Positions 1 to 64,000 of a stretch of 64,000 bases of DNA are shown piece after piece (positions within the stretch are counted from its first letter, which is position 1; every line of letters begins with the position of its first letter). The stretch spans positions 26,302-90,301 of the forward strand of contig JAFWKQ010000034.1 in NCBI GenBank assembly GCA_017545665.1, written 5' to 3'. The notes beneath the pieces are model-generated. The model did no database searches and was not told where the DNA came from. It saw only the letters and a list, made by a program, of their open reading frames with translations. Position numbers and translations under genes: made by a program. Origin of the DNA: Atopobiaceae bacterium. GTDB lineage: Bacteria; Actinomycetota; Coriobacteriia; Coriobacteriales; Atopobiaceae.

Positions 1-38
1 TTGGCTTCCACGCCTGCGCAATCATCGCGCACCAACGA

Positions 39-807
39 CTATATCCCCCAACTCTCAATAAACTCCTTAGCACTCCGATACGCTGAATCATCTAGATCTG
101 GATGACGTTCTAGCACTGCAGACAACCAATCGGTCGCGTGTCCGCCCGCATCGGGAACAAAGTGCTCCAACTCCCCACAGGGGACCGGATAGATGCCTCT
201 GCCTCTCAAACGAATCATCAATGCATCCAAGTTCATACGTTGATCACCACGAACAGCGTCCAGACCCATATCCTTAAGCTTTGACCAAGCACTCTTGCAA
301 CTTATAAGGGTGCGCAAGCTCTTTATCTCTCGCTTGTCCAGCCTTTCACCGTTGTAAGCATCGAGCATTCTCCGCACGTCTTCGCGCTTTGGCATTTTCT
401 TATCTTGCGATTCAAAGTATCGTGAAAGCACGTTGTAATCCGATTCGATCTCTGACCAATCACCACCGCACGACTCATACAAGTTTCTGATCTTTGCTCT
501 TTCGTTGAGTATGTCCAAGTCAGGTATTATGCGCAGGTCGATGCCCATTGGCCGTAGCGCCTTGGCAATCGCTGCCAGGCGGTCCTTGCCACCGCATGGA
601 ATAAACGCTGTTCTTCATATGCGCCCCCATCTTTTGCGAATCATTTCCATAAAGCTGTGAATTATTCTTTATGGTATCATAACTGTATTCAGCTTTCATA
701 AAGATTTCCTCTAGCCCTGCGAACCCCAGAGTCCCATCAATCAAGATCAATTGTTTAACGTCAAGCCCAGATACGCAACACAAATCTGGTAATTGCTGTA
801 AGACCAA
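39..807 (-). pseudogene. Remnant of an OLD-family/Toprim-like (DUF4435-like) nuclease; frameshifted and lacking an ATPase N-terminus
   Basis: Two overlapping minus-strand ORFs (39..548 and 520..807) lie in different frames. Reading across the junction gives ...PCGGKDRLAAIAKALRPMGIDLRIIPDLDILNE..., a Toprim-like G-G-K ... D-x-D pattern. No P-loop module is present upstream of 807. Confidence 0.35.
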
Positions 808-949
808 AACGCTGCCACACGCTCATAAGACGCCTCTGGCGTTGATATAGATACATCTTGCTGAATGCTCGTTGCCAGAAAGAAACGCTGTGGCATCCTG
901 ATTATATTGACAATTTTAATTGTCAACGACTAGCAAGGGGACAGGCCTT

Positions 950-1570
950 ATGGATGCAAAAGAGATTGCTGATACGCTGGAAAGGCATCAATCCTTGCTG
1001 GACTCTGGGGCGCTCAGCCAGGAGGAATTCAACGCTCTTAAGGCCAAACTATTGTCGGATGCCACAGCACATGACGAGACGTCAAAAGAGCAGGATAACC
1101 CGCAAAAGGTAGATGCCAACGCGGAGGTAGCCAACGCGGAGGTAGCCAAAGCGGAGGTAGCCAGCGCGGAGGTAGCCAGCGCGGAAGAGGAACTCCCCCC
1201 ACTTGAGGTCGTTATGTTCAGAGTGGATAAAGGCGATATGTCGACTACAACCGCCAAGATAAAGGACCCTCTTACCAACGAGGAATGGAAATACCCGAAG
1301 AACTACTCCACAAAACTGTCTGAGCATCCAAAGGTCGGATACCATGCGCTGGCAAACATGATAGAGCAGGACACCGGAAGAATAGTAAAAAGGCACTCAT
1401 CATGGGAAAGAGACGACCGACCCGTAGAGGTATTCTTCGAGTGGGGCAAGGATCGCCATCTAAACGCCAGGCTTAGGCTTCCAGAGGCCAGCGAAGAGAT
1501 AAGGTACGGGAAGCACTTTGTTTTTCCTAAAAACACCAACCCGAAAGAATTTTGCCAGGGAGTGGCTTGA
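950..1570 (+). CDS. SHOCT-domain protein with an internal (AEVAx)n repeat; function unknown
   Basis: ATG at 950 is preceded by AAGGGGA (the ORF track starts at TTG 920). The N-terminal motif LLDSGALSQEEFNALKAKLL is SHOCT-like. It is followed by a repeat linker and a ~120-aa C-terminal domain with no recognisable motif. Confidence 0.55.
   Translation: MDAKEIADTLERHQSLLDSGALSQEEFNALKAKLLSDATAHDETSKEQDNPQKVDANAEVANAEVAKAEVASAEVASAEEELPPLEVVMFRVDKGDMSTTTAKIKDPLTNEEWKYPKNYSTKLSEHPKVGYHALANMIEQDTGRIVKRHSSWERDDRPVEVFFEWGKDRHLNARLRLPEASEEIRYGKHFVFPKNTNPKEFCQGVA
1121..1180 (+). repeat. Four tandem copies of the 15-bp unit GCGGAGGTAGCCAAC (in-frame, coding AEVAN/K/S)
   Basis: Read directly: gcggaggtagccaac / gcggaggtagccaaa / gcggaggtagccagc / gcggaggtagccagc, with partial units on both sides. 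Confidence 0.9.
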
Positions 1571-1639
1571 GATATCGAGCGGGATCTTGGCAGGCCTGTA
1601 AGGTGGCACGCGCCTGAGGGCAAGGCTGATAATATAAGT

Positions 1640-2161
1640 ATGGCGAAGATTGTTGCCATCGTGGTTGGATCGGTTGCCGGGTTGCTTGTCGTGGCTCTTG
1701 TTGTGGGATCCATGCTGCTGGCATTGTTAAGTAAGAATGGCTCTTCCAGCAGCCGGAAGACAACCACAGCAACGAGAAATATCGACACGTCTTACGACCC
1801 GGTTGATGCCTACTTGAACGCTAAGGAGTTCGAAACCCTTAAGACCAACATCAAAGTCGCGGGTTCGGATCTAGATAAGATAGTTGCAAACGGCGATACT
1901 TCAGAAATCAAACTTAGAAGATCGCTAGTTTGGAGCGCTCTCCGCGAGTTCGAGGCACTCTCAGCTCCATCAAAATGCAAAACCATGCGAGACAACTACG
2001 TCTATGCATCTGAGAATCTGGTATACGGACTAGATTATTATTACGACTATTTTACGAAGTCGAAAACTAGCGGAATTTGGGCTAATGCAGACGCATGTAT
2101 CAAAGAGGCAACAAACTATTTAAATATAGCTATGGATGAGGAAGAGAATCTGAAGTACTAG
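1640..2161 (+). CDS. Membrane-anchored hypothetical protein
   Basis: 173-aa ORF with one N-terminal hydrophobic helix (IVAIVVGSVAGLLVVALVVGSMLLALL), then a Ser/Thr linker and a soluble helical domain. Confidence 0.5.
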   Translation: MAKIVAIVVGSVAGLLVVALVVGSMLLALLSKNGSSSSRKTTTATRNIDTSYDPVDAYLNAKEFETLKTNIKVAGSDLDKIVANGDTSEIKLRRSLVWSALREFEALSAPSKCKTMRDNYVYASENLVYGLDYYYDYFTKSKTSGIWANADACIKEATNYLNIAMDEEENLKY

Positions 2162-2488
2162 CTGAGACTATCATACGCATCTCTGATACATGTGTATACG
2201 ATACGTCCCGCACCCAAGCGGTTGACGTTCGCCTAGAACAAAGCCCCTGGCCTGTTAATCCACGGGCTCGGTGGCGTTACGCTTGCCGCCATGCAGAAAC
2301 GGACGAATCTACCGCAAACAGGAAAAGAGCTTTTGACGCAAGAACATGACTTGAAATCCGAGCACGCAACAACAATCGCGCTGGACTAGCACACGAGAAC
2401 GATGATTTCCACGCTCACTCTGTCTGGGTAAGCAGTCCGCGGCAAAAACTCTTAACATGTATGCCCTCAGATGTCACTAAAGCAAACC

Positions 2489-5400
2489 TTACGATAAAAG
2501 CCGTACGTTGTCCATCCCGCTCTGTGACTCATCGAATTGAGCGTTTGCATGCTCGAAGACTTCATCGTTCCACACCCTTATAACGTTGGAGTAAAACAGG
2601 CGCTGCACGGAGAGCACGACGTTGGACGGCCTGTACATGAGCATGTCTGTCTTGTGGATCGCTCCCACCACGCTGGCGTCTACCTCCCGCTTCACAAGCG
2701 GTTCCCGCTCGCTCGAGGCATCTTGTAGCAGCATCTCATAGAAGGGCAGAAGGTGACGCGCGTGACTCTTCAGGAGCGAATCGAGGTGATCGTATTCGAT
2801 CCTGTCATCAATGCTTGTCGCGAAATAGAACTTCAGCCTTCCGGTAAAGGGATCCAGATACACATGGTTGAAGAGGTCAATGTCCACTATGCATCCATGT
2901 ACCCTGCCCTCGCCACCGAACGCCCTCACCTCTTCTGCAATTGTGTTGATGGCACTCATGTACGACGAAAACGCTTTCTTGACCAGGCTCACGTACGGAA
3001 TCATGCGCTCAAAGTAGTATTTGGGGTCCTGTTTCTCGATCTTGTTAATCCGGCCGCCTGACAAAAGGTACATGTCTCCCGTCCGCTCCCACTTGAACAG
3101 GAACAAGTACACGGACTCCCGCTTGAGCATGAGAATCTGACCCTTCCGATTAAAGGAACCAATAGGTATGCCCCTGGTCCGGTTGAAGTCAAGGTAGTCG
3201 ACGTGCTCCACCTCATGTATGCCGTCGGACAGACGGCGGAACGGGTCGTAGCGACCCTCCACGTAGAAGCGCTTAAGTCCCGCGACCTGTCTGCTATAAC
3301 CGATCTGGTTGTCCGCATATGCCCTGGCATCGCCCTCCTCCACAAACGTGTTGCGATGCGTATGCCCGCTGACGTATACCCAGCCAGGCTGATAGTCGAG
3401 AGATGACCAGTTCGACATGGGGGTGTGCGTCGCCACTATGACGTTCGCGTCCGGCGCGAGCCTTCGGATTCTCTCGTGCAGCTTAGAAAACTTGTCGGAC
3501 AGAGCAGTGTCTTCTGCTCTGCTCGTGACTACGTCACGGTATAAGCCTTTCTCCGCGTTGTACTCATCGCAGAGCCCCGAAAAGCCGATGCCGCCGAGTA
3601 TGACATAGCTGCTCCGATGCAGATAGCTCGTCAGCTTATTGTCATCCTCATCCCTGAGCTGATCCTCGCTTATGTAATAGGGCTCCATTCCCCTATAAAG
3701 CACAAGCGCTTGGTTCTGGAGAAGACATATGCCCCTAAAGCTACCCAACATTTCGCGATACTTGTCAACGACGTCGCCGACCGCAGGCGTGCGTCTCCCT
3801 TTCGGGCCATCGCCCGACCAATCCCACAGCTCGTGGTTGCCAAGAACGCAGACAATCCTGCCTTCCCAGGCCTTCCTTAGCGCTCTGAAGAATATCTCCG
3901 CCACTTCTATGTTGAACGACGTGTCGCCTAGCACGAGAAGTACGTTCGTACGCTCTGATTCCGGTACGCTCTCGGCCAGCCCGACAGCGATACCTGTGAG
4001 GAAGTCCAATATCTGGCGCTCGGTCGCCTCTGTAGGGAACTTGTTCACGAGCATATGGTTCAAATGAAGATCGCTCACATAGTAGAAAGGGCGCCCAAAT
4101 TCGAACCGCTTGGGTGGGGTCATGTCCCTCACCGCACAAGTCAGAGACACGCATTCACTCGGGTTGCGGACTTCAGGAAAACTAACCCAAGCAGACACGA
4201 GCCTGTAGTATGCTGCGCTGTCGTACGCGCCTATTCGCCTGAGTGTCTCCACGGGAACGTTCACAGACGAGATGTCGTGCCTCGAGGCGTCGTAGTCATC
4301 AAACGAGTAGTCTCTGAACTCAACCATAGAGAGGTCACCGCCCAGCAGCGCGTCGAGTTCGTCCAGACTCTTTGGTCTAGATGTGAAATTGAAGATGTCA
4401 ATATATCCGTCGTCGTTGGCGAATGGACGCATGCTCAAAAAGACGCGCTCACAGTCGCATGAAATTGATTCGGTAACTACGAAGTGAAGGCTCTTCTTTA
4501 TCCATCTTGCGCCGGTCGTCCTTCTCATGCCTAGCCGTCTCATGAGCCGCGCAACGACTGGATCGCGCAGGCAGTCCCTCCCGATGCTCTTCAGCGCCTC
4601 CATCTCTCCTAGCGTCGGTAGCGAGGACTGGTTCCCCTCCGCATCGAGGAACGAGGTAAGCCAGCCGATAAGCATGCTTGTAGTAACCAACTTCCGCGGT
4701 ACGAAAGGGAATGCCTTCGGGTTTCTTGAACACGCCTCTTCGCAGATGTCGCTGGTCTTCTCCTTCTGGGGGAAGTACTGGAGCGCGAGCGGGCACTGCC
4801 CGAACGCCAAATCCAGCAGCTCGCGAGAGGGTCTAGGGACGAAGTGGATGGTCCTCCAATCGCGAGAAACTGCGTCGTACGCGAAATCGTTTAGGAGTCG
4901 TGGTGGTACGTAGCGGATGCATACTGGCTTGTCATCGACGGCTGCCCTGCACATCTCAGGAGTAACCAGTCGGCTCGGGACGCTGCCCAGGGCCTCCCCA
5001 TCGTTGGCAACGGCAATCGCTGCGACCTCTGCATCGATGAGCTTTTCCGGTACGTGCTTCAGAAGCGAGCCGTGTGACGCGACGGCGGCAAGTGCCATCT
5101 CCCTATCGCAGAAACGGCAGGGTATGTACTGAATCGAACGCGCGTCAGATTCGAAAGCGGTTCGCGAAATCTTTTTCGAAATACGCCTCTTAGGCACATA
5201 GCGCAGGGCCAAACCATTGGATTTGACCATAGACAGAAACAGCTCCCTACTTTGCTCGTCCGCCGGCACCAGCTCTATTGCGGCGGGGTTGCTACGGACC
5301 GCATCCTCGTAGATGCCCTCGTATCGGCAGTTGGCAGGAACATAGTGCAGGGCCAGCCCATTACTCTCCACTTCCATCTTGTAGAGACGAGGGTTTCTCC

Positions 5401-5674
5401 TGAGTATCATCTTCGACACGTAGGTCAAGGCACAGCCGTTTTGTCGAAGCGCCGTAACCACTTCTTCTAGCGTTTGCTCAGACTTCTTTATTCCTTTCAA
5501 GGCACAACCGTTCATACTGAGCGCAAGAAGTCGATGCTCCGGACATGACTTCACGACAGTTTTTGCCATGTAGAAATACTCAGACAGGTACTCAACCATC
5601 TGCTCGCTTGTTAGTCCGTTACGATACGCGTCCACGTCGAGCTTTGTCTTTGAAGTCAGTCCCTCTGTTGACAT
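2489..5674 (-). CDS. DUF4116-repeat protein fused to a calcineurin-like metallophosphoesterase
   Basis: 1061-aa ORF with GAGGAA 5 nt upstream of the ATG. The N-terminal half has at least 6 DUF4116-type repeats (NGCALTYVSK, SNGLALHYVP, SNGLALRYVPK, SHGSLLKHVP, NDGEALGSVP). The C-terminal half has the phosphoesterase motif series SDLHLNH / LGDTSFN / LGNHELWD / ATHTP / SGHTHRN. Confidence 0.75.
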   Translation of the reverse strand: MSTEGLTSKTKLDVDAYRNGLTSEQMVEYLSEYFYMAKTVVKSCPEHRLLALSMNGCALKGIKKSEQTLEEVVTALRQNGCALTYVSKMILRRNPRLYKMEVESNGLALHYVPANCRYEGIYEDAVRSNPAAIELVPADEQSRELFLSMVKSNGLALRYVPKRRISKKISRTAFESDARSIQYIPCRFCDREMALAAVASHGSLLKHVPEKLIDAEVAAIAVANDGEALGSVPSRLVTPEMCRAAVDDKPVCIRYVPPRLLNDFAYDAVSRDWRTIHFVPRPSRELLDLAFGQCPLALQYFPQKEKTSDICEEACSRNPKAFPFVPRKLVTTSMLIGWLTSFLDAEGNQSSLPTLGEMEALKSIGRDCLRDPVVARLMRRLGMRRTTGARWIKKSLHFVVTESISCDCERVFLSMRPFANDDGYIDIFNFTSRPKSLDELDALLGGDLSMVEFRDYSFDDYDASRHDISSVNVPVETLRRIGAYDSAAYYRLVSAWVSFPEVRNPSECVSLTCAVRDMTPPKRFEFGRPFYYVSDLHLNHMLVNKFPTEATERQILDFLTGIAVGLAESVPESERTNVLLVLGDTSFNIEVAEIFFRALRKAWEGRIVCVLGNHELWDWSGDGPKGRRTPAVGDVVDKYREMLGSFRGICLLQNQALVLYRGMEPYYISEDQLRDEDDNKLTSYLHRSSYVILGGIGFSGLCDEYNAEKGLYRDVVTSRAEDTALSDKFSKLHERIRRLAPDANVIVATHTPMSNWSSLDYQPGWVYVSGHTHRNTFVEEGDARAYADNQIGYSRQVAGLKRFYVEGRYDPFRRLSDGIHEVEHVDYLDFNRTRGIPIGSFNRKGQILMLKRESVYLFLFKWERTGDMYLLSGGRINKIEKQDPKYYFERMIPYVSLVKKAFSSYMSAINTIAEEVRAFGGEGRVHGCIVDIDLFNHVYLDPFTGRLKFYFATSIDDRIEYDHLDSLLKSHARHLLPFYEMLLQDASSEREPLVKREVDASVVGAIHKTDMLMYRPSNVVLSVQRLFYSNVIRVWNDEVFEHANAQFDESQSGMDNVRLLS

Positions 5675-6120
5675 GGTTGTTCCTCGCCACTTCGTACTAT
5701 GCTGCTAGTAAAATATCATTTTACATTCGAGACATTACTTTCCATATGTATATTTTGGGGCACGAGTATTCTTATGGGCAGCAAGGAGCTACCGCGGAGT
5801 ACCAATCGCCTCAACAGCTGTATGAGCACGACAAAGACGCCGCACGCGAGCGCATTGTGCTGACGATGATTCCTTACTACAAGGAGGCTGCACGATATAA
5901 GTAATCACCCAAGGCAGCGCATACCATAGCAGCTGCTTGATGTCCAACATCTGCACCCCGTCCTCAATAGCCGTTGTCTCCGACTCCCGCACTCCAGGCT
6001 TCACAGCGAGGGCTGATTCGACATGCGTTTACCCAGCTACGAATCCTTGCGAGACAATCACTGCCGGCTCACTTTGTCATTAGCTTTAGCCGCTTGTTGC
6101 TGTAAGCCTATACTCACCTG

Positions 6121-6556
6121 TGATTATTCCAGGCCAAAACGGCCATCGTTCCAAGCCGTCAGTCCACCGTTCCAGGCGTCGGCACCCGTTACGGGCTAAT
6201 GGCCACCCTTTGCTCTGTGTGCGTGCCTACCGCCATCGTAAAATGCCCTCGGGACAACGATGGGCTGGAGTGTCACAGCGTCGCAAGCATTACGAAGGCA
6301 TCGATCTCGGATAGCTGAGTGCCATCATTGCCATCAGATCGAAGTGCGTGCTTTTAAAGTGATGTATCGCTGTCCGTCGAGCGTAAACAATCGTCATCGC
6401 TGTCCAGTCCGAGATCTCGAGGCTTGAAGAAAACTTGCCGTCTAACCTTCAACGAAGATCAGGGCGGACCGATATGACTGGAACAATGGACCGTTTTCGT
6501 TGGAATGGTGGACCGCTGGTTTTTGGAGAGGATGCCGGTTTGCTCTGGAATATTCA
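6121..6556. mobile_element. MITE-like non-autonomous element A (436 bp) with inverted termini, phased subterminal repeats and flanking CACCTG duplication
   Basis: The left tip TGATTATTCCAGG and right tip CTCTGGAATATTCA are inverted repeats. CACCTG occurs at 6115-6120 and 6557-6562. The TTCCA/TGGAA cores recur at about 22-bp spacing (6127, 6149, 6170, 6189 and 6479, 6501, 6524, 6546). No ORF lies inside. Confidence 0.65.
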
Positions 6557-6580
6557 CACCTGGCGGGCAATCAAAACCAA

Positions 6581-7278
6581 CTAGGCATCTACCCTCTCCG
6601 CTAGGCTACCTTTTGCAGGCGTTGCATCGCCTTTAGCGACAAACGAATCATGCTCCACCACAAGACATTGCCCGTCACTTACGGTGATGTACTCATAAAT
6701 ATCGAAGTTCGAATTCTCGAGAATGCCCCCTTTAGAAATGTCAGGACACACACAGAAATAACTGTGGTCGGAAGCTGTAAGCTTGTACTCGCCAGCTGAA
6801 CAGTCTTTTCCAACCCTATAGGTTACGGCAGCATACACTTTGGCCTTCTGCGCCGACTCGCTTATGTCCGAACTGTTCTGCGACGTGGCAGATGCGTTGC
6901 CTTTGGGTTTCGCCGTAGAGCAAGAGCCATCGGAAGTCCGCGTTTTCTTATCATTAAGAGAATCCTTGATTTGGCCTTGCCAATGGTATTGAGCGCATCA
7001 ATCTCCGATTCTGGGATGCCTGACATCGAGACAACCTCTTTGAACGACTCAACTTATCCGCTTTGTGGTTTGACAGACTCGAAAACGGATTTGAACGCTG
7101 GAACAAAGTCGTCGCTTACGGAAGCAAGTGCTTCATCATGCATAATAGTAAATCCGTTTGCGGTTATTAAACAAAGCTCCGAAACGTGAACCTCCAAGGA
7201 GTTTACTTCTTTATTCCAGGAAAATCTCCTAGTCGGAAGGCCATCGACCTCAGTACTTTCGTAGCTTGCGCTACCCAT
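6581..7278 (-). pseudogene. Fragmented hypothetical gene (in-frame stop plus frameshift)
   Basis: ORFs 7054..7278 and 6581..6838 are colinear. The sequence between them reads on after a TAA (…KPQSG*VESFKEVVSMSGIPESEIDALNTIGKAK…) and then shifts frame into …KDSLNDKKTRTSDGS…KAKVYAAVTYRVGKD…. No recognisable domain. Confidence 0.3.
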
Positions 7279-7531
7279 AATTACGCCTTCTTCGACAAGG
7301 ATATTAGAGTAATAAATGTACAGATCGCAGCTTTCGAACGCCTATTCGTGCGCCCGCACGTCCTTCTTCTCCAGATGATGAAGGTACCAGAGTACAGGAA
7401 GGGCAGTTAAAGCAGCTATAGAAAATGTTGACTCACCCGACGTATCAAGCATGCTGGAGCGTGAGTTTATAATTGAAGTTGAGCCTGTTAGCGAATTCCC
7501 TCAAAAGATTTATGGCATTAAGGAGCACATC

Positions 7532-8473
7532 GTGAATACGAAAAACATCTTGGGGTATGTCCTCGGTGTATTTTTGAGCATCCTTCTCCTCTATTTCGTG
7601 TCATCCGATCTGGGCACCAGTTTTGCAAATGCAGTAAACAGCCTTTCTATAACAAGCGCAAAGAGCAATACGAATAGCGCAAAAATTAAGGTGAAGACCG
7701 ACGAACTCAGTAAACTAATTCGTGAATATGAGAGCGATATTGTAATCACGTGCGAAGGAGGCTCCAACGCCAAATACAAAAGCGAAATCAACAAGGCAAA
7801 AGCAATGCTAGACGGCTCAAAAATGACGCAAAAAGAAGTTGAAAGCATGTGCACGTCCCTAGCACACAGCAGGGACGTAGCGCTGGAGGAAACAGCCAAC
7901 CAATTCGCGTTGCCCGAGATTCAAGGTGAATGGCATGGTGTGCGACGAGAAAAGCACGAGGTACACTACGAGGAAATCTACAACGCTCCGAACTCAACAA
8001 GCGGGTATGATGAAGAAATATACAAGACGGACATCGGCAGCTACGCATATGCAGGCGATCTCGATGTACAAGGAACGACGATAATCAACAATGGACCTGA
8101 GTATCATTGGTTTGGAAAGGAACAAGACACTGTATATGGAGCAAGACACGAGATAGATGCCTGCTTCCTCAGGAGGGGTACGGATGTCGTCGACGAAAAA
8201 CTATTCTATTCGGATAGCGAGCAACATGAGTTTAAAGTCAGCTCAAAGTATGACGTGTACGGGTATCGAACAACGATCACACCTAGCGACCAGATAGCAG
8301 AGAAAACCTATCCGTTATCGCAAAGTATGTGGTACCTCATGCGCAGCGGTGATGGAGATCGTCTCGTGTGGATGAGGGTCTTCAAAGACACGAGGAATCA
8401 CGACTCATCATACCAAAAAACAGATTACAAGCGACAATACTATACCGTTGTAAAATACATCTGGACTCGCTAA
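7532..8473 (+). CDS. Membrane-anchored hypothetical protein
   Basis: GTG at 7532 lies 6 nt after AAGGAG, a better start than the ORF-track ATG at 7451. An N-terminal TM helix (ILGYVLGVFLSILLLYFV) precedes a ~280-aa soluble domain with no recognised motif. Confidence 0.5.
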   Translation: MNTKNILGYVLGVFLSILLLYFVSSDLGTSFANAVNSLSITSAKSNTNSAKIKVKTDELSKLIREYESDIVITCEGGSNAKYKSEINKAKAMLDGSKMTQKEVESMCTSLAHSRDVALEETANQFALPEIQGEWHGVRREKHEVHYEEIYNAPNSTSGYDEEIYKTDIGSYAYAGDLDVQGTTIINNGPEYHWFGKEQDTVYGARHEIDACFLRRGTDVVDEKLFYSDSEQHEFKVSSKYDVYGYRTTITPSDQIAEKTYPLSQSMWYLMRSGDGDRLVWMRVFKDTRNHDSSYQKTDYKRQYYTVVKYIWTR

Positions 8474-8520
8474 CCAACGACGAATGGCAGTTTAAATAAG
8501 CGGTAGCGAGTGATGATATC

Positions 8521-9123
8521 TTAACACCGGTCGACTCCCTTCAGCCTGGTCAGCGCGTCAACGTAGGGCTCGGACCTCTCGTTCTCGGAGAGCTCGATGC
8601 ACTTTCGCCTGATTTCGTTGCAGCGGTCGAGTCCGTCGAGCACGCCCTTCAGGTAGAACTTTAGGGTCTGCCTCTCGGTCCCGACGGGCAGTCTGATCGA
8701 CTTGGCCACTTTATGTAGTCCCTGGTCCACGTGGGCCTCAGGTTCCCCATGGGCGTCCTCTCGTTCCAGACGATGCCGTGGCGCAGCAGCATTGCCGAGA
8801 ACCGCGTCTTCAGCCTTGGTCGCCAACACCATGTCGTAGTATGCGCGGCAGAGGTCGCGGGGCGCCTCTGACTCCTCGCTCGGTGCGTATACTGTCTTGC
8901 ATTTGCAACTCGGAGCCGTGACGGCCTCGAAAAGAGACTGCGCATCCCTCCTGTCGTCCTTGAGCCACCTGTCTTCCGTGCTCCTGGGTATGATCGTCAC
9001 GGCTATGATGTCGCAGAATATTCCCATCGCGCGAATCTCGCGCGCAAGCTGGAACCCGCACGGCCCCGACTCGTAGACGAACCTCAGCGGCTTGGTGGCC
9101 CACTTCGCCTGACTAGTAGGCAT
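8521..9123 (-). mobile_element. IS110-family transposase remnant (truncated at both ends, internally frameshifted)
   Basis: …FVYESGPCGFQLAREIRAMGI…DRRDAQSL… matches the IS110 DEDD-domain core. The continuation (RLKTRFSAMLLRHGIVWNERTPMGNLRPTWTRDYIKW) sits in a second frame (ORF 8661..8945). The N-terminal ~60 aa and the C-terminal HhH region are missing. Confidence 0.7.
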
Positions 9124-9223
9124 AGTGGATCAATCGCCGTGATGTGATTCCATGCTATGCTATGTTTTGATTAGTTTTGTATAGCAAATTGTTACTGGGA
9201 GTTTCGGGTTACAGGAGTTACTT

Positions 9224-9967
9224 TTGCGCTATCGCGATATTTCACATAAGAATCCAGCGCCAGGAGTTCAATTACCGGCTTTTGTTGTATCGGAGTATGA
9301 CGGTGGAAACCTACTACTTTACTCACATGGAAGCTTCGACATATGGTGTGTGTACTATGCCATACGATTAGATAGACCGGCGAGGTATATTGGGAAGAGA
9401 GCAGGTGCTTCTTACCCGCTTAGACTTGACACTATCCAAGTCAACGAAATGACCGGAACTCAGACAGATTTCACCGGAAATTTGCTTCCTTCTATTACAC
9501 TCGAATACGATTCAAGAGTAAACAAGTACAGTTTTGATGCACCAGAAGATGTGAAGTACATGCAGGAGATTAGGGACCTGGCAACGAAATACGGCCAGGA
9601 TAGAGTTTGGAATTCATTTCTGACTATTTATGATTCGATTCCACAAGAACGTGGAGTAAGAATTAACAGGAGGATGACCGAGACGGTCACGAGTGTTGCC
9701 TCACAGTATCCCATGGAGACTGGCTTACGCCTAACGCTAGACTGCCTCCTCTGCGCAATGATTGCGGAGAATAATCGATTGCGAAAATATGGCTCAAGTT
9801 ATGACACGAAACTAGGAAAGAAAGTAAAGGCCCTTGGTATTCATCAAGCAATATACGAAACGCAACTTAGCATACGTCAGGTAGCGGACTATTCGAAAGA
9901 CAAATCCTGGAAGTGGATATCAAAGGAATGTCGGAATCGAGATATCTTGACACCCGATTTTAGTTAA
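9224..9967 (+). CDS. Hypothetical protein in an AT-richer segment
   Basis: 247-aa ORF starting at TTG with no recognisable motifs. It lies next to the IS110 remnant in sequence that is visibly AT-richer. Confidence 0.4.
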   Translation: MRYRDISHKNPAPGVQLPAFVVSEYDGGNLLLYSHGSFDIWCVYYAIRLDRPARYIGKRAGASYPLRLDTIQVNEMTGTQTDFTGNLLPSITLEYDSRVNKYSFDAPEDVKYMQEIRDLATKYGQDRVWNSFLTIYDSIPQERGVRINRRMTETVTSVASQYPMETGLRLTLDCLLCAMIAENNRLRKYGSSYDTKLGKKVKALGIHQAIYETQLSIRQVADYSKDKSWKWISKECRNRDILTPDFS

Positions 9968-10115
9968 TTAAGTGTTAAACGCGATGCTTCTCTCACCTGT
10001 TTAATCGTAGTACGCCACTCCATTGAACAATGGAGTGGCGTACTTGTGAACGATAGCGCTCGTCTAACACACTCAGGAATAAACTATATGCTTTCGTGAA
10101 GAATTATAGGAACTC

Positions 10116-11036
10116 CTATACGAACAGCCGCTTGAAGGCACCACCCTCAAGCTCTGCAAGGTTATAGATAGTCTCCATGATTTCAAATGTCTCGCGAAGG
10201 TTGTTGCGAGCGCTCTTCCATCCGCCCCCGTCAGTCACCCACACGAACTGGAAACCATCGATGCGTTCTGATTCCTGAGCCATCTCCTTGTAGGAACGTG
10301 CGGTCTCATTGAGCTTAGACCCGCCACCAGAATAGAAGTTGGTCTCGATGGCAAAGATGCCCCTCGCGGTTCGGACCACGAAGTCGAAACGCTTCTGCAC
10401 AGTGCCGTTGTTGGTAATCTCGGAGAGATCAATGCCCCAGAAACGCTGCATCTGGCTGGTGTAGAGCTCCTTGTAGTAGACGCCTGTCTCGAGAGGGTCG
10501 CCAATGATGGTTTTCTTGCCCTCACTATTACGCCGCTCTAGATTAGCCGTCATGAGGTAGCTCTCTACCAGATTCTCCATGAGGTGTCCACCGCGATTCT
10601 TGCGACCGTTGGAATCGAGGCCTACCTCGACGCCCGTCACGTAGTCCTGGAGATTTGTGATGGTGTGGTCCTCCATGAGGCCAAAGAGTCCGATGGAGCG
10701 CATAAAGTCGACATAGTCTTGTGGGCGCATCGTACCCTTCTTTGCACCGAATTGGAAGTATGCGAGAACTCCTGTTTCGTAAATGGGCACTTCGGTGGCA
10801 CGAACCGCGATGAGCGTTGGAATGACATTGAGCACATCGGGATACTTGCGCATGAGGGCGATGAAGTCAGCCTCGATGTTCTTGGAGCCGAGAAGTGAAT
10901 TCATTAGGTGAAGCTCAGGCTTCCACTTATATGCCTTGGCCACCGCTTTGTCAAAGTCAACGTAGTAGTCGTAGCTGGAGATGGTAGGCTTGAATTGGGC
11001 TAGCCATTCGTCGAAGTCTCTTGTGTTGCGAGCCAT
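10116..11036 (-). CDS. dpnB: DpnII/MboI-family type II restriction endonuclease (GATC)
   Basis: Starts at MARNTRDFDEWLAQFKPTISSYDYYVDFDKAV… (ATG 11036, GGGAGG upstream). The N-terminal region and overall length (306 aa) are typical of the DpnII endonuclease family. It is the third gene of a dpnM-dpnA-dpnB-ordered cassette and overlaps dpnA by 37 nt. Confidence 0.85.
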   Translation of the reverse strand: MARNTRDFDEWLAQFKPTISSYDYYVDFDKAVAKAYKWKPELHLMNSLLGSKNIEADFIALMRKYPDVLNVIPTLIAVRATEVPIYETGVLAYFQFGAKKGTMRPQDYVDFMRSIGLFGLMEDHTITNLQDYVTGVEVGLDSNGRKNRGGHLMENLVESYLMTANLERRNSEGKKTIIGDPLETGVYYKELYTSQMQRFWGIDLSEITNNGTVQKRFDFVVRTARGIFAIETNFYSGGGSKLNETARSYKEMAQESERIDGFQFVWVTDGGGWKSARNNLRETFEIMETIYNLAELEGGAFKRLFV

Positions 11037-11800
11037 ATTGGCACGACCTCCCTCTTGAGTCGTTCTGCTGCTATGGAAAGGTATTCCTCGGATGCGTCTA
11101 TGCCCGTTGACAGGCGACCAAGCCTCTTTGCGGACACGCAAGTAGTGCCGCTACCGACGAACGGGTCGAAAACGTGCTCGCCCTCGCGGGTCGAAGCCTG
11201 GATAATGCGGTCGAGGAGGTACAGTGGCTTCTGCGTTGGGTGTTTACCGCACGCCTTCTCGGACTTTGGGGTGAGCGTGCCCTCCCAGACGTCCTTCATC
11301 TGCTTGCCGCCGTTAATCTCCTTCATGAGTGTGTAGTCGAAGTAGTGCTTGGCCTTCTTGTCGTTCTTCTGCGCCCAGAGGATGGTCTCGGTGGAGTGGG
11401 TGAAACAACGGCACGCCAGGTTGGGCGGAGGATTGAGCTTCTGCCACGTGATGTTGTTGAGGATACGGAAGCCCTCCTGCTCCAAGGCCATGCCGCATGA
11501 GTAGATGTTGTGAAACGATCCGCTTATCCAGATAGTGCCGTTAAGCGTGAGCAGGCGATAGCACTCGCGTATCCAACGACGGTTAAAGTCGTGCTTTTCC
11601 TCGATGCCGTAGCTCCTGTCCCACTCACCCTTATTGACACTAACCTGCTTACCACCCGAGCAAGATATCCCATCGTTCGAGAGAAAATAGGGCGGATCAG
11701 CGAACACCATATCGAAGGAACCGTCTGGTAACTCGCCCATGACCTCGAACGCGTCGCCGTGCAATAGCTTGGACACCTCGTCCTTGTAGAAGGCATCCAT
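11000..11800 (-). CDS. dpnA: DpnA-like N6-adenine/N4-cytosine DNA methyltransferase (beta class)
   Basis: The motif order is catalytic DPPY (MVFADPPYFLSND) followed by the C-terminal SAM-binding FDPFVGSGTT. 266 aa; the stop is 3 nt before dpnM in the same operon. Confidence 0.85.
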   Translation of the reverse strand: MDAFYKDEVSKLLHGDAFEVMGELPDGSFDMVFADPPYFLSNDGISCSGGKQVSVNKGEWDRSYGIEEKHDFNRRWIRECYRLLTLNGTIWISGSFHNIYSCGMALEQEGFRILNNITWQKLNPPPNLACRCFTHSTETILWAQKNDKKAKHYFDYTLMKEINGGKQMKDVWEGTLTPKSEKACGKHPTQKPLYLLDRIIQASTREGEHVFDPFVGSGTTCVSAKRLGRLSTGIDASEEYLSIAAERLKREVVPIWLATQETSTNG

Positions 11801-11802
11801 GG

Positions 11803-12651
11803 TTAACGATCCAAGTAGTTGGTGACGATGACCTCGGTGCCATGGCGCTTGGAAGCGTCCGAGTTGATCGCACGTGCCACGTCAACCACATCGATTCTGT
11901 AGCCCTCGTAAAGCTCGCGGATGAGCGGCGTATTGTGATTGGTAAGCATGAGAAGGGAACCCCGCGCATCAAGATCGCGATAGAGAGCAGCGAGGCGGCG
12001 GTGGTCCTCCTCCAGGAACCCCTCCTTGGTGTACGCCTCGAAGGTTGTCTCTTTAACCGGAACGTAGGGCGAGTCGAAGAACACGAAGTCGCCCGCCTTC
12101 GCATCCGACACAGCAGCCTCGAAGTCGCCACACATGAGCGTTGCGCGGCCAAGAGCCTCGGAAACGGCCCTTGTGTTCTCGGGCTCGAACGATGCCCTCA
12201 GTGAGTTGTTGTATGGAACGTTGAACGCGCCTTTGGCGTTAACACGATACAAGCCGTTGAAGCAATGCTTATTGATGAACACCATGAGCGCCGCCGTCTC
12301 GGTGGTGTAGGTATCCGAGGTAAGCAGCTGGTTGTATTGGTCACGCATGGCGTAGTAGTAAGCCTTCGCTTCTACCTTGTCATGAGGGATGGCCCCGTCT
12401 ATCTCCGAGAGCACTTGAACAAAGACATCATGCTCGTCTCGTACGCGCTCATAGAGGTTGATGAGTGCACGATTGAGATCGTTTACCGTAGCCTCCTTGG
12501 GCTGGAGATGGAAGAAGAGCGCCCCTCCTCCGAGGAACGGTTCGTAGTAGCGACCGTACTTGCTAGGAAGCCGGTCGTCAATGCGGTCGAGTAGCTGGCG
12601 CTTGCCGCCTGCCCATTTTATGAGTGGCGAGGGAATCTCTGTTATGCGCAT
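11803..12651 (-). CDS. dpnM: Dam/DpnM-like GATC N6-adenine DNA methyltransferase (D12 class)
   Basis: From ATG 12651: MRITEIPSPLIKWAGGKRQLL…YYEPFLGGGALFF…FVFFDSPYVP, which are the hallmark Dam-family motifs. Confidence 0.9.
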   Translation of the reverse strand: MRITEIPSPLIKWAGGKRQLLDRIDDRLPSKYGRYYEPFLGGGALFFHLQPKEATVNDLNRALINLYERVRDEHDVFVQVLSEIDGAIPHDKVEAKAYYYAMRDQYNQLLTSDTYTTETAALMVFINKHCFNGLYRVNAKGAFNVPYNNSLRASFEPENTRAVSEALGRATLMCGDFEAAVSDAKAGDFVFFDSPYVPVKETTFEAYTKEGFLEEDHRRLAALYRDLDARGSLLMLTNHNTPLIRELYEGYRIDVVDVARAINSDASKRHGTEVIVTNYLDR

Positions 12652-12789
12652 GTACCACCTATCCTCACTAAATCGATTGTTTACCAATGGTACCAGCAAC
12701 TGTGGACATAATTGCGGCAACATTGGACTCAAGTGCAAAGTCGCGTCTTATTCTGGCGCGATTGTTCCGTTTACGCTTCAAGGAGGATT

Positions 12790-12972
12790 GTGGTGTTCGA
12801 CGGCAAGAAGGCGACCATCAAGCATGATGGCTATAGCGGCGGAGTGCTCTATAAGACCTGTCCTCATTGCGGCAAGAGGAAGCCTATGTCAGATTTCGGA
12901 CTGAGAGCCATGACGCCCGAAGACCCTGTACGGGAGCAATCTTGGTGCAAGTCCTGTCGATCGGGCGGCTAG
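12790..12972 (+). CDS. Small zinc-ribbon protein, divergent from the DpnII cassette
   Basis: AGGAGG at 12781-12786 is followed by GTG GTG (12790/12793). The ~60-aa product has CPHCG…CKSC. The function is unknown and the call is tentative. Confidence 0.3.
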   Translation: MVFDGKKATIKHDGYSGGVLYKTCPHCGKRKPMSDFGLRAMTPEDPVREQSWCKSCRSGG

Positions 12973-14298
12973 ACATCCAAAAAGACATTTTGTTCGCTGT
13001 ATAAAAGCGAGCTAGAATGAAATCGAAAGATTAGTTCACGAGTTTACGTCTCTCCGCGACAGGGATTCCGATGAGCTATCGATTGATTCCGTACGAAAGA
13101 TCGTGCTAACACTCAATCGCTTCCTGTTCATAACACATAAGGAAATAGGCACCGTACGCGCCTCAGTGCCGACTAACCTTACTTCTCTGGCTTCCACAGA
13201 TACTGGGATGATTATCGCGAGGTATTAAACACTACAATTGATGACGAATCCTGTGCGCTCGTGGCCGAAAAGCTTCACGAAGCACATGTGAGGCTAACGG
13301 AAAGGCTTTTGATTCCGTATACGACACCTGCGGCCTATTATCGGAGGATGCGTGCAGGTTGAGACTTCTTACCGCAATCAAGATTTCAGTACGTCATTGG
13401 AGTTTGAGGATATGGCGGCAGCATTCAAGAAGGATTCCTCGATATTTGATGAGAAGCAGATTTACGGCAATCTTGAATCATTCTTGGCTGCGTTAAATTA
13501 GCCAGCCTTTCTCAAAGTGACAAGAGAAGCACATACACAAAGTCAATATCCAGTTTTCTCATCGATCACGATGAGACACCATACCAAATAATCGAACGCT
13601 TCGGAAGCGACGCGGTCGCATTTCGTAAGGCCTTTATCGGATGTGCTATAGCTGGGCACGGAAACAATAAACGGAAATGTACATACGCGACGTGTACGTG
13701 CTAGACATTTAGAAGTACATTGACAACTTTGAGATAGTAAGCGTGGCAAGCGATGCGAACACAATGCATGTTGCCCTGCGCACTGGCATTATTAAGAGCG
13801 TTATACCACTGGCGACGATCTTTCTCGACAGCTTCAGGATTCAATACACTGCGGTAGATAACTCATTGGCAAACGCTTGGAGACGAGAATAAGAGCCTTG
13901 GCGCAAGATAAGGCGACGAATCTAGAGTAAAGACCATCAACCGCATGCTTCCATGCCTTGTGCCGAAAGGCCGACTGGCTATTGAGTACATTGGCTTCTA
14001 TAAATTGTAAATCGTACAGCCAAACTACGGAGTGTGTCTATTTTAGCTATGTGTACGCGACATGACGGTCAGCGGCCTATTCCGCCTAAAACATCAGCAT
14101 CCTTTGATGCGCAAGCTAGAAAGAGGCGTACGTATACTCGGATGCGGATGGTCGAAATCCTTCATCAAAAGGGTTGCTACGCCAAACGCATCTTTAACTG
14201 AAATCAGCTGAATGAAGGGCTGGTCTTCATCAGTTTGATCGCCACTACAAGAACCCTTAGTATGTTCCATAAACGTCCATTCAACTATAGGACACCCA

Positions 14299-17200
14299 AT
14301 GGAACTAGGCCTCTACGAGCAAGTAGTCAACGAGCTTCTCGCTAAACAGCTGACTGAGCTGCCAGCCAACATCAATCCCTCTGTCGCCGACATCGACAAA
14401 GCCGAGGCCAGCACCATCCTTGCTGCCTACATTGCCCAACAGGCGGAGTCCATGCTCGCCCAAGCTTCCGATAAGGGCCTCGACACTCAGGTTGCGCTTG
14501 CCAACAAGATGCTCTCCGTAATCGAAGAGTCCCCGGAGCATGCCATCAATACACCCGCCCGACAGCTTCTCTCGCTAGTAAGTACTACACAAGACAAGGC
14601 AAAGCGCAAAAAGAGCTACATCGTCCGACCCGAGACGTCCATATCGCACAGCTCACTCTTTACCGGCTCGCAGCACGAACCACAGCTGGAAACGGAACTT
14701 AACAAAGAGATTGCATCCGCCGACCGCATCGATATGCTCGTCTCGTTCATAAAATGGAGCGGACTTAGACTCCTTATGCCCCGATTGCAGGCATTCGCTG
14801 GTCGTGGCGGTCGCTTGCGCATCATAACCACTACATACATTGGTGCCACCGATGCCAAGGCCATCGAAGAGCTGTCCAAACTGCCAAACACGCGCATCAA
14901 GGTTTCGTTTGACTCTCAGCATACGCGGCTTCACGCAAAAGCTTATCTCTTCTACCGCAACACCGGCTTTAGCACCGCCTATGTAGGATCGAGCAACATC
15001 TCCATGCCCGCTATCACTAGCGGACTTGAGTGGAACATGAAGATAACCGCCCAAGATCAGCCGACCGTCATGGATAAGATGGCCGCGACGTTTGCAAGCT
15101 ATTGGGAAAGTTCCGACTTCGAAGAATACACCTCACAAATGCGAAATCGCCTTGTAGAGGCAATCGAAGAGGAGCGCAATCCCAAGCATCTACATGTAGA
15201 GATGGATGCCATAACGCATTTCTTAGACGTTCGGCCATATCCCTACCAGCAGGACATTCTCGACAAGCTCCGTGCAGAGCGAGAGGTGGCCAACAGATGG
15301 CACAACCTCGTGGTTGCCGCCACAGGAACGGGTAAGACTGTTATCTCTGCATTGGACTACCGCAGCTGGTGCAGGCTATATAGCAAAGGGCGTAACGCAA
15401 AGCTCCTTTTTGTTGCTCACCGCGAGGAAATCCTCAAGCAGAGTCTTTCGTGCTTCCGCATGGTGCTCAAGGACAACAACTTCGGCGAGTTGCTTGTGGG
15501 GTCATCACGGGTGGACTCGTTTGACCACCTCTTCTGTTCAATACAATCGCTTAACTCACGCAAGCTGACTGAGACTCTGCCCGCCAACCAGTATGACTAT
15601 ATTGTCGTAGACGAGTTCCACCATGCAGCCGCGCCCTCATACCGAAGGCTCCTGAGCTACTTCAAGCCTAAGACGCTGCTCGGTCTTACCGCAACGCCCG
15701 AGCGTCTTGACGGAGAGAGCATCCTGCCCTGGTTCGACAACAGGATAGCTGCCGAGATCCGCTTGCCCGAAGCAATAGATCGCAAGTTGCTATGCCCCTT
15801 CCATTACTTTGGTGTGTCGGACGAGGTGGATCTATCTACCGTCCGCTGGACACGAGGCGGATACGACACAAAGGAGCTCGAGAACGTCTTCGTGTTCAAA
15901 CGCGAGATCGCGCTCAAGCGCGTTCGCATGGTAATCGATGCGGTAGTCAAGTACACCGCAGATGTTAACGACATGTGCGGACTGGGCTTCTGCGTCTCCA
16001 AAGAGCATGCACGCTTTATGGCGGAACAATTCAACGCAGCTGGCATTCCCGCCATCGCTCTTACCAGCGATGATAGCCACGAGGCGCGAATTGCCGCGCG
16101 AGGGCGACTGGAGTCCGGCGAGGTCAAGATCATCTTTGTCGTAGACCTGTACAACGAAGGCGTAGACATTCCTCAGGTAAAAACCGTGCTGTTCCTTCGC
16201 CCCACCGACTCGCTCACCATATTCATCCAGCAGCTCGGCCGCGGCCTTCGCTTGTCTCCCGAAACTGGCAAGGAATGTCTGACGGTGCTGGACTTCATCG
16301 GTCAGGCAAACAAGCTCTACCGCTTCGAGGAGAAGTTCGCCGCACTTCTGCCCGACAAGACGGGCAGCGTGTGCCACGCCATTGACAACGACTTCGCGTT
16401 TTTGCCAAAGGGATGCTACATTCAGCTCGAGCGCAAGGCAAAGGAATACGTGCTGGGCAACATCCGCCAATCGCTTGGCATGAAATCGGGCATCGTGTCG
16501 AGACTTCGCACGTTTGAGGAAGACACGGGCAAAGAGCCCACGCTTGCGAACTTCCTCAACTATTACCACCTGGACATTCGTACCATTCTGGCAAAGAACA
16601 GCTTCTCGCGTCTGTGCGTGGAGGCCGGCGTGCGCGAGGACTTTGGCGACCCGGATGAGAAGGAACTGACAAAGGCGTTGTCGCGCGTCTGCCAGATCGA
16701 TTCGCGGCGCTGGATTCGGTTCATCTTGGGCGTGCTTTTGCTCGAAGACGTTCGTGATGAGGACGAGATGAGTGCTGGCGAGCGTCGAATGCTCAAGATG
16801 TTCCAGATAACGTTGTGGCCCAACTCGTTTAAGGACAATTCTTTTGACTTATACGACAAATGGGTAGAGCGCCTTATGGACAATCCCACTATGCTTGCCG
16901 AGATCATCGGAACGCTTCAATGGCAGCTCGACCACATAGACTTTGTGGATGCGCCCGTGGACTGGGGTTTCGACTGTCCGCTGGACTTGCACTGCTCCTA
17001 CTCGCGTGACCAGATCTTCGCGGCGATAGACCTTGCCAACCCATCGTCGGTTCGCGAGGGCGTACGCTGGATTCCAGACCATAGTGTCGACGTACTCGTG
17101 AACACGCTCAACAAGGCTGAGAAGGACTACTCCCCCACCACCATGTACCAGGACTACTCAATCTCGGACCGATTGTTCCACTGGCAGAGCCAATCCACTA

Positions 17201-17439
17201 CCAGTGAGGCCTCGCCAACAGGACAACGCTACATCCATCACGTCCAGCAAGGGAGCAATGTCGCACTCTTTGTTCGCGAATATAAGAAGGACAGCTTTGG
17301 ACTTACGGCGCCGTTCTGCTTCCTTGGCCTTGTCGACTATCGCTCGCACGAAGGCGAACGGCCCATGTCCATCGTCTGGAGCCTTCGCGAGCCCATCCCC
17401 GCGCGCTACCTCCCCAAGACCAACAAGCTCGCAGGGTAA
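14299..17439 (+). CDS. PLD(HKD)-nuclease / SF2 helicase / DUF3427 fusion protein (defence-island type)
   Basis: 1046 aa. It carries the HKD motif HTRLHAKAYLF…GSSNIS and the helicase motifs VAATGTGKT, VVDEFHH, LTATPER and QQLGRGLR. It ends in a long C-terminal DUF3427-type region. Confidence 0.85.
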   Translation: MELGLYEQVVNELLAKQLTELPANINPSVADIDKAEASTILAAYIAQQAESMLAQASDKGLDTQVALANKMLSVIEESPEHAINTPARQLLSLVSTTQDKAKRKKSYIVRPETSISHSSLFTGSQHEPQLETELNKEIASADRIDMLVSFIKWSGLRLLMPRLQAFAGRGGRLRIITTTYIGATDAKAIEELSKLPNTRIKVSFDSQHTRLHAKAYLFYRNTGFSTAYVGSSNISMPAITSGLEWNMKITAQDQPTVMDKMAATFASYWESSDFEEYTSQMRNRLVEAIEEERNPKHLHVEMDAITHFLDVRPYPYQQDILDKLRAEREVANRWHNLVVAATGTGKTVISALDYRSWCRLYSKGRNAKLLFVAHREEILKQSLSCFRMVLKDNNFGELLVGSSRVDSFDHLFCSIQSLNSRKLTETLPANQYDYIVVDEFHHAAAPSYRRLLSYFKPKTLLGLTATPERLDGESILPWFDNRIAAEIRLPEAIDRKLLCPFHYFGVSDEVDLSTVRWTRGGYDTKELENVFVFKREIALKRVRMVIDAVVKYTADVNDMCGLGFCVSKEHARFMAEQFNAAGIPAIALTSDDSHEARIAARGRLESGEVKIIFVVDLYNEGVDIPQVKTVLFLRPTDSLTIFIQQLGRGLRLSPETGKECLTVLDFIGQANKLYRFEEKFAALLPDKTGSVCHAIDNDFAFLPKGCYIQLERKAKEYVLGNIRQSLGMKSGIVSRLRTFEEDTGKEPTLANFLNYYHLDIRTILAKNSFSRLCVEAGVREDFGDPDEKELTKALSRVCQIDSRRWIRFILGVLLLEDVRDEDEMSAGERRMLKMFQITLWPNSFKDNSFDLYDKWVERLMDNPTMLAEIIGTLQWQLDHIDFVDAPVDWGFDCPLDLHCSYSRDQIFAAIDLANPSSVREGVRWIPDHSVDVLVNTLNKAEKDYSPTTMYQDYSISDRLFHWQSQSTTSEASPTGQRYIHHVQQGSNVALFVREYKKDSFGLTAPFCFLGLVDYRSHEGERPMSIVWSLREPIPARYLPKTNKLAG

Positions 17440-17757
17440 CATCGTTTGCGCATAATCGTTCGTCGGTATGTGGTTCGCAACAACGAAAAGGGAGCAGGCA
17501 CTCCGCTGACCCCACTCTCGCTTACTACGCCGCTCACGCACAGGGTGCGCAGCATCCACTGCAAACGTCGAGCTCTCGCAGCTGCTGCGCAAGCGGTTCA
17601 TGTACTGCTCCACAAATCATGGGAAGACCACGCTCAACCACACTCTTCTCGTCCCAGTGTACGGAAGCATTCAACATGCACATTCGTGATCCGTGCTATA
17701 GTTTTCGACACGGTCGGCGATGCTCATGATCGCTAAGCTCTCGCAGCTGCTACTGAG

Positions 17758-17814
17758 CGGTAGGGTGTCGTGGTACCGCAAATCCGATACGAGCGGTACC
17801 ACGACACCCTACCG
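17758..17814. repeat. Perfect 22-bp inverted repeat (hairpin, 13-nt loop)
   Basis: CGGTAGGGTGTCGTGGTACCGC (17758-17779) and GCGGTACCACGACACCCTACCG (17793-17814). There is no U-tract on either side. A 26-nt direct repeat AGCTCTCGCAGCTGCT…GCGGT (17571 and 17735) abuts it. Confidence 0.85.
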
Positions 17815-18063
17815 GTCAGTTAGCAAGCAATCTAACATTGTAATTTGGCAGAATAGAAATGTATCATTGAGCTAGTGTAGCTCAGTCGATATTTGTCTAG
17901 TTAGTATCTTTTGCGAGCCTCTGGCTCATCATTCGTTGACAGTTTGTTAGATTGTCGAATGATTTGTACCCTGTTTTGGTACTGCAATTCTAATTGGTTT
18001 GGGTTCCGTCGTTGGAAGCAGCCACAAAGATAAATACAGCTATGCAGCTACCAACACAACGAA

Positions 18064-19761
18064 ATGGAGACTACGGTGCCAAAAAAACTCACCATTACGC
18101 AAGAGGCGGTTCAAGACTATATCAGCGGCGAAAAGGACAGATACGGCACGGTGCTAACCGACAGTGAAGTGTTCGAGCGCATCGCCTCACAGCAAGTGTT
18201 GAAACAATACGCAATAGACGATGACGAGACGGAAAGGGGTATAGTTGGAGGGGGCAACGATGGTGGGTATGACGGAATCTTCGTTTTTTCGAATGAGGTA
18301 TTAGTGTCTGGGGAGGATACTAATTCGCTGGAGATTCAAAACCGTTCAGCAATCGATATCTATTTCATCCAAGCAAAAAACTCCTACGGTTTTTCCGAAT
18401 CGATAGTGCAGAACTGGAAAACTTCATTTCCAAACCTTATCGAGAATCCGAGAGGTGATGCCCAAAGATATAACACCGACGTAATCGAAGCTTTCACGCT
18501 CATCAGGAGCATACTAAAAAAGACTGTTGTATCACATCTTTGCGTAACATTAAACTTTGTAGCTGTGTCACTTGCAGAAGAGACGCACATCAATCTTGAG
18601 AAGCAAGCTGAAGAGCTTACCAGTATCGTCTATAACATAATACCAAGCCAAAACGCAAAGGTTACCACTGCATTCATTAATGTGCGCAAACTATATGAGC
18701 TTATTGAGCAGGCTCCCGATGAGACTAGATCGATTCGTGCCACAAAAGAGCCTTTATGTCCGGATGAGTCAAGTGCGATTCTTGTAGTCGAATTGGGAGA
18801 ATACTATAAATTCATTACAGACGATAACGGTTTGTTGATTAAAGACCTCTTTGAATCAAATATTAGAGACTACCAAGGCAACATCGAAGTGAACAAAGCA
18901 ATAAGGGCAACACTTGAAAAACAAAATAATATTGATTTCTGGTGGTTAAACAATGGCATCACGATTGTTGCAGAAACAGTTACTCGAGATATGGGTAGCA
19001 CTATAACAATGAAGAACCCACGAATAGTGAACGGATTACAGACTTCCAATGAAATTCGACGCTACTGTCACAATAACACCGAAGTCAACGAACATAGAAA
19101 GGTACTTGTAAAGTGCATTGCAACATCGAGCCAAGAGAATCGCTCGGCGATTATTGAAGCAACAAATAAACAAAGCACAATTCCACCTGCTTTTCTCCGA
19201 TCTCTCGATACCATTCAGTTGCAAATTGAACGTTACTTTACAAATCACAATCTTCACTACGACAGGAGAAAAAGCTCGTGTAGGAATGCGGGTATTCCTG
19301 CAAAAGAGATCATTTCTTTGCCTTTCCTTGGTCAATGCTTGATTTCGATACTCTTACAACAACCTGACTATGCTCGCGCTCGACCAGCTCAAGTTTTAAA
19401 TGATGATAAGAAGTATCAGACAATATTTAATGAATCAATATCTCTGGAGGCTTATTTACGTGTCGGATCTCTTGCATTGTATACACGTCAGTGGCTGAAA
19501 GAGTCGTCATACTCCCGAGGCGCACAAAATGACATAATGTTTTATGTATTACTCTTTATTTGCATCAAACAAGTTGGTCATGAAAACATCAGTCCTTCAG
19601 ATCTTCTATGTCTTGAAATCCCATCAGAATGGGCAATCGAAGATTATGCGTGTCAAACACATAACGCTTACGTACGACTGGGCGGTAATCCCACAGTCGC
19701 AAAGGGGCGTGGTCTTGTTCGCGAAGTAGTACAACTGGCTATGGCGGAAAAGGCTAACTAG
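18064..19761 (+). CDS. AIPR-family abortive-infection protein
   Basis: 565 aa with the N-terminal motif GGGNDGGYDGIFVF…IYFIQAKNS and the central RIVNGLQTSNEI (the xNGxQT motif of AIPR). The gene is markedly AT-richer than its neighbours. Confidence 0.75.
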   Translation: METTVPKKLTITQEAVQDYISGEKDRYGTVLTDSEVFERIASQQVLKQYAIDDDETERGIVGGGNDGGYDGIFVFSNEVLVSGEDTNSLEIQNRSAIDIYFIQAKNSYGFSESIVQNWKTSFPNLIENPRGDAQRYNTDVIEAFTLIRSILKKTVVSHLCVTLNFVAVSLAEETHINLEKQAEELTSIVYNIIPSQNAKVTTAFINVRKLYELIEQAPDETRSIRATKEPLCPDESSAILVVELGEYYKFITDDNGLLIKDLFESNIRDYQGNIEVNKAIRATLEKQNNIDFWWLNNGITIVAETVTRDMGSTITMKNPRIVNGLQTSNEIRRYCHNNTEVNEHRKVLVKCIATSSQENRSAIIEATNKQSTIPPAFLRSLDTIQLQIERYFTNHNLHYDRRKSSCRNAGIPAKEIISLPFLGQCLISILLQQPDYARARPAQVLNDDKKYQTIFNESISLEAYLRVGSLALYTRQWLKESSYSRGAQNDIMFYVLLFICIKQVGHENISPSDLLCLEIPSEWAIEDYACQTHNAYVRLGGNPTVAKGRGLVREVVQLAMAEKAN

Positions 19762-19889
19762 CAATACCGAACTTTTCCTAAAAGCCCTTCCCACAACTCT
19801 TACTCTACATTAGAAGGCGGTGTTCAGGAGGGACCATTTCAAGGTCGAGGACTATCGCCCAAGTCGAATGCACACGTCAAGGAGGGCCC

Positions 19890-20927
19890 ATGACAGATCA
19901 AAGGAACAGGCACTCCCCCGACCCAACCCTCGCCTACTACGCCGCACACGCTCAAGAGTTCGCCGACTCCACCGTGGGCGTCGAGTTCTCGCATACGCAG
20001 CACAAGTTCGAAGAGCTCCTCCCGCCCGGCGCGCGCATTCTGGACTTCGGCTGCGGGTCTGGTCGCGACACCAAGCACTTCCTCGAGGCCGGCTACGACG
20101 TCGTTGCCATAGACGGGTCCCCCGAGCTCTGCCAATACGCCCATGAGCTCACGGGGATCCCCCATCCGAAACGAGCGGTTCCAGGACCTTGTCGACGTCG
20201 AGGCATACGACGGAATCTGGGCGTGCTCGTCCATACTCCACCTTCCCAAGGCGGAGCTCCCCGGCGTCCTTGCGCTCATGGTTCGGGCGCTCAGGCTCCA
20301 CGGCATTATCTACACCTCGTTCAAGCTCGGTGGCTTCGATGGCATGCGCAACGGCCGCTACTTCTCCGACTTCACGGAGCCGGAGCTGCGCGACCTCATC
20401 GGCTCGATCCCGCAGCTCGCCTGATTATTCCGACGTAAACCATCAGTCCTTCCAAGATTTGCCGGCACCCGTTCCAAACTGAGACGGCACCCGTTCCAGA
20501 GCGTCGGCACCTGTTTCGCCCCAGCCTAATCTCAGCCATCATGCCGGTTGGTGCAGAATCGCATAACGTGTGCCAGCTCCATATCCGGAAGCTAGAGAAA
20601 CTAAATCTCTCGCGTGGATAGACACATTTCGACCGTCCCAGATTCGCTGTGAGGGCGTCCGATGGCCAATCTCTATGCCAATGGGTGGTCGATGCTGGCT
20701 TCGATGATTCCCCGCTTGTCTCAGTAGTGAATAGTGGGTGCCGATGCTCTGGAAAGGGTGCCGGTGCCCGTAATGGGTGCCGGCACCCGGAACACCTGAC
20801 CGATGATCTGGAACAGCCGCCGTTATGGCTTGGAATAATCACCGTCGAGGAGCTCTGGACGTCTGGCGACGTGCGCCCCGGAAGGGAGAGCGAGCAGTGG
20901 TTGAACGTGCTCCTGCGCAAGGCATAG
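19890..20927 (+). pseudogene. Class I SAM-dependent methyltransferase, inactivated by a +1 frameshift in a C5 run and by insertion of MITE-like element B
   Basis: Frame 1 reads …ARILDFGCGSGRDTKHFLEAGYDVVAIDGSPELCQYAHELTGIP. After the C-run at 20159-20163, frame 2 continues IRNERFQDLVDVEAYDGIWACSSILHL…DFTEPELRDLIGSIPQLA. A TGA supplied by the first 3 nt of the element (20422) ends it. The conserved family C-terminus (T)VEELWTSGDVRPGRESEQWLNVLLRKA* resumes at 20841-20927. Confidence 0.75.
20422..20841. mobile_element. MITE-like non-autonomous element B (420 bp), same family as element A
   Basis: The tips are TGATTATTCCG … TGGAATAATCA. The left-end cores lie at 20428, 20450, 20472, 20494 and 20514 (22-bp phasing) within CGGCACCCGTTCCA units. 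Inverted units lie at 20750, 20770, 20788, 20809 and 20831. The element interrupts the methyltransferase reading frame. Confidence 0.7.
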
Positions 20928-23419
20928 CGCTCCCCGCCCCGCTCGACGGGTTCGTGCTGCGCGAGTCGGTCGCCTACCCAAACGGCGGCCGGAGCCTGTT
21001 CTATGTGTGCGACGGCGACGCGCTCATCCTTGGTGACGGCATCTGCCAGGTTACCGATGACCGCATGCTGTTCGACTACTCCCTCATCACCAGCATGCAG
21101 AACGCCTACGCAGCGCGGTATCGGCGAGTGTTTCGCTTTTTGCGCGAGGACGTGGGCCAGGCCGAAAGGTTCCTGAGGTACGACATCGAGTACGGCGAAG
21201 CGATTCCTAAGAGAATGCCTGCCGACCAGGCGAACATCGCCGAAGCCACGCCTCTCGAACGTGCCTTCGAGGAGCACTTCGCCAACGTCTACGGCGCAAA
21301 CAGCACGCAATGCCTGTGGCGCGAGTACGGCATAACGGACGCGGAGGGGCACACGCGCTACATCGACTACGTCGTCAGGACGAGGAACGGTCTTCTCGGC
21401 GTGGAGGAGAACGGCGTCTCCTACCACCATCCCCAGATCATCGGCAGGCACCGCTACCGGGAGCAGCTGCTCAAGCAGAACTCCTGCCAGCAGCTCGGCA
21501 TCAAGCCCTTTCGCTTCTCGACCGAGGACTGCAGATTCGCCGAACGGTTTGAAGACGACATCCGCTCCTACTTCGGCAACGACAGGAAGTCGTTTCTGGA
21601 TCCCGGCCTTGTCTTGGACAGGCCCTTCGAGCTGTACGAGCACCAGGAGGGCGCCCTGGACGAGATCGACCGACGTCGGGCCGAGGGCACCAAGAGCTTC
21701 CTTGCCGTGCTGCCCACCGCGAGCGGCAAGTCGCGTATCGTGGAGGAAGACCTTGCTCGGTTCGCGTACGCGCATCCCGATTGCCGTGCCCTCATACTCG
21801 CGCCCAGCACCGCGATCGTCGATGACTGGAAACATCGCATACGATCTTCTTTTCCTGCACTTGCCAATCGCACGCTCGTTTGCACGTATGGCTTCATGAC
21901 CAGACGATACACGCAGTATGCGCCCGACGACTTCGATTACATCGTGGTAGACGAGGCCCACCATGCGGTCGCGCCGGCGCTCAAGCGCACGATTCAGTAC
22001 TTCGACCCCGCGTTTCTCATCGGCCTCACGGCAACGGACCAGCGCCCGGACAAGAAGAGCCTGAGCGCGGTTTTCGGCTCGTACCGCGCGGGCTTGTCTC
22101 TTACCGACGCCATGGAGAAGGGCATCGTGGCGACGGCGCGCGCGTTTAGGATCGAGACCAACGTAGACCTGAGCAACGTGCGCATAAACGGCCGAGACTA
22201 CGTAAACGCCGACCTAGAGAAGACGGTGCGCGTGACCTCCCGGAACGACCTCATCGTGGACGTGCTGCGCGAGTACTTTTGCGAGGGAGACGCAGGGCGG
22301 TGCCAGGGCGTCGCGTTCTGCGCCAACGTCCGGCACGCAAAGGAGATGAAGCGGCTGCTTTGCGCCGCCTGCAAACGCGCGCGGGCGATATACGGGCAGA
22401 GCAAGGGAAGGACCGCGCAGGCGATGCGGGACTTTCGCGACGGCAAAATCCGCTTCCTCTGCAGCTGCCAGATGATATCGCAGGGCTGGGACTACCCCGA
22501 GCTCGGCATCCTCGTGATGACGCGGCCCACCCTCTTGCGCGTGCTGTACCTGCAGCAGCTCGGGCGCGGCCTGCGAAGGACCCCCTCGAAGAGGGACGTG
22601 TTCGTGATCGACGTGGTGGACGAGTACGGCAGCATGGCCGCTCCGTGCTCGCTGCACTCCATCTTCCAGAACCCCTACTACGTGCCGTTCGGGAGCATCC
22701 TTCGCCGCGACTACGAGCCTGGGGAGTGGGTGGAGGTCGACGGCGTCCGCGAGCGGATAGAGCGCATCGTCGAGGTCGACGTCGCGTCGTTCGCGGAGAG
22801 GTACGAGGGGTACCTGAGCGTGGAGCAGGTCGCGCGCGAGTTCTTCGTGAGCACGGGCACCTTTGGCGGCTGGGTCAGGCGCGGCCGCCTGGCACCGACC
22901 GTCACCTTCGAGTTCGGCAGCAGGCGCATCCACATGTTCAGCCCCGAGGACGTGGAGGCGGCGCGCGTGCGCCTGGGCATTCCCGTCCACGACGACACGA
23001 CCATACGCGATGACTTCCTCGCCTTCCTGGAGGCGCGCGACTACTCGCTCTCGTACAAGATGCCATTCATGCTCTCGTTCCTCGACCACATGGACTCCGC
23101 CACGGGCGCGGCGCAGATCGACGACGTGCTGGACGACTACATCGCGTTCTACGCGGACCGCCTCCGGCGAGGTCTGCGGGTCGACCGCGCGACGTGCCCC
23201 TACGACGAGGCCAGGCTCGCCAACCGCAAGTTCGTAAGGAGCAGCATGCTCACCAACCCGTTCGAGAAGTTCGAGCGCAAGCGGTTCATGTACTACTCCA
23301 AGGACCTCGGGCAGATCTCGCTCAACCACGCCCTTCTCGCCAGCCTGAGCGACGCCGACTACGAGGCGATCCGCGCACAGATGCGCGCCGACCTGGAGGA
23401 CTACTACGCCAAGCTGTGA
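20825..23419 (+). CDS. Vsr/DUF559-like endonuclease domain + SF2 (DEAH) helicase + HTH + C-terminal uncharacterised domain
   Basis: The N-terminal segment has YIDYVVRTRNGLLGVEENGVSYHHP…FRFSTED (D…E-x-G-x-x-H nuclease pattern). The helicase motifs are LPTASGKS, VVDEAHH, LTATDQR and QQLGRGLRR. A MerR/excisionase-like HTH (LSVEQVAREFFVSTGTFGGWVRRGRL) follows. The ORF-track start at 20825 lies inside element B, so the real start is probably downstream (GTG 20954 or later). Confidence 0.75.
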   Translation: MAWNNHRRGALDVWRRAPRKGERAVVERAPAQGIALPAPLDGFVLRESVAYPNGGRSLFYVCDGDALILGDGICQVTDDRMLFDYSLITSMQNAYAARYRRVFRFLREDVGQAERFLRYDIEYGEAIPKRMPADQANIAEATPLERAFEEHFANVYGANSTQCLWREYGITDAEGHTRYIDYVVRTRNGLLGVEENGVSYHHPQIIGRHRYREQLLKQNSCQQLGIKPFRFSTEDCRFAERFEDDIRSYFGNDRKSFLDPGLVLDRPFELYEHQEGALDEIDRRRAEGTKSFLAVLPTASGKSRIVEEDLARFAYAHPDCRALILAPSTAIVDDWKHRIRSSFPALANRTLVCTYGFMTRRYTQYAPDDFDYIVVDEAHHAVAPALKRTIQYFDPAFLIGLTATDQRPDKKSLSAVFGSYRAGLSLTDAMEKGIVATARAFRIETNVDLSNVRINGRDYVNADLEKTVRVTSRNDLIVDVLREYFCEGDAGRCQGVAFCANVRHAKEMKRLLCAACKRARAIYGQSKGRTAQAMRDFRDGKIRFLCSCQMISQGWDYPELGILVMTRPTLLRVLYLQQLGRGLRRTPSKRDVFVIDVVDEYGSMAAPCSLHSIFQNPYYVPFGSILRRDYEPGEWVEVDGVRERIERIVEVDVASFAERYEGYLSVEQVAREFFVSTGTFGGWVRRGRLAPTVTFEFGSRRIHMFSPEDVEAARVRLGIPVHDDTTIRDDFLAFLEARDYSLSYKMPFMLSFLDHMDSATGAAQIDDVLDDYIAFYADRLRRGLRVDRATCPYDEARLANRKFVRSSMLTNPFEKFERKRFMYYSKDLGQISLNHALLASLSDADYEAIRAQMRADLEDYYAKL

Positions 23420-23597
23420 TTTTTTAAAAGGACGCACTCTAAGCCAAACCCCACGTCAGTCAGCGTAAGTGTGCTGAGTGTCTCGCCGCCTCGACGACGC
23501 CCTTGTCAGCATACCGACAAGACGGAGAGGGGCTGTGCAGACGCCACTCCGTTAATCGATTGGCGACCAGAGAGAGTTACGGCTTCGCACACGGTCT

Positions 23598-23638
23598 CCT
23601 TCGCAAGCCCATCCCCGCGCGCTACCTCCCCAAGACCA
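23598..23638 (+). repeat. Vestigial copy 1 of the 3-prime end of the DUF3427 helicase gene
   Basis: 41 nt CCTTCGCAAGCCCATCCCCGCGCGCTACCTCCCCAAGACCA match 17382-17422 with one mismatch. Confidence 0.85.
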
Positions 23639-23757
23639 GTCGTATCGCAGAGAACTATACAGAGTGATGGTTTCCAACCTGGATGATTTGCCCAAGCCGT
23701 ACGTCTGTGGCTAAGAATGTGGTATAAAAAGGTTAGTGGCTAATGCTACTTTCAAGA

Positions 23758-23786
23758 GCCGGGGGCTTTCCCCCGGCATTCTTTTT
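23758..23786 (+). terminator. Rho-independent terminator
   Basis: GCCGGGGG-CTTT-CCCCCGGC followed by ATTCTTTTT. Confidence 0.7.
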
Positions 23787-23814
23787 CTAAACAGCATGTG
23801 CGATTGGAGGTGGC

Positions 23815-24489
23815 ATGAAAGAGCTCTCTGTGTTCGTCGACGAGTCTGGTGAGTTCGGCTCAAGCTCAAAGTATTATCTGGTGACACTGCTCTTCCATGA
23901 TTAAAGCCTGGACGTTACCTCCATTATTGACGGTCATGCTCAAGCTCTGAGACAGTCGTCATTGGACGATGTGCAATTTCATATGACGCCACTTTTGCGA
24001 GGTCACGATCATTACGCGAGTATGGAACTCGGAGATCGAAAGCGCCATCTAGCACGGTTCTTGGCTTTCTATCGCAGGCTACCTGTTACCACGTTTACCT
24101 TGTCGTATAGGAAGTCGGAGTTCCCATCATACGAGCGAATGCTGCAGCGTATGAAACGGGACCTTACGATGTATCTCCTTGACCATCTTGATCACCTCCA
24201 ACAGTTCGATCGTGTAAAGGTCTATTACGATGGCGGACAGCGCGAAGTAAGCGACATGTTGCATGCCGCAATTGAATACTCGCTTGCTCGCGAGGCGATT
24301 ATGTTTCGCAATGCATTGCCATCAAACTATCGCCTTGCGCAAGCTGCTGATTTCGTTTGCAGTATAGAGTTGGCTGCGCTCCGCTACTCATCCCATGAGA
24401 ACACGCAAACGGATGCGATCTTCTTTGGCGGCTCAAATGCCTTCAAGAAGAATTGGCTAAAGCACATTCGAAGGAAGCGCTTGAAGTAA
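23815..24489 (+). pseudogene. DUF3800-family gene with an in-frame TAA at codon 30
   Basis: GGAGG is followed by ATG 23815 and MKELSVFVDESGEFGSSSKYYLVTLLFHD*S…. The paralogue at 32665 reads …LVLHDQS, so this is a CAA->TAA change at 23902-23904. The same frame continues to 24489. Confidence 0.7.
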
Positions 24490-24540
24490 GCAGGTGGGGC
24501 AGGTTTATCGTCATACGCAAGGGTGTGCGCTTGGTGCCCG

Positions 24541-24692
24541 ACAACGTCGCGCTGTTCGTGCGCGAGTACAAGAAGGACGGCTTCGGCCTCACTGCGCCGT
24601 TTTGCCTCCTCGGCCTTGTCGACTACCGCTCGCACGAGGGCGAGCGTCCCGTGTCCATCATCTGGAGCCTCCGCAAGCCCATCCCCGTGCGC
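24541..24692 (+). repeat. Vestigial copy 2 of the DUF3427 helicase C-terminal coding region (~150 bp, diverged)
   Basis: Translates as NVALFVREYKKDGFGLTAPFCLLGLVDYRSHEGERPVSIIWSLRKPIP. The intact gene (17256-17410) reads NVALFVREYKKDSFGLTAPFCFLGLVDYRSHEGERPMSIVWSLREPIP. Confidence 0.85.
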
Positions 24693-24771
24693 GTTGCCCC
24701 ACGGGTACCCAAAAGCGGCCTCCGGTATCATCGACCGAGCCCGTTTCCTCCCACGCCGATCGGAGTCCCCG

Positions 24772-25500
24772 ATGCATAACCATACGCCCTCTCCGCTCCC
24801 CGACCCCGCCGCCCTTGTCCCCGTGCCGGACGAGCTCTTCTCGGCCACGACTGGCTCCCAGCTCCTGTTCGAAATGCGAGACATGACCGACGAGACCATG
24901 GAGGAGTTCAACGGCCTGCACGACACCCGCGGCAACCGGAACTGGGCGGGCTGCGTCGAGCTCGTGGCGCAGGAGGGCATCGAGCCCACCTTCATTGGAT
25001 GCAAGAGCGAGGCGATGGAGGACAACCTCTTCTGCATCCGAGAGTCTATGGCAGACATCCTTGCCTGGATGTACAGTGAGCGCCTGCTCGTCGACACGAA
25101 GACAAAAGGCGTTGCGACGCTCTGCGCGCACATGGCGCACGTCAATCCCCTGGGTTGGCGACGGCCCCGCCTGTACGAGAAAGTGGTGAAGGACTTTCTC
25201 TTCGCATCCTTCTCCGGCATGACGGGGTCGCGCCCCTGGGACGGGTCGGAGCAGGTTAATGGTGGCTACGTGGTGGTGCTTCCCGATGGCGAGGTTCTCT
25301 GCTACCACGCGAGCGACCGGGAGCGGTTCCGCGACTACCTGTTCCACAACACGTTCATCGAATACGTGAGCTGCAAGAAGTTCCGATGGGGCTACGTGGA
25401 GAAGGACGACCAGGGTCGCTACGTGCTGCCGCTCAACGCTGCCGTGCGATTCAACAAGGTCACCCAGCTACGTTATGCGCGAGAGTATGGTGGCGGATAG
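24772..25500 (+). pseudogene. HpaII-family type II restriction endonuclease, N-terminally truncated; no cognate methyltransferase nearby
   Basis: The C-terminal region GGYVVVLPDGEVLCYHASDRERFRDYLFHNTFIEYVSCKKFRWGYV…YVLPLNAAVRFNK resembles the HpaII endonuclease C-terminus as I recall it. Only 242 aa remain from the first ATG, which is shorter than I recall for this family. No C5-methyltransferase gene is in the window. Confidence 0.55.
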
Positions 25501-25583
25501 CCGATGGGTCTAAATCCAAAAAAGAATGCCTAAAGGCTCGGCAGCATCAAGGCGTTCGACCCCTGCAGTAGGCCAAATTCTCC

Positions 25584-25614
25584 TTGACTGCGATCCTGTG
25601 GATGTGGGTATAAT
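25584..25614 (+). promoter_or_regulatory. Candidate sigma70-type promoter for a short RNA antisense to the peptide gene 25689..25808
   Basis: TTGACT (25584-25589), a 19-nt spacer, then TATAAT (25609-25614) inside the 11-mer TGGGTATAATG, which recurs at 26209-26219. Confidence 0.4.
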
Positions 25615-25670
25615 GGGGTCGACGGCGCAGCCCGCGTTGCTGCTCGGGCGACGCCTCGAGCTATCTTAAG

Positions 25671-25699
25671 AAGGCCCTAGGTTGCAGCCTAGCGGCCTT
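25671..25699. terminator. Bidirectional hairpin shared by the peptide mRNA and the putative antisense RNA
   Basis: AAGGCCCTAGG-TTGCAG-CCTAG(C)GGCCTT. It overlaps the TAG stop of the peptide ORF and is followed on the plus strand by the T/C-rich CCTCCTTCTCTTT. Confidence 0.45.
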
Positions 25700-25808
25700 C
25701 CTCCTTCTCTTTGCTGTCGTCCGCGATCACGGTATGGTCCCTCTTGAGCAATGCAGCCAGCGTGGCAATAGCCGTCACCAGCTTGATTATCTCCGTCAAC
25801 AGTTCCAT
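25689..25808 (-). CDS. 39-aa hydrophobic peptide, candidate type I toxin
   Basis: MELLTEIIKLVTAIATLAALLKRDHTVIADDSKEKEEGR. The SD GGGAGG lies 8-9 nt upstream. Just 5-prime of it, the mRNA carries CCUCCC, which can pair with the SD (GCCUCCC-GGGA-GGGAGGU). Confidence 0.5.
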   Translation of the reverse strand: MELLTEIIKLVTAIATLAALLKRDHTVIADDSKEKEEGR

Positions 25809-26184
25809 GGGCTTTCACCTCCCTCCCGGGAGGCGTCGCCCGATCGCGGGGCTTACGCGCCGCCGACCTTGTCGAAAACTATAGCACTTCGCGTCCTGAA
25901 TTTGTTGATAATTCACCTCGCTTTTCTTCATCAATGATGATGTAAGCCGTCGCAACTGCACCGCCACGGCCTTTACCGCATGCAATAGTTTTGACCACAA
26001 TGAGGACCCGGTGGCCGCCGGGTCTTCCCATGTTTATCCAACGTCATCCATTCACTCGCGCTTATGTTTCTTCCACCGTCCGCAGGTCCCCAGGGCGAGC
26101 TTGGCGAGCAGTCGGATCACGGTCACGGTCGACTGGTTTCCCAACCTCTCAGCACTCTCAACCGATCAACGATTGCCAATTCAG

Positions 26185-26343
26185 TTACGTTTGACGTCCT
26201 CGTCCATATGGGTATAATGAAGGCAAACGGTGATGCCCGTCGGGCTGGCTGGGCCGCGCCGTTCTAGCTTTTCGGGTCGGGGTCCTGTGGGTGGGACATA
26301 CGAAGGCTGTTGCGAGCTTGAGGAACTCCCTCAGCGTATCCAT
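26185..26343 (-). CDS. 52-aa paralogue of the hydrophobic peptide (divergent basic tail)
   Basis: MDTLREFLKLATAFVCPTHRTPTRKART… aligns at its N-terminus with MELLTEIIKLVTAIA. The SD GAGGAGG lies 9 nt upstream of ATG 26343. Confidence 0.35.
   Translation of the reverse strand: MDTLREFLKLATAFVCPTHRTPTRKARTARPSQPDGHHRLPSLYPYGRGRQT
26191..26218 (+). promoter_or_regulatory. Second candidate antisense promoter
   Basis: TTGACG (26191-26196), a 16-nt spacer, then TATAAT (26213-26218). It points into the 3-prime part of the peptide ORF 26185..26343. Confidence 0.35.
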
Positions 26344-26466
26344 GGGGCACCACCTCCTCTTCGAGGCACGGCCCAGCGGAACGGGACTTACACACCGCTT
26401 ACCGGAATCCCAGTGTATCACGTCTTATCTATTTTGGAGTGTCTATTTGCTTACATAAGGCCCCCG

Positions 26467-26607
26467 CTATCTTGCGCCTCGTCCCCAGAGGCCCTCGTCC
26501 TCTTTCGCGCGGTCATCGTCCGCGATCGTGGGATGGTCCCTCTTGAGCAATGCCGCCAGCGTGGCGAGAGCCGTCACCAGCTTGATTATCTCCGTCAACA
26601 GTTCCTT
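26467..26607 (-). pseudogene. Third copy of the peptide gene with its start codon destroyed
   Basis: (K)ELLTEIIKLVTALATLAALLKRDHPTIADD… keeps the same upstream CCTCCCGGGAGG/SD block, but ATG is replaced by TAAG (CCCTAAGGAACTG versus CCCATGGAACTG). Confidence 0.45.
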
Positions 26608-26723
26608 AGGGCTTTCGCCTCCCTCCCGGGAGGCGTCGCCCGATCGCAGGGCGATCGCGGGGCTTACGCGCTTTTTACTCGTATAACTGTGTCACTTTGA
26701 GACACCTCATATCAAACACTCTG

Positions 26724-28958
26724 CTATAAAAAGTCAGAGTAGTACTTAACCAACAGCTCAGGCGGTGCGTCCATATAGCGTATGTACAGTCGCTTGCGCG
26801 CTCTTGTAAAATGAACGTAGCGAAGCCTCTTCTCCTCATCTTCGTCTTCGCTCGCCCTCTTCGTGTAGTCCACAACTACATTGTCGAACTCAAGGCCTTT
26901 GCCCATCCATTCGGAAATTACGTACAACCCGGGCTCAAAATAGTCCTCAGTCCCTGAGCCCTTAAAACTCACACCCGCGTCGTTAAGACGCCTGTACCAG
27001 GTAGTACGTCTTCCGCTGATGAGCACGGTCGTCTCGTTCCTATTTGGCTCAGAGAGTTTCTTGAGCAGCCCTACGACCCTGTCATCGTCCGCATCCTGAA
27101 CGTAGACCATGTGCTTTGCTTCCTCATGCGACGACGAGCTACCCCAAAGCCTGTCGCTAAAGCAGCGGATCGCGTCAGAGTTTCGCTTGTTCTCCCTAAG
27201 CGTTATTGTGTGACCCTTCAGGCCCTCGTCGAGCTCCTTCCACGTGAAGTCTCGTTGGTATATCTTTTGATTCTCGTCCCCAGACAGGTACACGCGCGAC
27301 TGTTCGCTGCGGCGGAATCGCAAGAGCAGCCGTATGGAGGCAAGCGAGAAGTCCTGCACCTCATCGATTGCGATTACGTCATACGACGGGAGGCTACTCG
27401 ACGACATCAACCGTTTTGTTGCCTGCTCAATGGTGTACCTATCGTTGACGTCCAGCAGGCGGTTTAGTTCCGCGCGCACTTCTAGGATGATGCGACGGAT
27501 GTCCGCGCTAGGCCTTCGCCTGGTGCCACGACCAACTCGCTCTGCATTTGGGTATCTTCTCTCGGCGTCCCTGTCATCCAAAAAACGATCCTCGATCCAA
27601 CGCAGCTCATCCTTCAGCCATTCAAAGCCCTCATCGTCTTCCGAATCCAGGTAGTATTCACCCGCACGTTCCGGATGCCGCTCTGCGACGGTCTTTTGTG
27701 CCGTCTCCAGAAGACTGCCATAGAAGTCGTCAAACCCATAGATAATGCGAGACCGCTCGTATCGAACGTCCCCAGCGTAGTCCTCCAGGTATTCGTAACC
27801 CCTCTTTGGTTTTTTGCGAACCAGCTGGTTAATGAACTCGTCGTAATGGGTAACTGTAATACCTTTTACGTCTCCCTCATATCCAGCGAGGATTCCTCGC
27901 ACATAGGACGCAAGCCTCTTGTTAAAGCATATGAACAACGCGTTCTTGCGCTGATCTTCGAACAGGGTCGTTTGTCCGCCGGCATCGACTTCTGCAATTA
28001 TCTTGGCCAGAAGGCAAAGCGTTTTTCCTGTGCCAGCGCCACCGGCAATCTGTAGGATGTTGGTAACGGCGTTTGAGCCTCTTGGAAAGGCCATTACGTC
28101 AAACTGCCTGTCCGTCGCGCGCTTGTCTCCCTTAAGCAGCTTCTTTATGAAGTCGTGCTCGCTCAGTATCTCGGTGATCTGGGCATTGACCTCATCCACC
28201 TTGCTCTGAATAGGCTTTCTCTCCACCTTGAGCATCTCTAGGTTTTTGTCACACTGGGTAAGGAGCGTGTCGATGGCTTTCGCCGCGTGGTCCCTTTGGT
28301 GAGCTTCAACCGTTGCGCCGATCTCCTGGGCACGCGCTATGAGCGATGCCATCTCTGCCAGGCTGTCCTTGCTCGACTCATCGTACGCAGCGGCTTGCTT
28401 CCTGACCTTTTGAGCCTTCCTCTGAATATCCTTGTCGTTTGCCAACGATGACGCGAGCTTTGCCTTCTTGGACATAGAGGCAGCCTCCGCGTTCGGCATT
28501 ACGATGAATATGGGGTCATCTGCGGCCACCACCTCGTTTGTGCTCTTTGGAATAAACCCAAGCCTCTCCGCATTCCACCGAAGAAAGTCATCCAACATGT
28601 CAAGCGACATCTGCGCGTCAATTGCCTTTACGGACTCGTGATCGTGGGCGCCCTTGTTCCCCTTCACACGGATCTCGTGGCACTTTAGGGCCATAGGCCC
28701 ATCAAGAATTCCATCGTCTTCCGCGCAGTCGATGAGCTCCACAAGCTTCAAATAATCGTTTGGAGGCAGACCCACAAGCACTTTGAGCGCCTTTTCCACA
28801 ACACCCCTGCATCCAACAAGTGCGACTTCGGGATGATCCATACCAGTGCGTCGCCAATAATCGATTTCACTCGAAAGATCGCTTAGGCCCAGCTCGCGCT
28901 CCAAGTCGACCGCATGCTCCACCAGGTAGTCAAAATGCCTGATTTTTGTGTTTGCCAT
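26724..28958 (-). CDS. DUF4145-domain protein fused to a UvrD/Rep-like SF1 helicase/ATPase
   Basis: 744 aa. The N-terminus has …CHEIRVKGNKGAHD (the DUF4145 GN-x-x-AH signature), followed by a coiled-coil linker. The SF1 motifs are GGAGTGKTLCLL, AIDEVQDF, LSGDENQKIY, GLEFDNVVV and HFTRARKRLYI. Confidence 0.8.
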   Translation of the reverse strand: MANTKIRHFDYLVEHAVDLERELGLSDLSSEIDYWRRTGMDHPEVALVGCRGVVEKALKVLVGLPPNDYLKLVELIDCAEDDGILDGPMALKCHEIRVKGNKGAHDHESVKAIDAQMSLDMLDDFLRWNAERLGFIPKSTNEVVAADDPIFIVMPNAEAASMSKKAKLASSLANDKDIQRKAQKVRKQAAAYDESSKDSLAEMASLIARAQEIGATVEAHQRDHAAKAIDTLLTQCDKNLEMLKVERKPIQSKVDEVNAQITEILSEHDFIKKLLKGDKRATDRQFDVMAFPRGSNAVTNILQIAGGAGTGKTLCLLAKIIAEVDAGGQTTLFEDQRKNALFICFNKRLASYVRGILAGYEGDVKGITVTHYDEFINQLVRKKPKRGYEYLEDYAGDVRYERSRIIYGFDDFYGSLLETAQKTVAERHPERAGEYYLDSEDDEGFEWLKDELRWIEDRFLDDRDAERRYPNAERVGRGTRRRPSADIRRIILEVRAELNRLLDVNDRYTIEQATKRLMSSSSLPSYDVIAIDEVQDFSLASIRLLLRFRRSEQSRVYLSGDENQKIYQRDFTWKELDEGLKGHTITLRENKRNSDAIRCFSDRLWGSSSSHEEAKHMVYVQDADDDRVVGLLKKLSEPNRNETTVLISGRRTTWYRRLNDAGVSFKGSGTEDYFEPGLYVISEWMGKGLEFDNVVVDYTKRASEDEDEEKRLRYVHFTRARKRLYIRYMDAPPELLVKYYSDFL

Positions 28959-29223
28959 TGTATTGTCAGCAACCCCTCATGACTAAAGTGCAAGTGCAAC
29001 CTTGTTTGGTCAAAGAACGGAATCTGCATATGCATTTCAATCAATAATAGCCTAGGGCTTTTCTTGCGGGCTATGCCACCGCCAATCGGTCGTTTTACGA
29101 GGCTTTAGAAGCACGCTACTTGGGTTGCCTGGTCCTTAGGCGCACCATATCCGCCCCGTTTATCTTAAAAATCCAAATCGTGCTAGAGTATCCATGTATC
29201 CAATAGCGACCCAGGAGATTCTT

Positions 29224-32200
29224 ATGGGTTCCGTCACACGCGACATTTTTAAGGCCATTCACGAGCAAAAGTGTCTTAGTGTTGAGTACCGCAACAAGCA
29301 GGAACAGGTCACCCGCTATTGGATAGGCATCAACGACCTTAGCCCCCAAACGGGCAAAATCGACGGCGACGGGCTGCATCTGGGCACCTATACGCAACGA
29401 GGGCTCACCCTCTACGTGGATTCGATTCTCTCCTCTTCCGTTGTCGAAGGCTCTTTTCACAAAACGCCCGACCGTCTGCTCAGGGCCATCGAGGAGGACG
29501 AACGATACGAGAGGGTCTTTGGGTCTGTGCCCAACCTCAAGGTGCTCGACTATCTCTTTGATTGTGCAAAGCTCAACAATACCCCCTATGTTAGGGATTT
29601 TGCCCTCATATCGCGTGTGGACGAGCAGTCGTTTGCCAATCATGCCATACGACTTGATGACGAGCAATACGGACAAATGATTCGCCTCCTACAGGGCAAC
29701 GCTAGTAAGAGCGCATCCAAGAAGTCCATGGCATCAAGCAAGCAGATCGCCCTCAATGCCTTGAGCATCCATACGCGTCAGGGCCTCTACGTACTCGCCT
29801 ACCGTGAGCTTCGACTCGATGTAAAGGAGCGCGTCCTGGCCATAGGCAACAACGTCTTACTTTGTCGAGAGTTCACGGTTGTAAACGGTAGGGCACACGA
29901 GCAGCACTCCATAACCCGGTACTTGGACGAAACCGAACTTCATCTGCTCGACGACTACCAAACAAACAAAGAAGCAATCAAAGACAGCATAATGGAGCGT
30001 TGCGGCGATTCGGTACGTGTGGATGACGAGCCACACGTATACTCAATCAGACGTCGTGTACCCGAGTACCTGCAGGGTGAGTACGACGCAATAGCACACA
30101 TGTGCAACACTGGAAAGCCCACGCAACCCATCAAGGCCTTCTTCGGAAACCTCATACGGAGGCCAATCCGCCGCAAGGAATATCCTCTCTCGCTTGTGGA
30201 CCAACATGCGAATCTCGACCAACTGCTGGCCATAAACCAAGCAATTAAGTACCCGCTCACCTACGTGCAAGGACCACCGGGGACGGGAAAGACCAGCACG
30301 ATCGTGAATACCATAGTCAACGCGTACTGCAATAGGCGAACGGTCCTATTCGCCTCGTTCAACAACCATCCCGTTGACGGGGTGTTCCAGCAACTTACCT
30401 CGATTAGATACGGAGACCTCAACATCCCTTTCCCCGTTTTGCGGCTCGGGAACAAGGAGGTCGTCGCCCAGGCGCTTGACTACATCCGGGACCTCTATCT
30501 GCAGGTCAAGGATATGAACGCCCCACGTACAGAACCAATGTTGGGTAACGAAGAGAGCATCAACCGCGCCCAAACCCTAACCTCCTTGCTCAAGGAGTAT
30601 GAGGCACAGGTTGACTTGCTCGAACGCCAAGATTGCATCAAGGCGCTTGCGGCCACCAATAGCAACCTCAACTTTAAGGTGGAACTCGAGAGCAAGCAGT
30701 TGCCCGCGGTCACAAGGCAAATTGACGCAATGCCCTTTTTGGACGAGCTTCTGGTACGCGCGCAGCAACTAACAACGGGTGACTACGACGTACTCATGAA
30801 GTTTTTGCTTGGTGATTCGCTTTATAGAATCCAGGAACTTGGGAAGCCACGTTACGCCAACCTGCTCGACATCGTTATGTCCAACGGAAGTGACGAGGAA
30901 CGCATGCAAAGGTTCAACGCATATGTGGCCGACCAAAAAGGCCTGCGCATGCTGCAGAGAATCTTTCCCGTAATCGCAACCACCTGCATCTCCGCACGCC
31001 TGCTCGGACCAGCCGAGCCCTCGTTTGACATTACCATCATCGACGAGGCGAGCCAATGCGATACCGCAACAGCACTCGTTCCCATTCTGCGCGGCAAGAA
31101 TCTCCTGCTGGTTGGCGATCCCCAGCAACTGAATCCTGTTGTCTTGCTGGACAAAAGCGACAACATGGCATTGCGTCGCGCCTACAACGTGGGCGACGAG
31201 TACGACTACATAGAGAACTCGGTATATAAAACGTTCTTGGCGTGCGATTCCATAAGCAACGAGATCTTGTTGCACGCGCACTATAGATGCGACGAGCGCA
31301 TTATCGAATTCAATAACAAAAAGTATTACGGAAGCAAGCTTCAGATTAAATCCGGGCGAAAGCTTCCCGAGGCGCTCGAATTCATCGACGTCGAGTACGA
31401 TCCCACCTCAATCAAAAACGCCGCACCCGCAGAGGCCGACGAAATCGTGCGCTATGCCAAAGAGCATCCCCAACAGAGCATAGGGGTAATAACTCCCTTC
31501 GCAAACCAGCGTGCCACCATCCAGCAGGCCCTCGAACGATCGGGCGTTGCAAACGCAACATGCGGGACGGTGCACGCATTTCAAGGTGACGAAAAAGACG
31601 TTGTGCTTTTTTCTCTGGCGCTGACCAACCGCACGTCATCGGGAACATACAAGTGGCTCACGGAAAACCGGCAGCTCATTAACGTCGCAACTTCCCGTGC
31701 CCGCAACAAACTCGTCATAGTCTCGAACAGGGAAGCGCTCAAACGTTTGCACGCCACACGCGAGGATACCGACGACATCTATGAGCTTGCGGAATACGTC
31801 CGAACGAACGGCGTGTCTCGCGTTACGCCGCGTGGGGTTTCGTCACGCGCGCTCGGGGTAAAGCCATATAGCACCAAGACTGAGGATGCATTCCTCGAGT
31901 TGCTCAATCACGCGCTGGGCAACATCTTTGTTTCCGGGGCAAAGCATACCGTTCAGCACGAGGTTCCCATTGCAGCCGTATTTGACGAGGACATGCCTCC
32001 TGAATCCCTGTTCTACAGCGGGCGATTCGACTTTGTGGTGTACGAGACACAACCCGACAAGTCGGAGCTGCCCGTCTTGGCCATAGAGCTCGACGGCAAG
32101 GAGCATATCTCTGACGAGGCAGTACGTGCGCGCGACCGCAAGAAGGAGGCCATTTGCGAACGCCACGGGTTCCAGCTCATTCGCGTAGAGAATTCCTATG

Positions 32201-32259
32201 CCCGTCGATACCACTACATAAAAGAAATACTGGTCGAATACTTCAGGGGAAACCGTTAA
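29224..32259 (+). CDS. Upf1/DNA2-like SF1 helicase with a C-terminal DUF2726/Vsr-like endonuclease domain
   Basis: AGGAG lies 6 nt before ATG 29224 (the ORF track starts at 29194). The motifs are VQGPPGTGKTS, IIDEASQ, LVGDPQQLNPVV, HYRC, TVHAFQGDEKDVV and NVATSRARNKLVIV. The C-terminus has FDFVVYE…LAIELDGKEH…RDRKKEAICERHGFQLIRV. The N-terminal ~90 aa (LSVEYRNKQEQVTRYWIGINDL) is possibly WYL-like. Confidence 0.8.
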   Translation: MGSVTRDIFKAIHEQKCLSVEYRNKQEQVTRYWIGINDLSPQTGKIDGDGLHLGTYTQRGLTLYVDSILSSSVVEGSFHKTPDRLLRAIEEDERYERVFGSVPNLKVLDYLFDCAKLNNTPYVRDFALISRVDEQSFANHAIRLDDEQYGQMIRLLQGNASKSASKKSMASSKQIALNALSIHTRQGLYVLAYRELRLDVKERVLAIGNNVLLCREFTVVNGRAHEQHSITRYLDETELHLLDDYQTNKEAIKDSIMERCGDSVRVDDEPHVYSIRRRVPEYLQGEYDAIAHMCNTGKPTQPIKAFFGNLIRRPIRRKEYPLSLVDQHANLDQLLAINQAIKYPLTYVQGPPGTGKTSTIVNTIVNAYCNRRTVLFASFNNHPVDGVFQQLTSIRYGDLNIPFPVLRLGNKEVVAQALDYIRDLYLQVKDMNAPRTEPMLGNEESINRAQTLTSLLKEYEAQVDLLERQDCIKALAATNSNLNFKVELESKQLPAVTRQIDAMPFLDELLVRAQQLTTGDYDVLMKFLLGDSLYRIQELGKPRYANLLDIVMSNGSDEERMQRFNAYVADQKGLRMLQRIFPVIATTCISARLLGPAEPSFDITIIDEASQCDTATALVPILRGKNLLLVGDPQQLNPVVLLDKSDNMALRRAYNVGDEYDYIENSVYKTFLACDSISNEILLHAHYRCDERIIEFNNKKYYGSKLQIKSGRKLPEALEFIDVEYDPTSIKNAAPAEADEIVRYAKEHPQQSIGVITPFANQRATIQQALERSGVANATCGTVHAFQGDEKDVVLFSLALTNRTSSGTYKWLTENRQLINVATSRARNKLVIVSNREALKRLHATREDTDDIYELAEYVRTNGVSRVTPRGVSSRALGVKPYSTKTEDAFLELLNHALGNIFVSGAKHTVQHEVPIAAVFDEDMPPESLFYSGRFDFVVYETQPDKSELPVLAIELDGKEHISDEAVRARDRKKEAICERHGFQLIRVENSYARRYHYIKEILVEYFRGNR

Positions 32260-32618
32260 GGGAGGACGAGCAGTGGACAAACTTCATCCTGCGGAAAATG
32301 GCACAGTTATACCAAATATAAGTATGCCATTCGTTGGTCTCCGGTATCATCGATCACCCATCTCTAGAGCTTCAATGGCAGGCGCATAACCGTGCCTGGC
32401 CCCTTCGGTCCGCAACGCGAGTTAATGGAATACCACAACGAAGGTGTTTAGGGGATGTAGGCGTCGTCTTTGTCGCGAGGATCCGACACTATACATAACC
32501 GTGCCATTTGGCGACCCCACTTGGAGACCATGAGCACCAAGTCGCATAAAATAACGGAATAAGTACACCTCCGTTGTGGCATAAATGTATTGCCGAGGCG
32601 TAAGCTGAGGTTCCAAGA

Positions 32619-32650
32619 GCCAGGGGCAATCCCCTGGCACTTTCTTTATC
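32619..32650 (+). terminator. Hairpin terminator homologous to the one at 23758
   Basis: GCCAGGGG-CAAT-CCCCTGGC followed by ACTTTCTTTATC. The flanking TTCCAAGAGCC matches TTCAAGAGCC at 23751. Confidence 0.5.
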
Positions 32651-32664
32651 GGGAGGTGCTTCTA

Positions 32665-32955
32665 TTGCCGTCTCTCTCCGTGTTTTGTGACGAAGCAGGC
32701 CTTCAGAATATGTCAGCAGGCTTCTACATCCTCACTCTCGTCCTGCACGACCAGTCACATTCTATTGCATCTTTTATTTCCGACTATGAGACGCACCTTG
32801 AGCAAAACAAATTGCACAACATACCATTCCACATGAAGGACCTCCTGCACGGTCACGGTGATTACGAAGGAATTGAACAATCGGTACTTTGGTCTCAAGG
32901 GCGATTTCAAGCGCAACTATTTCAAGCAGGCACGAAGAAAGGCTATGTAGCCTAA
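32665..32955 (+). pseudogene. DUF3800-family gene remnant with a large internal deletion
   Basis: GGGAGG is followed by TTG 32665 and LPSLSVFCDEAGLQNMSAGFYILTLVLHDQSHSI…IPFHMKDLLHGHGDYEG, colinear with 23815..24489 for about 75 aa. The sequence then jumps to the last ~17 codons in another frame (GDFKRNYFKQARRKAM* versus NAFKKNWLKHIRRKRLK*). Confidence 0.6.
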
Positions 32956-32974
32956 CGAGCAATGGGGTTGACTG

Positions 32975-33139
32975 CTAAACGCCCTGCATGACCGTGCGCT
33001 TTTGACCAAGGACACGTACCTGGTTCTTCCACCATCCTCGTACGGCCAGGGCGAGCCTGGCGAGCAGTCGGATCACGGTCGTCGAGTCTGCGGCCAGTGC
33101 CGCGACCGACAGTGCAACAAGAATTTCGTGTATAGGCAT
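32975..33139 (-). CDS. 54-aa hydrophobic/basic peptide (second small-peptide family)
   Basis: AGGAGG lies 6 nt before ATG 33139. The product is MPIHEILVALSVAALAADSTTVIRLLARLALAVRGWWKNQ…. A 22-nt identical block (GGCGAGCAGTCGGATCACGGTC) and a homologous peptide tail (…TVTVIRLLAKLALGTCGRWKKHKRE*) recur at about 26046-26135. Confidence 0.35.
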   Translation of the reverse strand: MPIHEILVALSVAALAADSTTVIRLLARLALAVRGWWKNQVRVLGQKRTVMQGV

Positions 33140-33649
33140 GTTCGCCCTCCTTTCGAAGAACGCCGCCCGCGCGCGGACTCTGCAGGCACGTGCTTGGCAT
33201 TCTATCGATGCGGCGGGCGTCGGGAGCGCGCCCTTTTCGCACCACTGGCGCAAGACAACGGTGTAGTTAAGCCAGGTATAGGTGCGCCACTTCGAGACAC
33301 CCCGCCCCAGCGAAAACCTTTCGGACGGCCGCATGCCAACTGGTAACTACGCACAACGCATTTCATTGTGCATAGTTCCTCGAAGAAGCCCAGTTGGCTA
33401 ATCGCCGCGAACGTCAAATTACGCACCGTACTGCGTTGTGCGTAATTGGGCGTCCCGCACCGGCCGAGCAGTCACGTGCCCTTCTCACCCCTTCTATGCC
33501 TTTGCCCAAAGCGCATCGTTTGACTTCAGCATTACGGGATCTTCTCGCCACAGGGCAGCAGTCCACAACGGATGCCCCATCTCGGGCGCCCCCGCAACGC
33601 GCTCGGACCCAGCCCGCGCCCAGCGTCCCATTCCCCGAGCGACTTCATT

Positions 33650-33756
33650 ACATAAACAATGCAATCTGCACACAAAACGCGACGTAAGAAGGACTTCGTG
33701 TACATTACCTGCCTCGGAGTGTACACATGTTCGTTTTCGTGTCACGCTTTTTTAGG
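33650..33756. repeat. Nested-palindrome intergenic repeat, copy 1 (degenerate right arm)
   Basis: ATCTGCACACAAAACGCGACG … GTGTACA … GAGTGTACAC … CGTTTTCGTGTCACG followed by TTTTTT. It is the same family as 35686 and 39155. Confidence 0.7.
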
Positions 33757-34902
33757 TTGACTTTTTGATACGCTCTGAACTCCGATGCACATCCTTCTGC
33801 CTGTCCGCAGGAGTTAAAAGGTCGCTGCGTTGCCGGTTTATATTGCTATGGGGTACGCACAATGCTTTTCATTGGGTTGAATCCCGAGGTCATCCGTATG
33901 AGCGCCGCACTGGGGACGGACGGCGCGGGCTGACGGGGTGCGGAGTGCGCTGCGAGCATGCGCGCCTGGCACCCAAAATCCGTCCCGTTATTGTCTCATT
34001 TCTCGAATAATTTCTATTCTATCCATGTGTTTTTGCTGAGTGCATACACATTACGGGGCGTTTTTTTGTATGCGTTTCGGCCGCACGGGACAATCTTGCC
34101 CCGCAAAGCACAAGGTCAGAGGCAACGTTTTTTGGTGCCGTATCCGCCGTGTGCGGAATGCTGCCCCACTTTTGAGGCCGCCTAGCTGGGGATTTGCCGG
34201 GCTCGTTATGCCACCGGCGGAACACCGCACCCCACAACAGCTTGCCCCCGCAGGAGGATCCCACAAAAACGACCCGTCTAGCTGGGCAAACTCTCCAGAG
34301 CCATTCTGAGGCCCGCTTTTCCGCCATAAGGTGTCCTGTGCCGTCGATGCGGCAAAGGCAGCGTCATACGTCCTTCTGGGGTGTCGCCTGTTCTGCGCGA
34401 CAGCGTCTGCTGGGATTCTGCGCGACAACGTCTGGTTGGGGCGTGCTGCCGCTTGCGTCGCGAACGCCCAGATGGCGAGACGGAAGAGCGCTGCAGGAAC
34501 GAGGCTGCGTCCCCCGTAGGTGTTATAGCCGTTGAAAAACAATTTTAGGCACGCACTCCCTCGTCTCTTCCCCGTCAGCCTCGAATCCTTTCGCTCGTGC
34601 GGACCAGATGTCCGCCGCCCGCAGAAGCATAGCCGTCACATCAGGCATCTTACAGACGCGATGTTCGCTTTCCCCCGGTTCACTGGGCGTGTTGCTCACG
34701 CCTGGTGCAATGCCTGTTCTTCCGCATCGCACAAGCTCTTCTCGGAGTCAAGTGTCCTCAAGCTCTAAAACGCGACGACCCAACTGTGCCAACAAAGTCG
34801 AGCATTGTGGCCGCTCCCGAGGCGTGTCATGCATATACTTGTCTCGCCATAGCACGTCAACAGTAGGCAAATCAGCCAAAGGCACCGAGCAAGAGGGTAA
34901 CC

Positions 34903-35505
34903 ATGCAGTTTGAGCAAATAGAGAATCGTCTTAGGGCTCACCACGCCAATGGGAACATGCCACGTGAGGCAGCGGTACTCATTCCGCTGTTCGAGGGTCC
35001 TTCTGGCATCGAGGTTCTGCTCGAGGTGCGAGCAAAGTCGCTTTCCGTGCAACCTGGTGAGGTTTGTCTGCCGGGCGGGGGCATTGAGCACGGGGAAACG
35101 CCACGTGAGGCCGCGGTGCGCGAAACGTGTGAGGAGCTGCTCGTCTCTCCCACCCAAATCGAAGTGTTGGGGTCGATGGGAGCGGAGTCGGGGCCGGGCG
35201 GCATGCCACTCCACGTGTTCGTGGGAAAGCTAAGTGGCTACGAGGGAGGTTTCTCGGCCGACGAAGTAGACCACACCTTTTCGCTGTCCCTCTGTTGGCT
35301 CATGAGCCATGAGCCGCAGCTCTACGACGTGCGTATGCAACCGTCGTACCCTGCCAACTTTCCTTGGGAGTTGGTCCCAGGCGGCAGGGAGTATTCCTGG
35401 CGCACGCCATCCAGCACCGTTCCGTTCTACGCAGAAACCCACCCCGTGGTGTGGGGCGCCACCGCGCGCGTGCTCTGGCGGTTCATAGGCATCCTGCGCG
35501 GGTAG
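34903..35505 (+). CDS. NUDIX hydrolase, CoA pyrophosphatase-like
   Basis: 200 aa with AVLIPLF… and the Nudix box LPGGGIEHGETPREAAVRETCEEL. The length and the upstream region are typical of the NudL/CoAse subgroup. Confidence 0.75.
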   Translation: MQFEQIENRLRAHHANGNMPREAAVLIPLFEGPSGIEVLLEVRAKSLSVQPGEVCLPGGGIEHGETPREAAVRETCEELLVSPTQIEVLGSMGAESGPGGMPLHVFVGKLSGYEGGFSADEVDHTFSLSLCWLMSHEPQLYDVRMQPSYPANFPWELVPGGREYSWRTPSSTVPFYAETHPVVWGATARVLWRFIGILRG

Positions 35506-35685
35506 CTCCAGCATGGCTTCGCAAAGCCGCACAATGGCAAGCAAGCGCCCCGTCGCCCTGCTGGATTCAAAAACCGGCAGCCGACGAGCACGAGCGCACA
35601 CGCGATAAATGCCATCACTGCCAGCCAATACTCGGCCGCACGATTTGCGAGAGTGTGGCAGCGAGTGGCCCATGCGCCGCCTCGA

Positions 35686-35806
35686 ATCAAATATGAAATC
35701 TGCACACAAAACGCGACGCAAAAAGGGCCTTGTGTACACTCTCGGCCTCGGAGTGCACACAGGTCCGCTTTCGCGTCGCGTTTTGTGTGCAGATTGTTTT
35801 TTATAC
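35686..35806. repeat. Nested-palindrome intergenic repeat, copy 2 (best preserved)
   Basis: The outer arms are ATCTGCACACAAAACGCGACGC (35698-35719) and GCGTCGCGTTTTGTGTGCAGAT (35772-35793). The inner arms are GTGTACACTC and GAGTGCACAC. A TCAAATATGAAA leader precedes it and TTGTTTTTT trails it. Confidence 0.85.
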
Positions 35807-35983
35807 GCTCGCCCAAACCGTCAGCGAGGGCGCATCGCGCATCGCCGTCACACTCAAGCCGACCGCGCGCAGGCCGTCTCCCGCTGTTGTTCGCCGTTGG
35901 GCAAGCACTCGCCCTTCTCACCCAAAATCGCCTACAATGCACAGTCGAACAATCCGCTCAAGAAGTTCAGTGGGGAGCGCCGC

Positions 35984-36376
35984 ATGAAGACCTACCACGT
36001 CGTAGCCGCAATCATCAAAAAAGGCGACAAGATCTTTGCCACACAGCGCGGCTATGGCGACTACAAGGACGGCTGGGAGTTTCCAGGCGGAAAGATAGAG
36101 CCTGGCGAGACTCCCGAGCAGGCTCTCGTGCGCGAGATTACGGAAGAGCTTGGCATGACGATCGCCATCGACCGCCACGTGGTTAGCATCTCGTACGACT
36201 ACCCCGAATTCCACCTAGAGATGGGTAGCTACCTCTGCTCCATTGCGGAAGGCACCCCTCGCCTGCTCGAGCACGAGGCGGCCAAATGGCTCCGGGCCAG
36301 CGAGATCGATTCCGTCAACTGGCTGCCGGCAGACGTGCTCGTGGTGGATGCCCTCAAGGAGCAGGGAATCGCGTAG
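35984..36376 (+). CDS. mutT: MutT-type NUDIX hydrolase (8-oxo-dGTP / (d)CTP pyrophosphohydrolase-like)
   Basis: 130 aa from ATG 35984: VVAAIIKKGDKIFATQR…WEFPGGKIEPGETPEQALVREITEELG. The ORF-track extension back to 35609 runs through the palindromic repeat and is not credible. Confidence 0.8.
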   Translation: MKTYHVVAAIIKKGDKIFATQRGYGDYKDGWEFPGGKIEPGETPEQALVREITEELGMTIAIDRHVVSISYDYPEFHLEMGSYLCSIAEGTPRLLEHEAAKWLRASEIDSVNWLPADVLVVDALKEQGIA

Positions 36377-36390
36377 GCTCTTAAAAGCGG

Positions 36391-36460
36391 GACAAAGGGG
36401 ACAGTCCCCTTTGTCTCTTTCAGCTTATTTTGGGGCCAAAGGGGACTGTCCCCTTTGGCC
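36391..36460. terminator. Two tandem GGGGAC(A/T)GTCCCC-core hairpins between convergent genes (bidirectional terminators)
   Basis: GACAAAGGGGAC-A-GTCCCCTTTGTC (36391-36415) is followed by TCTTTCAGCTTATTTT. The second hairpin is GGCCAAAGGGGAC-T-GTCCCCTTTGGCC (36434-36460). Confidence 0.7.
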
Positions 36461-36466
36461 CACTTG

Positions 36467-37741
36467 TTAGCTCTTCAGCTGGAAGCCGACGTCGCTCAGG
36501 GTACCGCCAGCGGCAATCCGCCCGTTGTAGCTTTCGTTGGAAATCACCAGCGTAGTGCCCCGCACCTCGTACTTTCCGTCCGCCGGCCACGAGTTCTTCT
36601 CCTTAAGTGCATACGAGAAGGACCCCGGCTCCCGCACGGCAGGCTGCTCTGATTTGGGCAGCCGCGAATCGTCGCCCAGCAGCGTGGCGCGAAGCCAGCG
36701 TCCCGCGAAGCTCAGATCGTCGTCAACGAACCCCGACACCTTGGAGCACGCGGCGGAAATGGCAGACGATGACTCGTCCTTGTTCGACAAGTTCCACATC
36801 ACATAGCTCACGCCCAGCTCGTCCATGGCATCGATCCACGCCGCAGCCGACTGCTCGTCGATATCACCATTACCGCTTGCGTCGCATATGCCAAACTCGC
36901 TCACGAACACGGGAAGGCCGCTCGCATGCACCTCCCTCAGACGATTGCGCAGGTCGTCCTTGTGGGTCGCCGCGTAGAAGTGCAGCGTGTACATGACGTT
37001 CTTGTCGGCCAGCGGGTCTGCGGCGGCCTGGTCGATGCGCTGGGACCACTCGGGCGTTCCCACCAGAATTACGGCGTCAGGGTTGTTCGCACGAATCACG
37101 GGAATGATGCGCTCGGCATAGGCCTTCACGTCCGCCCAGCTCGTGGAACCGTTGGGCTCGTTGCAAATCTCGTACAGCACGTTGGTGTGGTCGGCAAGTG
37201 CAGCAGACACGTTCGCGAAGAATTCCTGTGCCTCGTCGGCATGGTCGAGCGGGTTGTTGTCGGAGAGTATGTGCCAGTCCACAATTGCGTAGAGGCCCGC
37301 GTCGGTTGCGTACCCAACGCCATCGAGCACAAGCTGGCGGAGCTGCTCCTTGTTTCCGTCCGTGCAGTATCCGCCGCTCTCAGCCGTGTACATGGCGAGC
37401 CTCACGGTGTTGGCGCCCCAATCGCGCGCCAACTCGCCAAAGAGCTCGGCGTTCACGTACTGCGGAAACCACGACAGCCCATGCGTCGAGATTCCCTTGA
37501 GCTGCACAGTCTTGCCCTCGTTGTTTACCAGCCGCGTGCCCTCAACACGCAGCGGCACCAGGGCGTGGGTTGCCGCAACGTCTTGCGCGTCTTTTTTAGA
37601 AGACGCGGCGGAACTCGACGCGCCGCTCGCCTGCTCGCGCATGGGCTGTTCCGTCGGCTCCTGGGCGGGCGCTCCTCCACAACCAACAAGCGCAACCACA
37701 CACACGACAACCATTGCCAGAAGACAATACCTTACCTTCAT
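36467..37741 (-). CDS. GH5 endoglucanase (cellulase) lipoprotein with a C-terminal beta-rich (CBM-like) domain
   Basis: From ATG 37741 the signal/lipobox is MKVRYCLLAMVVVCVVALVGC. The GH5 motifs are GISTHGLSWF, NTVRLAMY, AIVDWHIL, LYEICNEPNG (acid/base Glu), TLHFYAATH and VFVSEFG (nucleophile Glu). Confidence 0.88.
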   Translation of the reverse strand: MKVRYCLLAMVVVCVVALVGCGGAPAQEPTEQPMREQASGASSSAASSKKDAQDVAATHALVPLRVEGTRLVNNEGKTVQLKGISTHGLSWFPQYVNAELFGELARDWGANTVRLAMYTAESGGYCTDGNKEQLRQLVLDGVGYATDAGLYAIVDWHILSDNNPLDHADEAQEFFANVSAALADHTNVLYEICNEPNGSTSWADVKAYAERIIPVIRANNPDAVILVGTPEWSQRIDQAAADPLADKNVMYTLHFYAATHKDDLRNRLREVHASGLPVFVSEFGICDASGNGDIDEQSAAAWIDAMDELGVSYVMWNLSNKDESSSAISAACSKVSGFVDDDLSFAGRWLRATLLGDDSRLPKSEQPAVREPGSFSYALKEKNSWPADGKYEVRGTTLVISNESYNGRIAAGGTLSDVGFQLKS

Positions 37742-37976
37742 GCCCAGCCCTTTCCCAGCCGAATGCCACAACCCAAGTATAGGCAATCAAAATAGCCGAC
37801 AAGCGGCCTGTGGCTTGTTTGCTTGTTTGCTTGTCAGCTATTTGCGGAAGCCGTGTTTGCATTTAGCATTCTGTAAATACAGCAAAGAAGGGCGCGAAAC
37901 CGTTGCTGGTCTCAACGCCCTTCTCTCCATAGTTTGCGCTATGCACTAAAGCGAATGGCTCTGCTAGGCAACTATC

Positions 37977-38837
37977 TTACTTGGCTTCCTTTGACACTTC
38001 GTTAATAAACTGTTCGGCCTGATTAGCAACATCGCCGCCAGTTACAGGCTTAAGCTCAACCTCGCCGTAGCCATCTATGTTAAGCTTCTGCGAGCCGCCC
38101 TTGTCGTCAGAGGACACCACGGTAAAGGTGATGGTCTTCTTCGACTCGCCGTCCGTGATGGTAGACTTGCCATTCTCCACCGTGACCTTGCCAGACCACG
38201 CCTTGACATCAGACAAGTCTGCGTTGGTTACGGAAAGGGTGGCTTCCTTGTTTTCGGCGTCATCCATGTAGTTGACAGTCGAACCGTTGGAGAGCGTGCC
38301 CTCCCAGTACATGGTGGTCTTGGAGATGGCGTCGGCTGCCTCGGCAGCGGCCTCAGCGGCGGCAGCAGTGATATAGCCCTCGGCCGCCTTGCTAAACTCG
38401 CCCTGGGTAATCGGCTTCATGTTGACGTCGCCGTAGCCCTCAATATTGACCTTAAGGGAGGTGCCGTCGGGAGCGGTTTCCACTACGGTATAGGTTATGG
38501 CCTTGCTGGTCGAATCATCCTTAATGGTGATCTTGTTGTCGGCTTCTATGGTCTTTCCGGACCATGCCTGGCCATCAGAAGCGTCGCTCTTAACAATCAC
38601 CAAAGACGCCGTTTTGGTGTTCTCGTCGTTTGAGTACACGACCTCCTGGCCGTCGGAAGTCGTACCCTGCCAATAGAGAATCTTGGCGGCTTCGGCAGCT
38701 TCCTTTGCCTGTTCGGCCGCACTTGAACTAGCCTTGGACTCTGAGCTGGCGGCAGGCTGGTTTCCGCAAGCCACAAGTCCAGCGGACATGGTGAGTGCAG
38801 CGGTTAGGCCAACGGCAACGATCTTGTTCTTTAGCAT
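37977..38837 (-). CDS. Lipoprotein with two ~120-aa internal repeats
   Basis: The lipobox is LTMSAGLVAC. The duplicated module is (YWQGTTSDGQEVVYSND…AWSGKTIEADNKITIKDD…VNIEGYGDVNMKPIT) versus (YWEGTLSNGSTVNYMDD…AWSGKVTVENGKSTITDG…LNIDGYGEVELKPVT). Confidence 0.75.
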   Translation of the reverse strand: MLKNKIVAVGLTAALTMSAGLVACGNQPAASSESKASSSAAEQAKEAAEAAKILYWQGTTSDGQEVVYSNDENTKTASLVIVKSDASDGQAWSGKTIEADNKITIKDDSTSKAITYTVVETAPDGTSLKVNIEGYGDVNMKPITQGEFSKAAEGYITAAAAEAAAEAADAISKTTMYWEGTLSNGSTVNYMDDAENKEATLSVTNADLSDVKAWSGKVTVENGKSTITDGESKKTITFTVVSSDDKGGSQKLNIDGYGEVELKPVTGGDVANQAEQFINEVSKEAK

Positions 38838-39154
38838 AACTTTCCCTTCTGATAGAGATGAAGTCCCTTGTCACGAGATTGTATAACAGTTTTAGCGGAA
38901 ACGCTGCTGGCAGTATGCGCATACTTACAGAAAGCAAACGAGAGGCGCTTGGCCCGCCCGGTCGCTTTCGCCTTATCGCCAATTCCGTGGGTTAATCATC
39001 TTTCTCGTCATTTCTCCTGCGGCACCTTGCCCCCCCCTACGTCGTTGCCATTAACTGCGCGTCGTGGGCGGGCGCGTCCCACGCATCCTACGGACGTGGA
39101 GAGCCTTTGAGCGCGCCAAGCGGGCAAGGCCCCGCGCCCATGCCCGTGCTTCTT

Positions 39155-39275
39155 ATCAAATATGAAACCTGTACACAAAACGCGACGCTAAAAAGCCTCC
39201 GTGTACACTCCGAGACCAAGAGTGTACACAAGGCCGATTCCACGTCACGTTTTGTGTGCAGATTGACCTTTTTAT
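39155..39275. repeat. Nested-palindrome intergenic repeat, copy 3
   Basis: TCAAATATGAAACCTGTACACAAAACGCGACGC … GTGTACACTC … GAGTGTACAC … CGTCACGTTTTGTGTGCAGAT followed by TGACCTTTTT. Confidence 0.8.
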
Positions 39276-39341
39276 GAACACGGGAGACAAGAGCTGCGCA
39301 AGTTCCTAGCACCAACCGAACCAGACAAGGGAAAAGCGGGC

Positions 39342-39459
39342 CAAAGGGGACAGTCCCCTTTGTCCCGCCTACCTGTCCCCTTGGTAGCTTTTAGGACCTC
39401 TACGAGCGCAGCTTGAGCAGACGCTTAGCTGACAAGTGACCTGTCCCCTTGTCAGCTTT
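39342..39459. repeat. Cluster of three GGGGACAG-core hairpins at the 3-prime end of the large minus-strand operon
   Basis: The three hairpins are CAAAGGGGACAGTCCCCTTTG (39342-39362), CTACC-TGTCCCCTT-GGTAG and AGCTGACAAG-…CTGTCCC…-CTTGTCAGCT (39427-39459). They have the same core as the hairpins at 36391-36460. Confidence 0.6.
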
Positions 39460-39468
39460 TCAGCAAAA

Positions 39469-40059
39469 TCAGAGGTCCAATATCTCGGAGATCACCCGCA
39501 CAACGATCTTTGCCACGGGTCCCTTTATCAGCTCGACAAAAAAGAGAACGATAAGGATAATGACGAAGAGCAAACCCCACATATCCTTCGAACGCTGCGC
39601 TATACCCATAGCAAACAGCCCTATGAGGATATATATGGACGCAATAATGAAGCGCAGCACATACTCAAATATGCTTGCACCAGTTGATCCCGTCGTTTTT
39701 GCGCGGCCAATCTTCCAGGAGTGCCCGCAGTTATTGCAGACACCATACGATGCGTAATGGTTGCGCCGCATGTTAAGGCCGTTGAGCGCAAACCCAAGGA
39801 GACCCGACTTCGCGTCCGACCGCTTTGTCATATACAGGTTGTTGCCGGACTTCCTAAGCGACGCCCTGCAGTTGGTGCTTCCGCAGCTTGGGCACACCAT
39901 GCCGCCGCCACCGCCCTGGTAGCCGCCACCGCCACTCTGACGACCAGATCCGCCTCCATTCATGCCATTCCCGCCACCAGAACTGCCCCCAGAGTAGCCC
40001 CCAGAAAAACCGCCGCCACTTTGCTGCGGCATTCCGCCACCCGAATAGCCGAAACCCAT
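39469..40059 (-). CDS. Glycine-rich / zinc-ribbon / C-terminal double-TM protein (paralogue 2)
   Basis: GGGAG lies 6 nt before ATG 40059. The product has MGFGYSGGGMPQQSGGGFSGGYSGG…GGGGYQGGGGGMVCPSCGSTNC…CNNCGHSWKIGR followed by two hydrophobic helices. A ~90-nt block (39707-39796) is identical to 40318-40407. Confidence 0.65.
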   Translation of the reverse strand: MGFGYSGGGMPQQSGGGFSGGYSGGSSGGGNGMNGGGSGRQSGGGGYQGGGGGMVCPSCGSTNCRASLRKSGNNLYMTKRSDAKSGLLGFALNGLNMRRNHYASYGVCNNCGHSWKIGRAKTTGSTGASIFEYVLRFIIASIYILIGLFAMGIAQRSKDMWGLLFVIILIVLFFVELIKGPVAKIVVRVISEILDL

Positions 40060-40080
40060 GGCCAACTCCCATCTTCACTA

Positions 40081-40626
40081 TCACCAAATACCAATGACCC
40101 TAAGAATTGCTTTGGATATGAATCCCGTGATTATGCTTACGAATGCAACGAGACTTATGACCACGCAAATTACGTATGTTTCGGACCAATGTGGGAGAAA
40201 TGCATAGTTGACGGCCGCAAGCGCCATGAAAATCACGATTCGCAGCGCTATTTCTATTGCAACCACGCCTCCGCTATGATCACTCGCGCCACCGCCGCCT
40301 CCGCCTCTTCCTGTCCTGCCAATCTTCCAGGAGTGCCCGCAGTTATTGCAGACACCATACGATGCGTAATGGTTGCGCCGCATGTTAAGGCCGTTGAGCG
40401 CAAACCCTAGGAGACCAGACTTCGCGTTCGGACGCTTTGTCATATACAGGTTGTCGCCGGACTTCCTGAGCGACGCCCTGCAGTTGGTGCTTCCGCAGCT
40501 TGGGCACACCATGCCGCCGCCACCGCCCTGGTAGCCGCCACCGCCCTGGTAGCCGCCACCTCCGCTGGAAAAGCCACCGCCGCTGTTTTGCCGTTGTGCG
40601 CTTCCACCCGTAGAGCCAAATCCCAT
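40081..40626 (-). CDS. Glycine-rich / zinc-ribbon / C-terminal double-TM protein (paralogue 1)
   Basis: GGAGG lies 6 nt before ATG 40626. The product has MGFGSTGGSAQRQNSGGGFSSGGGGYQGGGGYQGGGGGMVCPSCGSTNC…CNNCGHSWKIGR and C-terminal TM helices. Confidence 0.65.
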   Translation of the reverse strand: MGFGSTGGSAQRQNSGGGFSSGGGGYQGGGGYQGGGGGMVCPSCGSTNCRASLRKSGDNLYMTKRPNAKSGLLGFALNGLNMRRNHYASYGVCNNCGHSWKIGRTGRGGGGGGASDHSGGVVAIEIALRIVIFMALAAVNYAFLPHWSETYVICVVISLVAFVSIITGFISKAILRVIGIW

Positions 40627-40795
40627 GAGATACCTCCTTCGCCTGAACAGCGTTCGAGTTACCATTCTTCGCAGAACACTTTGAAATACTTTATGTGCAT
40701 CTGGGCTGGTGTGTTCCGCTGCGCATCAATATATCAAGCTGCGAACATAATCTGTTGTACAACGTATTCTTCTGTCCAGCAACTTGCACAGGAGG

Positions 40796-42439
40796 TTATT
40801 TTTTGTTCTCCTTACTCGCAGCGGCAGCGGCAGCCGCATCGGCCACCTGCTGTCGCGACCCCGCGAAGTTGTGCATCCATGAGGCGTAGTAATAGTCGTA
40901 TCGAATTGTTGCTCCCGCAGAGTCTGTTGCACGCACAACAAGGTGATCGGCCTGTATGGGTAAGTTGGACTCGCCAACGGGAAGAGGCGTCTTTGGCGCC
41001 ACTACCTCTCCAAAGGCATTTACCCACTCGTACGTCGCCCCCGTTATGGGATTGCTCTCTCTTGCGGCGGAAAGCGTCGTCTTTACGTTGTCAGCGGCAG
41101 GCGTAGTCTTAACGTTCACGCTGGTGTGCATCGATAGCACGCAGAGCAAAGCGACGCAGCAACATACCACAGTATCCCATTTTCTTGGCGCCGGAACATC
41201 TCCGGCACGATGCTTGTTCAATATCAAGAGCGTGGCAATGCCAAACACGAGTATTGCAGCCATCCGCACATACTCAATCGCCAAGTTGTGCCGCACGCCC
41301 AGCCATGCAACGGCTTCCACCACAAACGCGACGACTAAAAACACCCATACATTGGCATTCGCAAGGTACTTCCCCCTCTTGTCCCTAAGCACATATGCGG
41401 CCAAAAGGATTACGCAGGTAACAATGGCCGAGGGTACAAGGCCTGAACCGAGCATGCTCGAAAGCACGATGAAAACCACAAGCTCCACCGCAAAGCATGT
41501 GAGGGTGTCGAAGCCAAACGTCGTCTTGCCGGACTTTTCGTTGAATATGCATCTGTACACCGCCACCACGAGAGCCAGCATGAAGGCCCAGCTAAAGATG
41601 AAGTAGTAATCCATGAGCACTCGTATGCCAAGCACCAGTACGATGCAACCAAACAGCACAATGGAATCCGTGCTCCACCATATGGCCCCTGTGCTCCTTC
41701 GGTTCGAAAGAGCATATGCCATGCCCCCCAGCACGATGGCACACACAAGTACGCGCCACCACGCGAAGCCCTCCACTGGAAGGGCATACATGTTCTTAGC
41801 GATCTCAGGCGCTATGGCATTCGTGTAGGCCGAGCACCCAACTGCAATGAATACCGAAACCGCAAGCACAATAAGAGACAAGATCTTATCGAGCGTCTTG
41901 CGTTTGGGTTGAAGCATCTCGCTCATATACAGGCAAAGGGTCCAGAACGCGGCGCTAAAAACGTACACGGTGAAAACGATCTTGCCATTTCCCGCAAACT
42001 CAATGTGCTTGAATCCACCCGTGGCGAACGTGCCCAAAACGAGGGCCGATCCAACGCATCCGCCACCGACGCCCATCAGCCAAGGTTTCCATATGAAGCC
42101 AGCAATTAGGAGACCCACGCCAATCATCAGAAGGATGCCAAAGTCGTTCGTCGAAATCTTTTCGAACATCGTGCCGATTGCCTTGGCATCGTAGGCCGCG
42201 ATTATCTTATCGAACCACAGGGCAACATATGCCACCAGGTCCACGCACACATATGTGGCGATGTCCTCCATCACGCAGCTGGCCTTCCCCTTATACACAA
42301 GAAGGAACCCTGCCGCCGCCAGTACTACGCACACGCGCAATGCCCCAATGGGCTCCATGTGTCCCAGCATCATTATGAGTACCACAAGTGCGTTGGCACC
42401 AAACAACACCCCACGCCTTGCCATATTTAAAAGCTGCAT
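40796..42439 (-). CDS. Polytopic membrane protein (about 12 or more TM helices) with a ~110-aa extracytoplasmic C-terminal domain
   Basis: 547 aa, almost entirely successive hydrophobic helices up to about residue 430. It then has a soluble tail (…TTPAADNVKTTLSAARESNPITGATYEWVNAFGEVV…). ATG 42439 is preceded by GGGAAGGG. Confidence 0.7.
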   Translation of the reverse strand: MQLLNMARRGVLFGANALVVLIMMLGHMEPIGALRVCVVLAAAGFLLVYKGKASCVMEDIATYVCVDLVAYVALWFDKIIAAYDAKAIGTMFEKISTNDFGILLMIGVGLLIAGFIWKPWLMGVGGGCVGSALVLGTFATGGFKHIEFAGNGKIVFTVYVFSAAFWTLCLYMSEMLQPKRKTLDKILSLIVLAVSVFIAVGCSAYTNAIAPEIAKNMYALPVEGFAWWRVLVCAIVLGGMAYALSNRRSTGAIWWSTDSIVLFGCIVLVLGIRVLMDYYFIFSWAFMLALVVAVYRCIFNEKSGKTTFGFDTLTCFAVELVVFIVLSSMLGSGLVPSAIVTCVILLAAYVLRDKRGKYLANANVWVFLVVAFVVEAVAWLGVRHNLAIEYVRMAAILVFGIATLLILNKHRAGDVPAPRKWDTVVCCCVALLCVLSMHTSVNVKTTPAADNVKTTLSAARESNPITGATYEWVNAFGEVVAPKTPLPVGESNLPIQADHLVVRATDSAGATIRYDYYYASWMHNFAGSRQQVADAAAAAAASKENKK

Positions 42440-42452
42440 AATACCCTTCCCG

Positions 42453-43496
42453 TTAGATCAATGAGCTTATTGCCATCGATATGGTCCAAAGGACGAATAT
42501 GGCAACAGGAAATACGTACACATCGTCATAAGGTGACTTGCGAAAGTGCATGAACCCAAGTGCCAACACCGCAGCGCTGGCCAAGGAAAACAGAATGCCA
42601 AGCACGATGTTTGCCCCAAACCCAAATAGCGCAGCCAAGAGCATGAGCGCAAGCATACCAGCACTCAATATGAGCGTTTTTGAGTTGGCGCTCTTGCGGT
42701 TTAGGATGGTAAGTATGTTCGTTTGTCGCTCCGAGCTCAACGCAAGGGCGCCAAGACCCGTGTAGCACTCATACGCTTGAGTCCACGAACCAGTTCCCAG
42801 GCAGTAGTAATAGTCTCCAAGCTCCGCCATTGCTTGGGTGTTGCCCGCCGCGGCTGCCTCCGAAAGGAGCGTGATGCCGGTATTTTGGGTTGAGGCATCA
42901 TCGGACCCATGGAGCAGACAATACCCCATATAATGCTTTGCCAAGGGAATGCCCATCTCCACAAGCGGTTCGATGGGTTTAAAATCCAGCTCCAGCAGGG
43001 GCGATCCGTTATACACAGCCTTCCCCAGACTATTGCCAAAGCTCTGGAGCTCATTGTTGTAAAGCGACTCTGGGACCACGAACGCGCGTTCCTGCACAAG
43101 CGAGTCAGATGGCGGAGATGGCTCCCCATATTCGTATGCGATACCCGCAGCCAGCGAGAACGCTCGCAGGAATCTAACGATCTCGTACCTATTGAGTCCA
43201 GACTGCAGCTCTGCATTAGACGCAAAGCGGTCCAGATCGGCTTGGGCGCAGAATCCGCTATTGGTTACGAGCTCGCCAAAGCCATCTACCTTTGCCAACA
43301 GCAATGCCTTGCGTATATCGAGCTCGCTTACCCCACACTCCCCCATGAGCACGCGAAACCGATCCTCGTCCAACATCGCCTCGGCTCCGTGCTCAGACAC
43401 AATGCGCTGCATCGCCACATCAAGGTCTGTCGGCGAGTCATCTTCCAATCCCGCGTATTCGACCAGATCATTGCGAATGTCATCTACAAGACTCAC
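42453..43496 (-). CDS. Sel1/TPR-like repeat protein with a C-terminal membrane anchor
   Basis: GTG 43496 overlaps the TGA of the upstream gene (GTGA). The Sel1-like segment is AKHYMGYCLLHGSDDASTQNTGITLLSEAAAAGNTQAMAELGDYYY. Three hydrophobic helices lie at the C-terminus. Confidence 0.6.
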   Translation of the reverse strand: MSLVDDIRNDLVEYAGLEDDSPTDLDVAMQRIVSEHGAEAMLDEDRFRVLMGECGVSELDIRKALLLAKVDGFGELVTNSGFCAQADLDRFASNAELQSGLNRYEIVRFLRAFSLAAGIAYEYGEPSPPSDSLVQERAFVVPESLYNNELQSFGNSLGKAVYNGSPLLELDFKPIEPLVEMGIPLAKHYMGYCLLHGSDDASTQNTGITLLSEAAAAGNTQAMAELGDYYYCLGTGSWTQAYECYTGLGALALSSERQTNILTILNRKSANSKTLILSAGMLALMLLAALFGFGANIVLGILFSLASAAVLALGFMHFRKSPYDDVYVFPVAIFVLWTISMAISSLI

Positions 43497-44605
43497 GCCG
43501 CATCTTCCTCTCGTTCGTCCAGCCATCCGACTTCTTTGAACACGCGCAACCACGTCCTCGGTGACGGATTGCAGGTATCGTTCTCCCTCTTGGCATTTTT
43601 CTCCGCAAGCGTATACGCAAACAGCTCCTTTACCTGCTCGGGGCTCTCTTTCCATAGCGATATGATCGCCTCGTCTTCCGCAAAGAGGCCAAGCGTGTTT
43701 CTGGAGTCGTTTTCGTCAAAAATGAAAACTGGCATCTGATGGTATTTGCGGAACTTGTCATAGTGCTGGATCAGCGAATCGTCGGTCTCGCCAATGAGCA
43801 ACCTGCCGTCATAGGCGTAGTTCCCATACAACACATAGAACAAGAAGGCGGCGAGCGCATAGTTTTGCGTATGGAAGTCCATGCGGTCCACCAATCCCTG
43901 AACGTAGGCAGGTTCCATGAACTCAACCGGATATTCTCCCTGCTCAGGGGCACAAGCCCACAAGTCATTCGTGCCTCGCAAGCCATCGATGCTATACACA
44001 AGATTGGAGTAGTCCAACAACACGTTTCCCCGGGCGTTTACAAACATCCGAGAAAGGCTCATGTCCAAATAGGAGTATCCACAAAGGTTGAGGTTGTGAA
44101 TGGTGCGAACCGCCTCAACCGCAAGCGTGCGTACGGACTCCTCCTTCCACGAAGGCTCTTGCATGGCACCGTACACCACTTCCGCTCTGAGGATTTTGGG
44201 ATAGTCCCCATAGGGAAACAAGAGCGCATATGCGCCGCCCAGTTGGACAGGCTCTTTTGGCATGTCGGTATATTGGTTGTGGACGTAGGCCAAAAAGCCC
44301 TCCTGGTACTCGTGCAGTTCCACAAGATCGCTTGGCCAAAGAATCGAGTCGATTGCAGGAGGCCTGAGTATTTGCGCACGATACCGGCCGATCTCATTTG
44401 TAAAGCAGCGCAACCGCCGGGCGAAGAAACGCTCGCCGGTAATCGCGTTCTGCAAAAGAGGACACGCCTCCTTTTGGCCATTCGCGCCACCCACCGGGTC
44501 CTCTACGGTCTCCCCTGTCCACCTGTAAAGGCCATTACCGTACACGAGACTGTAATACATCTCGGTCTCCGTGTACTCCTTTGCAATATAACCGTCGAGT
44601 ATCAA
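43493..44605 (-). CDS. Protein-kinase-fold protein with atypical catalytic motifs
   Basis: TTG 44605 lies directly after GGAGGAGG and overlaps the upstream TGA (TTGA). The kinase-like order is GERFFARRL (VAIK-like), HNLNLCGYSYLDMSLSRMFVN (catalytic loop, no HRD), LLDYSNLV (DFG position), FMEPAYVQG (APE-like) and DFHTQNYALAAFLFYVLYGNYAY (helix F). Confidence 0.55.
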   Translation of the reverse strand: MILDGYIAKEYTETEMYYSLVYGNGLYRWTGETVEDPVGGANGQKEACPLLQNAITGERFFARRLRCFTNEIGRYRAQILRPPAIDSILWPSDLVELHEYQEGFLAYVHNQYTDMPKEPVQLGGAYALLFPYGDYPKILRAEVVYGAMQEPSWKEESVRTLAVEAVRTIHNLNLCGYSYLDMSLSRMFVNARGNVLLDYSNLVYSIDGLRGTNDLWACAPEQGEYPVEFMEPAYVQGLVDRMDFHTQNYALAAFLFYVLYGNYAYDGRLLIGETDDSLIQHYDKFRKYHQMPVFIFDENDSRNTLGLFAEDEAIISLWKESPEQVKELFAYTLAEKNAKRENDTCNPSPRTWLRVFKEVGWLDEREEDAA

Positions 44606-46596
44606 CGGCCTCCTCCAAACACTCTTGAGACTCTTGAGAAGATGCCTTTCTTCTGCTTGGGCTCATTTTTTCTCGGCGTCGCAGGTTCGTCGTCTCGACC
44701 TCGCTGCTGCGGAGCCTCTTGCTCCTGGTCTTGCGTTTGCGCGCTCGGCAGCGGCGCGTCAACTTCGGCTTCCCTTCTTCGCTGCCCAAAGCCAAAGCCG
44801 CCGCCCTTCTTTTTTTTCGGACGCAAAATGGCAAGCCATTCCTTTACGATGCTTTTGGTTTCCCTCGTTCCAATGTCACGCGAGCTTACATACTGCTTTG
44901 CAGATGCCACATACGATTCCTTCTGCAACAGCTTGGAATGCAGCACCGCCTCCGTTGGGTCATCGAGCATCAGCACTCGCAAGTCGTTGAACTCGTCAAA
45001 TATCTCGAAAGTGCTCCGCGAGCAGAGGTCGCCACCCACGATCAGCCATACGTCAATTGGGGTCACGTACTCTTGGTCGTGCCTCTCGCGTTCGATGCTG
45101 CAGGCACAAACGAGTTCCGCAACCTCCACTACCGTCTCTTTCGTAGCGCCAATGCCCCAGTGCCTATGCAGTTCCCCGTAGCATTGAACCAGCTCGTTGG
45201 CGTCTCCCTCATATAGCGTGCGACGCACTTCCGCCACTACGCTCAGCATGTCCGCTGACTTTGCGTTCGCAGCGATTTTGAGCCAATCCGCAAAGTAACG
45301 ATCGTCGCCCGTATAGCATTCTTTTGCATACGCGCAAAGCTTCTCTATAGCTAGCTCGCGCTCACTCATGCCTTCCGCGCCCAGAGGCTCGGCTGCGAAC
45401 GAAGACTCGTTCCTCTGGAAGAACTCGAATGTGTCGCCAAAGAAGTCCTCCTCGGAAATGGCCCCGTCCAGCTTGCGCCCAAGATAGGCAATGTCCGTAA
45501 TCATCTTGCAGCGCTGCGATTCATCGGCCATGTCCAGGTACGTCTGCAATGCATTGAAATCAAACGTGGCAATATCCACGCAATTCCAGTATGCACGCAG
45601 AGCATCCTTGCGACGGATGGGCACCATCTCGGGATTGCTCTCCCCATATAGGCGCTTCATAAGTAGCATATAGCTCTCGAAGTTCGGAACTATGGCAGAG
45701 ATGTCTTTGAGCGCATCCCCATATAGCCCATTGGCCATGTCGTCCACACGACTAACCATGCGCTCGCAATAGGGTAGCTCGCTCACGGCATCCAAGCCCT
45801 TGTTTGCAAGCTCCCAAGAGGGTTCATGCGAAGGCAAGACGATGTCTGCATAGTAACAATCCAGTATTTGGGCGCCCTTATGCGTCTGCTTGAGCCTGTT
45901 GCGATACCGCGCGCGCATCGACTTGTCCAAGCGCGCCAAACTCTGCGCCGCATCCTCAACCGGAAGCGCACTAAAGCGCTGAATGCGATACTGCTCGTCT
46001 ATGTTCTCAAGCTCGTCCAGCTTCGTAGCGGCTACTTTGTCGGCAAGATACGCCTCGCTCTCCTCCGTAAGCACCATGCTGCGACGAACGATCTCGGTCA
46101 TCAAAGCCACGATATAGGAATCCATACGCTCGGAACCCAAGGGGCGCGAACGCAAAACGTCGCTCAGCCGCTCCTCCAGCGTGGCGTCATCCAAGTCGCT
46201 CACGTCTGGCTGCACAATAAGGGTGTGGGCGATCTTGAGCACAAGAGGGTCGGATGCCGTTTGGTCACCGAGCTCCATGGCGGTTTGCTCCAGCTGCTCA
46301 AAGTATGCGTCCTCATCCAGGTCATACAAGTGAATCACGGCGTAGTCGGCAAAGCCATAGCGGTTGATCTTACGCTCAAGGCGCTTGTTGAGCACGTTGC
46401 TCTGGCCAGTCCTTGGATCAATGTAGAAGGGCTTTGACGTCGCGTTTACGCTAAATACCAACGTCTTGGTCTCGGCACCGTTGGAAGGGGCGGACGCCAC
46501 GCTCAAGCGCTTGCGAAGGAAGTACGGTATGCCCCAATAGATGCAATACAGAATGCTTCGCATATGGTCATCGGTACCATCGTATTGCACGTACAA
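44602..46596 (-). CDS. Large uncharacterised protein, distal part; in frame with 46630..47130 across a single TAG
   Basis: 664-aa ORF whose track start is a TTG only 11 sense codons after the TAG at 46630-46632. No SD precedes it, so it is most simply the continuation of the upstream ORF. Helical, with a C-terminal basic/Gly-rich tail (…KKKKGGGFGFGQRRREAE…). Confidence 0.55.
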   Translation of the reverse strand: MYVQYDGTDDHMRSILYCIYWGIPYFLRKRLSVASAPSNGAETKTLVFSVNATSKPFYIDPRTGQSNVLNKRLERKINRYGFADYAVIHLYDLDEDAYFEQLEQTAMELGDQTASDPLVLKIAHTLIVQPDVSDLDDATLEERLSDVLRSRPLGSERMDSYIVALMTEIVRRSMVLTEESEAYLADKVAATKLDELENIDEQYRIQRFSALPVEDAAQSLARLDKSMRARYRNRLKQTHKGAQILDCYYADIVLPSHEPSWELANKGLDAVSELPYCERMVSRVDDMANGLYGDALKDISAIVPNFESYMLLMKRLYGESNPEMVPIRRKDALRAYWNCVDIATFDFNALQTYLDMADESQRCKMITDIAYLGRKLDGAISEEDFFGDTFEFFQRNESSFAAEPLGAEGMSERELAIEKLCAYAKECYTGDDRYFADWLKIAANAKSADMLSVVAEVRRTLYEGDANELVQCYGELHRHWGIGATKETVVEVAELVCACSIERERHDQEYVTPIDVWLIVGGDLCSRSTFEIFDEFNDLRVLMLDDPTEAVLHSKLLQKESYVASAKQYVSSRDIGTRETKSIVKEWLAILRPKKKKGGGFGFGQRRREAEVDAPLPSAQTQDQEQEAPQQRGRDDEPATPRKNEPKQKKGIFSRVSRVFGGGR

Positions 46597-46629
46597 AGGC
46601 TTGCTAAACCCGCGTTCCGTCGTCTTCGC

Positions 46630-47130
46630 CTACACGCAACGCACGAGCGCAAGGTAGGATTCGTGACTTATGCCGGCCTTTGCCATGGCAGCATCGATGT
46701 CCAGGGGCGTCTCTCTTGCAAGTGGCGGCTTAAGCGCCTCGGCTTCTTCCTGGCTTCCCTTGAAGTTTTCGCTTGAGAGCCCAAGGAACACGTTAGGATC
46801 GGTTATGGAGCCGCTCTTCTGGAAGTCAAAGATAAGAGCATGCGAGAACATGTTCGCACGTCCAAGCCTGTCAAGCAGGCCATACTTACTTCGAATGGCA
46901 TACACGTACGCGCCGTCGCCATATAGCTCATAAAGGTCCAACACGTTGCCCTGCTCGTCGGTCATGGCACCCTGAATCGTTGAGTTGACGTTCTGCAGTT
47001 TGGTGCAAGTGCCAAGAACGTCCGACGGAATGCCAGGACTCACCGCAACAGCCTGCCAGCCAGAGCTCACCGTTCCGCCAAGGTTCACCTCAGCGTTCGT
47101 ATAGCAGCATTGAAAGTATTCGTTCGTCAT
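46630..47130 (-). CDS. Uncharacterised protein, proximal part (166 aa) ending at an in-frame TAG
   Basis: GGGGAG lies 7 nt before ATG 47130. The product MTNEYFQCCYTNAEVNLGG…SGWQAVAVSPGIP… has the same frame as 44602..46596. Confidence 0.55.
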   Translation of the reverse strand: MTNEYFQCCYTNAEVNLGGTVSSGWQAVAVSPGIPSDVLGTCTKLQNVNSTIQGAMTDEQGNVLDLYELYGDGAYVYAIRSKYGLLDRLGRANMFSHALIFDFQKSGSITDPNVFLGLSSENFKGSQEEAEALKPPLARETPLDIDAAMAKAGISHESYLALVRCV

Positions 47131-47171
47131 ATGACTACTCCCCTTTTAGGCTATCCTGCATCTTGATTGAC

Positions 47172-48725
47172 TCACTCTTCGGGCGTGTGATACCACTTGT
47201 AACCACATGCAAGGCACTCGCGGTTAACCGGCTCCTGCTTTTTGAAGATGAACGACCCCGTGGTGATGGTGGATCCCTCGGGAAGCTCGTCAGTATCCTC
47301 ACTTTGGCACATTGGGCATATCACCGGAGCTTTTCCTGGCTCAAAAAGACGCTCGTTCGTATCGATGTAGCCCAACCTGTGGAAGAGCCACAAAAGCGGT
47401 TCCTCCACGCGTCTGGGAACAATTGGACCCTCGGGATACTGCGTTTCAATCCCGTTCACGACGCCCGTGGTCACATTGCACCCAAGTGCGGTAAAGGCAA
47501 AGTACGAATACGTGCTGTAATTGTCGGCAAGGTGCTGGGCGAGCTCGATCTCGTTGCTGCCAACCCAGTCGTTGAGCTCGCGTACGATGGGATTGTATTG
47601 TTGCGCGTTGAAGATGGGCCTATATAGGCGATTTGGCGCGCGTACGCCAGAGACGTCCTCCAGGAGCATGGAGGCAAGCGTGGGGCTGAGCACGTTTTGC
47701 ACTGCCTCCGTATCGACCTTGGATATGCACACCGCGCAGGGAACATCGCAGAGCTGATCGACCGACCCCTCAATGATGCCGTGGATGGCCCCGAGTGCCT
47801 GCGAGGCGTCGAGGAGCGTCTGCCCACCCTGGACGCCCATGCTCACCGCCTCGAACTGCATGGGGTCAATTAGGAGAATCAAACCGTCGGAATGGCCAAT
47901 AAACGGTGCAAAACCCTTTACCATCTGGGCATCCTTAAACACCTCGCCGGCCACGTCGTAGAGCACGAACGTCTCGGTAACCTTTCTTCCGTCATGCGTG
48001 CCGTGAACCAGCTCATAGAACAGCGGCTGCTGCAGACGCTTGGCGGGAGTCGATCCCGGAAGCGGCTTGCCCGCCTCAATGCGATTGTTCTCCAAGAAGG
48101 TAACCGTGCTGCTGTTCTTTACGATGGCGGTCAGGCCAACCTTCGCGGTGTAGGTCTTCATGTTGCGCAAAAGCTGCGAGAGGTACACGGTTTTGCCGGC
48201 GCCGGTAATGCCAATAATGGAGGCGAACTTAACCGGGCTCTTGCCGTAGTTGTCGGGCAGCGGATTGTGGCAATGCCTGCATACGCGCCGTCCGCAACGC
48301 TCCCCCGTCTTGAGCTCGATTTGCGTAACCATGCCATCGTGGTCACGAATAAACCAGCTGCCGTCCGGTTGCTTCTTGAGGTAGTTTGTGTGATAGGCCT
48401 TGTTTGGGTCAATGACGCACCTATGGTAGGCCTTCACCCCCAAGAGGTCGTCGGCAGGGTTGTTCTCGGTTGTCCCGTCATACCTCTCCCACCAGCTGGT
48501 GTATATGGGATCCTCCCTTTCCTGGAAGAACTCCCACTCCTGGATCTTGTTTAGAATCGCGTCCTTGTCGGCACCGCGATAGCGGGCAATGAAGTCTTCC
48601 GTATCGTCGTAGTCGTCGGGTATGGGAGCATCCATGGGAGAAAGAACCCGTTCCGACCTAAAGCACACCTGATCATCATTCATCTCTTCAAAGCAATAAG
48701 GACACACAATCTTGTACATAATCAC
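47172..48725 (-). CDS. Zinc-ribbon-flanked P-loop GTPase
   Basis: The N-terminus has CPYC…, followed by CRHCHNPL. The GTPase motifs are G1 GITGAGKTVYLSQLL, G3 LYDVAGE and G4-like CISKVD. The C-terminus has CPMCQ…CLACGYKW. The start is GTG 48725 or ATG 48719. Confidence 0.75.
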   Translation of the reverse strand: MIMYKIVCPYCFEEMNDDQVCFRSERVLSPMDAPIPDDYDDTEDFIARYRGADKDAILNKIQEWEFFQEREDPIYTSWWERYDGTTENNPADDLLGVKAYHRCVIDPNKAYHTNYLKKQPDGSWFIRDHDGMVTQIELKTGERCGRRVCRHCHNPLPDNYGKSPVKFASIIGITGAGKTVYLSQLLRNMKTYTAKVGLTAIVKNSSTVTFLENNRIEAGKPLPGSTPAKRLQQPLFYELVHGTHDGRKVTETFVLYDVAGEVFKDAQMVKGFAPFIGHSDGLILLIDPMQFEAVSMGVQGGQTLLDASQALGAIHGIIEGSVDQLCDVPCAVCISKVDTEAVQNVLSPTLASMLLEDVSGVRAPNRLYRPIFNAQQYNPIVRELNDWVGSNEIELAQHLADNYSTYSYFAFTALGCNVTTGVVNGIETQYPEGPIVPRRVEEPLLWLFHRLGYIDTNERLFEPGKAPVICPMCQSEDTDELPEGSTITTGSFIFKKQEPVNRECLACGYKWYHTPEE

Positions 48726-48739
48726 CCTACTCCTATTCG

Positions 48740-49411
48740 TTACACCAGTCGGATGCCCGCATTTCGCGAAAGCACTTCGATCCTCTTGTCCGTCTTTACG
48801 TATATGCCGTCATGCCCAACCGCATAGTCAATGGCGTCCTGCGTAAGAGGCACCTCTATGTTGCCCACGCGATAGTACAAGTCACCTGTGGTGTAGCCCT
48901 CCCCGACGGAGCGAGAGAAGCTCATGCGCCAAAAGCCCGTGTCCACCGTTTGCTTGCGAAAACGCCCCTGCACGCGCGTGACCTTTTGCAACTGCACGTG
49001 TATCTCTACGGGAATGTCTTGCCACGCGCGAATCATGCCCTTTGTGCGTGACTCGAAGACTTTGTAGGTATCTCCCAGGCGCTGGAGGGCGAACACCGTA
49101 TACGTGCAGGCCTCGCCGTTAAGCGGGCAACCGCCGATCTCGGTGGCGGGCACAATGCGCGCATAGACGCCTTCCATGACTTCCGTGTAGCTACCAACTA
49201 CCGGTTCGTTTTGGTTGCAAGCGCTCACGAGGGCGGAGCTGCCCGACTCGTCGGGATCGAGCAAGCCCATTGCGGGAGTTCCAAAGGGAGTCTGGACTAC
49301 AAGCGTTTCCATTCCCGCAGGATGCTCCCACGCCAGCTTTCGCGTCCGGGAGTCCCTGTGCAGGTTCGTTGCGTAGAACACCCCGTCATAGGGCGCGTAT
49401 TCAAATCGCAT
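48740..49411 (-). CDS. Uncharacterised beta-rich 223-aa protein
   Basis: GAGGGAAGG lies upstream of ATG 49411, only 4 nt after the stop of the preceding gene. No recognisable motif. Confidence 0.55.
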   Translation of the reverse strand: MRFEYAPYDGVFYATNLHRDSRTRKLAWEHPAGMETLVVQTPFGTPAMGLLDPDESGSSALVSACNQNEPVVGSYTEVMEGVYARIVPATEIGGCPLNGEACTYTVFALQRLGDTYKVFESRTKGMIRAWQDIPVEIHVQLQKVTRVQGRFRKQTVDTGFWRMSFSRSVGEGYTTGDLYYRVGNIEVPLTQDAIDYAVGHDGIYVKTDKRIEVLSRNAGIRLV

Positions 49412-49415
49412 GCGA

Positions 49416-51299
49416 TCACCTTCCCTCGTCGGTAAGGATGTTCTGGGACAACACGTCGTGCACGTTCAAAACCTCAACCGCATTGCCGTAACCCGTGTCG
49501 TAGTAATAGGTGGAGGGCGAGAGGTCGTGCTTGAGGTTCTCGCTGAGCTTGGTTCCCTCCTTCAGCAGCACCGACTTAAGTGGCGTGGAGTTCAAGGAGA
49601 GGTTTACCTGCAAATACGTCTCCAAGTTTTCGCCGGTGAGCTTTTGTCGAATGTACTGCTGTGCGGTTTGCGCGTGGACGTCGCGACTCAGCCTGCTCTC
49701 CTGCTCGTCCTCATACGATGCCGTAAACACGGGATCGCTTTGGATGATGTCGTCAATTGCGTCAAAGAGGAACTTGCGAAGCTCGTCCAACGACGACACG
49801 TCTCTAAAGCTGCGCTTGAGCTCGAACCCATGCCTGTCCAAATAGTTGCGCACCTTTCCCTGATAGAACGCAACCAGATTGGTGTCGTGGACCTCGTGCA
49901 GCTCAAGGGTGGACCTGCACAGTTCCTTCCACACTTCCCTGAACTCGTTCGAGTATCGTGCTTGGTCGTCAATGGCATCCGCAAACAGTTCCGCAATCTC
50001 CTTGTTTGAAGACAATAGCACGCGCATCTTACGCTTGGCGTATTCGAGCACGTTGCCAGTTGCCGTCGGTTCGCTGGCATTCCTGAACATCTTGCGAATA
50101 TCGTCCGAATGAAGTGCCAGCGACACGAGCTCACCAACCTTGAACTCCTCGCTGAGCATGCGCTTGTATTCGTCAGACCACTGCTTGCGACGCATGCCAT
50201 CGGTGCGGACGCGCTCGAGTATGCCATTCACGAGCCCCTCAAGAACGGCGCTCCACGTTCCCATGGTGAGATTGTCAAGATCGTCGGCAGCATAGCCGCT
50301 AATGTCGCCAAAGTCGTCACTCGTCCAGCGGGGGAAGAGGTTTATCTGCTCCGGCGTCGGCAGCAAAGGTACCAATTGCTTTTCCACATAGTCGTCAAGC
50401 AGGGACAAGGTCCCATGGTCGTTGAAGCCCAGGCGCTGAGCCAGGCTCATGTCCTCAAAGTCGAGCACGTACGATATCTCGTCGTCGCCGCCCAAGTAGT
50501 CCACCAACGACCTCACAACAACCTGGCCAATGTCGTTTACCGGCTTCTCGTCGTGCACGTAGCTCACGGTGGCTACGCCGTCATGGAACAGCGTGTCCGC
50601 TATGTTCGTGTCGTCGTTGTTGGAGAGTGCCATCAAAGAGGCGCATATGCGATAGTGGCTGTCCCAGCCGTGCAGGAGCTTGCTCGTACTCAGGCGGTTG
50701 CTTAGAAGGAACATCCTGTATCGCTCATTGGCTCCGCCTTCGCAGTATTCGCTCATGGCATTGCGAATGCGCCTGGATTGGCGACGCCTGCGCTTGCCCT
50801 CGTCAAACAGGACGAAAAGCATCTGCATGATGTCGTTCTCGTAGATGTCCAGCTCGTCCTTTACGGCCTCGATGGTGCTTATCCATGCGTGCAAATCCTC
50901 AGCCGTTTGAATTGACGTGGCGTCGAGCACATAGTACAGGAGGTCACTGGTGTAGTCCTTAAAGTGATTGCGTGCATCGTCAAGTTCGTCAAGAACCTTT
51001 GCTACCTCATCGGTGGTCATGGGCGATTGCTGCCCATGCTCGAGCTTCACGAATTCCGGCGACTCACTAGGGCTCTTTACGCCTATGAACTTGAGCTCCT
51101 CCCTAAACTGTGGCCAAGCCAGCAGCAGGTTGCGAGAAATCGATTCATAGCCCTTCATCGATTCTTCGCCCAAAAAGAGCACGAGCATAGGGAAATAGGG
51201 CTCTTTCCCATGAACAGCACCCAACGAGTCCCTGTCTATGCTTTCGAGTCTCCTTGCGTAGTACTCGATGAGCTCCGCAGTCGTTATTTCCGCACTCAT
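49416..51299 (-). CDS. Uncharacterised 627-aa protein, possibly a degenerate (non-GTP-binding) tubulin-like paralogue
   Basis: From ATG 51299. The strand-loop segments PMLVLFLGEES, MQMLFVLFDEGKRRR and YRMFLLSNRL sit in the same order and spacing as LLIGLGGTG, VHIFSGLSGGTGSG and IFGYFFLPDV of the adjacent tubulin-like protein. The glycine signatures are lost. This resemblance is judged by eye only. Confidence 0.5.
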   Translation of the reverse strand: MSAEITTAELIEYYARRLESIDRDSLGAVHGKEPYFPMLVLFLGEESMKGYESISRNLLLAWPQFREELKFIGVKSPSESPEFVKLEHGQQSPMTTDEVAKVLDELDDARNHFKDYTSDLLYYVLDATSIQTAEDLHAWISTIEAVKDELDIYENDIMQMLFVLFDEGKRRRRQSRRIRNAMSEYCEGGANERYRMFLLSNRLSTSKLLHGWDSHYRICASLMALSNNDDTNIADTLFHDGVATVSYVHDEKPVNDIGQVVVRSLVDYLGGDDEISYVLDFEDMSLAQRLGFNDHGTLSLLDDYVEKQLVPLLPTPEQINLFPRWTSDDFGDISGYAADDLDNLTMGTWSAVLEGLVNGILERVRTDGMRRKQWSDEYKRMLSEEFKVGELVSLALHSDDIRKMFRNASEPTATGNVLEYAKRKMRVLLSSNKEIAELFADAIDDQARYSNEFREVWKELCRSTLELHEVHDTNLVAFYQGKVRNYLDRHGFELKRSFRDVSSLDELRKFLFDAIDDIIQSDPVFTASYEDEQESRLSRDVHAQTAQQYIRQKLTGENLETYLQVNLSLNSTPLKSVLLKEGTKLSENLKHDLSPSTYYYDTGYGNAVEVLNVHDVLSQNILTDEGR

Positions 51300-51387
51300 A
51301 TTAAATCTACCCGCCTTCAACGGTGGCACCGACGTTGCGCACATCATCGATGCCACCAGTCTTTGTTTCGGCTACCCCTCTTGGCAC

Positions 51388-54300
51388 CTAGATTCCGTTT
51401 TCCATGCAGAACAGTCTGAACTTGTCGTTAAACGTACCCACGAACTCCAATATCTCGGCACTCTCGGGGAAGGTGTTGGCAATCTGCGCCCAAGCGTTAA
51501 TACGGTTTTCGTCGATATTGCCCTTCAACGTGGTTCCCGTTTCGATTATCTGGGGCGAGTCCGCATTGTACAGATCCTCAACCTTCTTCTTTATGGCAGC
51601 CTTGTCGGCGGGATCGAGCTCCTTGTAGTTGAGGAAAGCCTGGTAGATGGGAATCCTGCCATAGGGGAACTCCGGGCCGAACTTCGAGAGCGTGATGTCG
51701 GTAGTAATGCCATGCTCAATGCGATGGTAGATTACCAAACGTCCTCCATAGGAAATGACGCCTGTGAAGAGTGCCTCGCAGAAGTCGGCCGCGTCCTGGT
51801 TTCCAACGCCCACGGCTTGGATGCGATCCTCGAGCGCCTTCTTCGCGGCGGCTGCTGCGTTGCGCACCTCGTCAATCTGATCGAGTATCTGGCTAACCAG
51901 AATCTGATAGGCCGGGGCATATACGAAGTGGTCCACGAACATGCGACGCTTGACCTCTGGATCGGTTGGTCCGTCGTCCATGAAGCTCGAGCCGCTGTAC
52001 TCCATTTGCAGATTGGACGCGGCATCAAGCGCAGACAGCGCCTGTTGGGCGTCGGCAATTTGATTGGGACGCTGTAGCTGCCCAACAAGCTGCTCGCACG
52101 TTGCGACGGCATTCCTCAACGCTTCGAGCGACTCGTCCGTCGGCTTGAGGATCCTGCGCGTGGAGTCAAACAATCCGGCGGCTTCCGCCCGATCAAAGAG
52201 CTCGCGGGCTGCCATTACGTTTTCCCGCACTTGGTGCGGAACCATGTCAAGACGCACCAAGCTCTGCGGAGTCAGCGGCGGAAGCTTGCGCCAATCGTCA
52301 AACACCATGCCCGGTATTGGCTTGCCCTCATAGAAATGTGTGCCGGGAACGGGCGTCACCTCAAAGTAGGAGTTCTCGTACTCATTGCAGTTGTTGTAGG
52401 CCGAAAGAGGCAACGCCGCAGAGCACGACATTACGTAGATGCGATCCGTAAGCGCACTCACCTTGATCTTGTAGTCCTCATCCACCGCATTGAGCCTCTC
52501 GGCTGCCTTGCGGACGGGCTCAGACGTATCTGGGACAGAGAGGAACGCCATGGTAGAGGCCTGATCCTCGCTCCACACGGTGCCGTTGAAGTGGAACAGG
52601 GGACGAGCGCGTTCCTTGAGCTTTACCATCCAGTCGCTGTACACGCGATTGGTAAGCTCCTCGTTGTTGTCCGTGTCATACTTGTCCTTGAGGAACGAGG
52701 TGATGGAGCGGCTGGCAAACTCGCCAAACGCCGTCTCGACGAAGAACTTCGTCACGGCCCTGCAGATTCTGTTCTCGTCCTCTTGCAGCCACTCCGCATC
52801 GTCTGCGAGAAGTGCACCCATAAGCGCACTGAACATGCCGGGCACGCTCACGTTCGCAATCTGAGTGTCCATGGAGGCCTTGAGCTCGTCGATGCTCATG
52901 AGCGGCATTGCGAACGCATCCTCAACCGTCGCCTGTCGCTCCGACGCAAGTACGTCCGCGTTCTCCTTAAACGTATCGATGAGGTTCGACGTCACGCGTG
53001 CAAGGCGTGCGTAGTACCGAGCGTCCACATCCTCGATCTGCGACTTAAGAACACGCAGGGTCTTGTCCATCATGGCATAGCAATCCAAGGCGAGCAGGTG
53101 GATCTCCCAGGCATTGAACTCTTTCTTGTAGTCCTCGAACCGCTTCCGGTCGTTATCCATAAACCCGCGCTTTATGCGGCTGTGGAAGGTGTTCTTCGCG
53201 TTTTCGTAGTTCTGGCGGAAGACGTCGTCGTTGTAGTTCTCCGTATCCCAGCTGCGCTGGTTCTCGGTTATGAGTCCGTCTACGATATTAAGCATGTTGT
53301 GGCTCATGGCCGCAGAGAGCATACCGTGCGCAAAGATGGGCCCAAGCTCGACGTTTCGAATGATATCCACCATCGCATTGCGAATGCGGTTTATGAGCGA
53401 GTTCTCGTTGTCCTCACTCTGCATGCTGAGGGCGTTCTTCTCGGCAATGCCCTTCTTGTTTGCGGCGAGTCCGGCATAGTGCCTCACCATGCCTGCGCTG
53501 CCATCGCTGAGTGCGAGCTTGAAGTCGTCGCCCCAGTCTTCGAACATGAAGTCAAACCCCTGCTGCATCTCGGTCGTAAGACGGTTGTACAGCTGAGATA
53601 TGTCTCCTTCCCTGCTGTTGCCAAGGGAGGCCATGGCAAACACCTCGATGTCCCTCTTCGTGGGAAGGTTTTTGCCAACACCGCTAAACTTCCCAAACAG
53701 TTCCGAGGCAAGATAGGTGTTAACCTCGCGCAAGGGCAGACTCGCGCAGGCGGCTCCGATGACGCAGTAATTGAGATTGACACCGTAGCGCTTGGTGCCA
53801 TCGCCCATGTTTACGCAGTTCGTGAAATTGGAGAGCTGCGACTCCATGGTAAAGCCCTCGCTCTTGGTGAGGAAGTCCATAACGTACTCCGCCGTAACGT
53901 TCATGGCGTATTCGTACGCCTTGGGCACGACGTTGTTGTTCGTATCGGTGGCGCACACCAGGTGGCAAAGGTCGACGGGCATCGTATCCCACTCGATCTG
54001 GGTGCCCTGGTAGTTCTGGACGAACGCACCGCCGTTCTCCTTAAGCTGCATGCAGTAGTCGAGCTCCTGCATGGCAGCATAGCCGTTGCGGGGGATGTAT
54101 GCGCGAACCTTACCGTTTGAGTACGGGATGCGAGAGAGGTTTACGTCAGGTAAGAAAAAGTAGCCAAAAATGGTTACGTTCCCTACCTTCTGCGCAATGT
54201 GGCGGACTATGTAGCACACATCCAGGAAGGTGCCCGAACCCGTGCCACCGCTCAGGCCACTGAAGATGTGCACGTAAACCGTGGGGTTGGTGAGCCCGCT

Positions 54301-54825
54301 CTTGGCAGCATTGATCTCCTGCTCGATCCTGTTTGCAAACCGGTTGGACTTTGTCATGAGCATGTAGCGACCAACCTGGCGAATGCCGCCAGCGCCAGCC
54401 ACGGTGAGGTCGCCCGCCTTGATGTCCTCATAGCGCAGCCAGTTGAGCTCCCTGAGGTCGGCCAGGGCGAGCTTGTTGGAAAGGTCCCTCTTAACGTGAC
54501 CGTTGGCAATGGAGAAGTACTCGGTGTCGCTCAGCGCGAGGAGCGAGTCGGCACGCCCCTCCTCTTCGGATCCGGAGATGCCACGGCTCTTCTGGTCGGT
54601 GTCTACGCCAAGAAAGCGGATGTGGTCGTATGTGGGAACAATGGCATCCGGGTCGTCGGGCTTCAGGCGAGAGTGAACCTGCGTCTTAATGGTTCGAAGA
54701 CAATCGACGCCCGTACCGCCCAAACCGATGAGCAGATTGGCCGCATTGGGCTCCTGATCGGCCTGCTGCTGCAAGGAGACTATTCCTCCACCCGCGCTCA
54801 GCAAAAGCTTTGAGTAAACTGCCAT
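51388..54825 (-). CDS. Giant tubulin/FtsZ-superfamily protein (FtsZl-1 / Pfam 'Tubulin like' type)
   Basis: 1145 aa. The N-terminal GTPase domain has LLIGLGGTGVD (T1-like), GAGGIRQVGR and the tubulin signature SGLSGGTGSGTFLD. About 800 aa of helical extension follows. GAGGAAGG lies upstream of ATG 54825. Confidence 0.8.
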   Translation of the reverse strand: MAVYSKLLLSAGGGIVSLQQQADQEPNAANLLIGLGGTGVDCLRTIKTQVHSRLKPDDPDAIVPTYDHIRFLGVDTDQKSRGISGSEEEGRADSLLALSDTEYFSIANGHVKRDLSNKLALADLRELNWLRYEDIKAGDLTVAGAGGIRQVGRYMLMTKSNRFANRIEQEINAAKSGLTNPTVYVHIFSGLSGGTGSGTFLDVCYIVRHIAQKVGNVTIFGYFFLPDVNLSRIPYSNGKVRAYIPRNGYAAMQELDYCMQLKENGGAFVQNYQGTQIEWDTMPVDLCHLVCATDTNNNVVPKAYEYAMNVTAEYVMDFLTKSEGFTMESQLSNFTNCVNMGDGTKRYGVNLNYCVIGAACASLPLREVNTYLASELFGKFSGVGKNLPTKRDIEVFAMASLGNSREGDISQLYNRLTTEMQQGFDFMFEDWGDDFKLALSDGSAGMVRHYAGLAANKKGIAEKNALSMQSEDNENSLINRIRNAMVDIIRNVELGPIFAHGMLSAAMSHNMLNIVDGLITENQRSWDTENYNDDVFRQNYENAKNTFHSRIKRGFMDNDRKRFEDYKKEFNAWEIHLLALDCYAMMDKTLRVLKSQIEDVDARYYARLARVTSNLIDTFKENADVLASERQATVEDAFAMPLMSIDELKASMDTQIANVSVPGMFSALMGALLADDAEWLQEDENRICRAVTKFFVETAFGEFASRSITSFLKDKYDTDNNEELTNRVYSDWMVKLKERARPLFHFNGTVWSEDQASTMAFLSVPDTSEPVRKAAERLNAVDEDYKIKVSALTDRIYVMSCSAALPLSAYNNCNEYENSYFEVTPVPGTHFYEGKPIPGMVFDDWRKLPPLTPQSLVRLDMVPHQVRENVMAARELFDRAEAAGLFDSTRRILKPTDESLEALRNAVATCEQLVGQLQRPNQIADAQQALSALDAASNLQMEYSGSSFMDDGPTDPEVKRRMFVDHFVYAPAYQILVSQILDQIDEVRNAAAAAKKALEDRIQAVGVGNQDAADFCEALFTGVISYGGRLVIYHRIEHGITTDITLSKFGPEFPYGRIPIYQAFLNYKELDPADKAAIKKKVEDLYNADSPQIIETGTTLKGNIDENRINAWAQIANTFPESAEILEFVGTFNDKFRLFCMENGI

Positions 54826-54909
54826 TTTTTAAAATCCTTCCTCGTCTGTTGTCATCGGACGTCAACTACCAATGGAAATGCTTGGGGCTGTCCCTTCTCG
54901 GCCGTCTTC

Positions 54910-57099
54910 CTAGGTTCCAGGCCTACGGGGAGGACGCCTTTGCGCTCCCTGTCCTCCGCCAAAGCCACCACCGGATTTCTGCGATCCCTGCTGATTCATG
55001 CGACCTGCGCCTCCGCCGAAGCCACCGGCAGAACGGTTCTGCGCACCCTGCGTGTGCTTGACGCCACCGCCGAAGCCACCAGCACCGCCAGTGCCCGCCC
55101 GCATGACGCTTTCAAAGCGGATGTTCAAAGTCTTTCCAGGCTCCACGACCACTACCACGGGGGCGCCGCTGTCGATGCGCACCTCTTTGGTCGAATTGCC
55201 GTTGCACGACACGGGGTTGTTCGTGCGGAGGAGTACGTAGCGATCTCCCGTTGCCTGGAAATACGACTTTACGTAGTCGAGGCCCGTGGGGCTGAGCTCA
55301 AAGCGACTGAGCGGGAGACGGCCGCGGCTTCCCTTTACCGTCTTGGGTGCAGAATGGACGCCATCCACCGCGGATTCCACGGTAATCTCGCCGCGGAATG
55401 GCTTCCTCAGAGCGATCCTAAAGAGGATGATGAGCACAATGATGGCAACTATTGCCGCCACGCCTATACCAATGAGCGCCATCAGACCAACGTTGTGGCT
55501 GGTAACGACAATCTCCACGTCGCAATACTTGCCTAGGCTGTCCACCGCACGCACGGTAAAGCCGCCCTTGCTCATGCTGAATTTGGACAAGGTGAGCTTG
55601 TTTCCGTCTACGGTGTAATCGCCATCCATGAACGAGCTGGAGATTACCTTGTACTGCAACGCGTCACCCTGCTCATCGGTTGCGAGCTTTCCAAGATCGA
55701 TCGTAAGGGAGTTGTCCTTGAAGGGCCATATCATAACGGTCTCTTCAACCGGATTGGCAACCGGGACGGGAGCGGTGTTGTTCTTCTCGGCTTCGGTGGA
55801 GGCCTTAGAGCTTACGGCCATGCTGCCGATGATGTCGGAGGTGCGGTCGAGGTGGTTCCCCGTTACGTGAACCCTGAAGTTGTATGCTCCCTCGGGAAGC
55901 TTATGCGCCACCTCGAAGTGATCGCCCTCTAGCTTCATGGGCACGGACTCAACCGGGGCGTTGAACGAGTCCAGAACCTCCAGAGCCGCCTCATAGCCCA
56001 CGTATTGGTCCGTCTTCGCCCTGCCGGCCTTCCCCGCCGTAAGGAACGCCCTCACCGTAAGGGGATCATTGGGGTTGATGGGACCTTCCGCGGGCTGCAA
56101 TTCGCTCTCCACGCCCAAGTCGCTGTTGAACACCATGTTGATCTTCACGGCATCGCCTGGCACGCCTTCGGTTACGAGCTTCCACGTACCTGGCACAACG
56201 TCTGCTATCTTAAGGAGCGTGAACGTATTTGACTCAACGGCCTCGGGCGTCGACGCGCTCCCGTCCGGCCGAGTCACCGTAAACGACTTTGCCTTGCCAT
56301 AGATAACGATGTTTATCTCTTCGACGCCGATGCCCGGTACGTCAAAGGTTGTCTCGAGCTTGCCGTCGGCGGAAAACTTCCCATCGCCAATGGACACGGT
56401 GGAGGTCCCGTATATGAGATTGTAGAAGGTGTTGAATACGTCCTGCAGATCTTCAGCCTTTTTTACCTCGGCAAACTCGCCGCCCGTGGCACCAGATATC
56501 TGTTGCATCTCCGAAATATCCGCGGTATTGTCGGCATTCAGGCACACGCTATATATTTTGATCTTATTGTCACGCGCCGCCTGCACGCTTTCTGCCTTCT
56601 TGTCCAAAGAGGCTTTTAGATCGTCCGCATTGGGCAGGTCCGTGTTACCGTCGCTCAGAAGCAGGATTACGGATGGCAGGTTTTTGTCTCCGTCCTTTTT
56701 GATCATGTTTACGGCAGTGTCGAGCCCCGCGCCAATGTTTGTGTCACCGCGGGCCTCCACGGAGGCAAGCTTGTCCACGACTGCCCTCTTGTCGGCTTGG
56801 CTCTTTACGGGCGCGAGGTCCTGCTGCGCCTCCACGGCAGTCGTAAACACGACTCCACCAAGTTCGTTACCGCTATTTGCCAATAAGTTCGTAAACTGAT
56901 TTATGGCCTCGAATCTTAGGCCATCAGGATCGGTTGTTTTCATGGAACCACTGGCATCGAGCACCATAACAACGTTAAACCTATTGTTCGCAGGTGCAGA
57001 CCCTCCCTCCGCACGGGCTAGCGCTAGCGGTAGCATCACCAACGAAAGCGTTGCCGCGACCACGGCACATAGGAACTTACGCAACGTTTTTGTTCTCAT
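54910..57099 (-). CDS. Secreted/transmembrane von Willebrand factor A protein with Ig-like spacers, a single TM and a cytoplasmic FHA-like segment plus Gly-rich tail
   Basis: GGAGGAAG lies 5 nt before ATG 57099. The signal peptide is KFLCAVVAATLSLVMLPLALARA. The vWA MIDAS motif is VVMVLDASGSM…GDTNIG…LLLSDGNTD. The TM is LMALIGIGVAAIVAIIVLIILF. The tail is …GGAGGFGGGVKHTQ…GGFGGGAGRMNQQGSQKSGGGFGGGQGAQRRPPRRPGT. Confidence 0.82.
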   Translation of the reverse strand: MRTKTLRKFLCAVVAATLSLVMLPLALARAEGGSAPANNRFNVVMVLDASGSMKTTDPDGLRFEAINQFTNLLANSGNELGGVVFTTAVEAQQDLAPVKSQADKRAVVDKLASVEARGDTNIGAGLDTAVNMIKKDGDKNLPSVILLLSDGNTDLPNADDLKASLDKKAESVQAARDNKIKIYSVCLNADNTADISEMQQISGATGGEFAEVKKAEDLQDVFNTFYNLIYGTSTVSIGDGKFSADGKLETTFDVPGIGVEEINIVIYGKAKSFTVTRPDGSASTPEAVESNTFTLLKIADVVPGTWKLVTEGVPGDAVKINMVFNSDLGVESELQPAEGPINPNDPLTVRAFLTAGKAGRAKTDQYVGYEAALEVLDSFNAPVESVPMKLEGDHFEVAHKLPEGAYNFRVHVTGNHLDRTSDIIGSMAVSSKASTEAEKNNTAPVPVANPVEETVMIWPFKDNSLTIDLGKLATDEQGDALQYKVISSSFMDGDYTVDGNKLTLSKFSMSKGGFTVRAVDSLGKYCDVEIVVTSHNVGLMALIGIGVAAIVAIIVLIILFRIALRKPFRGEITVESAVDGVHSAPKTVKGSRGRLPLSRFELSPTGLDYVKSYFQATGDRYVLLRTNNPVSCNGNSTKEVRIDSGAPVVVVVEPGKTLNIRFESVMRAGTGGAGGFGGGVKHTQGAQNRSAGGFGGGAGRMNQQGSQKSGGGFGGGQGAQRRPPRRPGT

Positions 57100-57584
57100 C
57101 GTTCTTCCTCCATCGCTCCCATGAAGCCTGCCACGGAGGCAGGAATAACGGCAATTTGCGTAGCACGTGAGCTGCAGCGGCAAATATGTGCGTCTTAGCT
57201 GCGTTTATTGCTACTTTTAGGTGTGAGATTCCGTACCTGTTGCAAACCACAAACACGCATTATTGTTTAACGCAAAACCAAAGTAAACTAAAAGTAGGCT
57301 TAAGGGTTGTACAACGTCTGCCAATGACACGCGCTTGCAATAATAGGGTCAAGACTAATATCGTGTATACATAGGATATCATATACTTTACAATATCATT
57401 CTACTATGCATAATACTTATCACATCATGCGAACGCCATTGCGCGCCTCTTCTTGAATTATATTTGAATCGATCCTCACCTTTCGTCCGCAAACACGTTG
57501 TGCAACGAGTACACGTTATTTTTTGCATAGTATACGTATTGATATACCATTTATAGCGGGCAACCAGTAAGGGAAAGGATCAGC

Positions 57585-58754
57585 ATGGGTATTGAGAACT
57601 TTATGAGAGTCTCGTACGCAGCAACCACCAACAAGGGAAACGTGTTTGTTCGCGTTTTCTCTGCCATTGTCTACGACGATAAGCGGCCTTCGTTTCTTAG
57701 CCTGCATTACCAGGGGGAGCCGATTCCTCTAGAAAAAGTGCAGTCCGCATCCGAGGACCTCATGCGACTTTCCTTTAGCTATGGAGAATGGATCGTCTTC
57801 GAACTGCTTTCGCTTGATGAGCTCCTTGACAAATTATGGGAGCAGGGCGTAGGCCAAGGCCTCGTATACCATAACCCCAAAACCATCACTGCCTCCGACT
57901 TGGGAAAGTGGTATTACGGCACTACCCTACGCTACGTTAATGACGGCGAGCCGATAACGCTCAATGGCTTAAAGATCGCTTTCAACGAGGTGCTTGACGG
58001 TAACGCATGGACTCGCGGCGACTCATACATGTGCGTAAATGGCGAATCGGGGCTAGCGGGAATCGTGTATGGCACCGACAACGAGGATGACGATGCCGTA
58101 CGGCTTGCGGCATACATTAACGATTTGCATGGAACCGGTTTTGGTGAGCCTGGATTTGCTGGCGTGGACGACATTGGTTGCAGCGGCGGCACGGGAAGCA
58201 GGAGCCAATTCGACATGAGCGTTTTGACCCACGCCGTTCTGTCGCGCACCTCCCCCAACTCCCCTTGGTTCATAACAGCGGCTCTTGCGAACGAGAGGTA
58301 TGCCCAAATCGTGAGGTCTTTCCGCGAGGAGGAGGGCCGCGAGGCAATAGTCGTAAGAATCGGCACAAAAGCGGCACCGAGTATGCCGCGTGGCGTTGAC
58401 GTCCCACACTATAAACTCGTCGTAAAGCTCATTCCCGAAAGCATCCAAGGCAGGGAGCACCTGCAAGAGTATATGGCAACGCAGGTATCGGCCCTAATTA
58501 AGACCGCCAAGTCAAAGGGCCTGGACGTCATCCCCAATCCGAGCGACCCCATTGTGGGGCAACGACTAATCGATTCCGAGAATCCGCACGCCTATATGTA
58601 TCGCGTGCTCTCCACATTGCCATACGAGACGCTCGTCAATCTATACGAGGCATCGCTTGCCGTTGGCATGAACGAGCTAACGAACAAACATGCCATGGAA
58701 GCGGTCTTTGCTTCGGCAAGAGCGCTCATCGGCTTGATGTCTGACGACGAATAG
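57585..58754 (+). CDS. Uncharacterised 389-aa protein, first gene of the divergent plus-strand operon
   Basis: ATG 57585 lies after AAGGGAAAGGA. No recognisable motif. A 485-bp AT-rich region precedes it. Confidence 0.55.
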   Translation: MGIENFMRVSYAATTNKGNVFVRVFSAIVYDDKRPSFLSLHYQGEPIPLEKVQSASEDLMRLSFSYGEWIVFELLSLDELLDKLWEQGVGQGLVYHNPKTITASDLGKWYYGTTLRYVNDGEPITLNGLKIAFNEVLDGNAWTRGDSYMCVNGESGLAGIVYGTDNEDDDAVRLAAYINDLHGTGFGEPGFAGVDDIGCSGGTGSRSQFDMSVLTHAVLSRTSPNSPWFITAALANERYAQIVRSFREEEGREAIVVRIGTKAAPSMPRGVDVPHYKLVVKLIPESIQGREHLQEYMATQVSALIKTAKSKGLDVIPNPSDPIVGQRLIDSENPHAYMYRVLSTLPYETLVNLYEASLAVGMNELTNKHAMEAVFASARALIGLMSDDE

Positions 58755-58843
58755 TTTCTCCAATGCGCAACCGTCCTTAGGGGCGCCCCACGTTCAAAGG
58801 AAATGCATGCAAGCCGAAGAAGACAACGTCCAAGGAGGCAAGG

Positions 58844-59518
58844 GTGGCTAAGAGATGCGTCTGTCCACACTGTGGAAAACCGAATGAGAGCGGACTCTTC
58901 TTCTGCAGCACATGTGGAGCGCCAATTGGCTTTGACGACGACGCCAAGGATTTCGTAGCCTTGGCGAACGAGCCTGTGCCCGGCAAAAGGAAACGTGCGC
59001 GGATTGACGGAATACCGTTCGCCCTCATCGTTGTTTTGACGATCGTCGGACTCTTCTGTTTGTATGAGCTGCTCTTACGTCCTAAGGCACAGCCCGCAAA
59101 TATGACGAGTGGCAGTCAAGTCCAAGAGAGCGAGGCCCGAGGTTCCTCCGTTGGCAATTCTTTTGACATCGCATGCATACAAGGCTTCTGGGGTTCGAAG
59201 CCCTTGGGAAATGGAGCATACGATGAGGTCCTTGTGGTGAAGAAGGACGAAATCTATGTGGCGCGTGGCAATGGCAATGTCCAGAAGGCAATACCGGTCG
59301 TGTCCAGAAACCAATGCGAGTACTGCCCCAACGGCATAGAAGGGTCAAATGGAAGGCCAGGCTGGCTCATCCACGGCCTCGACTGCTTTTTGTACGACAA
59401 CGATCAGAGGACGCTCTACAAAGTGGACGCATACAAAGACGAGCCTTCCCTACAAGACGATTCCCCATACGTGCGACTCGAAAACGAGCCCATGTGGACA
59501 ACGGAGGTACGCAAGTAA
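58844..59518 (+). CDS. Zinc-ribbon / single-TM / extracytoplasmic-domain protein
   Basis: AGGAGG lies 5 nt before GTG 58844. The product has CVCPHCG…CSTCG, the TM FALIVVLTIVGLFCLYELLL, and an outer domain (IQGFWGSKPLGNGAYDEVLVVKKDEIYV…) paralogous to that of the ORF at 63556. Confidence 0.62.
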   Translation: MAKRCVCPHCGKPNESGLFFCSTCGAPIGFDDDAKDFVALANEPVPGKRKRARIDGIPFALIVVLTIVGLFCLYELLLRPKAQPANMTSGSQVQESEARGSSVGNSFDIACIQGFWGSKPLGNGAYDEVLVVKKDEIYVARGNGNVQKAIPVVSRNQCEYCPNGIEGSNGRPGWLIHGLDCFLYDNDQRTLYKVDAYKDEPSLQDDSPYVRLENEPMWTTEVRK

Positions 59519-60069
59519 TGCACATAGTCAGATTGTTCATTGCCTCATCCATCGTTGAGTTCAAGCACGAGCGCAAGCGCATTGGCGCGCTCGTATCGGA
59601 TGCCAACAGTCTTTGCATGCCATATGGCACCGTGCTCGTTGCCGACTTTTGCGAGGACCAATCCAGCGCGCTTGCCCTTTCGCGCAAGCAGGAGGAGTAC
59701 AACCAGCTCATTCGCCAAGATCAGCTCTTCGTGCTCCTCGTGGGAAGCACCGTGGGAACATACACCATGGAAGAGCTCGTGGTGGCGCTAGATTCGCAGG
59801 AAAACAACGGGATTCCGCAAGGGGTGCTCGCCCTCTGCGGCCCGGCAGTAGGCCACCTCGCAAGCGCATCGAGCAATCGCATGCTACGTGTGGAGAATAC
59901 CCCGGGCGCCGAAGTCGCCTCCCTGCTCGACGGGCAAAGAGGGTGTACGCTTAAGCGCTTCCAAAATGCAGACGAGGCCGTTGCCCATATATTCGATTGC
60001 TTGCACGAAATGGGTCTTGTGCAGCCGAAGCTCTGCATCGAAGGTGGAAGGGTGCGACAAGGAGCATGA
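59518..60069 (+). CDS. Stand-alone TIR-like / DUF4062-like domain protein (183 aa)
   Basis: ATG 59518 overlaps the upstream TAA (TAATG). MHIVRLFIASSIVEFKHERKRIGALV…QEEYNQLIRQDQLFVLLVGSTVGTYTMEEL follows the DUF4062 pattern (FISS…ER…, then …cD.f..l.G..yG). Confidence 0.55.
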   Translation: MHIVRLFIASSIVEFKHERKRIGALVSDANSLCMPYGTVLVADFCEDQSSALALSRKQEEYNQLIRQDQLFVLLVGSTVGTYTMEELVVALDSQENNGIPQGVLALCGPAVGHLASASSNRMLRVENTPGAEVASLLDGQRGCTLKRFQNADEAVAHIFDCLHEMGLVQPKLCIEGGRVRQGA

Positions 60070-62429
60070 ATGTAATCCATATCCACATTGCAGCTGACGT
60101 CGTTGAGCTCGGTGCCGACATAGAGGAGCTCCGTTCCTTTGCGAACACCCTCTCCGCACGATTCGCAGCTCTAGGATTCGTCTTCTCGATTACGGTGGAG
60201 GGCGAATCGGATGAGCCTCTCTCGCAATGCGAGCATTTGTATGTGCTCATGGGCCACAACGCAACCAACGCCACAATAGATGCGTTCAACAGGGGTAACA
60301 ACCTGTTCAGGCAGGCGGGCGCGCCTTTTGTCCACACATACTTTAGCCAGCTCGCACAAGATGACCAACCTACCGAGCGCGTGCGAGCCTTCATGGACCG
60401 CCTCGCAACGGAGCTTGGGCACTACTGGTCCACCTATACGCACATCGACACCGTAAAGCTCAACATGCTCTTTGAGCTGAGCGCGGGCTCTCACTCCGAC
60501 GCGCTTTCCATAGAGGATGGAAAAGCCAGACTGTTCGGAGCTGATGTTTTGGACCTGGGCCGCACTCCCTTGTACGCAAACAACGTCGAGCTCAAAAGCA
60601 TGCGTGGGGAGCTGGATGAGCTCAACGCGCAATTTGTGGAGCTAGCAGCGCAAGCTCCGCACGACCATCTAAGGAAACGCGATCTTATTGCGCTTGACCA
60701 AAGACGCAATGAGCTGCTGGACGCCATTCATCAAACAGAAAGGGACGTTCTTGACCTTGGTGCTAGCATGTCGCAAATGCGCAAGAGCGCCTCGGCAACA
60801 TGGCGCGTTCAAAGGGCATCCGAGCTTCTTGATGCAGGTGCGTACGAAAGGGCGCAGGACATTCTTCAGGACAAGACGCGCGAGGACGGCCTAAGGCCCA
60901 AAACCGGCGCAGGCACGCACACAGACTCCCTCAAAGACGACCTTGGGCGTGGAGAGGCGCTTTCCCTCAGCGGGGCACGTCAACTTGAGGGATGGATGGC
61001 AGAGCAGCGACTGCTCATACACACCATATTGTCGCAAGGCCGCACGCCTCCAAACGTCCAGAAGGTGTGCGACCTTTACGAGCAGGCAGTGGCGCGATCG
61101 GTTAGGCGCAGGGTCGACACTCGAATCGTATTCGAGTACGGCACCTTCTTGCAGCAAATAAACAGGCACTCGCAAGCCAAGGCAATGTTTTCCCTCTACC
61201 TTCGGATTCTTCTTGCCAACAAGAATCCACGCGATCGTCGACCGGCCTACGTTCTCCTCAGCTTGGCCAATACGTTGGTGGATGGCCGCGAGTACACGGA
61301 GGCACTGCCAATCTTGGACGAGGTAATACAAGAGCGCAGGAAAGAGGCGTGCATCGACCCCTCTCCCGGCAATCGAAGTGACTTGGCAACCGTCCTCATG
61401 GCACAGGCGGAGCAACTCAGAGCCATGGCCAGCCACAAGCAGGCGCTCGAAATCATAGACGAGGCATCGGAACTGCTGCATACGCTGTATGACAAGAGCC
61501 ACGATGCCTACATAGACGACTTGGTTCAGGCTCTCATTGCCAAGGCGAGCACACTCAGAACACTCAATAGGGCTAACGAAGCACTCGGCGTCGGCAACGA
61601 GGCCGTCACCCTCTACAAGCCACACGCAAAGGCGAACCCACACAATACGCACGCTCAAGCGGTGTACGCGCTGGCCATGTCCGAGCTCGCCGAATCCTAC
61701 CATTACGCAGGATTCGAAGATGAGCGATTCCACAAGCAGTCTGAGGACTTGTATTACCAGGCGCTTTCCATCCTGCGTGAACTTGCGGCGAAGGAGCCCG
61801 CCACTCATCAACCGCAACTCTGCGTCATCCTAAACAGGTTGGCGGCCGTGCTTAAGGACGACGAGAAGGATGCGGAGGCAGAGGGCCTTCTTCGTGAACA
61901 CGTACGCCTTTCGCGCGCGTTGGCACTAGCCGAGCCCAAGGCATATTTGCATTCCTACGCCGCCTCTCTTGCCTCTTACGTCAACCTCCTTACCGACTCG
62001 CTCGATTCAAAGACGGGACAGAAGAACCTGCTGCTGCGCCGTGACGAAGCACGAGGATGTGGAAACGAGGCATTAATGGTGTATAGGCGCCTCTCTCGCG
62101 AGCAGCCAGGGGCATATTTGCCCGAGCTCGCCAATACGCTCACGTCATGCGCCAAATGCGCACCCATCTATTCGTTCCAACATCAAGTCTACAACGACCT
62201 CAATCGCGAGGCCCTGAGCATATATGAGAAGCTCGCGCAAAGGGAGCCCCTAGCGTACCTGCCCATGGTAATTGACACAATCGATGCGATCCTCCAAAAA
62301 GATCTGCTCGTGCCGCTAACGCCCTCCCGTATCCCACAGGTCGTACGTGAGGTAGGGTATCTCCGCTCCCAAAGGGCTACGGCACGCAATTGCTATAGGG
62401 AGCTTCTGGCACAGGACTCAAAGGAGTAG
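60066..62429 (+). CDS. TIR-like/DUF4062-like N-domain + coiled coil + KLC-type TPR repeat protein (787 aa)
   Basis: ATG 60066 overlaps the upstream TGA (ATGA). The N-domain is MNVIHIHIAADVVELGADIEELRSFANTLS…CEHLYVLMGHN…HYWSTYTHIDTVKLNMLFEL. The C-terminal ~450 aa are repeated TPR_12-like units (…EALMVYRRLSREQPGAYLPELANTL…, …EALSIYEKLAQREPLAYLPMVIDTI…). Confidence 0.72.
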   Translation: MNVIHIHIAADVVELGADIEELRSFANTLSARFAALGFVFSITVEGESDEPLSQCEHLYVLMGHNATNATIDAFNRGNNLFRQAGAPFVHTYFSQLAQDDQPTERVRAFMDRLATELGHYWSTYTHIDTVKLNMLFELSAGSHSDALSIEDGKARLFGADVLDLGRTPLYANNVELKSMRGELDELNAQFVELAAQAPHDHLRKRDLIALDQRRNELLDAIHQTERDVLDLGASMSQMRKSASATWRVQRASELLDAGAYERAQDILQDKTREDGLRPKTGAGTHTDSLKDDLGRGEALSLSGARQLEGWMAEQRLLIHTILSQGRTPPNVQKVCDLYEQAVARSVRRRVDTRIVFEYGTFLQQINRHSQAKAMFSLYLRILLANKNPRDRRPAYVLLSLANTLVDGREYTEALPILDEVIQERRKEACIDPSPGNRSDLATVLMAQAEQLRAMASHKQALEIIDEASELLHTLYDKSHDAYIDDLVQALIAKASTLRTLNRANEALGVGNEAVTLYKPHAKANPHNTHAQAVYALAMSELAESYHYAGFEDERFHKQSEDLYYQALSILRELAAKEPATHQPQLCVILNRLAAVLKDDEKDAEAEGLLREHVRLSRALALAEPKAYLHSYAASLASYVNLLTDSLDSKTGQKNLLLRRDEARGCGNEALMVYRRLSREQPGAYLPELANTLTSCAKCAPIYSFQHQVYNDLNREALSIYEKLAQREPLAYLPMVIDTIDAILQKDLLVPLTPSRIPQVVREVGYLRSQRATARNCYRELLAQDSKE

Positions 62430-62432
62430 GCC

Positions 62433-63521
62433 ATGAACCTAGTGGAAATACGCATTGCCACCTCCGAAGAGGAACTCGGAGCCGACCTGGATGAGCTTCG
62501 CGCGTTTGCGAACCAGCTTACCGCTCGCCATGCAAGCAAAGGCGTTGTCTTCAACGTGCGCTTGCTCGGCGAGGATGAGGACCCTGCGACGTATGAGCAG
62601 CTGTACGTTTTGGTTGGCAACAGCATGCCTCAAGCGCTACGTACCGAATTCAATAGCTCATACGACGCGTTCTGCACTATGGGCAGCCCATGCATCCATA
62701 CGTATTTCAAAGACGTGGATGCACGCGAGCCTGTCGAAACAGCAGTGCGCGACTTCATGCGCATGCTAGACGAGGACATAAGCCACTACTGGTCCACGTA
62801 CAGCAATGTGGACACAATCAAGCTGGACATCCTTATGGAATATGCGCGCTCCACAGACTCCGCGGCGATCTCGTTCCGCGATGGATCCGCCAAGCTCTAC
62901 GATGAGGAGGCGCTGGAGCTCTCGCACGTACCTCTGTATGCAAACAACAACGACCTGCAAGCATTGCGCGCGGAGCTCGATGGTTTGCAGTCAGAGTACG
63001 ATGAGGCCCTCGCTCTTGGCACACGCGAGCAGCCCTCGCCTTCCCTCGTACAAATCAACCAGCGCCTGGATGAGCTAAGGGAGCAGCTCCATCAAATTGA
63101 GGACGATGTCTTCGGGCTGAGCAGCCGCATAGTGGAGCTTCGCTACAATCCTCGAGCCACCTGGCGCGTTCGCGAGGCATCGCGCCTGCTTGACGCCGGC
63201 GACTATAAGGGCGCACAGGCCATATTGTCTGATTCGACAAGGGCCATGGAAGCCGACCATGCCGAGGAGCTCATGAAGGCAGGCTCTAGAATCATCGAAA
63301 GTTGGATTGAGAGCCAACGTCACCTGGCTCAAGAGTCAAAACTGGAAGAGGCGCTTTTGCTCTACGAGAAGGCATGCAGGGTTTCCGAGGAACACCTCGT
63401 TGGCACCGAAGTGCTCATCGAGTATGCGGAGCTGCTTCAAAACGTCAATGGACGAAAAGACGAGGCAGCGTATTGGAGCGATGCCTACAAGAGAATCACG
63501 AGCTCGATGCAAACGGATTAG
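62433..63521 (+). CDS. Paralogue of the preceding protein: same N-domain and coiled coil, short TPR remnant (362 aa)
   Basis: AAGGAG lies 6 nt before ATG 62433. MNLVEIRIATSEEELGADLDELRAFANQLT…YEQLYVLVGNS…HYWSTYSNVDTIKLDILMEY aligns residue-for-residue with 60066..62429 over about 300 aa. Confidence 0.7.
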   Translation: MNLVEIRIATSEEELGADLDELRAFANQLTARHASKGVVFNVRLLGEDEDPATYEQLYVLVGNSMPQALRTEFNSSYDAFCTMGSPCIHTYFKDVDAREPVETAVRDFMRMLDEDISHYWSTYSNVDTIKLDILMEYARSTDSAAISFRDGSAKLYDEEALELSHVPLYANNNDLQALRAELDGLQSEYDEALALGTREQPSPSLVQINQRLDELREQLHQIEDDVFGLSSRIVELRYNPRATWRVREASRLLDAGDYKGAQAILSDSTRAMEADHAEELMKAGSRIIESWIESQRHLAQESKLEEALLLYEKACRVSEEHLVGTEVLIEYAELLQNVNGRKDEAAYWSDAYKRITSSMQTD

Positions 63522-63555
63522 CCTACACCACTCATCCTGGAGGAAGGACCAAGTC

Positions 63556-64000
63556 ATGCCCAACAATCAAAACAGCCAAGATCAGCCTTCGAGCCCCACC
63601 CACAACGTGCGCACCGACTTCTCTTCCTACGATGCGGCGCGAATGGCGCATAAGGCAAGTGCGCAGACCTTTTCCGAACGCCATGGGCGCCTGGGAGGTA
63701 AAAAGGCCCTTGTGATTGCCGTCATGGCGGTTGTTTGCGTTGTGGCCATCGTGCTATGCACAACCGTCCTGCATAGGCCAGCCGGCTTAACCAATTCCTC
63801 CGCCGACACTCTGTCATCCCAAATGTCAACCGAGTCTCTGAGCACAAGTCCTGGGGTTCTTAACCCAAAGGCCCTCGACGGATGGTGGGCAAGCAGGGAA
63901 ATCATGGTGGATGGGACGGAGGGCGACTATACGACCGCCTTCCTTATTAAAGACGGCGTGGTGTACGAAGGAGGGCCAAATGGACTGTCGGGTGCCAGCT
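63556..64000 (+). CDS. Membrane-anchored protein, partial (runs off the window end)
   Basis: GGAGGAAGG lies 7 nt before ATG 63556. The open frame runs to position 64000, so it is absent from the ORF track, which needs a stop. The TM is ALVIAVMAVVCVVAIVLCTTVL. The outer segment LDGWWASREIMVDGTEGDYTTAFLIKDGVVY resembles 58844..59518. Confidence 0.5.
   Translation, partial: MPNNQNSQDQPSSPTHNVRTDFSSYDAARMAHKASAQTFSERHGRLGGKKALVIAVMAVVCVVAIVLCTTVLHRPAGLTNSSADTLSSQMSTESLSTSPGVLNPKALDGWWASREIMVDGTEGDYTTAFLIKDGVVYEGGPNGLSGAS

Follow-up and report, generated by a model that had tools for sequence, protein, structure and literature searches.

Two gene-less elements in an Atopobiaceae contig are very probably MITEs derived from an IS21-family insertion sequence

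MITEs derived from insertion sequences (IS) are well known, and in bacteria other IS families have given rise to Correia/IS-like elements, IS630-derived MITEs and IS5-derived MITEs. IS21 makes a target-site duplication (TSD) of 4 bp, and the range across the IS21 family is 4-8 bp. The TIRs of IS21 elements contain multiple direct repeats (L1/L2 and R1/R2) placed ~23 bp apart and end in CA-3′, and IstA requires two complete repeats together with the terminal CA (PMC10122671). In IS5376, an IstA tetramer synapses two supercoiled ends and the insertions carry 5-bp repeats; the geometry seen by cryo-EM for IstA alone would give repeats of 2-3 bp, and correct duplications need IstB (PMC10122671). 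Decamers of IstB bend the target DNA and activate IstA (PMC11208146), and the IstA/IstB pair has been likened to MuA/MuB and TnsB/TnsC (PMC10122671). A literature search, which had ISfinder outside its scope, found no paper describing an IS21-derived MITE. Here, we describe two elements, copies A and B, which we consider with a probability of about 90% to be IS21-derived MITEs that carry no gene and keep only ~110 bp of each IS end.

Both copies lie in a 64-kb window, the whole stretch of DNA that was analysed. Copy A is a non-coding element of 436 bp at 6121-6556, on the minus strand in IS orientation (from the istA side to the istB side), and copy B is a non-coding element of 420 bp at 20422-20841, on the plus strand and thus opposite to copy A. 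Reading of the sequence confirmed the coordinates, the inverted tips and the bracketing CACCTG hexamers that an initial annotation had reported for copy A, and the second copy to which it referred was also recovered, by a tip search with a minus-strand match at 20827-20841. Similarity between the two copies is confined to the terminal ~110 bp on either side, with unrelated interiors.

The ends of both copies are built from CGGCACCCGTTCCA-like repeat units, which start at 20, 41-43, 60-64, 79-84 and 99-105 bp from each tip. These units keep one orientation relative to the tip, and they are direct on one side and inverted on the other, just as annotated at first. The phased terminal array proposed there also stands, but the strict phasing of ~22 bp has to be relaxed to a spacing of 19-23 bp, and the array reaches ~100-115 bp from the tip rather than ~75 bp. 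Within 5 mismatches of the consensus, copy A has two units at the IRL end and four at the IRR end, while copy B has four or five per end; the copy A units are degenerate, with 2-5 mismatches, and those of copy B are cleaner, with 0-3. Across both strands of the 64-kb window, 10 of the 17 unit matches at <=3 mismatches are located in the two elements, which together make up 856 bp, and an nhmmer profile of the end has just four matches in the window, the two ends of each copy. One nhmmer profile recovers all ends of the MITEs and of the related IS described below, with E-values of 1e-19 to 1e-28, and all these ends have a TGA(T/A)TATTCC tip and, spaced 19-23 bp apart, four to five units. The phased end pattern is real and beyond chance. 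By analogy with studied IS21 ends, ~220 of the ~430 bp in each MITE would be putative transposase-binding arrays.

In copy A, the IRR-type (istB-proximal) end lies at 6121-6235 on the plus strand and consists of the tip TGATTATTCC and four units, starting at positions 20, 41, 60 and 81 from the tip (nhmmer, 91.1 bits). The IRL-type (istA-proximal) end lies at 6437-6556 on the minus strand, with the tip TGAATATTCC and CGGTCCAyyrTTCCA units (66.5 bits); the ends first named left and right are therefore the istB-proximal (IRR) and istA-proximal (IRL) ends, respectively. The inverted TG…CA tips read TGATTATTCCAGG on the left and, as the reverse complement, TGAATATTCCAGAG on the right, and a repeat finder detected a 36-nt terminal inverted repeat together with additional internal inverted pairs. 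The element is flanked by identical CACCTG hexamers at 6115-6120 and 6557-6562. These hexamers fit a genuine TSD of copy A, as first suggested, because the parent family makes 6-bp duplications.

A full-length A-type homologue was found in Coriobacteriaceae RUG13846 (L139:3500-3958), with 78.7% identity to copy A over the whole element, interior included, and with flanks unrelated to those of copy A. The mismatches between the two show no 3-base (codon) periodicity. The L139 IRR has one additional 19-bp repeat unit (L139:3870-3888 region), and therefore the number of putative transposase sites per end differs among copies. The L139 junction is ambiguous and lies in a GGC-repeat context, with CGGCGG on one side and A-CGGCGG on the other. 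For copy A, the search for an empty site found none: all contigs with the exact neighbouring proteins contain the element as well, and these proteins are singleton clusters at 90% identity. The contigs that hold the genes neighbouring the elements are all metagenomic, and all carry the elements.

In copy B, the nhmmer profile places the IRL-type end at 20422-20539 and the IRR-type end at 20731-20841, and both tips are perfect copies of TGATTATTCC. The element cuts a class I SAM methyltransferase gene on the plus strand, whose 5′ part (19890-20421) was delimited by Pfam, three-frame translation and homologue alignment and whose 3′ part (20842-20927) was delimited by protein alignment and the empty site. 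The TSD of copy B is 2 bp, with CC at 20420-20421 repeated at 20842-20843. When copy B and 2 bp were taken out, the product aligned without gaps to nine intact methyltransferase homologues. The closest intact methyltransferase gene (L215, ~90% DNA identity) gives the empty site at the nucleotide level: its positions 1022-1142 align with the left flank of copy B and 1141-1252 with the right flank, overlapping at L215:1141-1142. The empty-site comparison suggested at the outset could thus be made for copy B, with its TSD of 2 bp, but not for copy A. The nucleotide empty site, like the reading frame and the protein alignment, rules out a TSD of 5 or 6 bp for copy B. A slightly different strain (ENA) also carries copy B, and the B-type element was seen at one site only. 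The methyltransferase gene (19890-20927) is also frameshifted near 20150, at a G/C homopolymer run; with both the insertion and this frameshift, it is doubly inactivated.

An apparent defence island surrounds both MITEs (window 2489-23419). It includes genes for a DUF4116-metallophosphatase protein (2489-5674), a DpnII-type restriction-modification system with two methyltransferases (10116-12651), a PLD-helicase-DUF3427 protein (14299-17439), an AIPR abortive-infection protein (18064-19761) and a ResIII helicase (20897-23419), and ThsA-Macro, McrB and PDDEXK_4 genes lie further upstream on the same contig (L002). The GC content changes from ~44% to ~61% near 19.8 kb. Other repeats in the window are a 127-nt family with a 45-nt hairpin (33645-33771, 35679-35805 and 39148-39274), 33-nt GGGGACAGTCCCC palindromes (36383-36470 and 39332-39366) and a 228-nt direct repeat, 97% identical, in a Gly-codon-rich region (39706-39933 and 40318-40545).

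A gapped pattern, consisting of the tip and two phased TTCCA units, was searched in one genome per species and gave 73 loci, which were sorted by eye and with BLAST. Ten loci held true relatives of the end, in eight MAGs labelled Coriobacteriaceae, Coriobacteriales, Atopobiaceae or Eggerthellaceae, and most of these MAGs come from rumen or ruminant-gut samples by record title (RUG and RGIG series; sheep, roe deer). The distribution of these relatives, together with that of the named methyltransferase homologues, suggests that the host of copies A and B probably belongs to the Coriobacteriia. A distant element, with the tip TGATTATTCCA and very regular 22-bp-phased GACCACCCGTTCCACG units, was found in two loci, one labelled Syntrophobacterales (L128) and one Pseudomonadales (L177). 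Just inside the end in L128 lie genes for IstA (HTH, rve and Mu-transpos_C_2) and IstB (IstB_IS21, E = 4e-70). Three loci from Coriobacteriia contain an IstB remnant whose reading direction is towards the tip, and tyrosine-recombinase genes truncate IstB there. The intact elements were reached through a search of a protein collection with the IstB remnant, from which three matches were followed to their contigs.

The parent IS spans 2,908 bp on a metagenome contig (L200:367-3274), and the same insertion is present in L201. It has TGATTATTCC at both tips, phased CGGCACC-GTTCCA units as in the MITEs, and a flanking 6-bp TSD, CGTCAT. IstA has 540 aa (L200:479-2101) and matches Pfam HTH_23, rve and Mu-transpos_C_2; its score with NCBIfam NF033546 (IS21 family transposase) is 239.9 bits at a cutoff of 160, and the IstA proteins of L202 and L204 score 248 and 221 bits. 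IstB, of 258 aa, is encoded directly downstream of istA and matches PF01695 (IstB_IS21), as do the IstB proteins of L202, L204 and L211, while NF038214 scores IstB at 158 bits, below its cutoff of 200. Against the IS5376 structures, the parent IstA matches 8b4h and 8q4d over the catalytic core (E = 2e-11) and the parent IstB matches IstB with E = 1.7e-14. Since IstA passes NF033546 and IstB has its Pfam match, the parent belongs to the IS21 family, and these autonomous relatives are IS21-family insertion sequences in every feature of that family that was looked for.

Several further elements belong with this parent. L202 carries a variant with 77-80% protein identity, and L204-L207 carry a sister IS of 2,580 bp with TGATTATTAC tips. 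The sister IS has the TSD GTCGGA in L205, and the TSD CCCCTT is shared by the left flank, as seen in L207, and the right flank, as seen in L204; one AAA_21 gene contains both flanks. A TSD of 6 bp is therefore found in three independent IS insertions as well as in copy A. A third reading frame, ORF3, of 100 aa in L200 (L200:2866-3168) and of 99-106 aa in general, overlaps the istB stop and ends just before IRR, and it is intact in 6/6 variants examined (elsewhere at L202:5132-5452, L160:4911-5210, L211:2682-2981, L212:2477-2776 and L209:382-675, the last on the minus strand). ORF3 has no Pfam or NCBIfam match. Truncated IS copies occur in Coriobacteriia MAGs from the rumen and gut, and remnants of this IS family are common (L129, L144 and L160).

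Tyrosine recombinase gene trios lie in or adjoin the IS at L144:461-3347, L160:15-~4200 and L200:3856-6379 and resemble "recombinase in trio" elements. They truncate istB in L144 and L160, and in L160 the N-terminal domain of a recombinase is joined in frame to the remainder of IstB. One of the two mobile elements may prefer the other as its target. The tyrosine recombinases were ruled out as the mobilising enzymes: they truncate istB in L144 and L160 and are absent from the intact IS. A separate observation concerns a MAG of Prevotellaceae bacterium UBA4372, which holds >20 copies of an ~83-bp palindromic element with the tips TGATTATTCCATG…CATGGAATAATCA, matching the tip of the IS21 subgroup of the copies (loci L132, L133, L140, L142, L146, L149-L151, L163, L169, L171, L173, L174, L178, L181, L183, L185, L192, L193, L195 and L196). 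This element may be a still shorter MITE, from a related IS; a coincidental match is the alternative.

Both copies could be tied to this parent end by end. For copy B, IRL and IRR are 83.5% identical over 91 bp and 82.7% identical over 104 bp, respectively, to those of the L200 IS. Over 74 bp, the IRR of copy A shares 92% identity with the IRR adjoining ORF3/IstB in L209, L130, L143 and L157, and the IRL of copy A is 79% identical over 57 bp to that of the L202 IS, a weaker support than for the other ends; the contigs that carry the IS variant nearest to copy A end within the IS, and no complete IRL was recovered from them. No homologue of IstA, IstB or ORF3 was found by tblastn in the 64-kb window, nor any similarity to them within either copy, in agreement with the earlier claims that no transposase is encoded there and that both copies derive, as non-autonomous elements, from a DDE transposon unseen in the window; the L200 IstA/IstB IS is the parent of the copies. 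The suggested search for further copies and a full-length parent was also borne out, by the A-type element in L139 and the IS in L200/L201. An additional ~26 kb of flank held no further ends, and the autonomous IS is absent from the window and from that flank. Neither copy has a blastn match among PLSDB plasmids, viral contigs matched neither the tandem-unit pattern nor the IstB protein, and a pattern scan of JGI metagenomes gave only two short contigs, both with IS fragments.

Taken together, copies A and B are small and non-coding, both ends of each are homologous to those of an autonomous IS, and the short form, in the A-type, is found at unrelated sites; they are MITEs in these respects. 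Their mobility is supported by the A-type at unrelated sites, the empty site of copy B and the 6-bp TSDs. A contrary reading takes the elements for a conserved regulatory region or a structured RNA that does not move, and for it one could cite the position of copy A in a 906-bp intergenic region between co-directional genes and its presence in all contigs with those neighbour genes. We regard this as next to impossible: copy A has no Rfam match, no promoter or terminator signal was found inside the element, the same ends bound the IstA/IstB IS, and copy B splits a coding gene for which there is a clean empty site. The initial annotation had itself raised a conserved regulatory region as the contrary case, and it is contradicted by that empty site, by the unrelated flanks in L139 and by the IS-bounding ends.

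The copies might alternatively be dead scars rather than a MITE lineage, left where a full IS had inserted and later lost its interior. No part of the IS resembles the interiors of copies A and B, however, and after a simple internal deletion istA or ORF3 sequence would remain beside the ends. Truncated remnants of the same IS family are indeed common (L129, L144, L160), and copy B, seen at one site with an interior unlike that of copy A, would be compatible with such an origin. Against this stands the A-type element: in L139, from another genome, it is present at an unrelated site in full length and with its non-IS interior, and therefore the short form itself has spread. In situ deletion is accordingly improbable in our estimation, and we retain the reading as IS21-derived MITEs.

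A further question is which class of transposon the parent represents. The initial annotation had assigned the copies to a Tn7-, Mu-, Tn402/Tn5053- or Tn552-type transposon, with a transposase of the TnsB/MuA/TniA class, and not to an IS. Tn7, Mu and Tn402 give TSDs of 5 bp, compared with the 6 bp found here. Every autonomous element with these ends that was checked for gene content (L200, L201, L202, L204-L207, L211 and L128) encodes IstA and IstB and no other transposition-related gene; the elements are 2.6-2.9 kb long, without genes of the TnsA, TnsC, TniQ or TniR type, and IstA scores above the curated NCBIfam cutoff for IS21. The TG…CA tips and the several phased sites per end would be shared with such transposons, a parallel that has been drawn in the literature (PMC10122671), and the C-terminal barrel of IstA matches Pfam Mu-transpos_C_2. 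Multiple phased sites are documented for IS21 ends, though, so the statement that this architecture is "not of ordinary IS elements" does not hold; the mechanistic kinship with Mu and Tn7 that it implied is well founded (PMC10122671), but the family assignment is wrong, the parent encoding IstA and IstB of the IS21 family. We consider the assignment to a Tn7- or Mu-type transposon very improbable and place the parent of both MITEs in the IS21 family.

By analogy with IS5376, the repeat units are probably binding sites for the HTH domains of IstA. A tetramer of IstA would synapse both ends and cleave at the terminal CA, and the AAA+ ATPase IstB would bend and position the target DNA for staggered strand transfer. 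The MITEs encode nothing and would therefore be movable only with IstA and IstB supplied in trans, from an autonomous copy in the cell; the copies may still be mobilisable. The 2-bp TSD of copy B fits the 2-3 bp stagger of IstA without IstB, and it could alternatively result from a 4-bp deletion beside the tip after insertion.

A broader reading would join these observations into a distinct three-gene IS21 subgroup with its own MITEs, defined by the genes istA, istB and ORF3, by ends with four to five IstA sites each and by a 6-bp TSD, and known to date from Coriobacteriia MAGs and from unassigned contigs of metagenomes. In this joint reading, the copies could be the first described IS21-derived MITEs, and the 2-bp TSD of copy B would be an IstB-less footprint. 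Taken as a whole, it is tentative and rather unlikely. If the 2-bp TSD is indeed an IstB-less footprint, mobilisation of MITEs in trans can bypass proper engagement of IstB.

These results turn an apparent orphan repeat into an annotated mobile element with a family, a parent and insertion footprints. Copy B has knocked out a methyltransferase gene in a defence-gene island, and copy A lies between co-directional genes. The parent IS and the MITEs offer natural multi-site IS21 ends, with 4-5 sites in comparison with the 2 studied in IS5376, and the contrast between the 6-bp and 2-bp TSDs could be used for testing how IstB sets the stagger of strand transfer. Established knowledge of IS21 is not overturned by these elements.

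Compared with MITEs of other IS families, copies A and B are similarly short (~420-440 bp) and non-coding, with TIRs that match an autonomous IS, with TSDs, and at unrelated sites in intergenic or gene-disrupting positions. They differ in that their parent is an IS with two proteins, a transposase and an ATPase, and with long multi-site ends; MITEs of the other families have a simple TIR of 20-30 bp, and the copies have long putative binding arrays instead. The ends of Tn7, Mu and Tn402 are alike in the TG…CA tips and in the several sites per end at ~20-bp phasing, and there, too, the transposase is paired with an AAA+ target-DNA ATPase (PMC10122671). In contrast with these transposons, IstA is not TnsB, MuA or TniA, and the parent has no further transposition genes, a length of 2.9 kb and a 6-bp TSD.

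The closest described systems are the members of the IS21 family, such as IS21 and IS5376. The parent shares with them the istA-istB order, an IstA with HTH, DDE (rve) and beta-barrel domains, the IstB_IS21 domain, ends of the form 5′-TG…CA-3′, direct repeats about two helical turns apart and a short TSD. This type of end architecture appears to extend to the distant element in L128, where the tip TGATTATTCCA and the 22-bp-phased units are also found and the IstA is 35% identical. The parent differs from IS5376 and IS21 in its TSD, of 6 bp compared with 5 bp and 4 bp, respectively, and from standard IS21 in having the conserved ORF3, 99-106 aa long. The IstA proteins of the parent and of IS5376 are only distant relatives (E = 2e-11, over the catalytic core). 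The parent and the MITEs have four to five units per end over ~110 bp, whereas IS5376 has two (PMC10122671). In a further contrast with IS21 and IS5376, what the 64-kb window holds is only the miniature, gene-less form.

Follow-up and report, generated by a model that had tools for sequence, protein, structure and literature searches.

[quoted passage not shown] The locus raises the question of whether any of these copies is a live module, in which a toxic peptide is held in check by an antisense RNA. The type I reading was supported by every test that we ran (ORF, helix, promoters, hairpins, transcription, and decay), and we regard copy 1 as probably a live type I TA cassette of a previously undescribed family, found in Coriobacteriia within a defense island and encoding a peptide that we infer to be toxic.

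Copy 1 Is a Self-Contained Cassette with Convergent Promoters

The copy 1 cassette (about 25576-25895; ~330 bp) is intact and self-contained. Its candidate toxin gene is present as annotated, an intact ORF at 25689..25808 on the minus strand that encodes the 39-aa peptide MELLTEIIKLVTAIATLAALLKRDHTVIADDSKEKEEGR. By direct reading, we found the extended -10 element TGcTATAGT of the candidate toxin promoter at 25878..25886 (minus strand), from which the toxin mRNA is predicted to start at ~25870-25872 (minus strand). This element, which the annotation had also singled out, is kept in 11 close homologs and in the divergent locus L029, and in L012 the onset of conservation coincides with it. At the opposite end, the antisense promoter TTGACT-19-TATAAT was read at 25584..25614 (plus strand); our promoter scanner covered spacers of 16-18 nt, and this promoter, with its spacer of 19 nt, thus fell outside the range and was read by eye. 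Its -35 element marks the limit of conservation across all homologs, and the antisense promoter takes the form TTGACA-17-GACAAT in L026 and TTGACC-17-TACAAA in L029, two divergent members.

The two promoters converge from either side on a GC-rich hairpin (25671..25699, both strands). Folding and homolog comparison identify this hairpin as a candidate bidirectional terminator; it contains the TAG stop codon of the peptide gene, in agreement with the annotation. Its candidate terminator tails are poor in U, which, like the 19-nt spacer of the antisense promoter, counts against the TA reading. In the 5' UTR, a hairpin that sequesters the Shine-Dalgarno (SD) sequence, GCCUCCC-GGGA-GGGAGGU (25817..25834, minus strand), places the SD 9 nt upstream of the ATG. 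The initial 4 nt of its anti-SD are also the final 4 nt of a 14-nt element that we term the L box (UCGGGCGACGCCUC; 25830..25843, minus strand). The L box forms a perfect inverted repeat with 25644-25657, the D box (GAGGCGUCGCCCGA, minus strand), which lies in the 3' region of the mRNA; read on the plus strand, the D box DNA is a copy of the L box within the antisense RNA. The predicted antisense (antitoxin) RNA, of ~90 nt (25621..25712, plus strand), would comprise a 5' hairpin, the terminator hairpin, and a C/U-rich tail.

The whole ~330-bp unit was found in 12 distinct homologous loci, with conservation bounded by the two promoters, and because the unit recurs with these edges, the design of copy 1 is more than chance would produce. 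Two of the homologs, L026 and L029, show only ~50% identity at the peptide level and lie in different genomic contexts; both retain the promoter, the L box, the anti-SD/SD hairpin, a 40-aa ORF, the stop-codon hairpin, the D box, and the antisense promoter.

The Peptide Belongs to a Conserved Family and Is Predicted to Form an Amphipathic Helix

Homolog searches showed that the ORF is conserved as 37-43 aa in about 40 clusters from rumen and gut metagenomes, all of a common design. Peptide length and residue pattern are held down to ~40-50% identity, and M1, E6, K9, L10, A13, L17, D30, E37, and R39 are invariant or nearly so. The pN/pS of the ORF was 0.53, and variable sites numbered 8/8/19 at the three codon positions, an excess at the third. 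AF2 predicted a helix over residues 2-25 (pLDDT about 90) followed by an acidic disordered tail, and the Kyte-Doolittle mean over 19 residues was 2.0. The helix, which is hydrophobic with one polar face, carries E2, E6, and K9 and is therefore better described as amphipathic than as a simple transmembrane segment; in hydrophobicity it is comparable to those of Fst and TisB. Type I toxin ORFs are small (<60 aa), hydrophobic, and of the membrane type, and the 39-aa peptide has each of these properties.

The peptide matched no known toxin family, in line with the annotation: scans of six peptides each against Pfam and NCBIfam gave nothing above noise, even at E-values of 1-10. Scans with a peptide profile detected no relatives in JGI metagenomes or in viral contigs, and among GTDB genomes only two Coriobacteriaceae MAGs matched; to date, ENA and Logan assemblies from rumen or gut are the only places in which the family is seen. 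A broad alignment proved too diverse for pattern scanning.

Conserved RNA Structures at Both Ends of the Cassette

The annotated pairing of anti-SD and SD was confirmed by RNAfold, in which the copy 1 SD was paired with a probability of ~1 in all transcript models. The toxin mRNA has more structure than is usual (z -4.2 to -4.6), and the predicted antisense RNA folds at -44.1 kcal/mol (z -3.6); its 5' hairpin and terminator hairpin both appear in the consensus structure over 12 homologs. In the SD hairpin, C-to-U changes among homologs preserve G.U pairs, and in the stop-codon hairpin L017, L026, and L029 carry compensatory changes from A-U to G-C and from C-G to U-A. When the SD hairpin and the terminator stem were taken together, 97% of cells were paired and the covariation score was reached by none of 500 shuffles.

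Pairing between the L and D boxes is retained in all 12 homologs (99.4% of cells), and the box is mostly invariant; covariation of the pair within the family was not significant (78/500 shuffles). The L:D fold-back conformer lies 0-5.7 kcal/mol from the minimum free energy (MFE) structure in the 12 homologs and is itself the MFE structure in three. Each cassette type that we checked (family A1, its paralog A2, and the Collinsella type) has its own perfect or near-perfect box pair, and the pair of family B, a second small-peptide family, was read by eye from the sequences. Because the leader box recurs in inverted and not in direct orientation, both RNAs bear the same box rather than complementary boxes. 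We set aside a simple switch in which antisense binding closes an otherwise open SD, because the SD is closed in the predicted copy 1 MFE structure with or without the 3' region. With the SD closed in every copy 1 model, what argues for a switch is the small energy gap in the 12 homologs and the conservation of the boxes. A second 5'-3' helix in the MFE structure, GGUCGGCGGCGCG:UGCGCCGUCGACC, was also rejected; in the alignment it consists of wobbles and mismatches with no compensation.

Over ~40 nt, the two cassette ends repeat each other imperfectly in inverted orientation (alignment score 50, versus 19 +/- 3.8 for shuffled sequences), as they would in a MITE-like mobile or recombinogenic repeat whose ORF and promoters are incidental and whose copies mark junctions of defense-cassette exchange. 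Many full and partial copies occur in varied contexts, cassette fragments lie on either side of a low-GC AIPR insert, and metagenome contigs break ~220 nt beyond the ORF, all of which such an element could explain; recombination at repeated cassettes, however, is also compatible with TA function, and the inverted repeat is accounted for by RNA pairing. Moreover, the boundaries coincide with promoter elements and show no target-site duplications, changes in the hairpins are compensatory, and the peptide is constrained across deep divergence. The missing duplications and the constrained ORF led us to reject a MITE-like origin, to which we assign very little probability.

The Cassette Is Transcribed

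Transcription, which the annotation had anticipated, was seen in unstranded metatranscriptome contigs from seven runs in five studies, which cover 25616..25852. Most contigs end at 25616-25624 and 25845-25852, and two shorter ones stop within this span. Within 19 kb of the island only the cassette was covered, and the metatranscriptome depth of the neighboring genes was 0. As the contigs are unstranded, they could represent a single ~235-nt RNA from one strand or the other. On the right they end (25845-25852) ~20 nt before reaching the predicted toxin start site, and on the left (25616-25618) they come closer to TATAAT than transcription would normally begin; the lack of strand information and the position of these ends count against the type I reading. 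Adapter read-through at the contig ends gave an ambiguous strand signal. The strands and ends given here for the two RNAs are predictions.

Decay of Copies 2 and 3 within a Defense Island

The copy 2 region (26185..26424, minus strand) belongs to a paralogous subfamily. It contains the annotated 52-aa ORF (26185..26343), but what had been described as a divergent tail is the result of an 83-bp internal deletion, at 26299/26300, that inactivated a 39-aa gene. The undeleted counterpart, MDTLTEFLKLATALVLLAVAVLKLRSTSEADGPDDQEDE, is intact in L001, and there is an RNA contig that contains the 83 nt missing from copy 2. Copy 2 retains an inverted-repeat pair of boxes (L2, 26365-26377; D2, 26248-26260) and the antisense promoter TTGACG-16-TATAAT (26191-26218, plus strand), which the promoter scan recovered with 11/12 matches. 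Both annotated antisense promoters are present, and they have ATGTGGGTATAATG / ATATGGGTATAATG in common, which represents one repeat family (D5).

Copy 3 (26464..26691, minus strand) is a remnant made up of the leader and the 5' two-thirds of the ORF (26467..26607). Its start codon is destroyed, as annotated, by a change of ATG to AAG, and it also carries a 1-nt insertion; it covers positions 36-205 only of the cassette profile and lacks the toxin promoter, the terminator, the antisense gene, and the 3' half. A remnant of family B is found at 26002..26144 (minus strand), with the C-terminal sequence ...VIRLLAKLALGTCGRWKKHKRE and a terminator hairpin at 26002-26027. Copies 2 and 3 have both decayed, and of the three copies in the annotated array only one is a live module.

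Antisense-only remnants occur in L001, whereas the toxin remnants that lack the antisense gene have all lost their promoter and start codon, a decay pattern that fits a toxin-antitoxin pair. It also bears on the alternative that the gene encodes a small protein of the membrane or of a regulatory kind that is not toxic, has no part in addiction or killing, and has its expression adjusted by a cis-antisense RNA together with a structured leader. Such a protein would be compatible with evidence that consists of anatomy, conservation, and transcription, and with an amphipathic helix, a charged N terminus, and an acidic tail; nontoxic examples are common among conserved small membrane proteins. Layered repression, however, is typical of toxins, and a nontoxic product does not readily account for toxin-only remnants that are always disabled while antisense-only remnants persist, or for cassettes that are multi-copy, patchy, confined to accessory or defense regions, and rapidly turned over between ~90% identical strains. 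We regard a nontoxic product as unlikely. The cassettes are located between defense genes, in a rumen Coriobacteriaceae defense island, and they probably stabilize the island or contribute to it.

The Cassette Resembles Several Known Type I Systems in Layout

The annotation had likened copy 1 to Fst/par of the Enterococcus plasmid pAD1. Convergent genes with a shared hairpin terminator are indeed common to both, as are a peptide with a hydrophobic helix and an acidic tail and a structured leader that blocks translation. The analogy does not extend to the 5' direct repeats that define Fst, which make the 5' regions of its two RNAs complementary: in the cassette these are absent, the repeats are inverted, the 5' regions are alike, and complementarity comes from physical overlap. 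The peptide does not match the Pfam family Fst_toxin.

The layout is closer to the 3'-overlapping type represented by TxpA/RatA and BsrG/SR4 of Bacillus subtilis than to Fst/par. These systems likewise have a small membrane peptide, an SD sequestered in the mRNA, and a convergent antisense RNA that extends across the end of the ORF and the toxin mRNA 3' end (PMC8594479), and in Gram-positive type I families the antisense RNA lies on the 3' side (PMC8594479). In BsrG/SR4, binding of the antitoxin at the 3' end of the mRNA lengthens the 5' SD-sequestering helix (PMC3834814). It is the layout alone that matches, as Pfam, NCBIfam, and Rfam revealed no similarity of peptide or RNA to TxpA/RatA or BsrG/SR4, and the host phylum differs. 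To our knowledge, a perfect 14-nt pair of boxes in the leader and at the 3' end is not among the described features of either system.

The full-length toxin mRNA is predicted to pair over a long range between its 5' and 3' parts and to adopt alternative conformers, which recalls hok/sok. In that system, Sok targets the 5' leader and hok requires the mok reading frame and 3' trimming; the cassette peptide has no Hok homology. Type I TAs of Clostridioides difficile, a gut anaerobe, are also multi-copy and situated in defense or mobile regions. They adjoin CRISPR arrays and occur in prophages (PMC5961336), and their peptides and RNAs are unrelated to those of the cassette.

A Possible Function for the Collinsella-1 Motif

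At the gathering score, Rfam gave no matches in the whole 64-kb window, including none to an antitoxin RNA. Collinsella-1 (RF01700) is an orphan sRNA known from Collinsella and from the human gut (Weinberg et al., 2010, PMC2864571), for which no function had been proposed. Its covariance model matched the antisense strand of copy 1 at 25608-25697 with 13.9 bits (gathering score 35), in a local alignment spanning model positions 95-196. L021 scored 17.8 bits, and family B cassettes in the same islands scored 26.4 (full model) and 20.2 bits, all below the 35-bit threshold.

Collinsella-1 and the cassette occur in the same bacterial family and share a plan for the plus-strand RNA, which has a TAAAAT/TATAAT -10, a 5' hairpin with the common 3' arm CGGGCGAYGC, and a terminator hairpin with a GCUGCAAC-type loop; the P3 hairpin and the terminator stem-loop of Collinsella-1 are both present in the 12-homolog consensus fold. 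Of the six published Collinsella-1 loci, two lie opposite a convergent hydrophobic ORF of 50-51 aa with an SD, and in both of them the leader box is identical to the hairpin arm and the terminator is shared. The peptides differ, being unrelated in sequence and having a basic tail in place of the acidic tail of copy 1, and P1 and P2 of the model lie upstream of the apparent -10. Because comparison of the cassette sequence profile with the published loci gave nothing significant (0.4 bits), we do not claim homology, only a shared design and a weak covariance-model match. The likeness nevertheless suggests a function for the orphan motif.

The same likeness could mean that the functional product is a plus-strand, Collinsella-1-like sRNA that acts on other targets or binds a protein, the minus-strand ORF being secondary or tolerated. 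The weak antisense-strand matches (13.9-17.8 bits in family A, 26.4 bits in family B), the published Collinsella-1 loci that lack an intact opposite ORF, and the unstranded RNA contigs are all consistent with this. The sRNA-only copies in L001 are too, although decaying TA loci also leave such copies. A secondary ORF is hard to reconcile with a peptide whose length and pattern are kept at 40-50% identity despite DNA divergence, with the excess of third-position changes, and with the conservation of the SD, the start codon, and a dedicated promoter, and we judge an sRNA-only function improbable.

Discussion

Our preferred reading, a live type I TA cassette, would operate as follows. The extended -10 promoter would produce a minus-strand mRNA of about 210-255 nt whose ribosome-binding site is locked in a hairpin of 7-8 bp, and the 39-aa peptide would therefore normally not be made. 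When made, the peptide may insert into the membrane and cause cell arrest or death. The convergent promoter would produce the ~90-nt plus-strand RNA, fully complementary to the 3' end of the mRNA, and pairing there may lead to cleavage of the duplex, hold the mRNA closed, or both. The 14-nt leader box beside the anti-SD could pair with the 3' segment covered by the antisense RNA, so that antitoxin and leader would compete for one site at the mRNA 3' end, and a two-state switch is possible.

More tentatively, and with considerable doubt, we propose that A1, A2, B, and the Collinsella-1 loci form a Coriobacteriia superfamily of type I TA-like cassettes with one switch design. In that design, an arm of the antitoxin 5' hairpin would be a copy of the toxin-leader box beside the anti-SD, and the mRNA 3' end would pair with either its own leader or the antitoxin, giving a bistable switch that is read at the ribosome-binding site. 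The cassettes may then serve as addiction or anchor points around which defense genes swap.

Known type I TA families are narrowly distributed and, in the sources cited here, come from Proteobacteria and Firmicutes (PMC5367252, PMC8594479), and our literature search found no link between type I systems and Coriobacteriia. If validated, the cassette would extend the type I class to gut and rumen anaerobes of the Actinomycetota, provide, 16 years after the orphan Collinsella-1 motif was described, a function for it that can be tested, and enlarge the known set of defense-island components by one compact cassette. The matched leader and 3'-end boxes, which differ in sequence from one cassette type to another, would offer a clean system for studying antisense-driven long-range mRNA switching.

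A Bounded Cassette in the Window and in Homologous Loci

Direct reading of the window placed each feature listed in the first-pass annotation at its coordinates. The ORF of copy 1 (25689..25808, minus strand) encodes MELLTEIIKLVTAIATLAALLKRDHTVIADDSKEKEEGR; its leader, GCCUCCC-GGGA-GGGAGGU, lies at 25834..25817 (minus strand), and a GC-rich hairpin at 25671-25699 encloses its stop codon. An antisense promoter, TTGACT-19-TATAAT (25584-25614, plus strand), is directed toward the 3' end of the ORF, and the extended -10 of the candidate toxin promoter, TGcTATAGT (25878-25886, minus strand), is located ~70 nt upstream of the ATG. A short conserved palindrome, CATCAATGATG (25929-25939), lies ~45-55 nt upstream of this -10, and its counterpart in loci of the L002 type is TCATCATTGGTGATGA (about 4865-4885 in L002). 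The palindrome is part of an ~80-nt upstream extension that is common to most loci but not to L012, and it could be an operator.

When the DNA of the peptide-encoding contigs was aligned, conservation began at the toxin -10 and ended at the -35 of the antisense promoter, and the flanks beyond these two promoters were unrelated between contigs. Two divergent metagenome loci, L026 (adjoining a JetD/Wadjet-like operon) and L029 (adjoining ilvBN), encode peptides that are only about 50% identical. Both retain the 14-nt leader box (L box), the hairpin of the anti-SD and Shine-Dalgarno (SD) sequences, a 40-aa ORF, the matching box in the mRNA 3' region (D box), the antisense promoter (TTGACA-17-GACAAT in L026 and TTGACC-17-TACAAA in L029), and a stop-codon hairpin of different sequence; TGcTATAGT is retained in L029 and altered in L026. 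The independent metagenome contigs L026-L030 all end ~220-230 nt past the peptide gene, at the outer border of the cassette, which suggests that assembly graphs branch there because the flanks differ among co-occurring strains.

The Peptide Family

Searched with a profile, 5.8 billion proteins yielded 11 clusters of 39-41 aa, which had no Pfam domain and no name, plus one 76-aa remnant. Exhaustive HMMER and a second profile search enlarged the family to ~40 clusters of 37-43 aa, in which the ORF is conserved. The peptides begin M[ED]LL[IT]E[LI][VI]KL[VA][TA]A, followed by ~8 hydrophobic residues, [RK][RK]xH, a short linker, and an acidic tail that ends in EGR or EDR. Among GTDB genomes, exact-pattern and peptide scans found matches only in two uncultured Coriobacteriaceae rumen MAGs. 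Ten 39-codon homologs gave a pN/pS of 0.53, with 8, 8, and 19 variable sites at codon positions 1, 2, and 3, respectively. The Kyte-Doolittle mean over 19 residues is 2.0-2.3, similar to the values for Fst and TisB. An AlphaFold2 model built from 33 sequences predicts a helix at residues 2-25 (pLDDT about 90), one face of which is lined by the polar residues E2, E6, K9, T12, and T16, and a disordered tail. The first-pass annotation had not recognized the peptide as belonging to a known toxin family, and in Pfam and NCBIfam scans no toxin model matched it.

RNA Structure and the Leader Box

Compared with shuffled controls, the mRNA has more structure (z -4.2 to -4.6), and in all transcript models the pairing probability of the SD is about 1. 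Across 12 homologs, pairing in the SD hairpin and the outer terminator stem reaches 97% and three pairs are altered on both sides; the covariation score was reached by 0/500 shuffles. The predicted antisense RNA (plus strand, ~90 nt) folds into a 5' hairpin and a terminator, both of which were recovered by RNAalifold with four compensated pairs.

Directly 5' of the anti-SD, with a 4-nt overlap, is the L box, UCGGGCGACGCCUC, which forms half of a perfect 14-nt inverted repeat; its complement follows the stop-codon hairpin in the mRNA, some 25 nt away from the predicted start of the antisense RNA. With the repeat in inverted orientation, leader and antisense RNA bear the same box, and over their first ~40 nt the mRNA and the antisense RNA resemble each other (alignment score 50, versus 19 +/- 3.8 in shuffles). 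In an mRNA that reads through the hairpin, the leader would be able to pair with its own 3' end, and the antisense RNA would compete with the leader for the same mRNA 3' segment.

L:D pairing is retained in 12/12 homologs (99.4% of cells), and its changes are G.U substitutions and one U-A to C-G. As the pairing is otherwise mostly invariant, covariation within the family was not significant in these 12 homologs (78/500 shuffles). A comparison of cassette types gives a stronger argument for the boxes, as every type has a matched pair of its own: GCUGGGCCGUGCC with GGCGCGGCCCAGC in the paralogous subfamily A2 (copy 2), CGCGGGCGAUGC with GCAUCGCCCGCG in Collinsella-type loci, and, read by eye from the sequences, CGGGCGGCG with CGCCGCCCG in the second small-peptide family (family B). 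The fold-back conformer is within 0-5.7 kcal/mol of the MFE in the 12 homologs, three of which have it as their MFE; this modeled gap suggests an mRNA with two states.

Transcription

Positions 25616-25849 are spanned, in one metatranscriptome from the rumen, by a 235-nt contig that has one mismatch; no other contig reaches 97% identity across 15-34 kb of the island. Six more runs from four more studies yielded contigs, either of this variant or of the L002 variant, that mostly share these limits (in window coordinates, left ends 25616-25624 and right ends 25845-25852); two shorter contigs end within the span. The ends fall inside conserved DNA and depth over the flanking genes is zero, which argues that the contigs derive from RNA and not from contaminating DNA. 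The contigs carry no strand, and could represent the combined coverage of an mRNA and a short antisense RNA or one ~235-nt RNA. The left end is just 2-4 nt past TATAAT, and the right end stops ~20 nt before the predicted toxin start is reached, a shortfall that may stem from processing, from declining coverage, or from the 3' end of a plus-strand RNA. RNA contig ends from several runs cluster at 25843-25852, which puts them immediately upstream of the L box, ~20-28 nt into the predicted toxin transcript; one contig enters Illumina adapter at 25843. Processing at this point, or a plus-strand RNA ending here, could account for the cluster.

Comparison with Known Systems

The cassette in the window has the layout of Gram-positive type I families, whose antisense RNA is on the 3' side of the toxin gene and extends over the end of the ORF (PMC8594479). 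The likeness to Fst/par that had been proposed holds for the convergent arrangement and shared hairpin, but the 5' direct repeats specific to Fst are absent. BsrG/SR4, in which 3' binding of the antitoxin lengthens the SD helix (PMC3834814), provides a precedent for 3' binding acting on that helix.

Collinsella-1 (RF01700) is an orphan sRNA of Collinsella and the human gut (PMC2864571). The -10, 5' hairpin, and terminator of the window antisense gene align to RF01700 positions 95-196, with a score of 13.9 bits (E 0.28) against a threshold of 35 bits. Flanking sequence is part of the published alignment, and two of its six loci encode, on the opposite strand, a convergent hydrophobic peptide of 50-51 aa, MSKVFEALAALAAVGTFIVTFLDSYEIKFRIRRRARTVRDEGRRGRRSKK (PMC2864571, supplementary file 100). 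These two loci have a TAGAAT promoter, an SD, a shared terminator, and a leader box identical to an arm of the sRNA P3 hairpin; another published locus has kept the sRNA and lost the ORF. Stems P1 and P2 of the model lie upstream of the apparent -10, GGGUAAAAU, and so the actual RNA may comprise only P3 and the terminator. A plain sequence profile made no connection between the cassette family and the Collinsella-1 loci, and we therefore limit the claim to a common design with a weak structural match and do not assign the cassette to Collinsella-1.

Family B comprises small hydrophobic peptides with a basic tail (MPIHEILVALSVAALAADSTTVIRLLARLALAxRGRWKKHKRE) encoded in the same islands. In the window, the family is represented by a 3' remnant (26002-26144, minus strand) with its own hairpin (26002-26027) and by a 5' part (32990-33215, minus strand) that includes a TAGAAT promoter and whose leader, CGCGCGGGCGGCG, is similar to the Collinsella-type leader. 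Family B cassettes also occur at L001 6590-6887 and L002 4300-4609, and intact relatives elsewhere have good metatranscriptome coverage. Against the whole Collinsella-1 model of Rfam, the antisense side scored 26.4 bits (L001) and 20.2 bits (L002), relative to the threshold of 35 bits.

Decayed Copies and the Defense Island

A profile of the unit, run on the window, found one full copy (25576-25895), partial copies at 26487-26671 (copy 3) and at 26303-26404 and 26201-26258 (copy 2), and further small fragments at 17688-17727 and 19816-19857. Copy 2 is where it had been annotated, but what had been read as a divergent tail is an 83-bp internal deletion relative to the intact A2 form in L001, MDTLTEFLKLATALVLLAVAVLKLRSTSEADGPDDQEDE. 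The deletion also takes away one terminator arm; an RNA contig containing the missing 83 nt exists. Copy 3 is without promoter, ATG, terminator, and antisense gene. L001, a syntenic MAG locus about 89-91% identical to the window, differs in array composition: it holds two antisense-only remnants, one intact A2, one intact A1 (the family of copy 1), and an ortholog of copy 3. Among the copies in the window and L001, toxin parts lacking an antisense gene are always disabled, which is the pattern expected of a toxin-antitoxin pair.

Domain scans identified a dense defense island at 8-33 kb of the window. It encodes a DpnII endonuclease and D12 methylase (restriction-modification), a PLD-ResIII-DUF3427 helicase-nuclease, AIPR (18064-19761), a candidate methyltransferase (19890-20438, named only by analogy with L002) with a ResIII helicase, DUF3800, a UvrD/DUF4145 helicase, an AAA_11/AAA_12-DUF2726 helicase, and a truncated HpaII endonuclease that matches just profile positions 151-359. 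No cytosine methylase was noted beside the HpaII ORF, which may be a remnant. Homologous cassettes elsewhere adjoin NERD, ResIII and methyltransferase, AAA_14/DUF4143, JetD, and AAA_15/AAA_21 genes. The fragments at 17688-17727 (plus strand; a solo toxin promoter with the first ~20 nt of the leader) and 19816-19857 (plus strand; from the middle of the ORF) flank a low-GC (44%) segment with the AIPR gene. This segment seems to have taken the place of the interior of a plus-strand cassette. At about 17762-17820 there is a near-perfect inverted repeat (~23 bp per arm). Outside the island, at 51388-57183 (minus strand), genes for a 1145-aa Tubulin_2-like protein and a 757-aa von Willebrand A protein adjoin each other as an accessory pair unrelated to the cassette.

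The conserved and bounded cassette, the coding signal, the RNA structure, and the pattern of decay support the type I toxin-antitoxin reading proposed in the first-pass annotation. As toxicity and RNA strand are predicted, our confidence is limited; the most probable explanation is that these loci constitute a new family of type I toxin-antitoxin cassettes in Coriobacteriia. The window most likely carries one live copy of the cassette together with several decayed ones, embedded in a defense island.

Follow-up and report, generated by a model that had tools for sequence, protein, structure and literature searches.

We show that a locus in an Atopobiaceae genome is a copy of the DO-GTPase system of GAP1-N2 type that includes a tubulin-like component, that is, the FtsZl1/vWA/GTPase system, and that its conserved cassette comprises nine genes, A to I, encoding a vWA protein, a tubulin-like protein, two orphans, a DO-GTPase, a GAP1, a pseudokinase-like protein, a Sel1-membrane protein and a polytopic membrane protein. 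This kind of system was already predicted by comparative genomics in papers of 2010 and 2020, and our literature search found no experimental work on any member, in line with the sequence-only reading that preceded this work.

The source is a chromosomal locus of an Atopobiaceae (Coriobacteriia) metagenome-assembled genome (MAG), and the window is the whole 64,000-nt stretch that was analysed. The host is described as a gut or rumen actinobacterium. ORF calls and translations recovered all of the minus-strand ORFs at 39469-57099 with the coordinates first listed for them. The features are as follows:

54910..57099, minus strand: gene A, vWA surface protein, 729 aa (Pfam VWA, 1.5e-13)
51388..54825, minus strand: gene B, giant FtsZ/tubulin-fold GTPase, 1145 aa (Pfam Tubulin_2, 4.2e-60)
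49416..51299, minus strand: gene C, conserved orphan, 627 aa (alpha/beta domain at the N-terminus, helical region at the C-terminus)
48740..49411, minus strand: gene D, conserved small orphan, 223 aa, cytoplasmic (cluster in 41/55 loci)
47172..48725, minus strand: gene E, DO-GTPase2-type P-loop GTPase within zinc ribbons, 515-517 aa (Pfam DO-GTPase2, 1.5e-6)
44602..47130, minus strand: gene F, GAP1 of the GAP1-N2 type, 842 codons, split by a TAG (Pfam GAP1-N2, 3.5e-6 on the 166-aa fragment)
43493..44605, minus strand: gene G, protein-kinase-fold protein, 370 aa (family profile against PDB, best E 2.4e-9)
42453..43496, minus strand: gene H, Sel1-repeat membrane protein, 347 aa (Pfam Sel1 in 17/29 family members, best 5e-10)
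40796..42439, minus strand: gene I, polytopic membrane protein, 547 aa (about 12 hydrophobic segments by hydropathy)
40081..40626, minus strand: gene J, Gly-rich N-terminus, CxxC...CxxC zinc ribbon and two TM helices (translation)
39469..40059, minus strand: gene K, tandem paralogue of J (translation, comparison with J)
57100..57584, no strand: divergent intergenic region, 485 nt, AT-richer, between gene A and a plus-strand operon
39199..39231, minus strand: terminator-like hairpin, 13-bp stem then a T-run, 238 nt downstream of K

The 11 genes are closely spaced. With conventional starts, the intergenic gaps (in nt) are A-B 84, B-C 88, C-D 4, D-E 14, E-F 41, F-G -4, G-H -4, H-I 13, I-J 130 and J-K 15; the I-J gap is the largest of the locus and becomes 169 nt if J takes the ATG start common to its paralogue K. 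Stop and start codons overlap at GTGA (43493-43496) and TTGA (44602-44605) and a 4-nt gap lies at 49411/49416, all as first described, and a purine-rich, Shine-Dalgarno-like stretch lies upstream of every start. GC drops to 0.51 across 56001-58000, and 57100..57584 is likely the promoter region. Promoter-like hexamers were found on both strands at 57259-57414, and the hairpin at 39199..39231 was the best in its scan; in this region neither promoter-like nor terminator-like sites exceeded the shuffled expectation. From spacing and conservation we infer a single operon.

With the patterns used, 55 loci were found among 185,579 species genomes, a patchy distribution, and several of the loci are incomplete. 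Genes A to I are collinear and on the same strand in about 30-45 other species genomes. The GAP1 cluster is present in 46 of the 55 loci, C in 42, tubulin, D and GTPase in 41 each, vWA in 38, kinase-like in 32, and Sel1-TM and polytopic in 29 each. Because order and strand recur in dozens of species-level genomes, the A-I arrangement is beyond chance, and the co-occurrence in other genomes on which the sequence-only reading had staked its assignment is strong. Cassette carriers include Oscillospiraceae, other Clostridia, Coriobacteriia, Bifidobacterium and Pseudolactococcus; the nearest relatives (54-59% identity) belong to a phylum other than the host's. GAP1, H and I diverge rapidly, and some related loci carry an additional tubulin and an additional vWA. 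J and K are 56% identical overall and almost the same in their zinc-ribbon core, and neither homologues nor analogues of them occur across the 55 loci. They are lineage-specific and appended to the cassette, and are candidate members of the system only, because the largest gap precedes them and they are absent from all other loci. Spacing and conserved order support the single coupled unit first proposed for A to I, to which J and K may also belong.

A restriction/abortive-infection island lies 7 kb from the locus within the window, which confirms the neighbouring defence island originally noted. The flanks of 38 other loci (123 ORFs, 1-5 kb of flank per locus) are mostly housekeeping and show no consistent association with defence islands. 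PADLOC defence models matched none of the locus genes, among which no toxin, nuclease, protease or pore effector was recognisable. The pairing of the locus with a 'TIR-like/TPR' operon is not conserved: none of the 55 related loci has the divergent plus-strand operon, and 'TIR-like' found no Pfam support.

Gene B combines an FtsZ/tubulin domain (~25-385) with a mostly helical C-terminal region of ~750 aa. Its AlphaFold2 model (mean pLDDT 88.8, pTM 0.74) gave 224 Foldseek matches in the PDB at E<=1e-3, headed by FtsZ, CetZ, TubZ, BtubA and tubulins (top matches: E 2e-6, probability 1.0, ~350 aligned columns, 9-15% sequence identity). At the level of the model, this confirms for the N-terminal domain the FtsZ/tubulin fold already proposed. 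The motifs GLGGTG (34-39) and GGTGSG (193-198) are invariant in the family alignment. When B was aligned by hhalign to an approximate sequence of E. coli FtsZ, T1, the NTD, T3 and T4 aligned (E 4e-4) and no position was found for the T7 catalytic residue. A profile search of PDB sequences reached only the TubZ-like RepX (E 0.4), and phage records gave no match. The invariant tubulin loops T1-T4 argue for competence in nucleotide binding. Since the fold and these loops are common with characterised tubulins, a role for B as a GTP-dependent polymer is plausible by analogy.

For gene E, likely starting at the ATG at 48719, the Pfam DO-GTPase2 score was 28.5 bits against a cutoff of 27, and PF19993 is precomputed on nearly all of its 120 listed homologues. 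GITGAGKT (172-179), DVAGE (257-261) and SKxD (335-338) are invariant and correspond to Walker A, Walker B-Glu and SKxD, which argues for a protein competent in nucleotide binding. The zinc ribbons are formed by Cys8/11/144/149/152 and Cys470/473/504/507. A PDB profile search returned weak matches to SRP54, Arf/Sar and FlhF. A GTPase flanked by zinc ribbons, as originally read, is thus borne out by motifs, Pfam and cysteines.

Gene F, at first taken for an unknown protein of ~842 aa, is the GAP1 of Kaur, Burroughs, Iyer and Aravind (eLife 2020, PMC7159879) by its Pfam GAP1-N2 match, and is the partner of GTPase E. In its family (n=31), GAP1-N2 was matched in 14 members, GAP1-M in 11 and GAP1-C in none; Pfam detected neither GAP1-M nor GAP1-C in the window's own F. 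The protein has a fast-evolving C-terminal half (residues 421-760 show only 14% identity to homologues) and a polar linker, and it ends in a hydrophobic-basic peptide, KKGIFSRVSRVFGGGR. Such a G-[LIF]-F-G..KKK-like terminal peptide occurs in 39/45 F homologues, with GLFGKK and GIFGMFKKKK as further examples. An in-frame TAG at 46630-46632 splits the ORF of 842 codons into 166 aa and 664 aa, annotated at NCBI as two proteins (MBR3224458.1 and MBR3224457.1). Three metagenome contigs, otherwise 99.98% identical to the window, read TAT (Tyr) and encode an intact F of 842 aa, so that the nonsense allele is seen in one of four assemblies. Only in this assembly does the TAG stand in place of a conserved Tyr codon, accompanied by another substitution 8 nt away. 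Since it is lacking in the three contigs, the TAG is a mutation or error peculiar to this one assembly, and the locus therefore holds 11 genes and not 12, both counts having been offered originally. Because GAP1 is cut off at codon 167, the system may be inactive in this assembly.

Gene A begins with a signal/anchor (9-27), followed by an extracytoplasmic vWA domain (~42-223), a stretch of ~300 aa made up of Ig-like beta-sandwich modules and a TM helix (542-560, by hydropathy). After the helix come a beta-rich domain (~563-670), conserved and cytoplasmic, and then a Gly-rich tail. The MIDAS site is intact, with D48, S50, S52, T120 and D150 invariant in the family alignment. All 26 family members matched vWA, 17 of them matched GBD_Hemicentin-like, and the ectodomains of the family gave scattered cadherin/PKD/Big matches. 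Identity to homologues is 52% in the vWA domain, 37% in the ectodomain and 5% in the tail. The PDB profile search matched extracellular vWA domains only; the nearest solved relatives are adhesive or receptor domains of mussel thread matrix protein, anthrax toxin receptor and ITIH. An FHA-like domain, also claimed for A, found no support in Pfam or PDB profiles.

The remaining cassette genes encode two orphans and three proteins whose kinase-fold, Sel1-membrane and ~12-TM character had been read correctly from the sequence. Gene C has 203 homologous cluster representatives among 1.84 billion proteins searched, nearly all of ~620 aa; it matched nothing in Pfam, NCBIfam or PADLOC, its model (pLDDT 61) gave no Foldseek match at E<=1e-3, and hhalign against tubulin and DO-GTPase profiles was negative. 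Gene D, without a match in the family databases or PDB, always lies between C and the GTPase gene (41/55 loci) and has W28, G94, Y104, P188 and T190 invariant. The G family profile matches 670 PDB kinase sequences, and 9/29 family members give weak matches to Pfam Pkinase. At the positions of the beta3-Lys, HRD-Asp, catalytic Asn and DFG-Asp the alignment shows no conservation, and G is predicted to be catalytically inactive, or pseudokinase-like. H has a soluble N-terminal region, Sel1 repeats and C-terminal TM helices (297-315 and 329-347, by hydropathy). The cluster of I directly follows H in 29 loci; its C-terminal soluble domain is conserved, with W472, L500, D506 and G509 nearly invariant, and none of 24 homologues matched a Pfam family.

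We give a somewhat better than even chance to the explanation that the system is a membrane-tethered, GTP-gated polymerising sensor-effector machine. The MIDAS vWA domain and beta-sandwich stalk of A would bind a ligand outside the membrane, either a phage or foreign surface protein or the perturbed envelope, and the signal would pass through the single TM helix of A to its conserved cytoplasmic domain. The DO-GTPase/GAP1 pair would be a nucleotide-dependent switch that sets the threshold, with GAP1 tethered to the membrane by a MinD/FtsA-like amphipathic and basic peptide at its C-terminus. As output, the tubulin-like protein would polymerise GTP-dependently at the membrane with C, D and the kinase-fold scaffold. 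The polymer would act on or through H and I so that the envelope is remodelled or disabled, or division blocked, and infection contained. Hydropathic TM segments in A, H, I, J and K, with the GAP1 end peptide in 39/45 homologues, argue for membrane proximity; we infer the direction of signalling, that the GAP1 tail targets the membrane, and that the polymer is the effector.

The patchy distribution, cross-phylum relatives, fast-evolving GAP1 C-terminal half, lineage-specific add-ons, nonsense allele and nearby island argue for accessory, conflict-like behaviour. Most of these observations, with the rapid divergence of GAP1, H and I and the conventional FtsZ-based division that presumably operates elsewhere in these genomes, make it unlikely that the system is a housekeeping membrane-remodelling or cytoskeletal machine that shapes membranes, vesicles and envelope in normal growth and has no immune role. 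That explanation draws on the context analysis of Makarova and Koonin (PMC2875224), who proposed it, and on components that all point to the membrane, the lack of a toxin-like effector or PADLOC match, and the housekeeping flanks of most related loci. The adhesive or receptor nature of the nearest solved vWA domains, the Ig-like and cadherin-like matches of the ectodomain and the link to a multicellular habit drawn in the main text of Kaur et al. (PMC7159879) would fit a module for surface adhesion or cell-cell signalling, in which GTPases and polymer organise clustering around a vWA/Ig-like adhesin with no anti-invader role. This is quite improbable, as nine cytoplasmic or membrane partners far exceed the needs of known adhesin systems, the ectodomain is short (~500 aa), and the translation showed no LPXTG or sortase signal.

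It is possible, though we doubt it, that the locus is a decaying, non-functional relic in this genome, the GAP1 nonsense codon being real and inactivating. The replaced Tyr codon and its neighbouring substitution, confined to this assembly, and the two separate hypothetical proteins annotated by NCBI agree with decay; however, the TAG may equally be an error of sequencing or of the MAG consensus, and a split GAP1 (N2 domain plus remainder) might still function. Any inactivation would be very recent, since none of the other ten genes is broken and they match contigs carrying an intact GAP1 at 99.98% identity. That the genes are merely adjacent and form no functional unit is very improbable indeed: the shuffled-level promoter and terminator scans and the non-conservation of J and K would allow it, but the order and strand of A to I are conserved across phyla, with stop and start codons overlapping or nearly abutting.

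The locus has partial counterparts among known systems. B shares the two-domain fold and nucleotide-binding loops T1-T4 with FtsZ, TubZ, PhuZ, CetZ and BtubAB, but its ~750-aa C-terminal region makes it three times longer, and its operon partners are unrelated to the divisome, plasmid-partition and phage-nucleus functions of characterised tubulins. The TerY-P triad of vWA, PP2C phosphatase and Ser/Thr kinase was reportedly found to be anti-phage by Gao and colleagues in 2020. It likewise places a vWA and a kinase-fold protein in one operon; in contrast, our locus has no PP2C and no PADLOC match, its kinase fold lacks conserved catalytic residues, and its vWA is extracytoplasmic. E. coli MinD ends in ...KGFLKRLFGG, and the C-terminal amphipathic sequences of MinD and FtsA target the membrane. 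GAP1 homologues similarly carry a short hydrophobic and basic end peptide after a disordered polar linker, a resemblance for which we claim no homology; alternatively, the peptide might serve for docking, in the manner of the C-terminal peptide of FtsZ.

Makarova and Koonin (Biol Direct 2010, PMC2875224) described operons of FtsZl1 (Pfam Tubulin_2) with vWA, divergent GTPase and OmpA-family proteins, and proposed membrane remodelling or vesicle biogenesis, not conflict. Our locus shares with them the Tubulin_2 protein, a vWA protein that has TM segments and an intact MIDAS, a P-loop GTPase that is divergent and carries Cys-rich additions, a gene resembling protein kinases and membrane proteins specific to the lineage, and its assignment to the FtsZl1 type by the sequence-only reading is supported by Pfam, fold and motifs. 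As that reading observed, the locus belongs to a Gram-positive host and hence has no OmpA component; the 2010 work did not recognise GAP1. The extra modules held to go beyond the original description are less new than claimed, since protein kinases and lineage-specific membrane proteins are counted there as operon components (PMC2875224).

The closest match is the tubulin theme among the GTPase-centric (DO-GTPase) conflict systems of GAP1-N2 type, a neighbourhood type in the wholly computational work of Kaur et al. (PMC7159879), whose main text also describes a kinase/PP2C/vWA theme. The conflict hypothesis is theirs; the sequence-only reading, which raised a conflict role, had overlooked it. 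The conserved pseudokinase-like, Sel1-TM and polytopic proteins, orphans C and D and the terminal GAP1 peptide are absent from that main text, and our locus is without the HRDC-FNIII protein, YtkA-vWA protein and second tubulin of the systems described there. Common to both are a DO-GTPase that has the Walker-B Glu and zinc ribbons, a GAP1-N2 gene directly downstream of it, just one tubulin-domain protein, which continues into a long helical C-terminal region, a vWA protein that is bound to the membrane and has beta-rich modules, a polar extension at the C-terminus of GAP1, and membrane-proximal systems in firmicute/actinobacterial hosts. Set against that main text, our locus mixes the 'actinobacterial' single tubulin and membrane vWA with the 'firmicute' polar GAP1 tail.

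The minus strand of the window carries an unbroken series of open reading frames between 39469 and 57183, comprising genes A to K, whose starts were chosen from gene calls on near-identical contigs and from paralogy.

Genes of the operon, A to K (window coordinates)
54910-57099, minus strand: A, vWA protein
51388-54825, minus strand: B, tubulin-like protein
49416-51299, minus strand: C, orphan
48740-49411, minus strand: D, orphan
47172-48719/48725, minus strand: E, DO-GTPase
44602-47130, minus strand: F, GAP1
43493-44605, minus strand: G, kinase-fold protein
42453-43496, minus strand: H, Sel1-repeat transmembrane (TM) protein
40796-42439, minus strand: I, polytopic membrane protein
40081-40626, minus strand: J, Gly-rich zinc-ribbon protein
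39469-40059, minus strand: K, Gly-rich zinc-ribbon protein

The spacers from A to K measure, in order, 84, 88, 4, 14, 41, -4, -4, 13, 130-169 and 15-21 nt, and a purine-rich, Shine-Dalgarno-like stretch lies upstream of each start. The GTGA and TTGA start/stop overlaps (43493-43496 and 44602-44605) fall exactly where an earlier sequence-only reading of this DNA had placed them. Scans for consensus promoters and terminators gave no more sites than shuffled sequence would; of the hairpins, the best has a 13-bp stem and lies 238 nt past K. No Rfam families were found in the window. The B product is identical to MBR3224462.1 ('MAG: hypothetical protein IKF78_03980 [Atopobiaceae bacterium]'), from a family placed in the class Coriobacteriia of the Actinomycetota.

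Gene F is interrupted by a TAG codon in this assembly, and its NCBI annotation is a pair of hypothetical proteins (166 and 653 aa); the sequence-only reading had counted twelve ORFs, or 11 genes if the TAG-split pair is one. The locus recurs at 99.98% identity in three further, independent assemblies, of which two are ENA metagenomes and one is from Logan. Relative to one of these near-identical contigs, L001, the window shows three differences in 22.6 kb, at 46622, 46630 and 43182, and in all three the window has G or C where the other assembly has T. Two of them sit 8 nt apart in gene F, where the window reads TAG in place of TAT (Tyr167) and ACG in place of ATG; gene F is uninterrupted in the other three assemblies, with 842 codons. 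Programmed recoding or pyrrolysine insertion was rejected, because TAT is present in the three near-identical assemblies and most homologues have Tyr, the consensus residue, here. The split is confined to one MAG, as either a nonsense mutation or an error in its consensus, so the TAG-split pair is one gene and the operon has 11 genes. Random mutation would not be expected to cluster differences in GAP1 in this way, which may point to a MAG consensus artefact. The tubulin/GTPase system may be inactive in this assembly.

The B product matches Pfam Tubulin_2 at 4e-60 (204 bits; cutoff 27). In searches of PDB sequences with full-length or N-terminal B profiles, only a sub-threshold match to RepX/TubZ (E 0.4) at the GGTG motif was returned; since sequence profiles scarcely reach the solved tubulins, fold recognition required a structure model, which was made for the whole protein. 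This model, built from a 50-sequence alignment, had a mean pLDDT of 88.8 and a pTM of 0.74. Foldseek returned 224 PDB matches at E<=1e-3, of which the top ones were exclusively FtsZ, CetZ, TubZ, BtubA and eukaryotic or Asgard tubulins (best values E 2e-6, probability 1.0, ~350 aligned columns, target TM ~0.5). The tubulin-like identity read from the sequence is borne out by family match, model and Foldseek together, all of which indicate an FtsZ/tubulin fold. Loops T1 (GLGGTG) and T4 (GGTGSG, G193-G198) are invariant. When the B profile was aligned by hhalign to E. coli FtsZ, T1, 'NTD', T3 and T4 were aligned at E 4e-4; the alignment ends before T7, where the catalytic residue was sought. Loops T1-T4, the nucleotide-binding loops, are conserved. 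Residues 390-1145 are modelled as mainly helical with two small alpha/beta modules.

The E product exceeds the Pfam DO-GTPase2 threshold slightly (28.5 bits; cutoff 27), and PF19993 is precomputed on nearly all of 120 listed homologues. Its invariant motifs are GITGAGKT (Walker A), DVAGE at 257-261 (Walker B with Glu) and SKxD. Nucleotide-binding motifs are conserved in both GTPases of the operon (B and E). Ahead of the P-loop, C8, C11, C144, C149 and C152 are invariant, and an additional zinc ribbon (C470, C473, C504, C507) lies at the C-terminus. The E profile gave weak PDB matches to P-loop GTPases (SRP54, 0.009; Arf/Sar, 0.12). The zinc-ribbon GTPase recognized earlier is accordingly a DO-GTPase2 with invariant GTPase motifs and Cys clusters.

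Gene F begins 41 nt downstream of E. Its 166-aa fragment matches Pfam GAP1-N2 (27.5 bits; cutoff 24), and the intact protein scores 23.5 bits against the same cutoff of 24. Among 31 F homologues, GAP1-N2 was matched by 14, GAP1-M by 11 and GAP1-C by none; GAP1-M had no match at E<=0.01 in the window protein. Residues 421-760, at 14% identity among homologues, are the fastest-evolving stretch of the cassette. The C-terminus consists of a polar low-complexity linker followed by a short hydrophobic-basic peptide, with a G-[LIF]-F-G..KKK-like terminal motif in 39 of 45 homologues. We take this peptide, as a lead only, to resemble the amphipathic membrane-targeting sequence of MinD/FtsA.

Five products of the operon are predicted from their TM segments to be membrane-associated. 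Protein A has a Pfam VWA match (1.5e-13), and its MIDAS residues (D48, S50, S52, T120, D150) are invariant in 26 homologues. Hydropathy gives a signal/anchor at 9-27 and a single TM helix at 542-560, by which the vWA domain and ~300 aa of beta-sandwich modules are predicted to lie outside the membrane, and a conserved beta-rich domain of ~110 aa, together with a tail that varies, inside it. The ectodomain (231-540) has weak Ig-like/beta-sandwich Pfam matches (GBD_Hemicentin in 17 of 26 members, also cadherin, PKD and Big), and FN3 models matched it in none of the 26. The A profile matched only extracellular vWA domains in the PDB. An FHA-like cytoplasmic domain, which had been suggested from the sequence, found no support: neither Pfam searches of the 26 members nor the PDB profile search gave an FHA match.

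A 29-member profile of G matched 670 PDB kinase sequences (best E 2.4e-9), the alignment spanning the catalytic-loop, DFG, APE and F-helix regions. G is probably a pseudokinase, since the beta3 Lys, HRD Asp, catalytic Asn and DFG Asp positions vary across the family; the sole invariant residues are structural (S19, Y27, W90, P91, D93, F256, F294, F296, N303 and W318). Sel1 repeats were matched in 17 of 29 members of the H family, with two C-terminal TM helices by hydropathy, and I is polytopic, yet without any family match. These results agree with the kinase-fold, Sel1-repeat and polytopic membrane proteins read from the sequence. J and K are tandem paralogues with a nearly identical zinc-ribbon core; besides the zinc ribbon, each has two TM helices and is Gly-rich at the N-terminus.

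Two products, C and D, are orphans. Among 1.84 billion proteins, 203 cluster representatives were found for C, nearly all ~620 aa long. Its profile had zero matches to PDB sequences, its model was poor (pLDDT 61), and no fold was assigned by Foldseek, hhalign and PDB searches. C was considered as the 'second tubulin' of the firmicute form of Kaur et al. (PMC7159879), which was not supported, with an hhalign probability of 0.4% against the tubulin profile; the best tubulin match of the low-confidence model in Foldseek had E 0.22. hhalign was also negative for C as a degenerate second DO-GTPase, and Foldseek matches to Drp1, Mx, SRP54 and Rab were all weak (E>=1.7e-3, low probability). D had no match to families or PDB, and hhalign gave no relation to the cytoplasmic domain of A.

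Gly-rich 'GGGF/GGFGGG' low-complexity sequence was observed in four products: the A tail (54910-55090), the GAP1 tail (44602-44850) and the N-termini of K (39900-40060) and J (40480-40626). Among A homologues, a similarly Gly-rich tail occurs in Olsenella (L053) only. They could serve interaction or condensation in this lineage specifically, or be mere composition.

Scanning 185,579 species genomes with patterns from the GTPase alignment yielded 55 loci, chiefly in MAGs of Oscillospiraceae, Oscillibacter, Dysosmobacter and other Clostridia; further carriers were Coriobacteriaceae, Olsenella, Bifidobacterium callimiconis and Pseudolactococcus hodotermopsidis. By tblastn and ORF clustering, the order A-B-C-D-E-F-G-H-I and its strand are kept among the loci. 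With several of the 55 loci cut by contig ends, which affects the counts, the clusters were present as follows: F in 46, C in 42, B, D and E in 41 each, A in 38, G in 32, and H and I in 29 each. The co-occurrence of tubulin-like, vWA and GTPase genes on which the sequence-only reading depended is thus conserved (38-41 of 55 loci). J, K and the divergent genes U1-U5 beside A were present in none of the 55, and J/K analogues were found in no other locus by homology or by CxxC/Gly-rich/TM pattern. The window proteins are nearest to Oscillospiraceae versions (54-59% identity), those of Olsenella and Coriobacteriaceae being farther (31-45%), which suggests horizontal transfer or mis-binning.

Four loci (L012, L036, L037, L039) have a second tubulin-family gene upstream of B, and four (L008, L012, L016, L036) have a second vWA gene of ~410-445 aa downstream of I; the two-tubulin, two-vWA loci fit the 'firmicute' form of Kaur et al. 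(PMC7159879). A rumen Oscillibacter sub-lineage (L019-L025) has loci without G, H and I. Within it, rows of short ORFs (~155-230 aa) lie immediately downstream of GAP1 in L021 (16013-17932, minus) and L025 (15678-16661, minus), and we guess that these are the source of four TerD Pfam matches among flanking ORFs. In B. callimiconis (NZ_QXGJ01000008.1, 102883-140557), two DO-GTPase loci, L042 and L050, lie ~16 kb apart; the second contains two GTPase-family ORFs of much greater length (1054 and 1201 aa) and no tubulin, and may therefore be a different theme adjoining the tubulin system. Two Thermomonospora loci (L057, L058) have the GTPase domain alone in common, at 25-26% identity. They probably belong to another DO-GTPase theme, as tubulin, vWA and GAP1 genes of the window type were not detected in them by tblastn.

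The defence island noted earlier near the operon was confirmed as a dense set of restriction-modification, helicase and AIPR genes at 10116-32259.

Genes of the defence island and the interval before the operon (window coordinates)
2489-5674, minus strand: 1061-aa DUF4116-repeat and calcineurin-like phosphoesterase protein, at the island's far edge
10116-11141: DpnII endonuclease
11803-12738: D12 methyltransferase paired with DpnII
14299-17439: PLD-ResIII-helicase-DUF3427 protein
18064-19761: AIPR abortive-infection protein, in a low-GC stretch (0.44)
20825-23419: ResIII helicase
24523-25500: HpaII endonuclease, C-terminal fragment
26724-28958: DUF4145-UvrD helicase
29194-32259: AAA_11/AAA_12-DUF2726 helicase-nuclease
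35609-36376, plus strand: NUDIX hydrolase
36467-37786, minus strand: GH5 cellulase
37977-38837, minus strand: lipoprotein-like ORF, 286 aa

The last three separate the island from the operon (35609-38837), and the GH5 enzyme is consistent with a gut or rumen habitat. On the other side, U1-U5 (57585-63521, plus strand) form a divergent operon of five genes, for which Pfam gave nothing informative. U1 has 389 aa, U2 is a zinc-ribbon protein with a single TM helix, and U3 has 183 aa; U4 (787 aa) is a paralogue of U5 (362 aa), at 37% identity over 355 aa. Of the 'TIR-like/TPR' description given to this operon, the TPR part has weak TPR/SNAP-like matches in U4/U5, and the TIR part was rejected for want of Pfam support. 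Being absent from all 55 related loci, U1-U5 are placed outside the tubulin system.

Conflict or containment is the role that we lean towards, at close to an even chance. A general association with defence islands was not seen in the 1-5 kb flanks of 38 other loci (123 ORFs), which are mostly housekeeping, with a few matches to reverse-transcriptase/DRT models and with TerD genes in one sub-lineage. PADLOC-DB 2.0 gave no match at E<=0.01 for ten products (A-I, with GAP1 as two fragments). Plasmid or phage carriage was unsupported: tblastn of the GTPase against 72,556 plasmids, and of the tubulin domain against 50,697 phage records, gave no match. A role in housekeeping membrane remodelling seems rather unlikely, and one in adhesion or signalling very improbable.

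A switch-plus-polymer mechanism is offered tentatively, at somewhat less than even likelihood. The vWA ectodomain of A would provide outside-in sensing; the DO-GTPase and GAP1 would act as a threshold switch, tethered to the membrane through the GAP1 tail; and the output would be GTP-dependent polymerisation of B, with C, D and G, on the membrane proteins H and I. Under the conflict or containment role, the polymer of B might itself be the effector of a surface-triggered, abortive-infection-like containment, and the cassette might include an undescribed membrane output module (a pseudokinase-like scaffold, the Sel1-repeat and polytopic membrane proteins, and GAP1 tethered by a MinD-like peptide); we regard this combined proposal as distinctly doubtful. 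If true, it would be the first bacterial immune system with cytoskeletal polymerisation, not an enzyme or pore, as the killing or containment step, and a new principle in prokaryotic defence. With the GAP1 of this MAG interrupted, better experimental starting points may be Bifidobacterium callimiconis 2028B, Pseudolactococcus hodotermopsidis Hs30E4-3 and Clostridia bacterium UC5.1-1D4, all three apparently strain or isolate genomes, not MAGs.

The operon class is among the largest bacterial tubulin-superfamily systems and has been predicted twice by comparative genomics; no experimental study was found in the full-text literature searched. Makarova and Koonin 2010 (PMC2875224) defined FtsZl1 and proposed membrane remodelling; in the operons they described, a vWA protein whose MIDAS is intact occurs with a divergent GTPase, OmpA proteins, protein kinases and lineage-specific membrane proteins. 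Kaur et al. 2020 (PMC7159879) defined DO-GTPases and GAP1 and proposed regulated conflict systems, the largest GAP1-N2 theme (52%) being a tubulin and vWA neighbourhood of firmicutes and actinobacteria. Their main text makes no mention of pseudokinase-like, Sel1-TM or polytopic components. The present analysis leaves the identity of the system unchanged, and the instance refines rather than surprises: it adds high-confidence support from a predicted model for the tubulin fold, a nine-gene collinear conserved core with some components undiscussed in the main text of either paper, and a testable idea on how GAP1 gets to the membrane. The finding flagged from the sequence was real and correctly recognized, including its FtsZl1 assignment; novelty in kind does not hold, the class having been predicted in 2010 and 2020.

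We are highly confident in classifying the locus as a tubulin-theme GAP1-N2 DO-GTPase / FtsZl1-type system. With FtsZl1 it shares a B protein of the Tubulin_2 family with the FtsZ/tubulin fold and GGTGSG signature, encoded in an operon that also contains a divergent P-loop GTPase and a vWA protein with its MIDAS intact. It differs in that no OmpA match was found in the 11 products, a component that is not obligatory, since it was reported in several, mostly proteobacterial, genomes only (PMC2875224). G matches the fold of active eukaryote-like Ser/Thr kinases, but without their conserved catalytic residues. With the GAP1-N2 system the window shares a TRAFAC-type DO-GTPase with Walker-B Glu and N-terminal zinc ribbon and, immediately downstream, a GAP1 whose N-terminal domain is of the N2 type. 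As regards the GAP1-M and GAP1-C domains of that system, the first was matched among F homologues and the second was not; as regards its rapidly evolving FNIII-repeat protein, the A ectodomain gave weak Ig-like or beta-sandwich matches and none to FN3 models. With its tubulin theme the window shares the tubulin and vWA genes and an actinobacterial host; the related loci are mostly in Oscillospiraceae. The locus is a further member of the predicted class, not new in kind, in which one core gene is disrupted and lineage-specific genes have been added.
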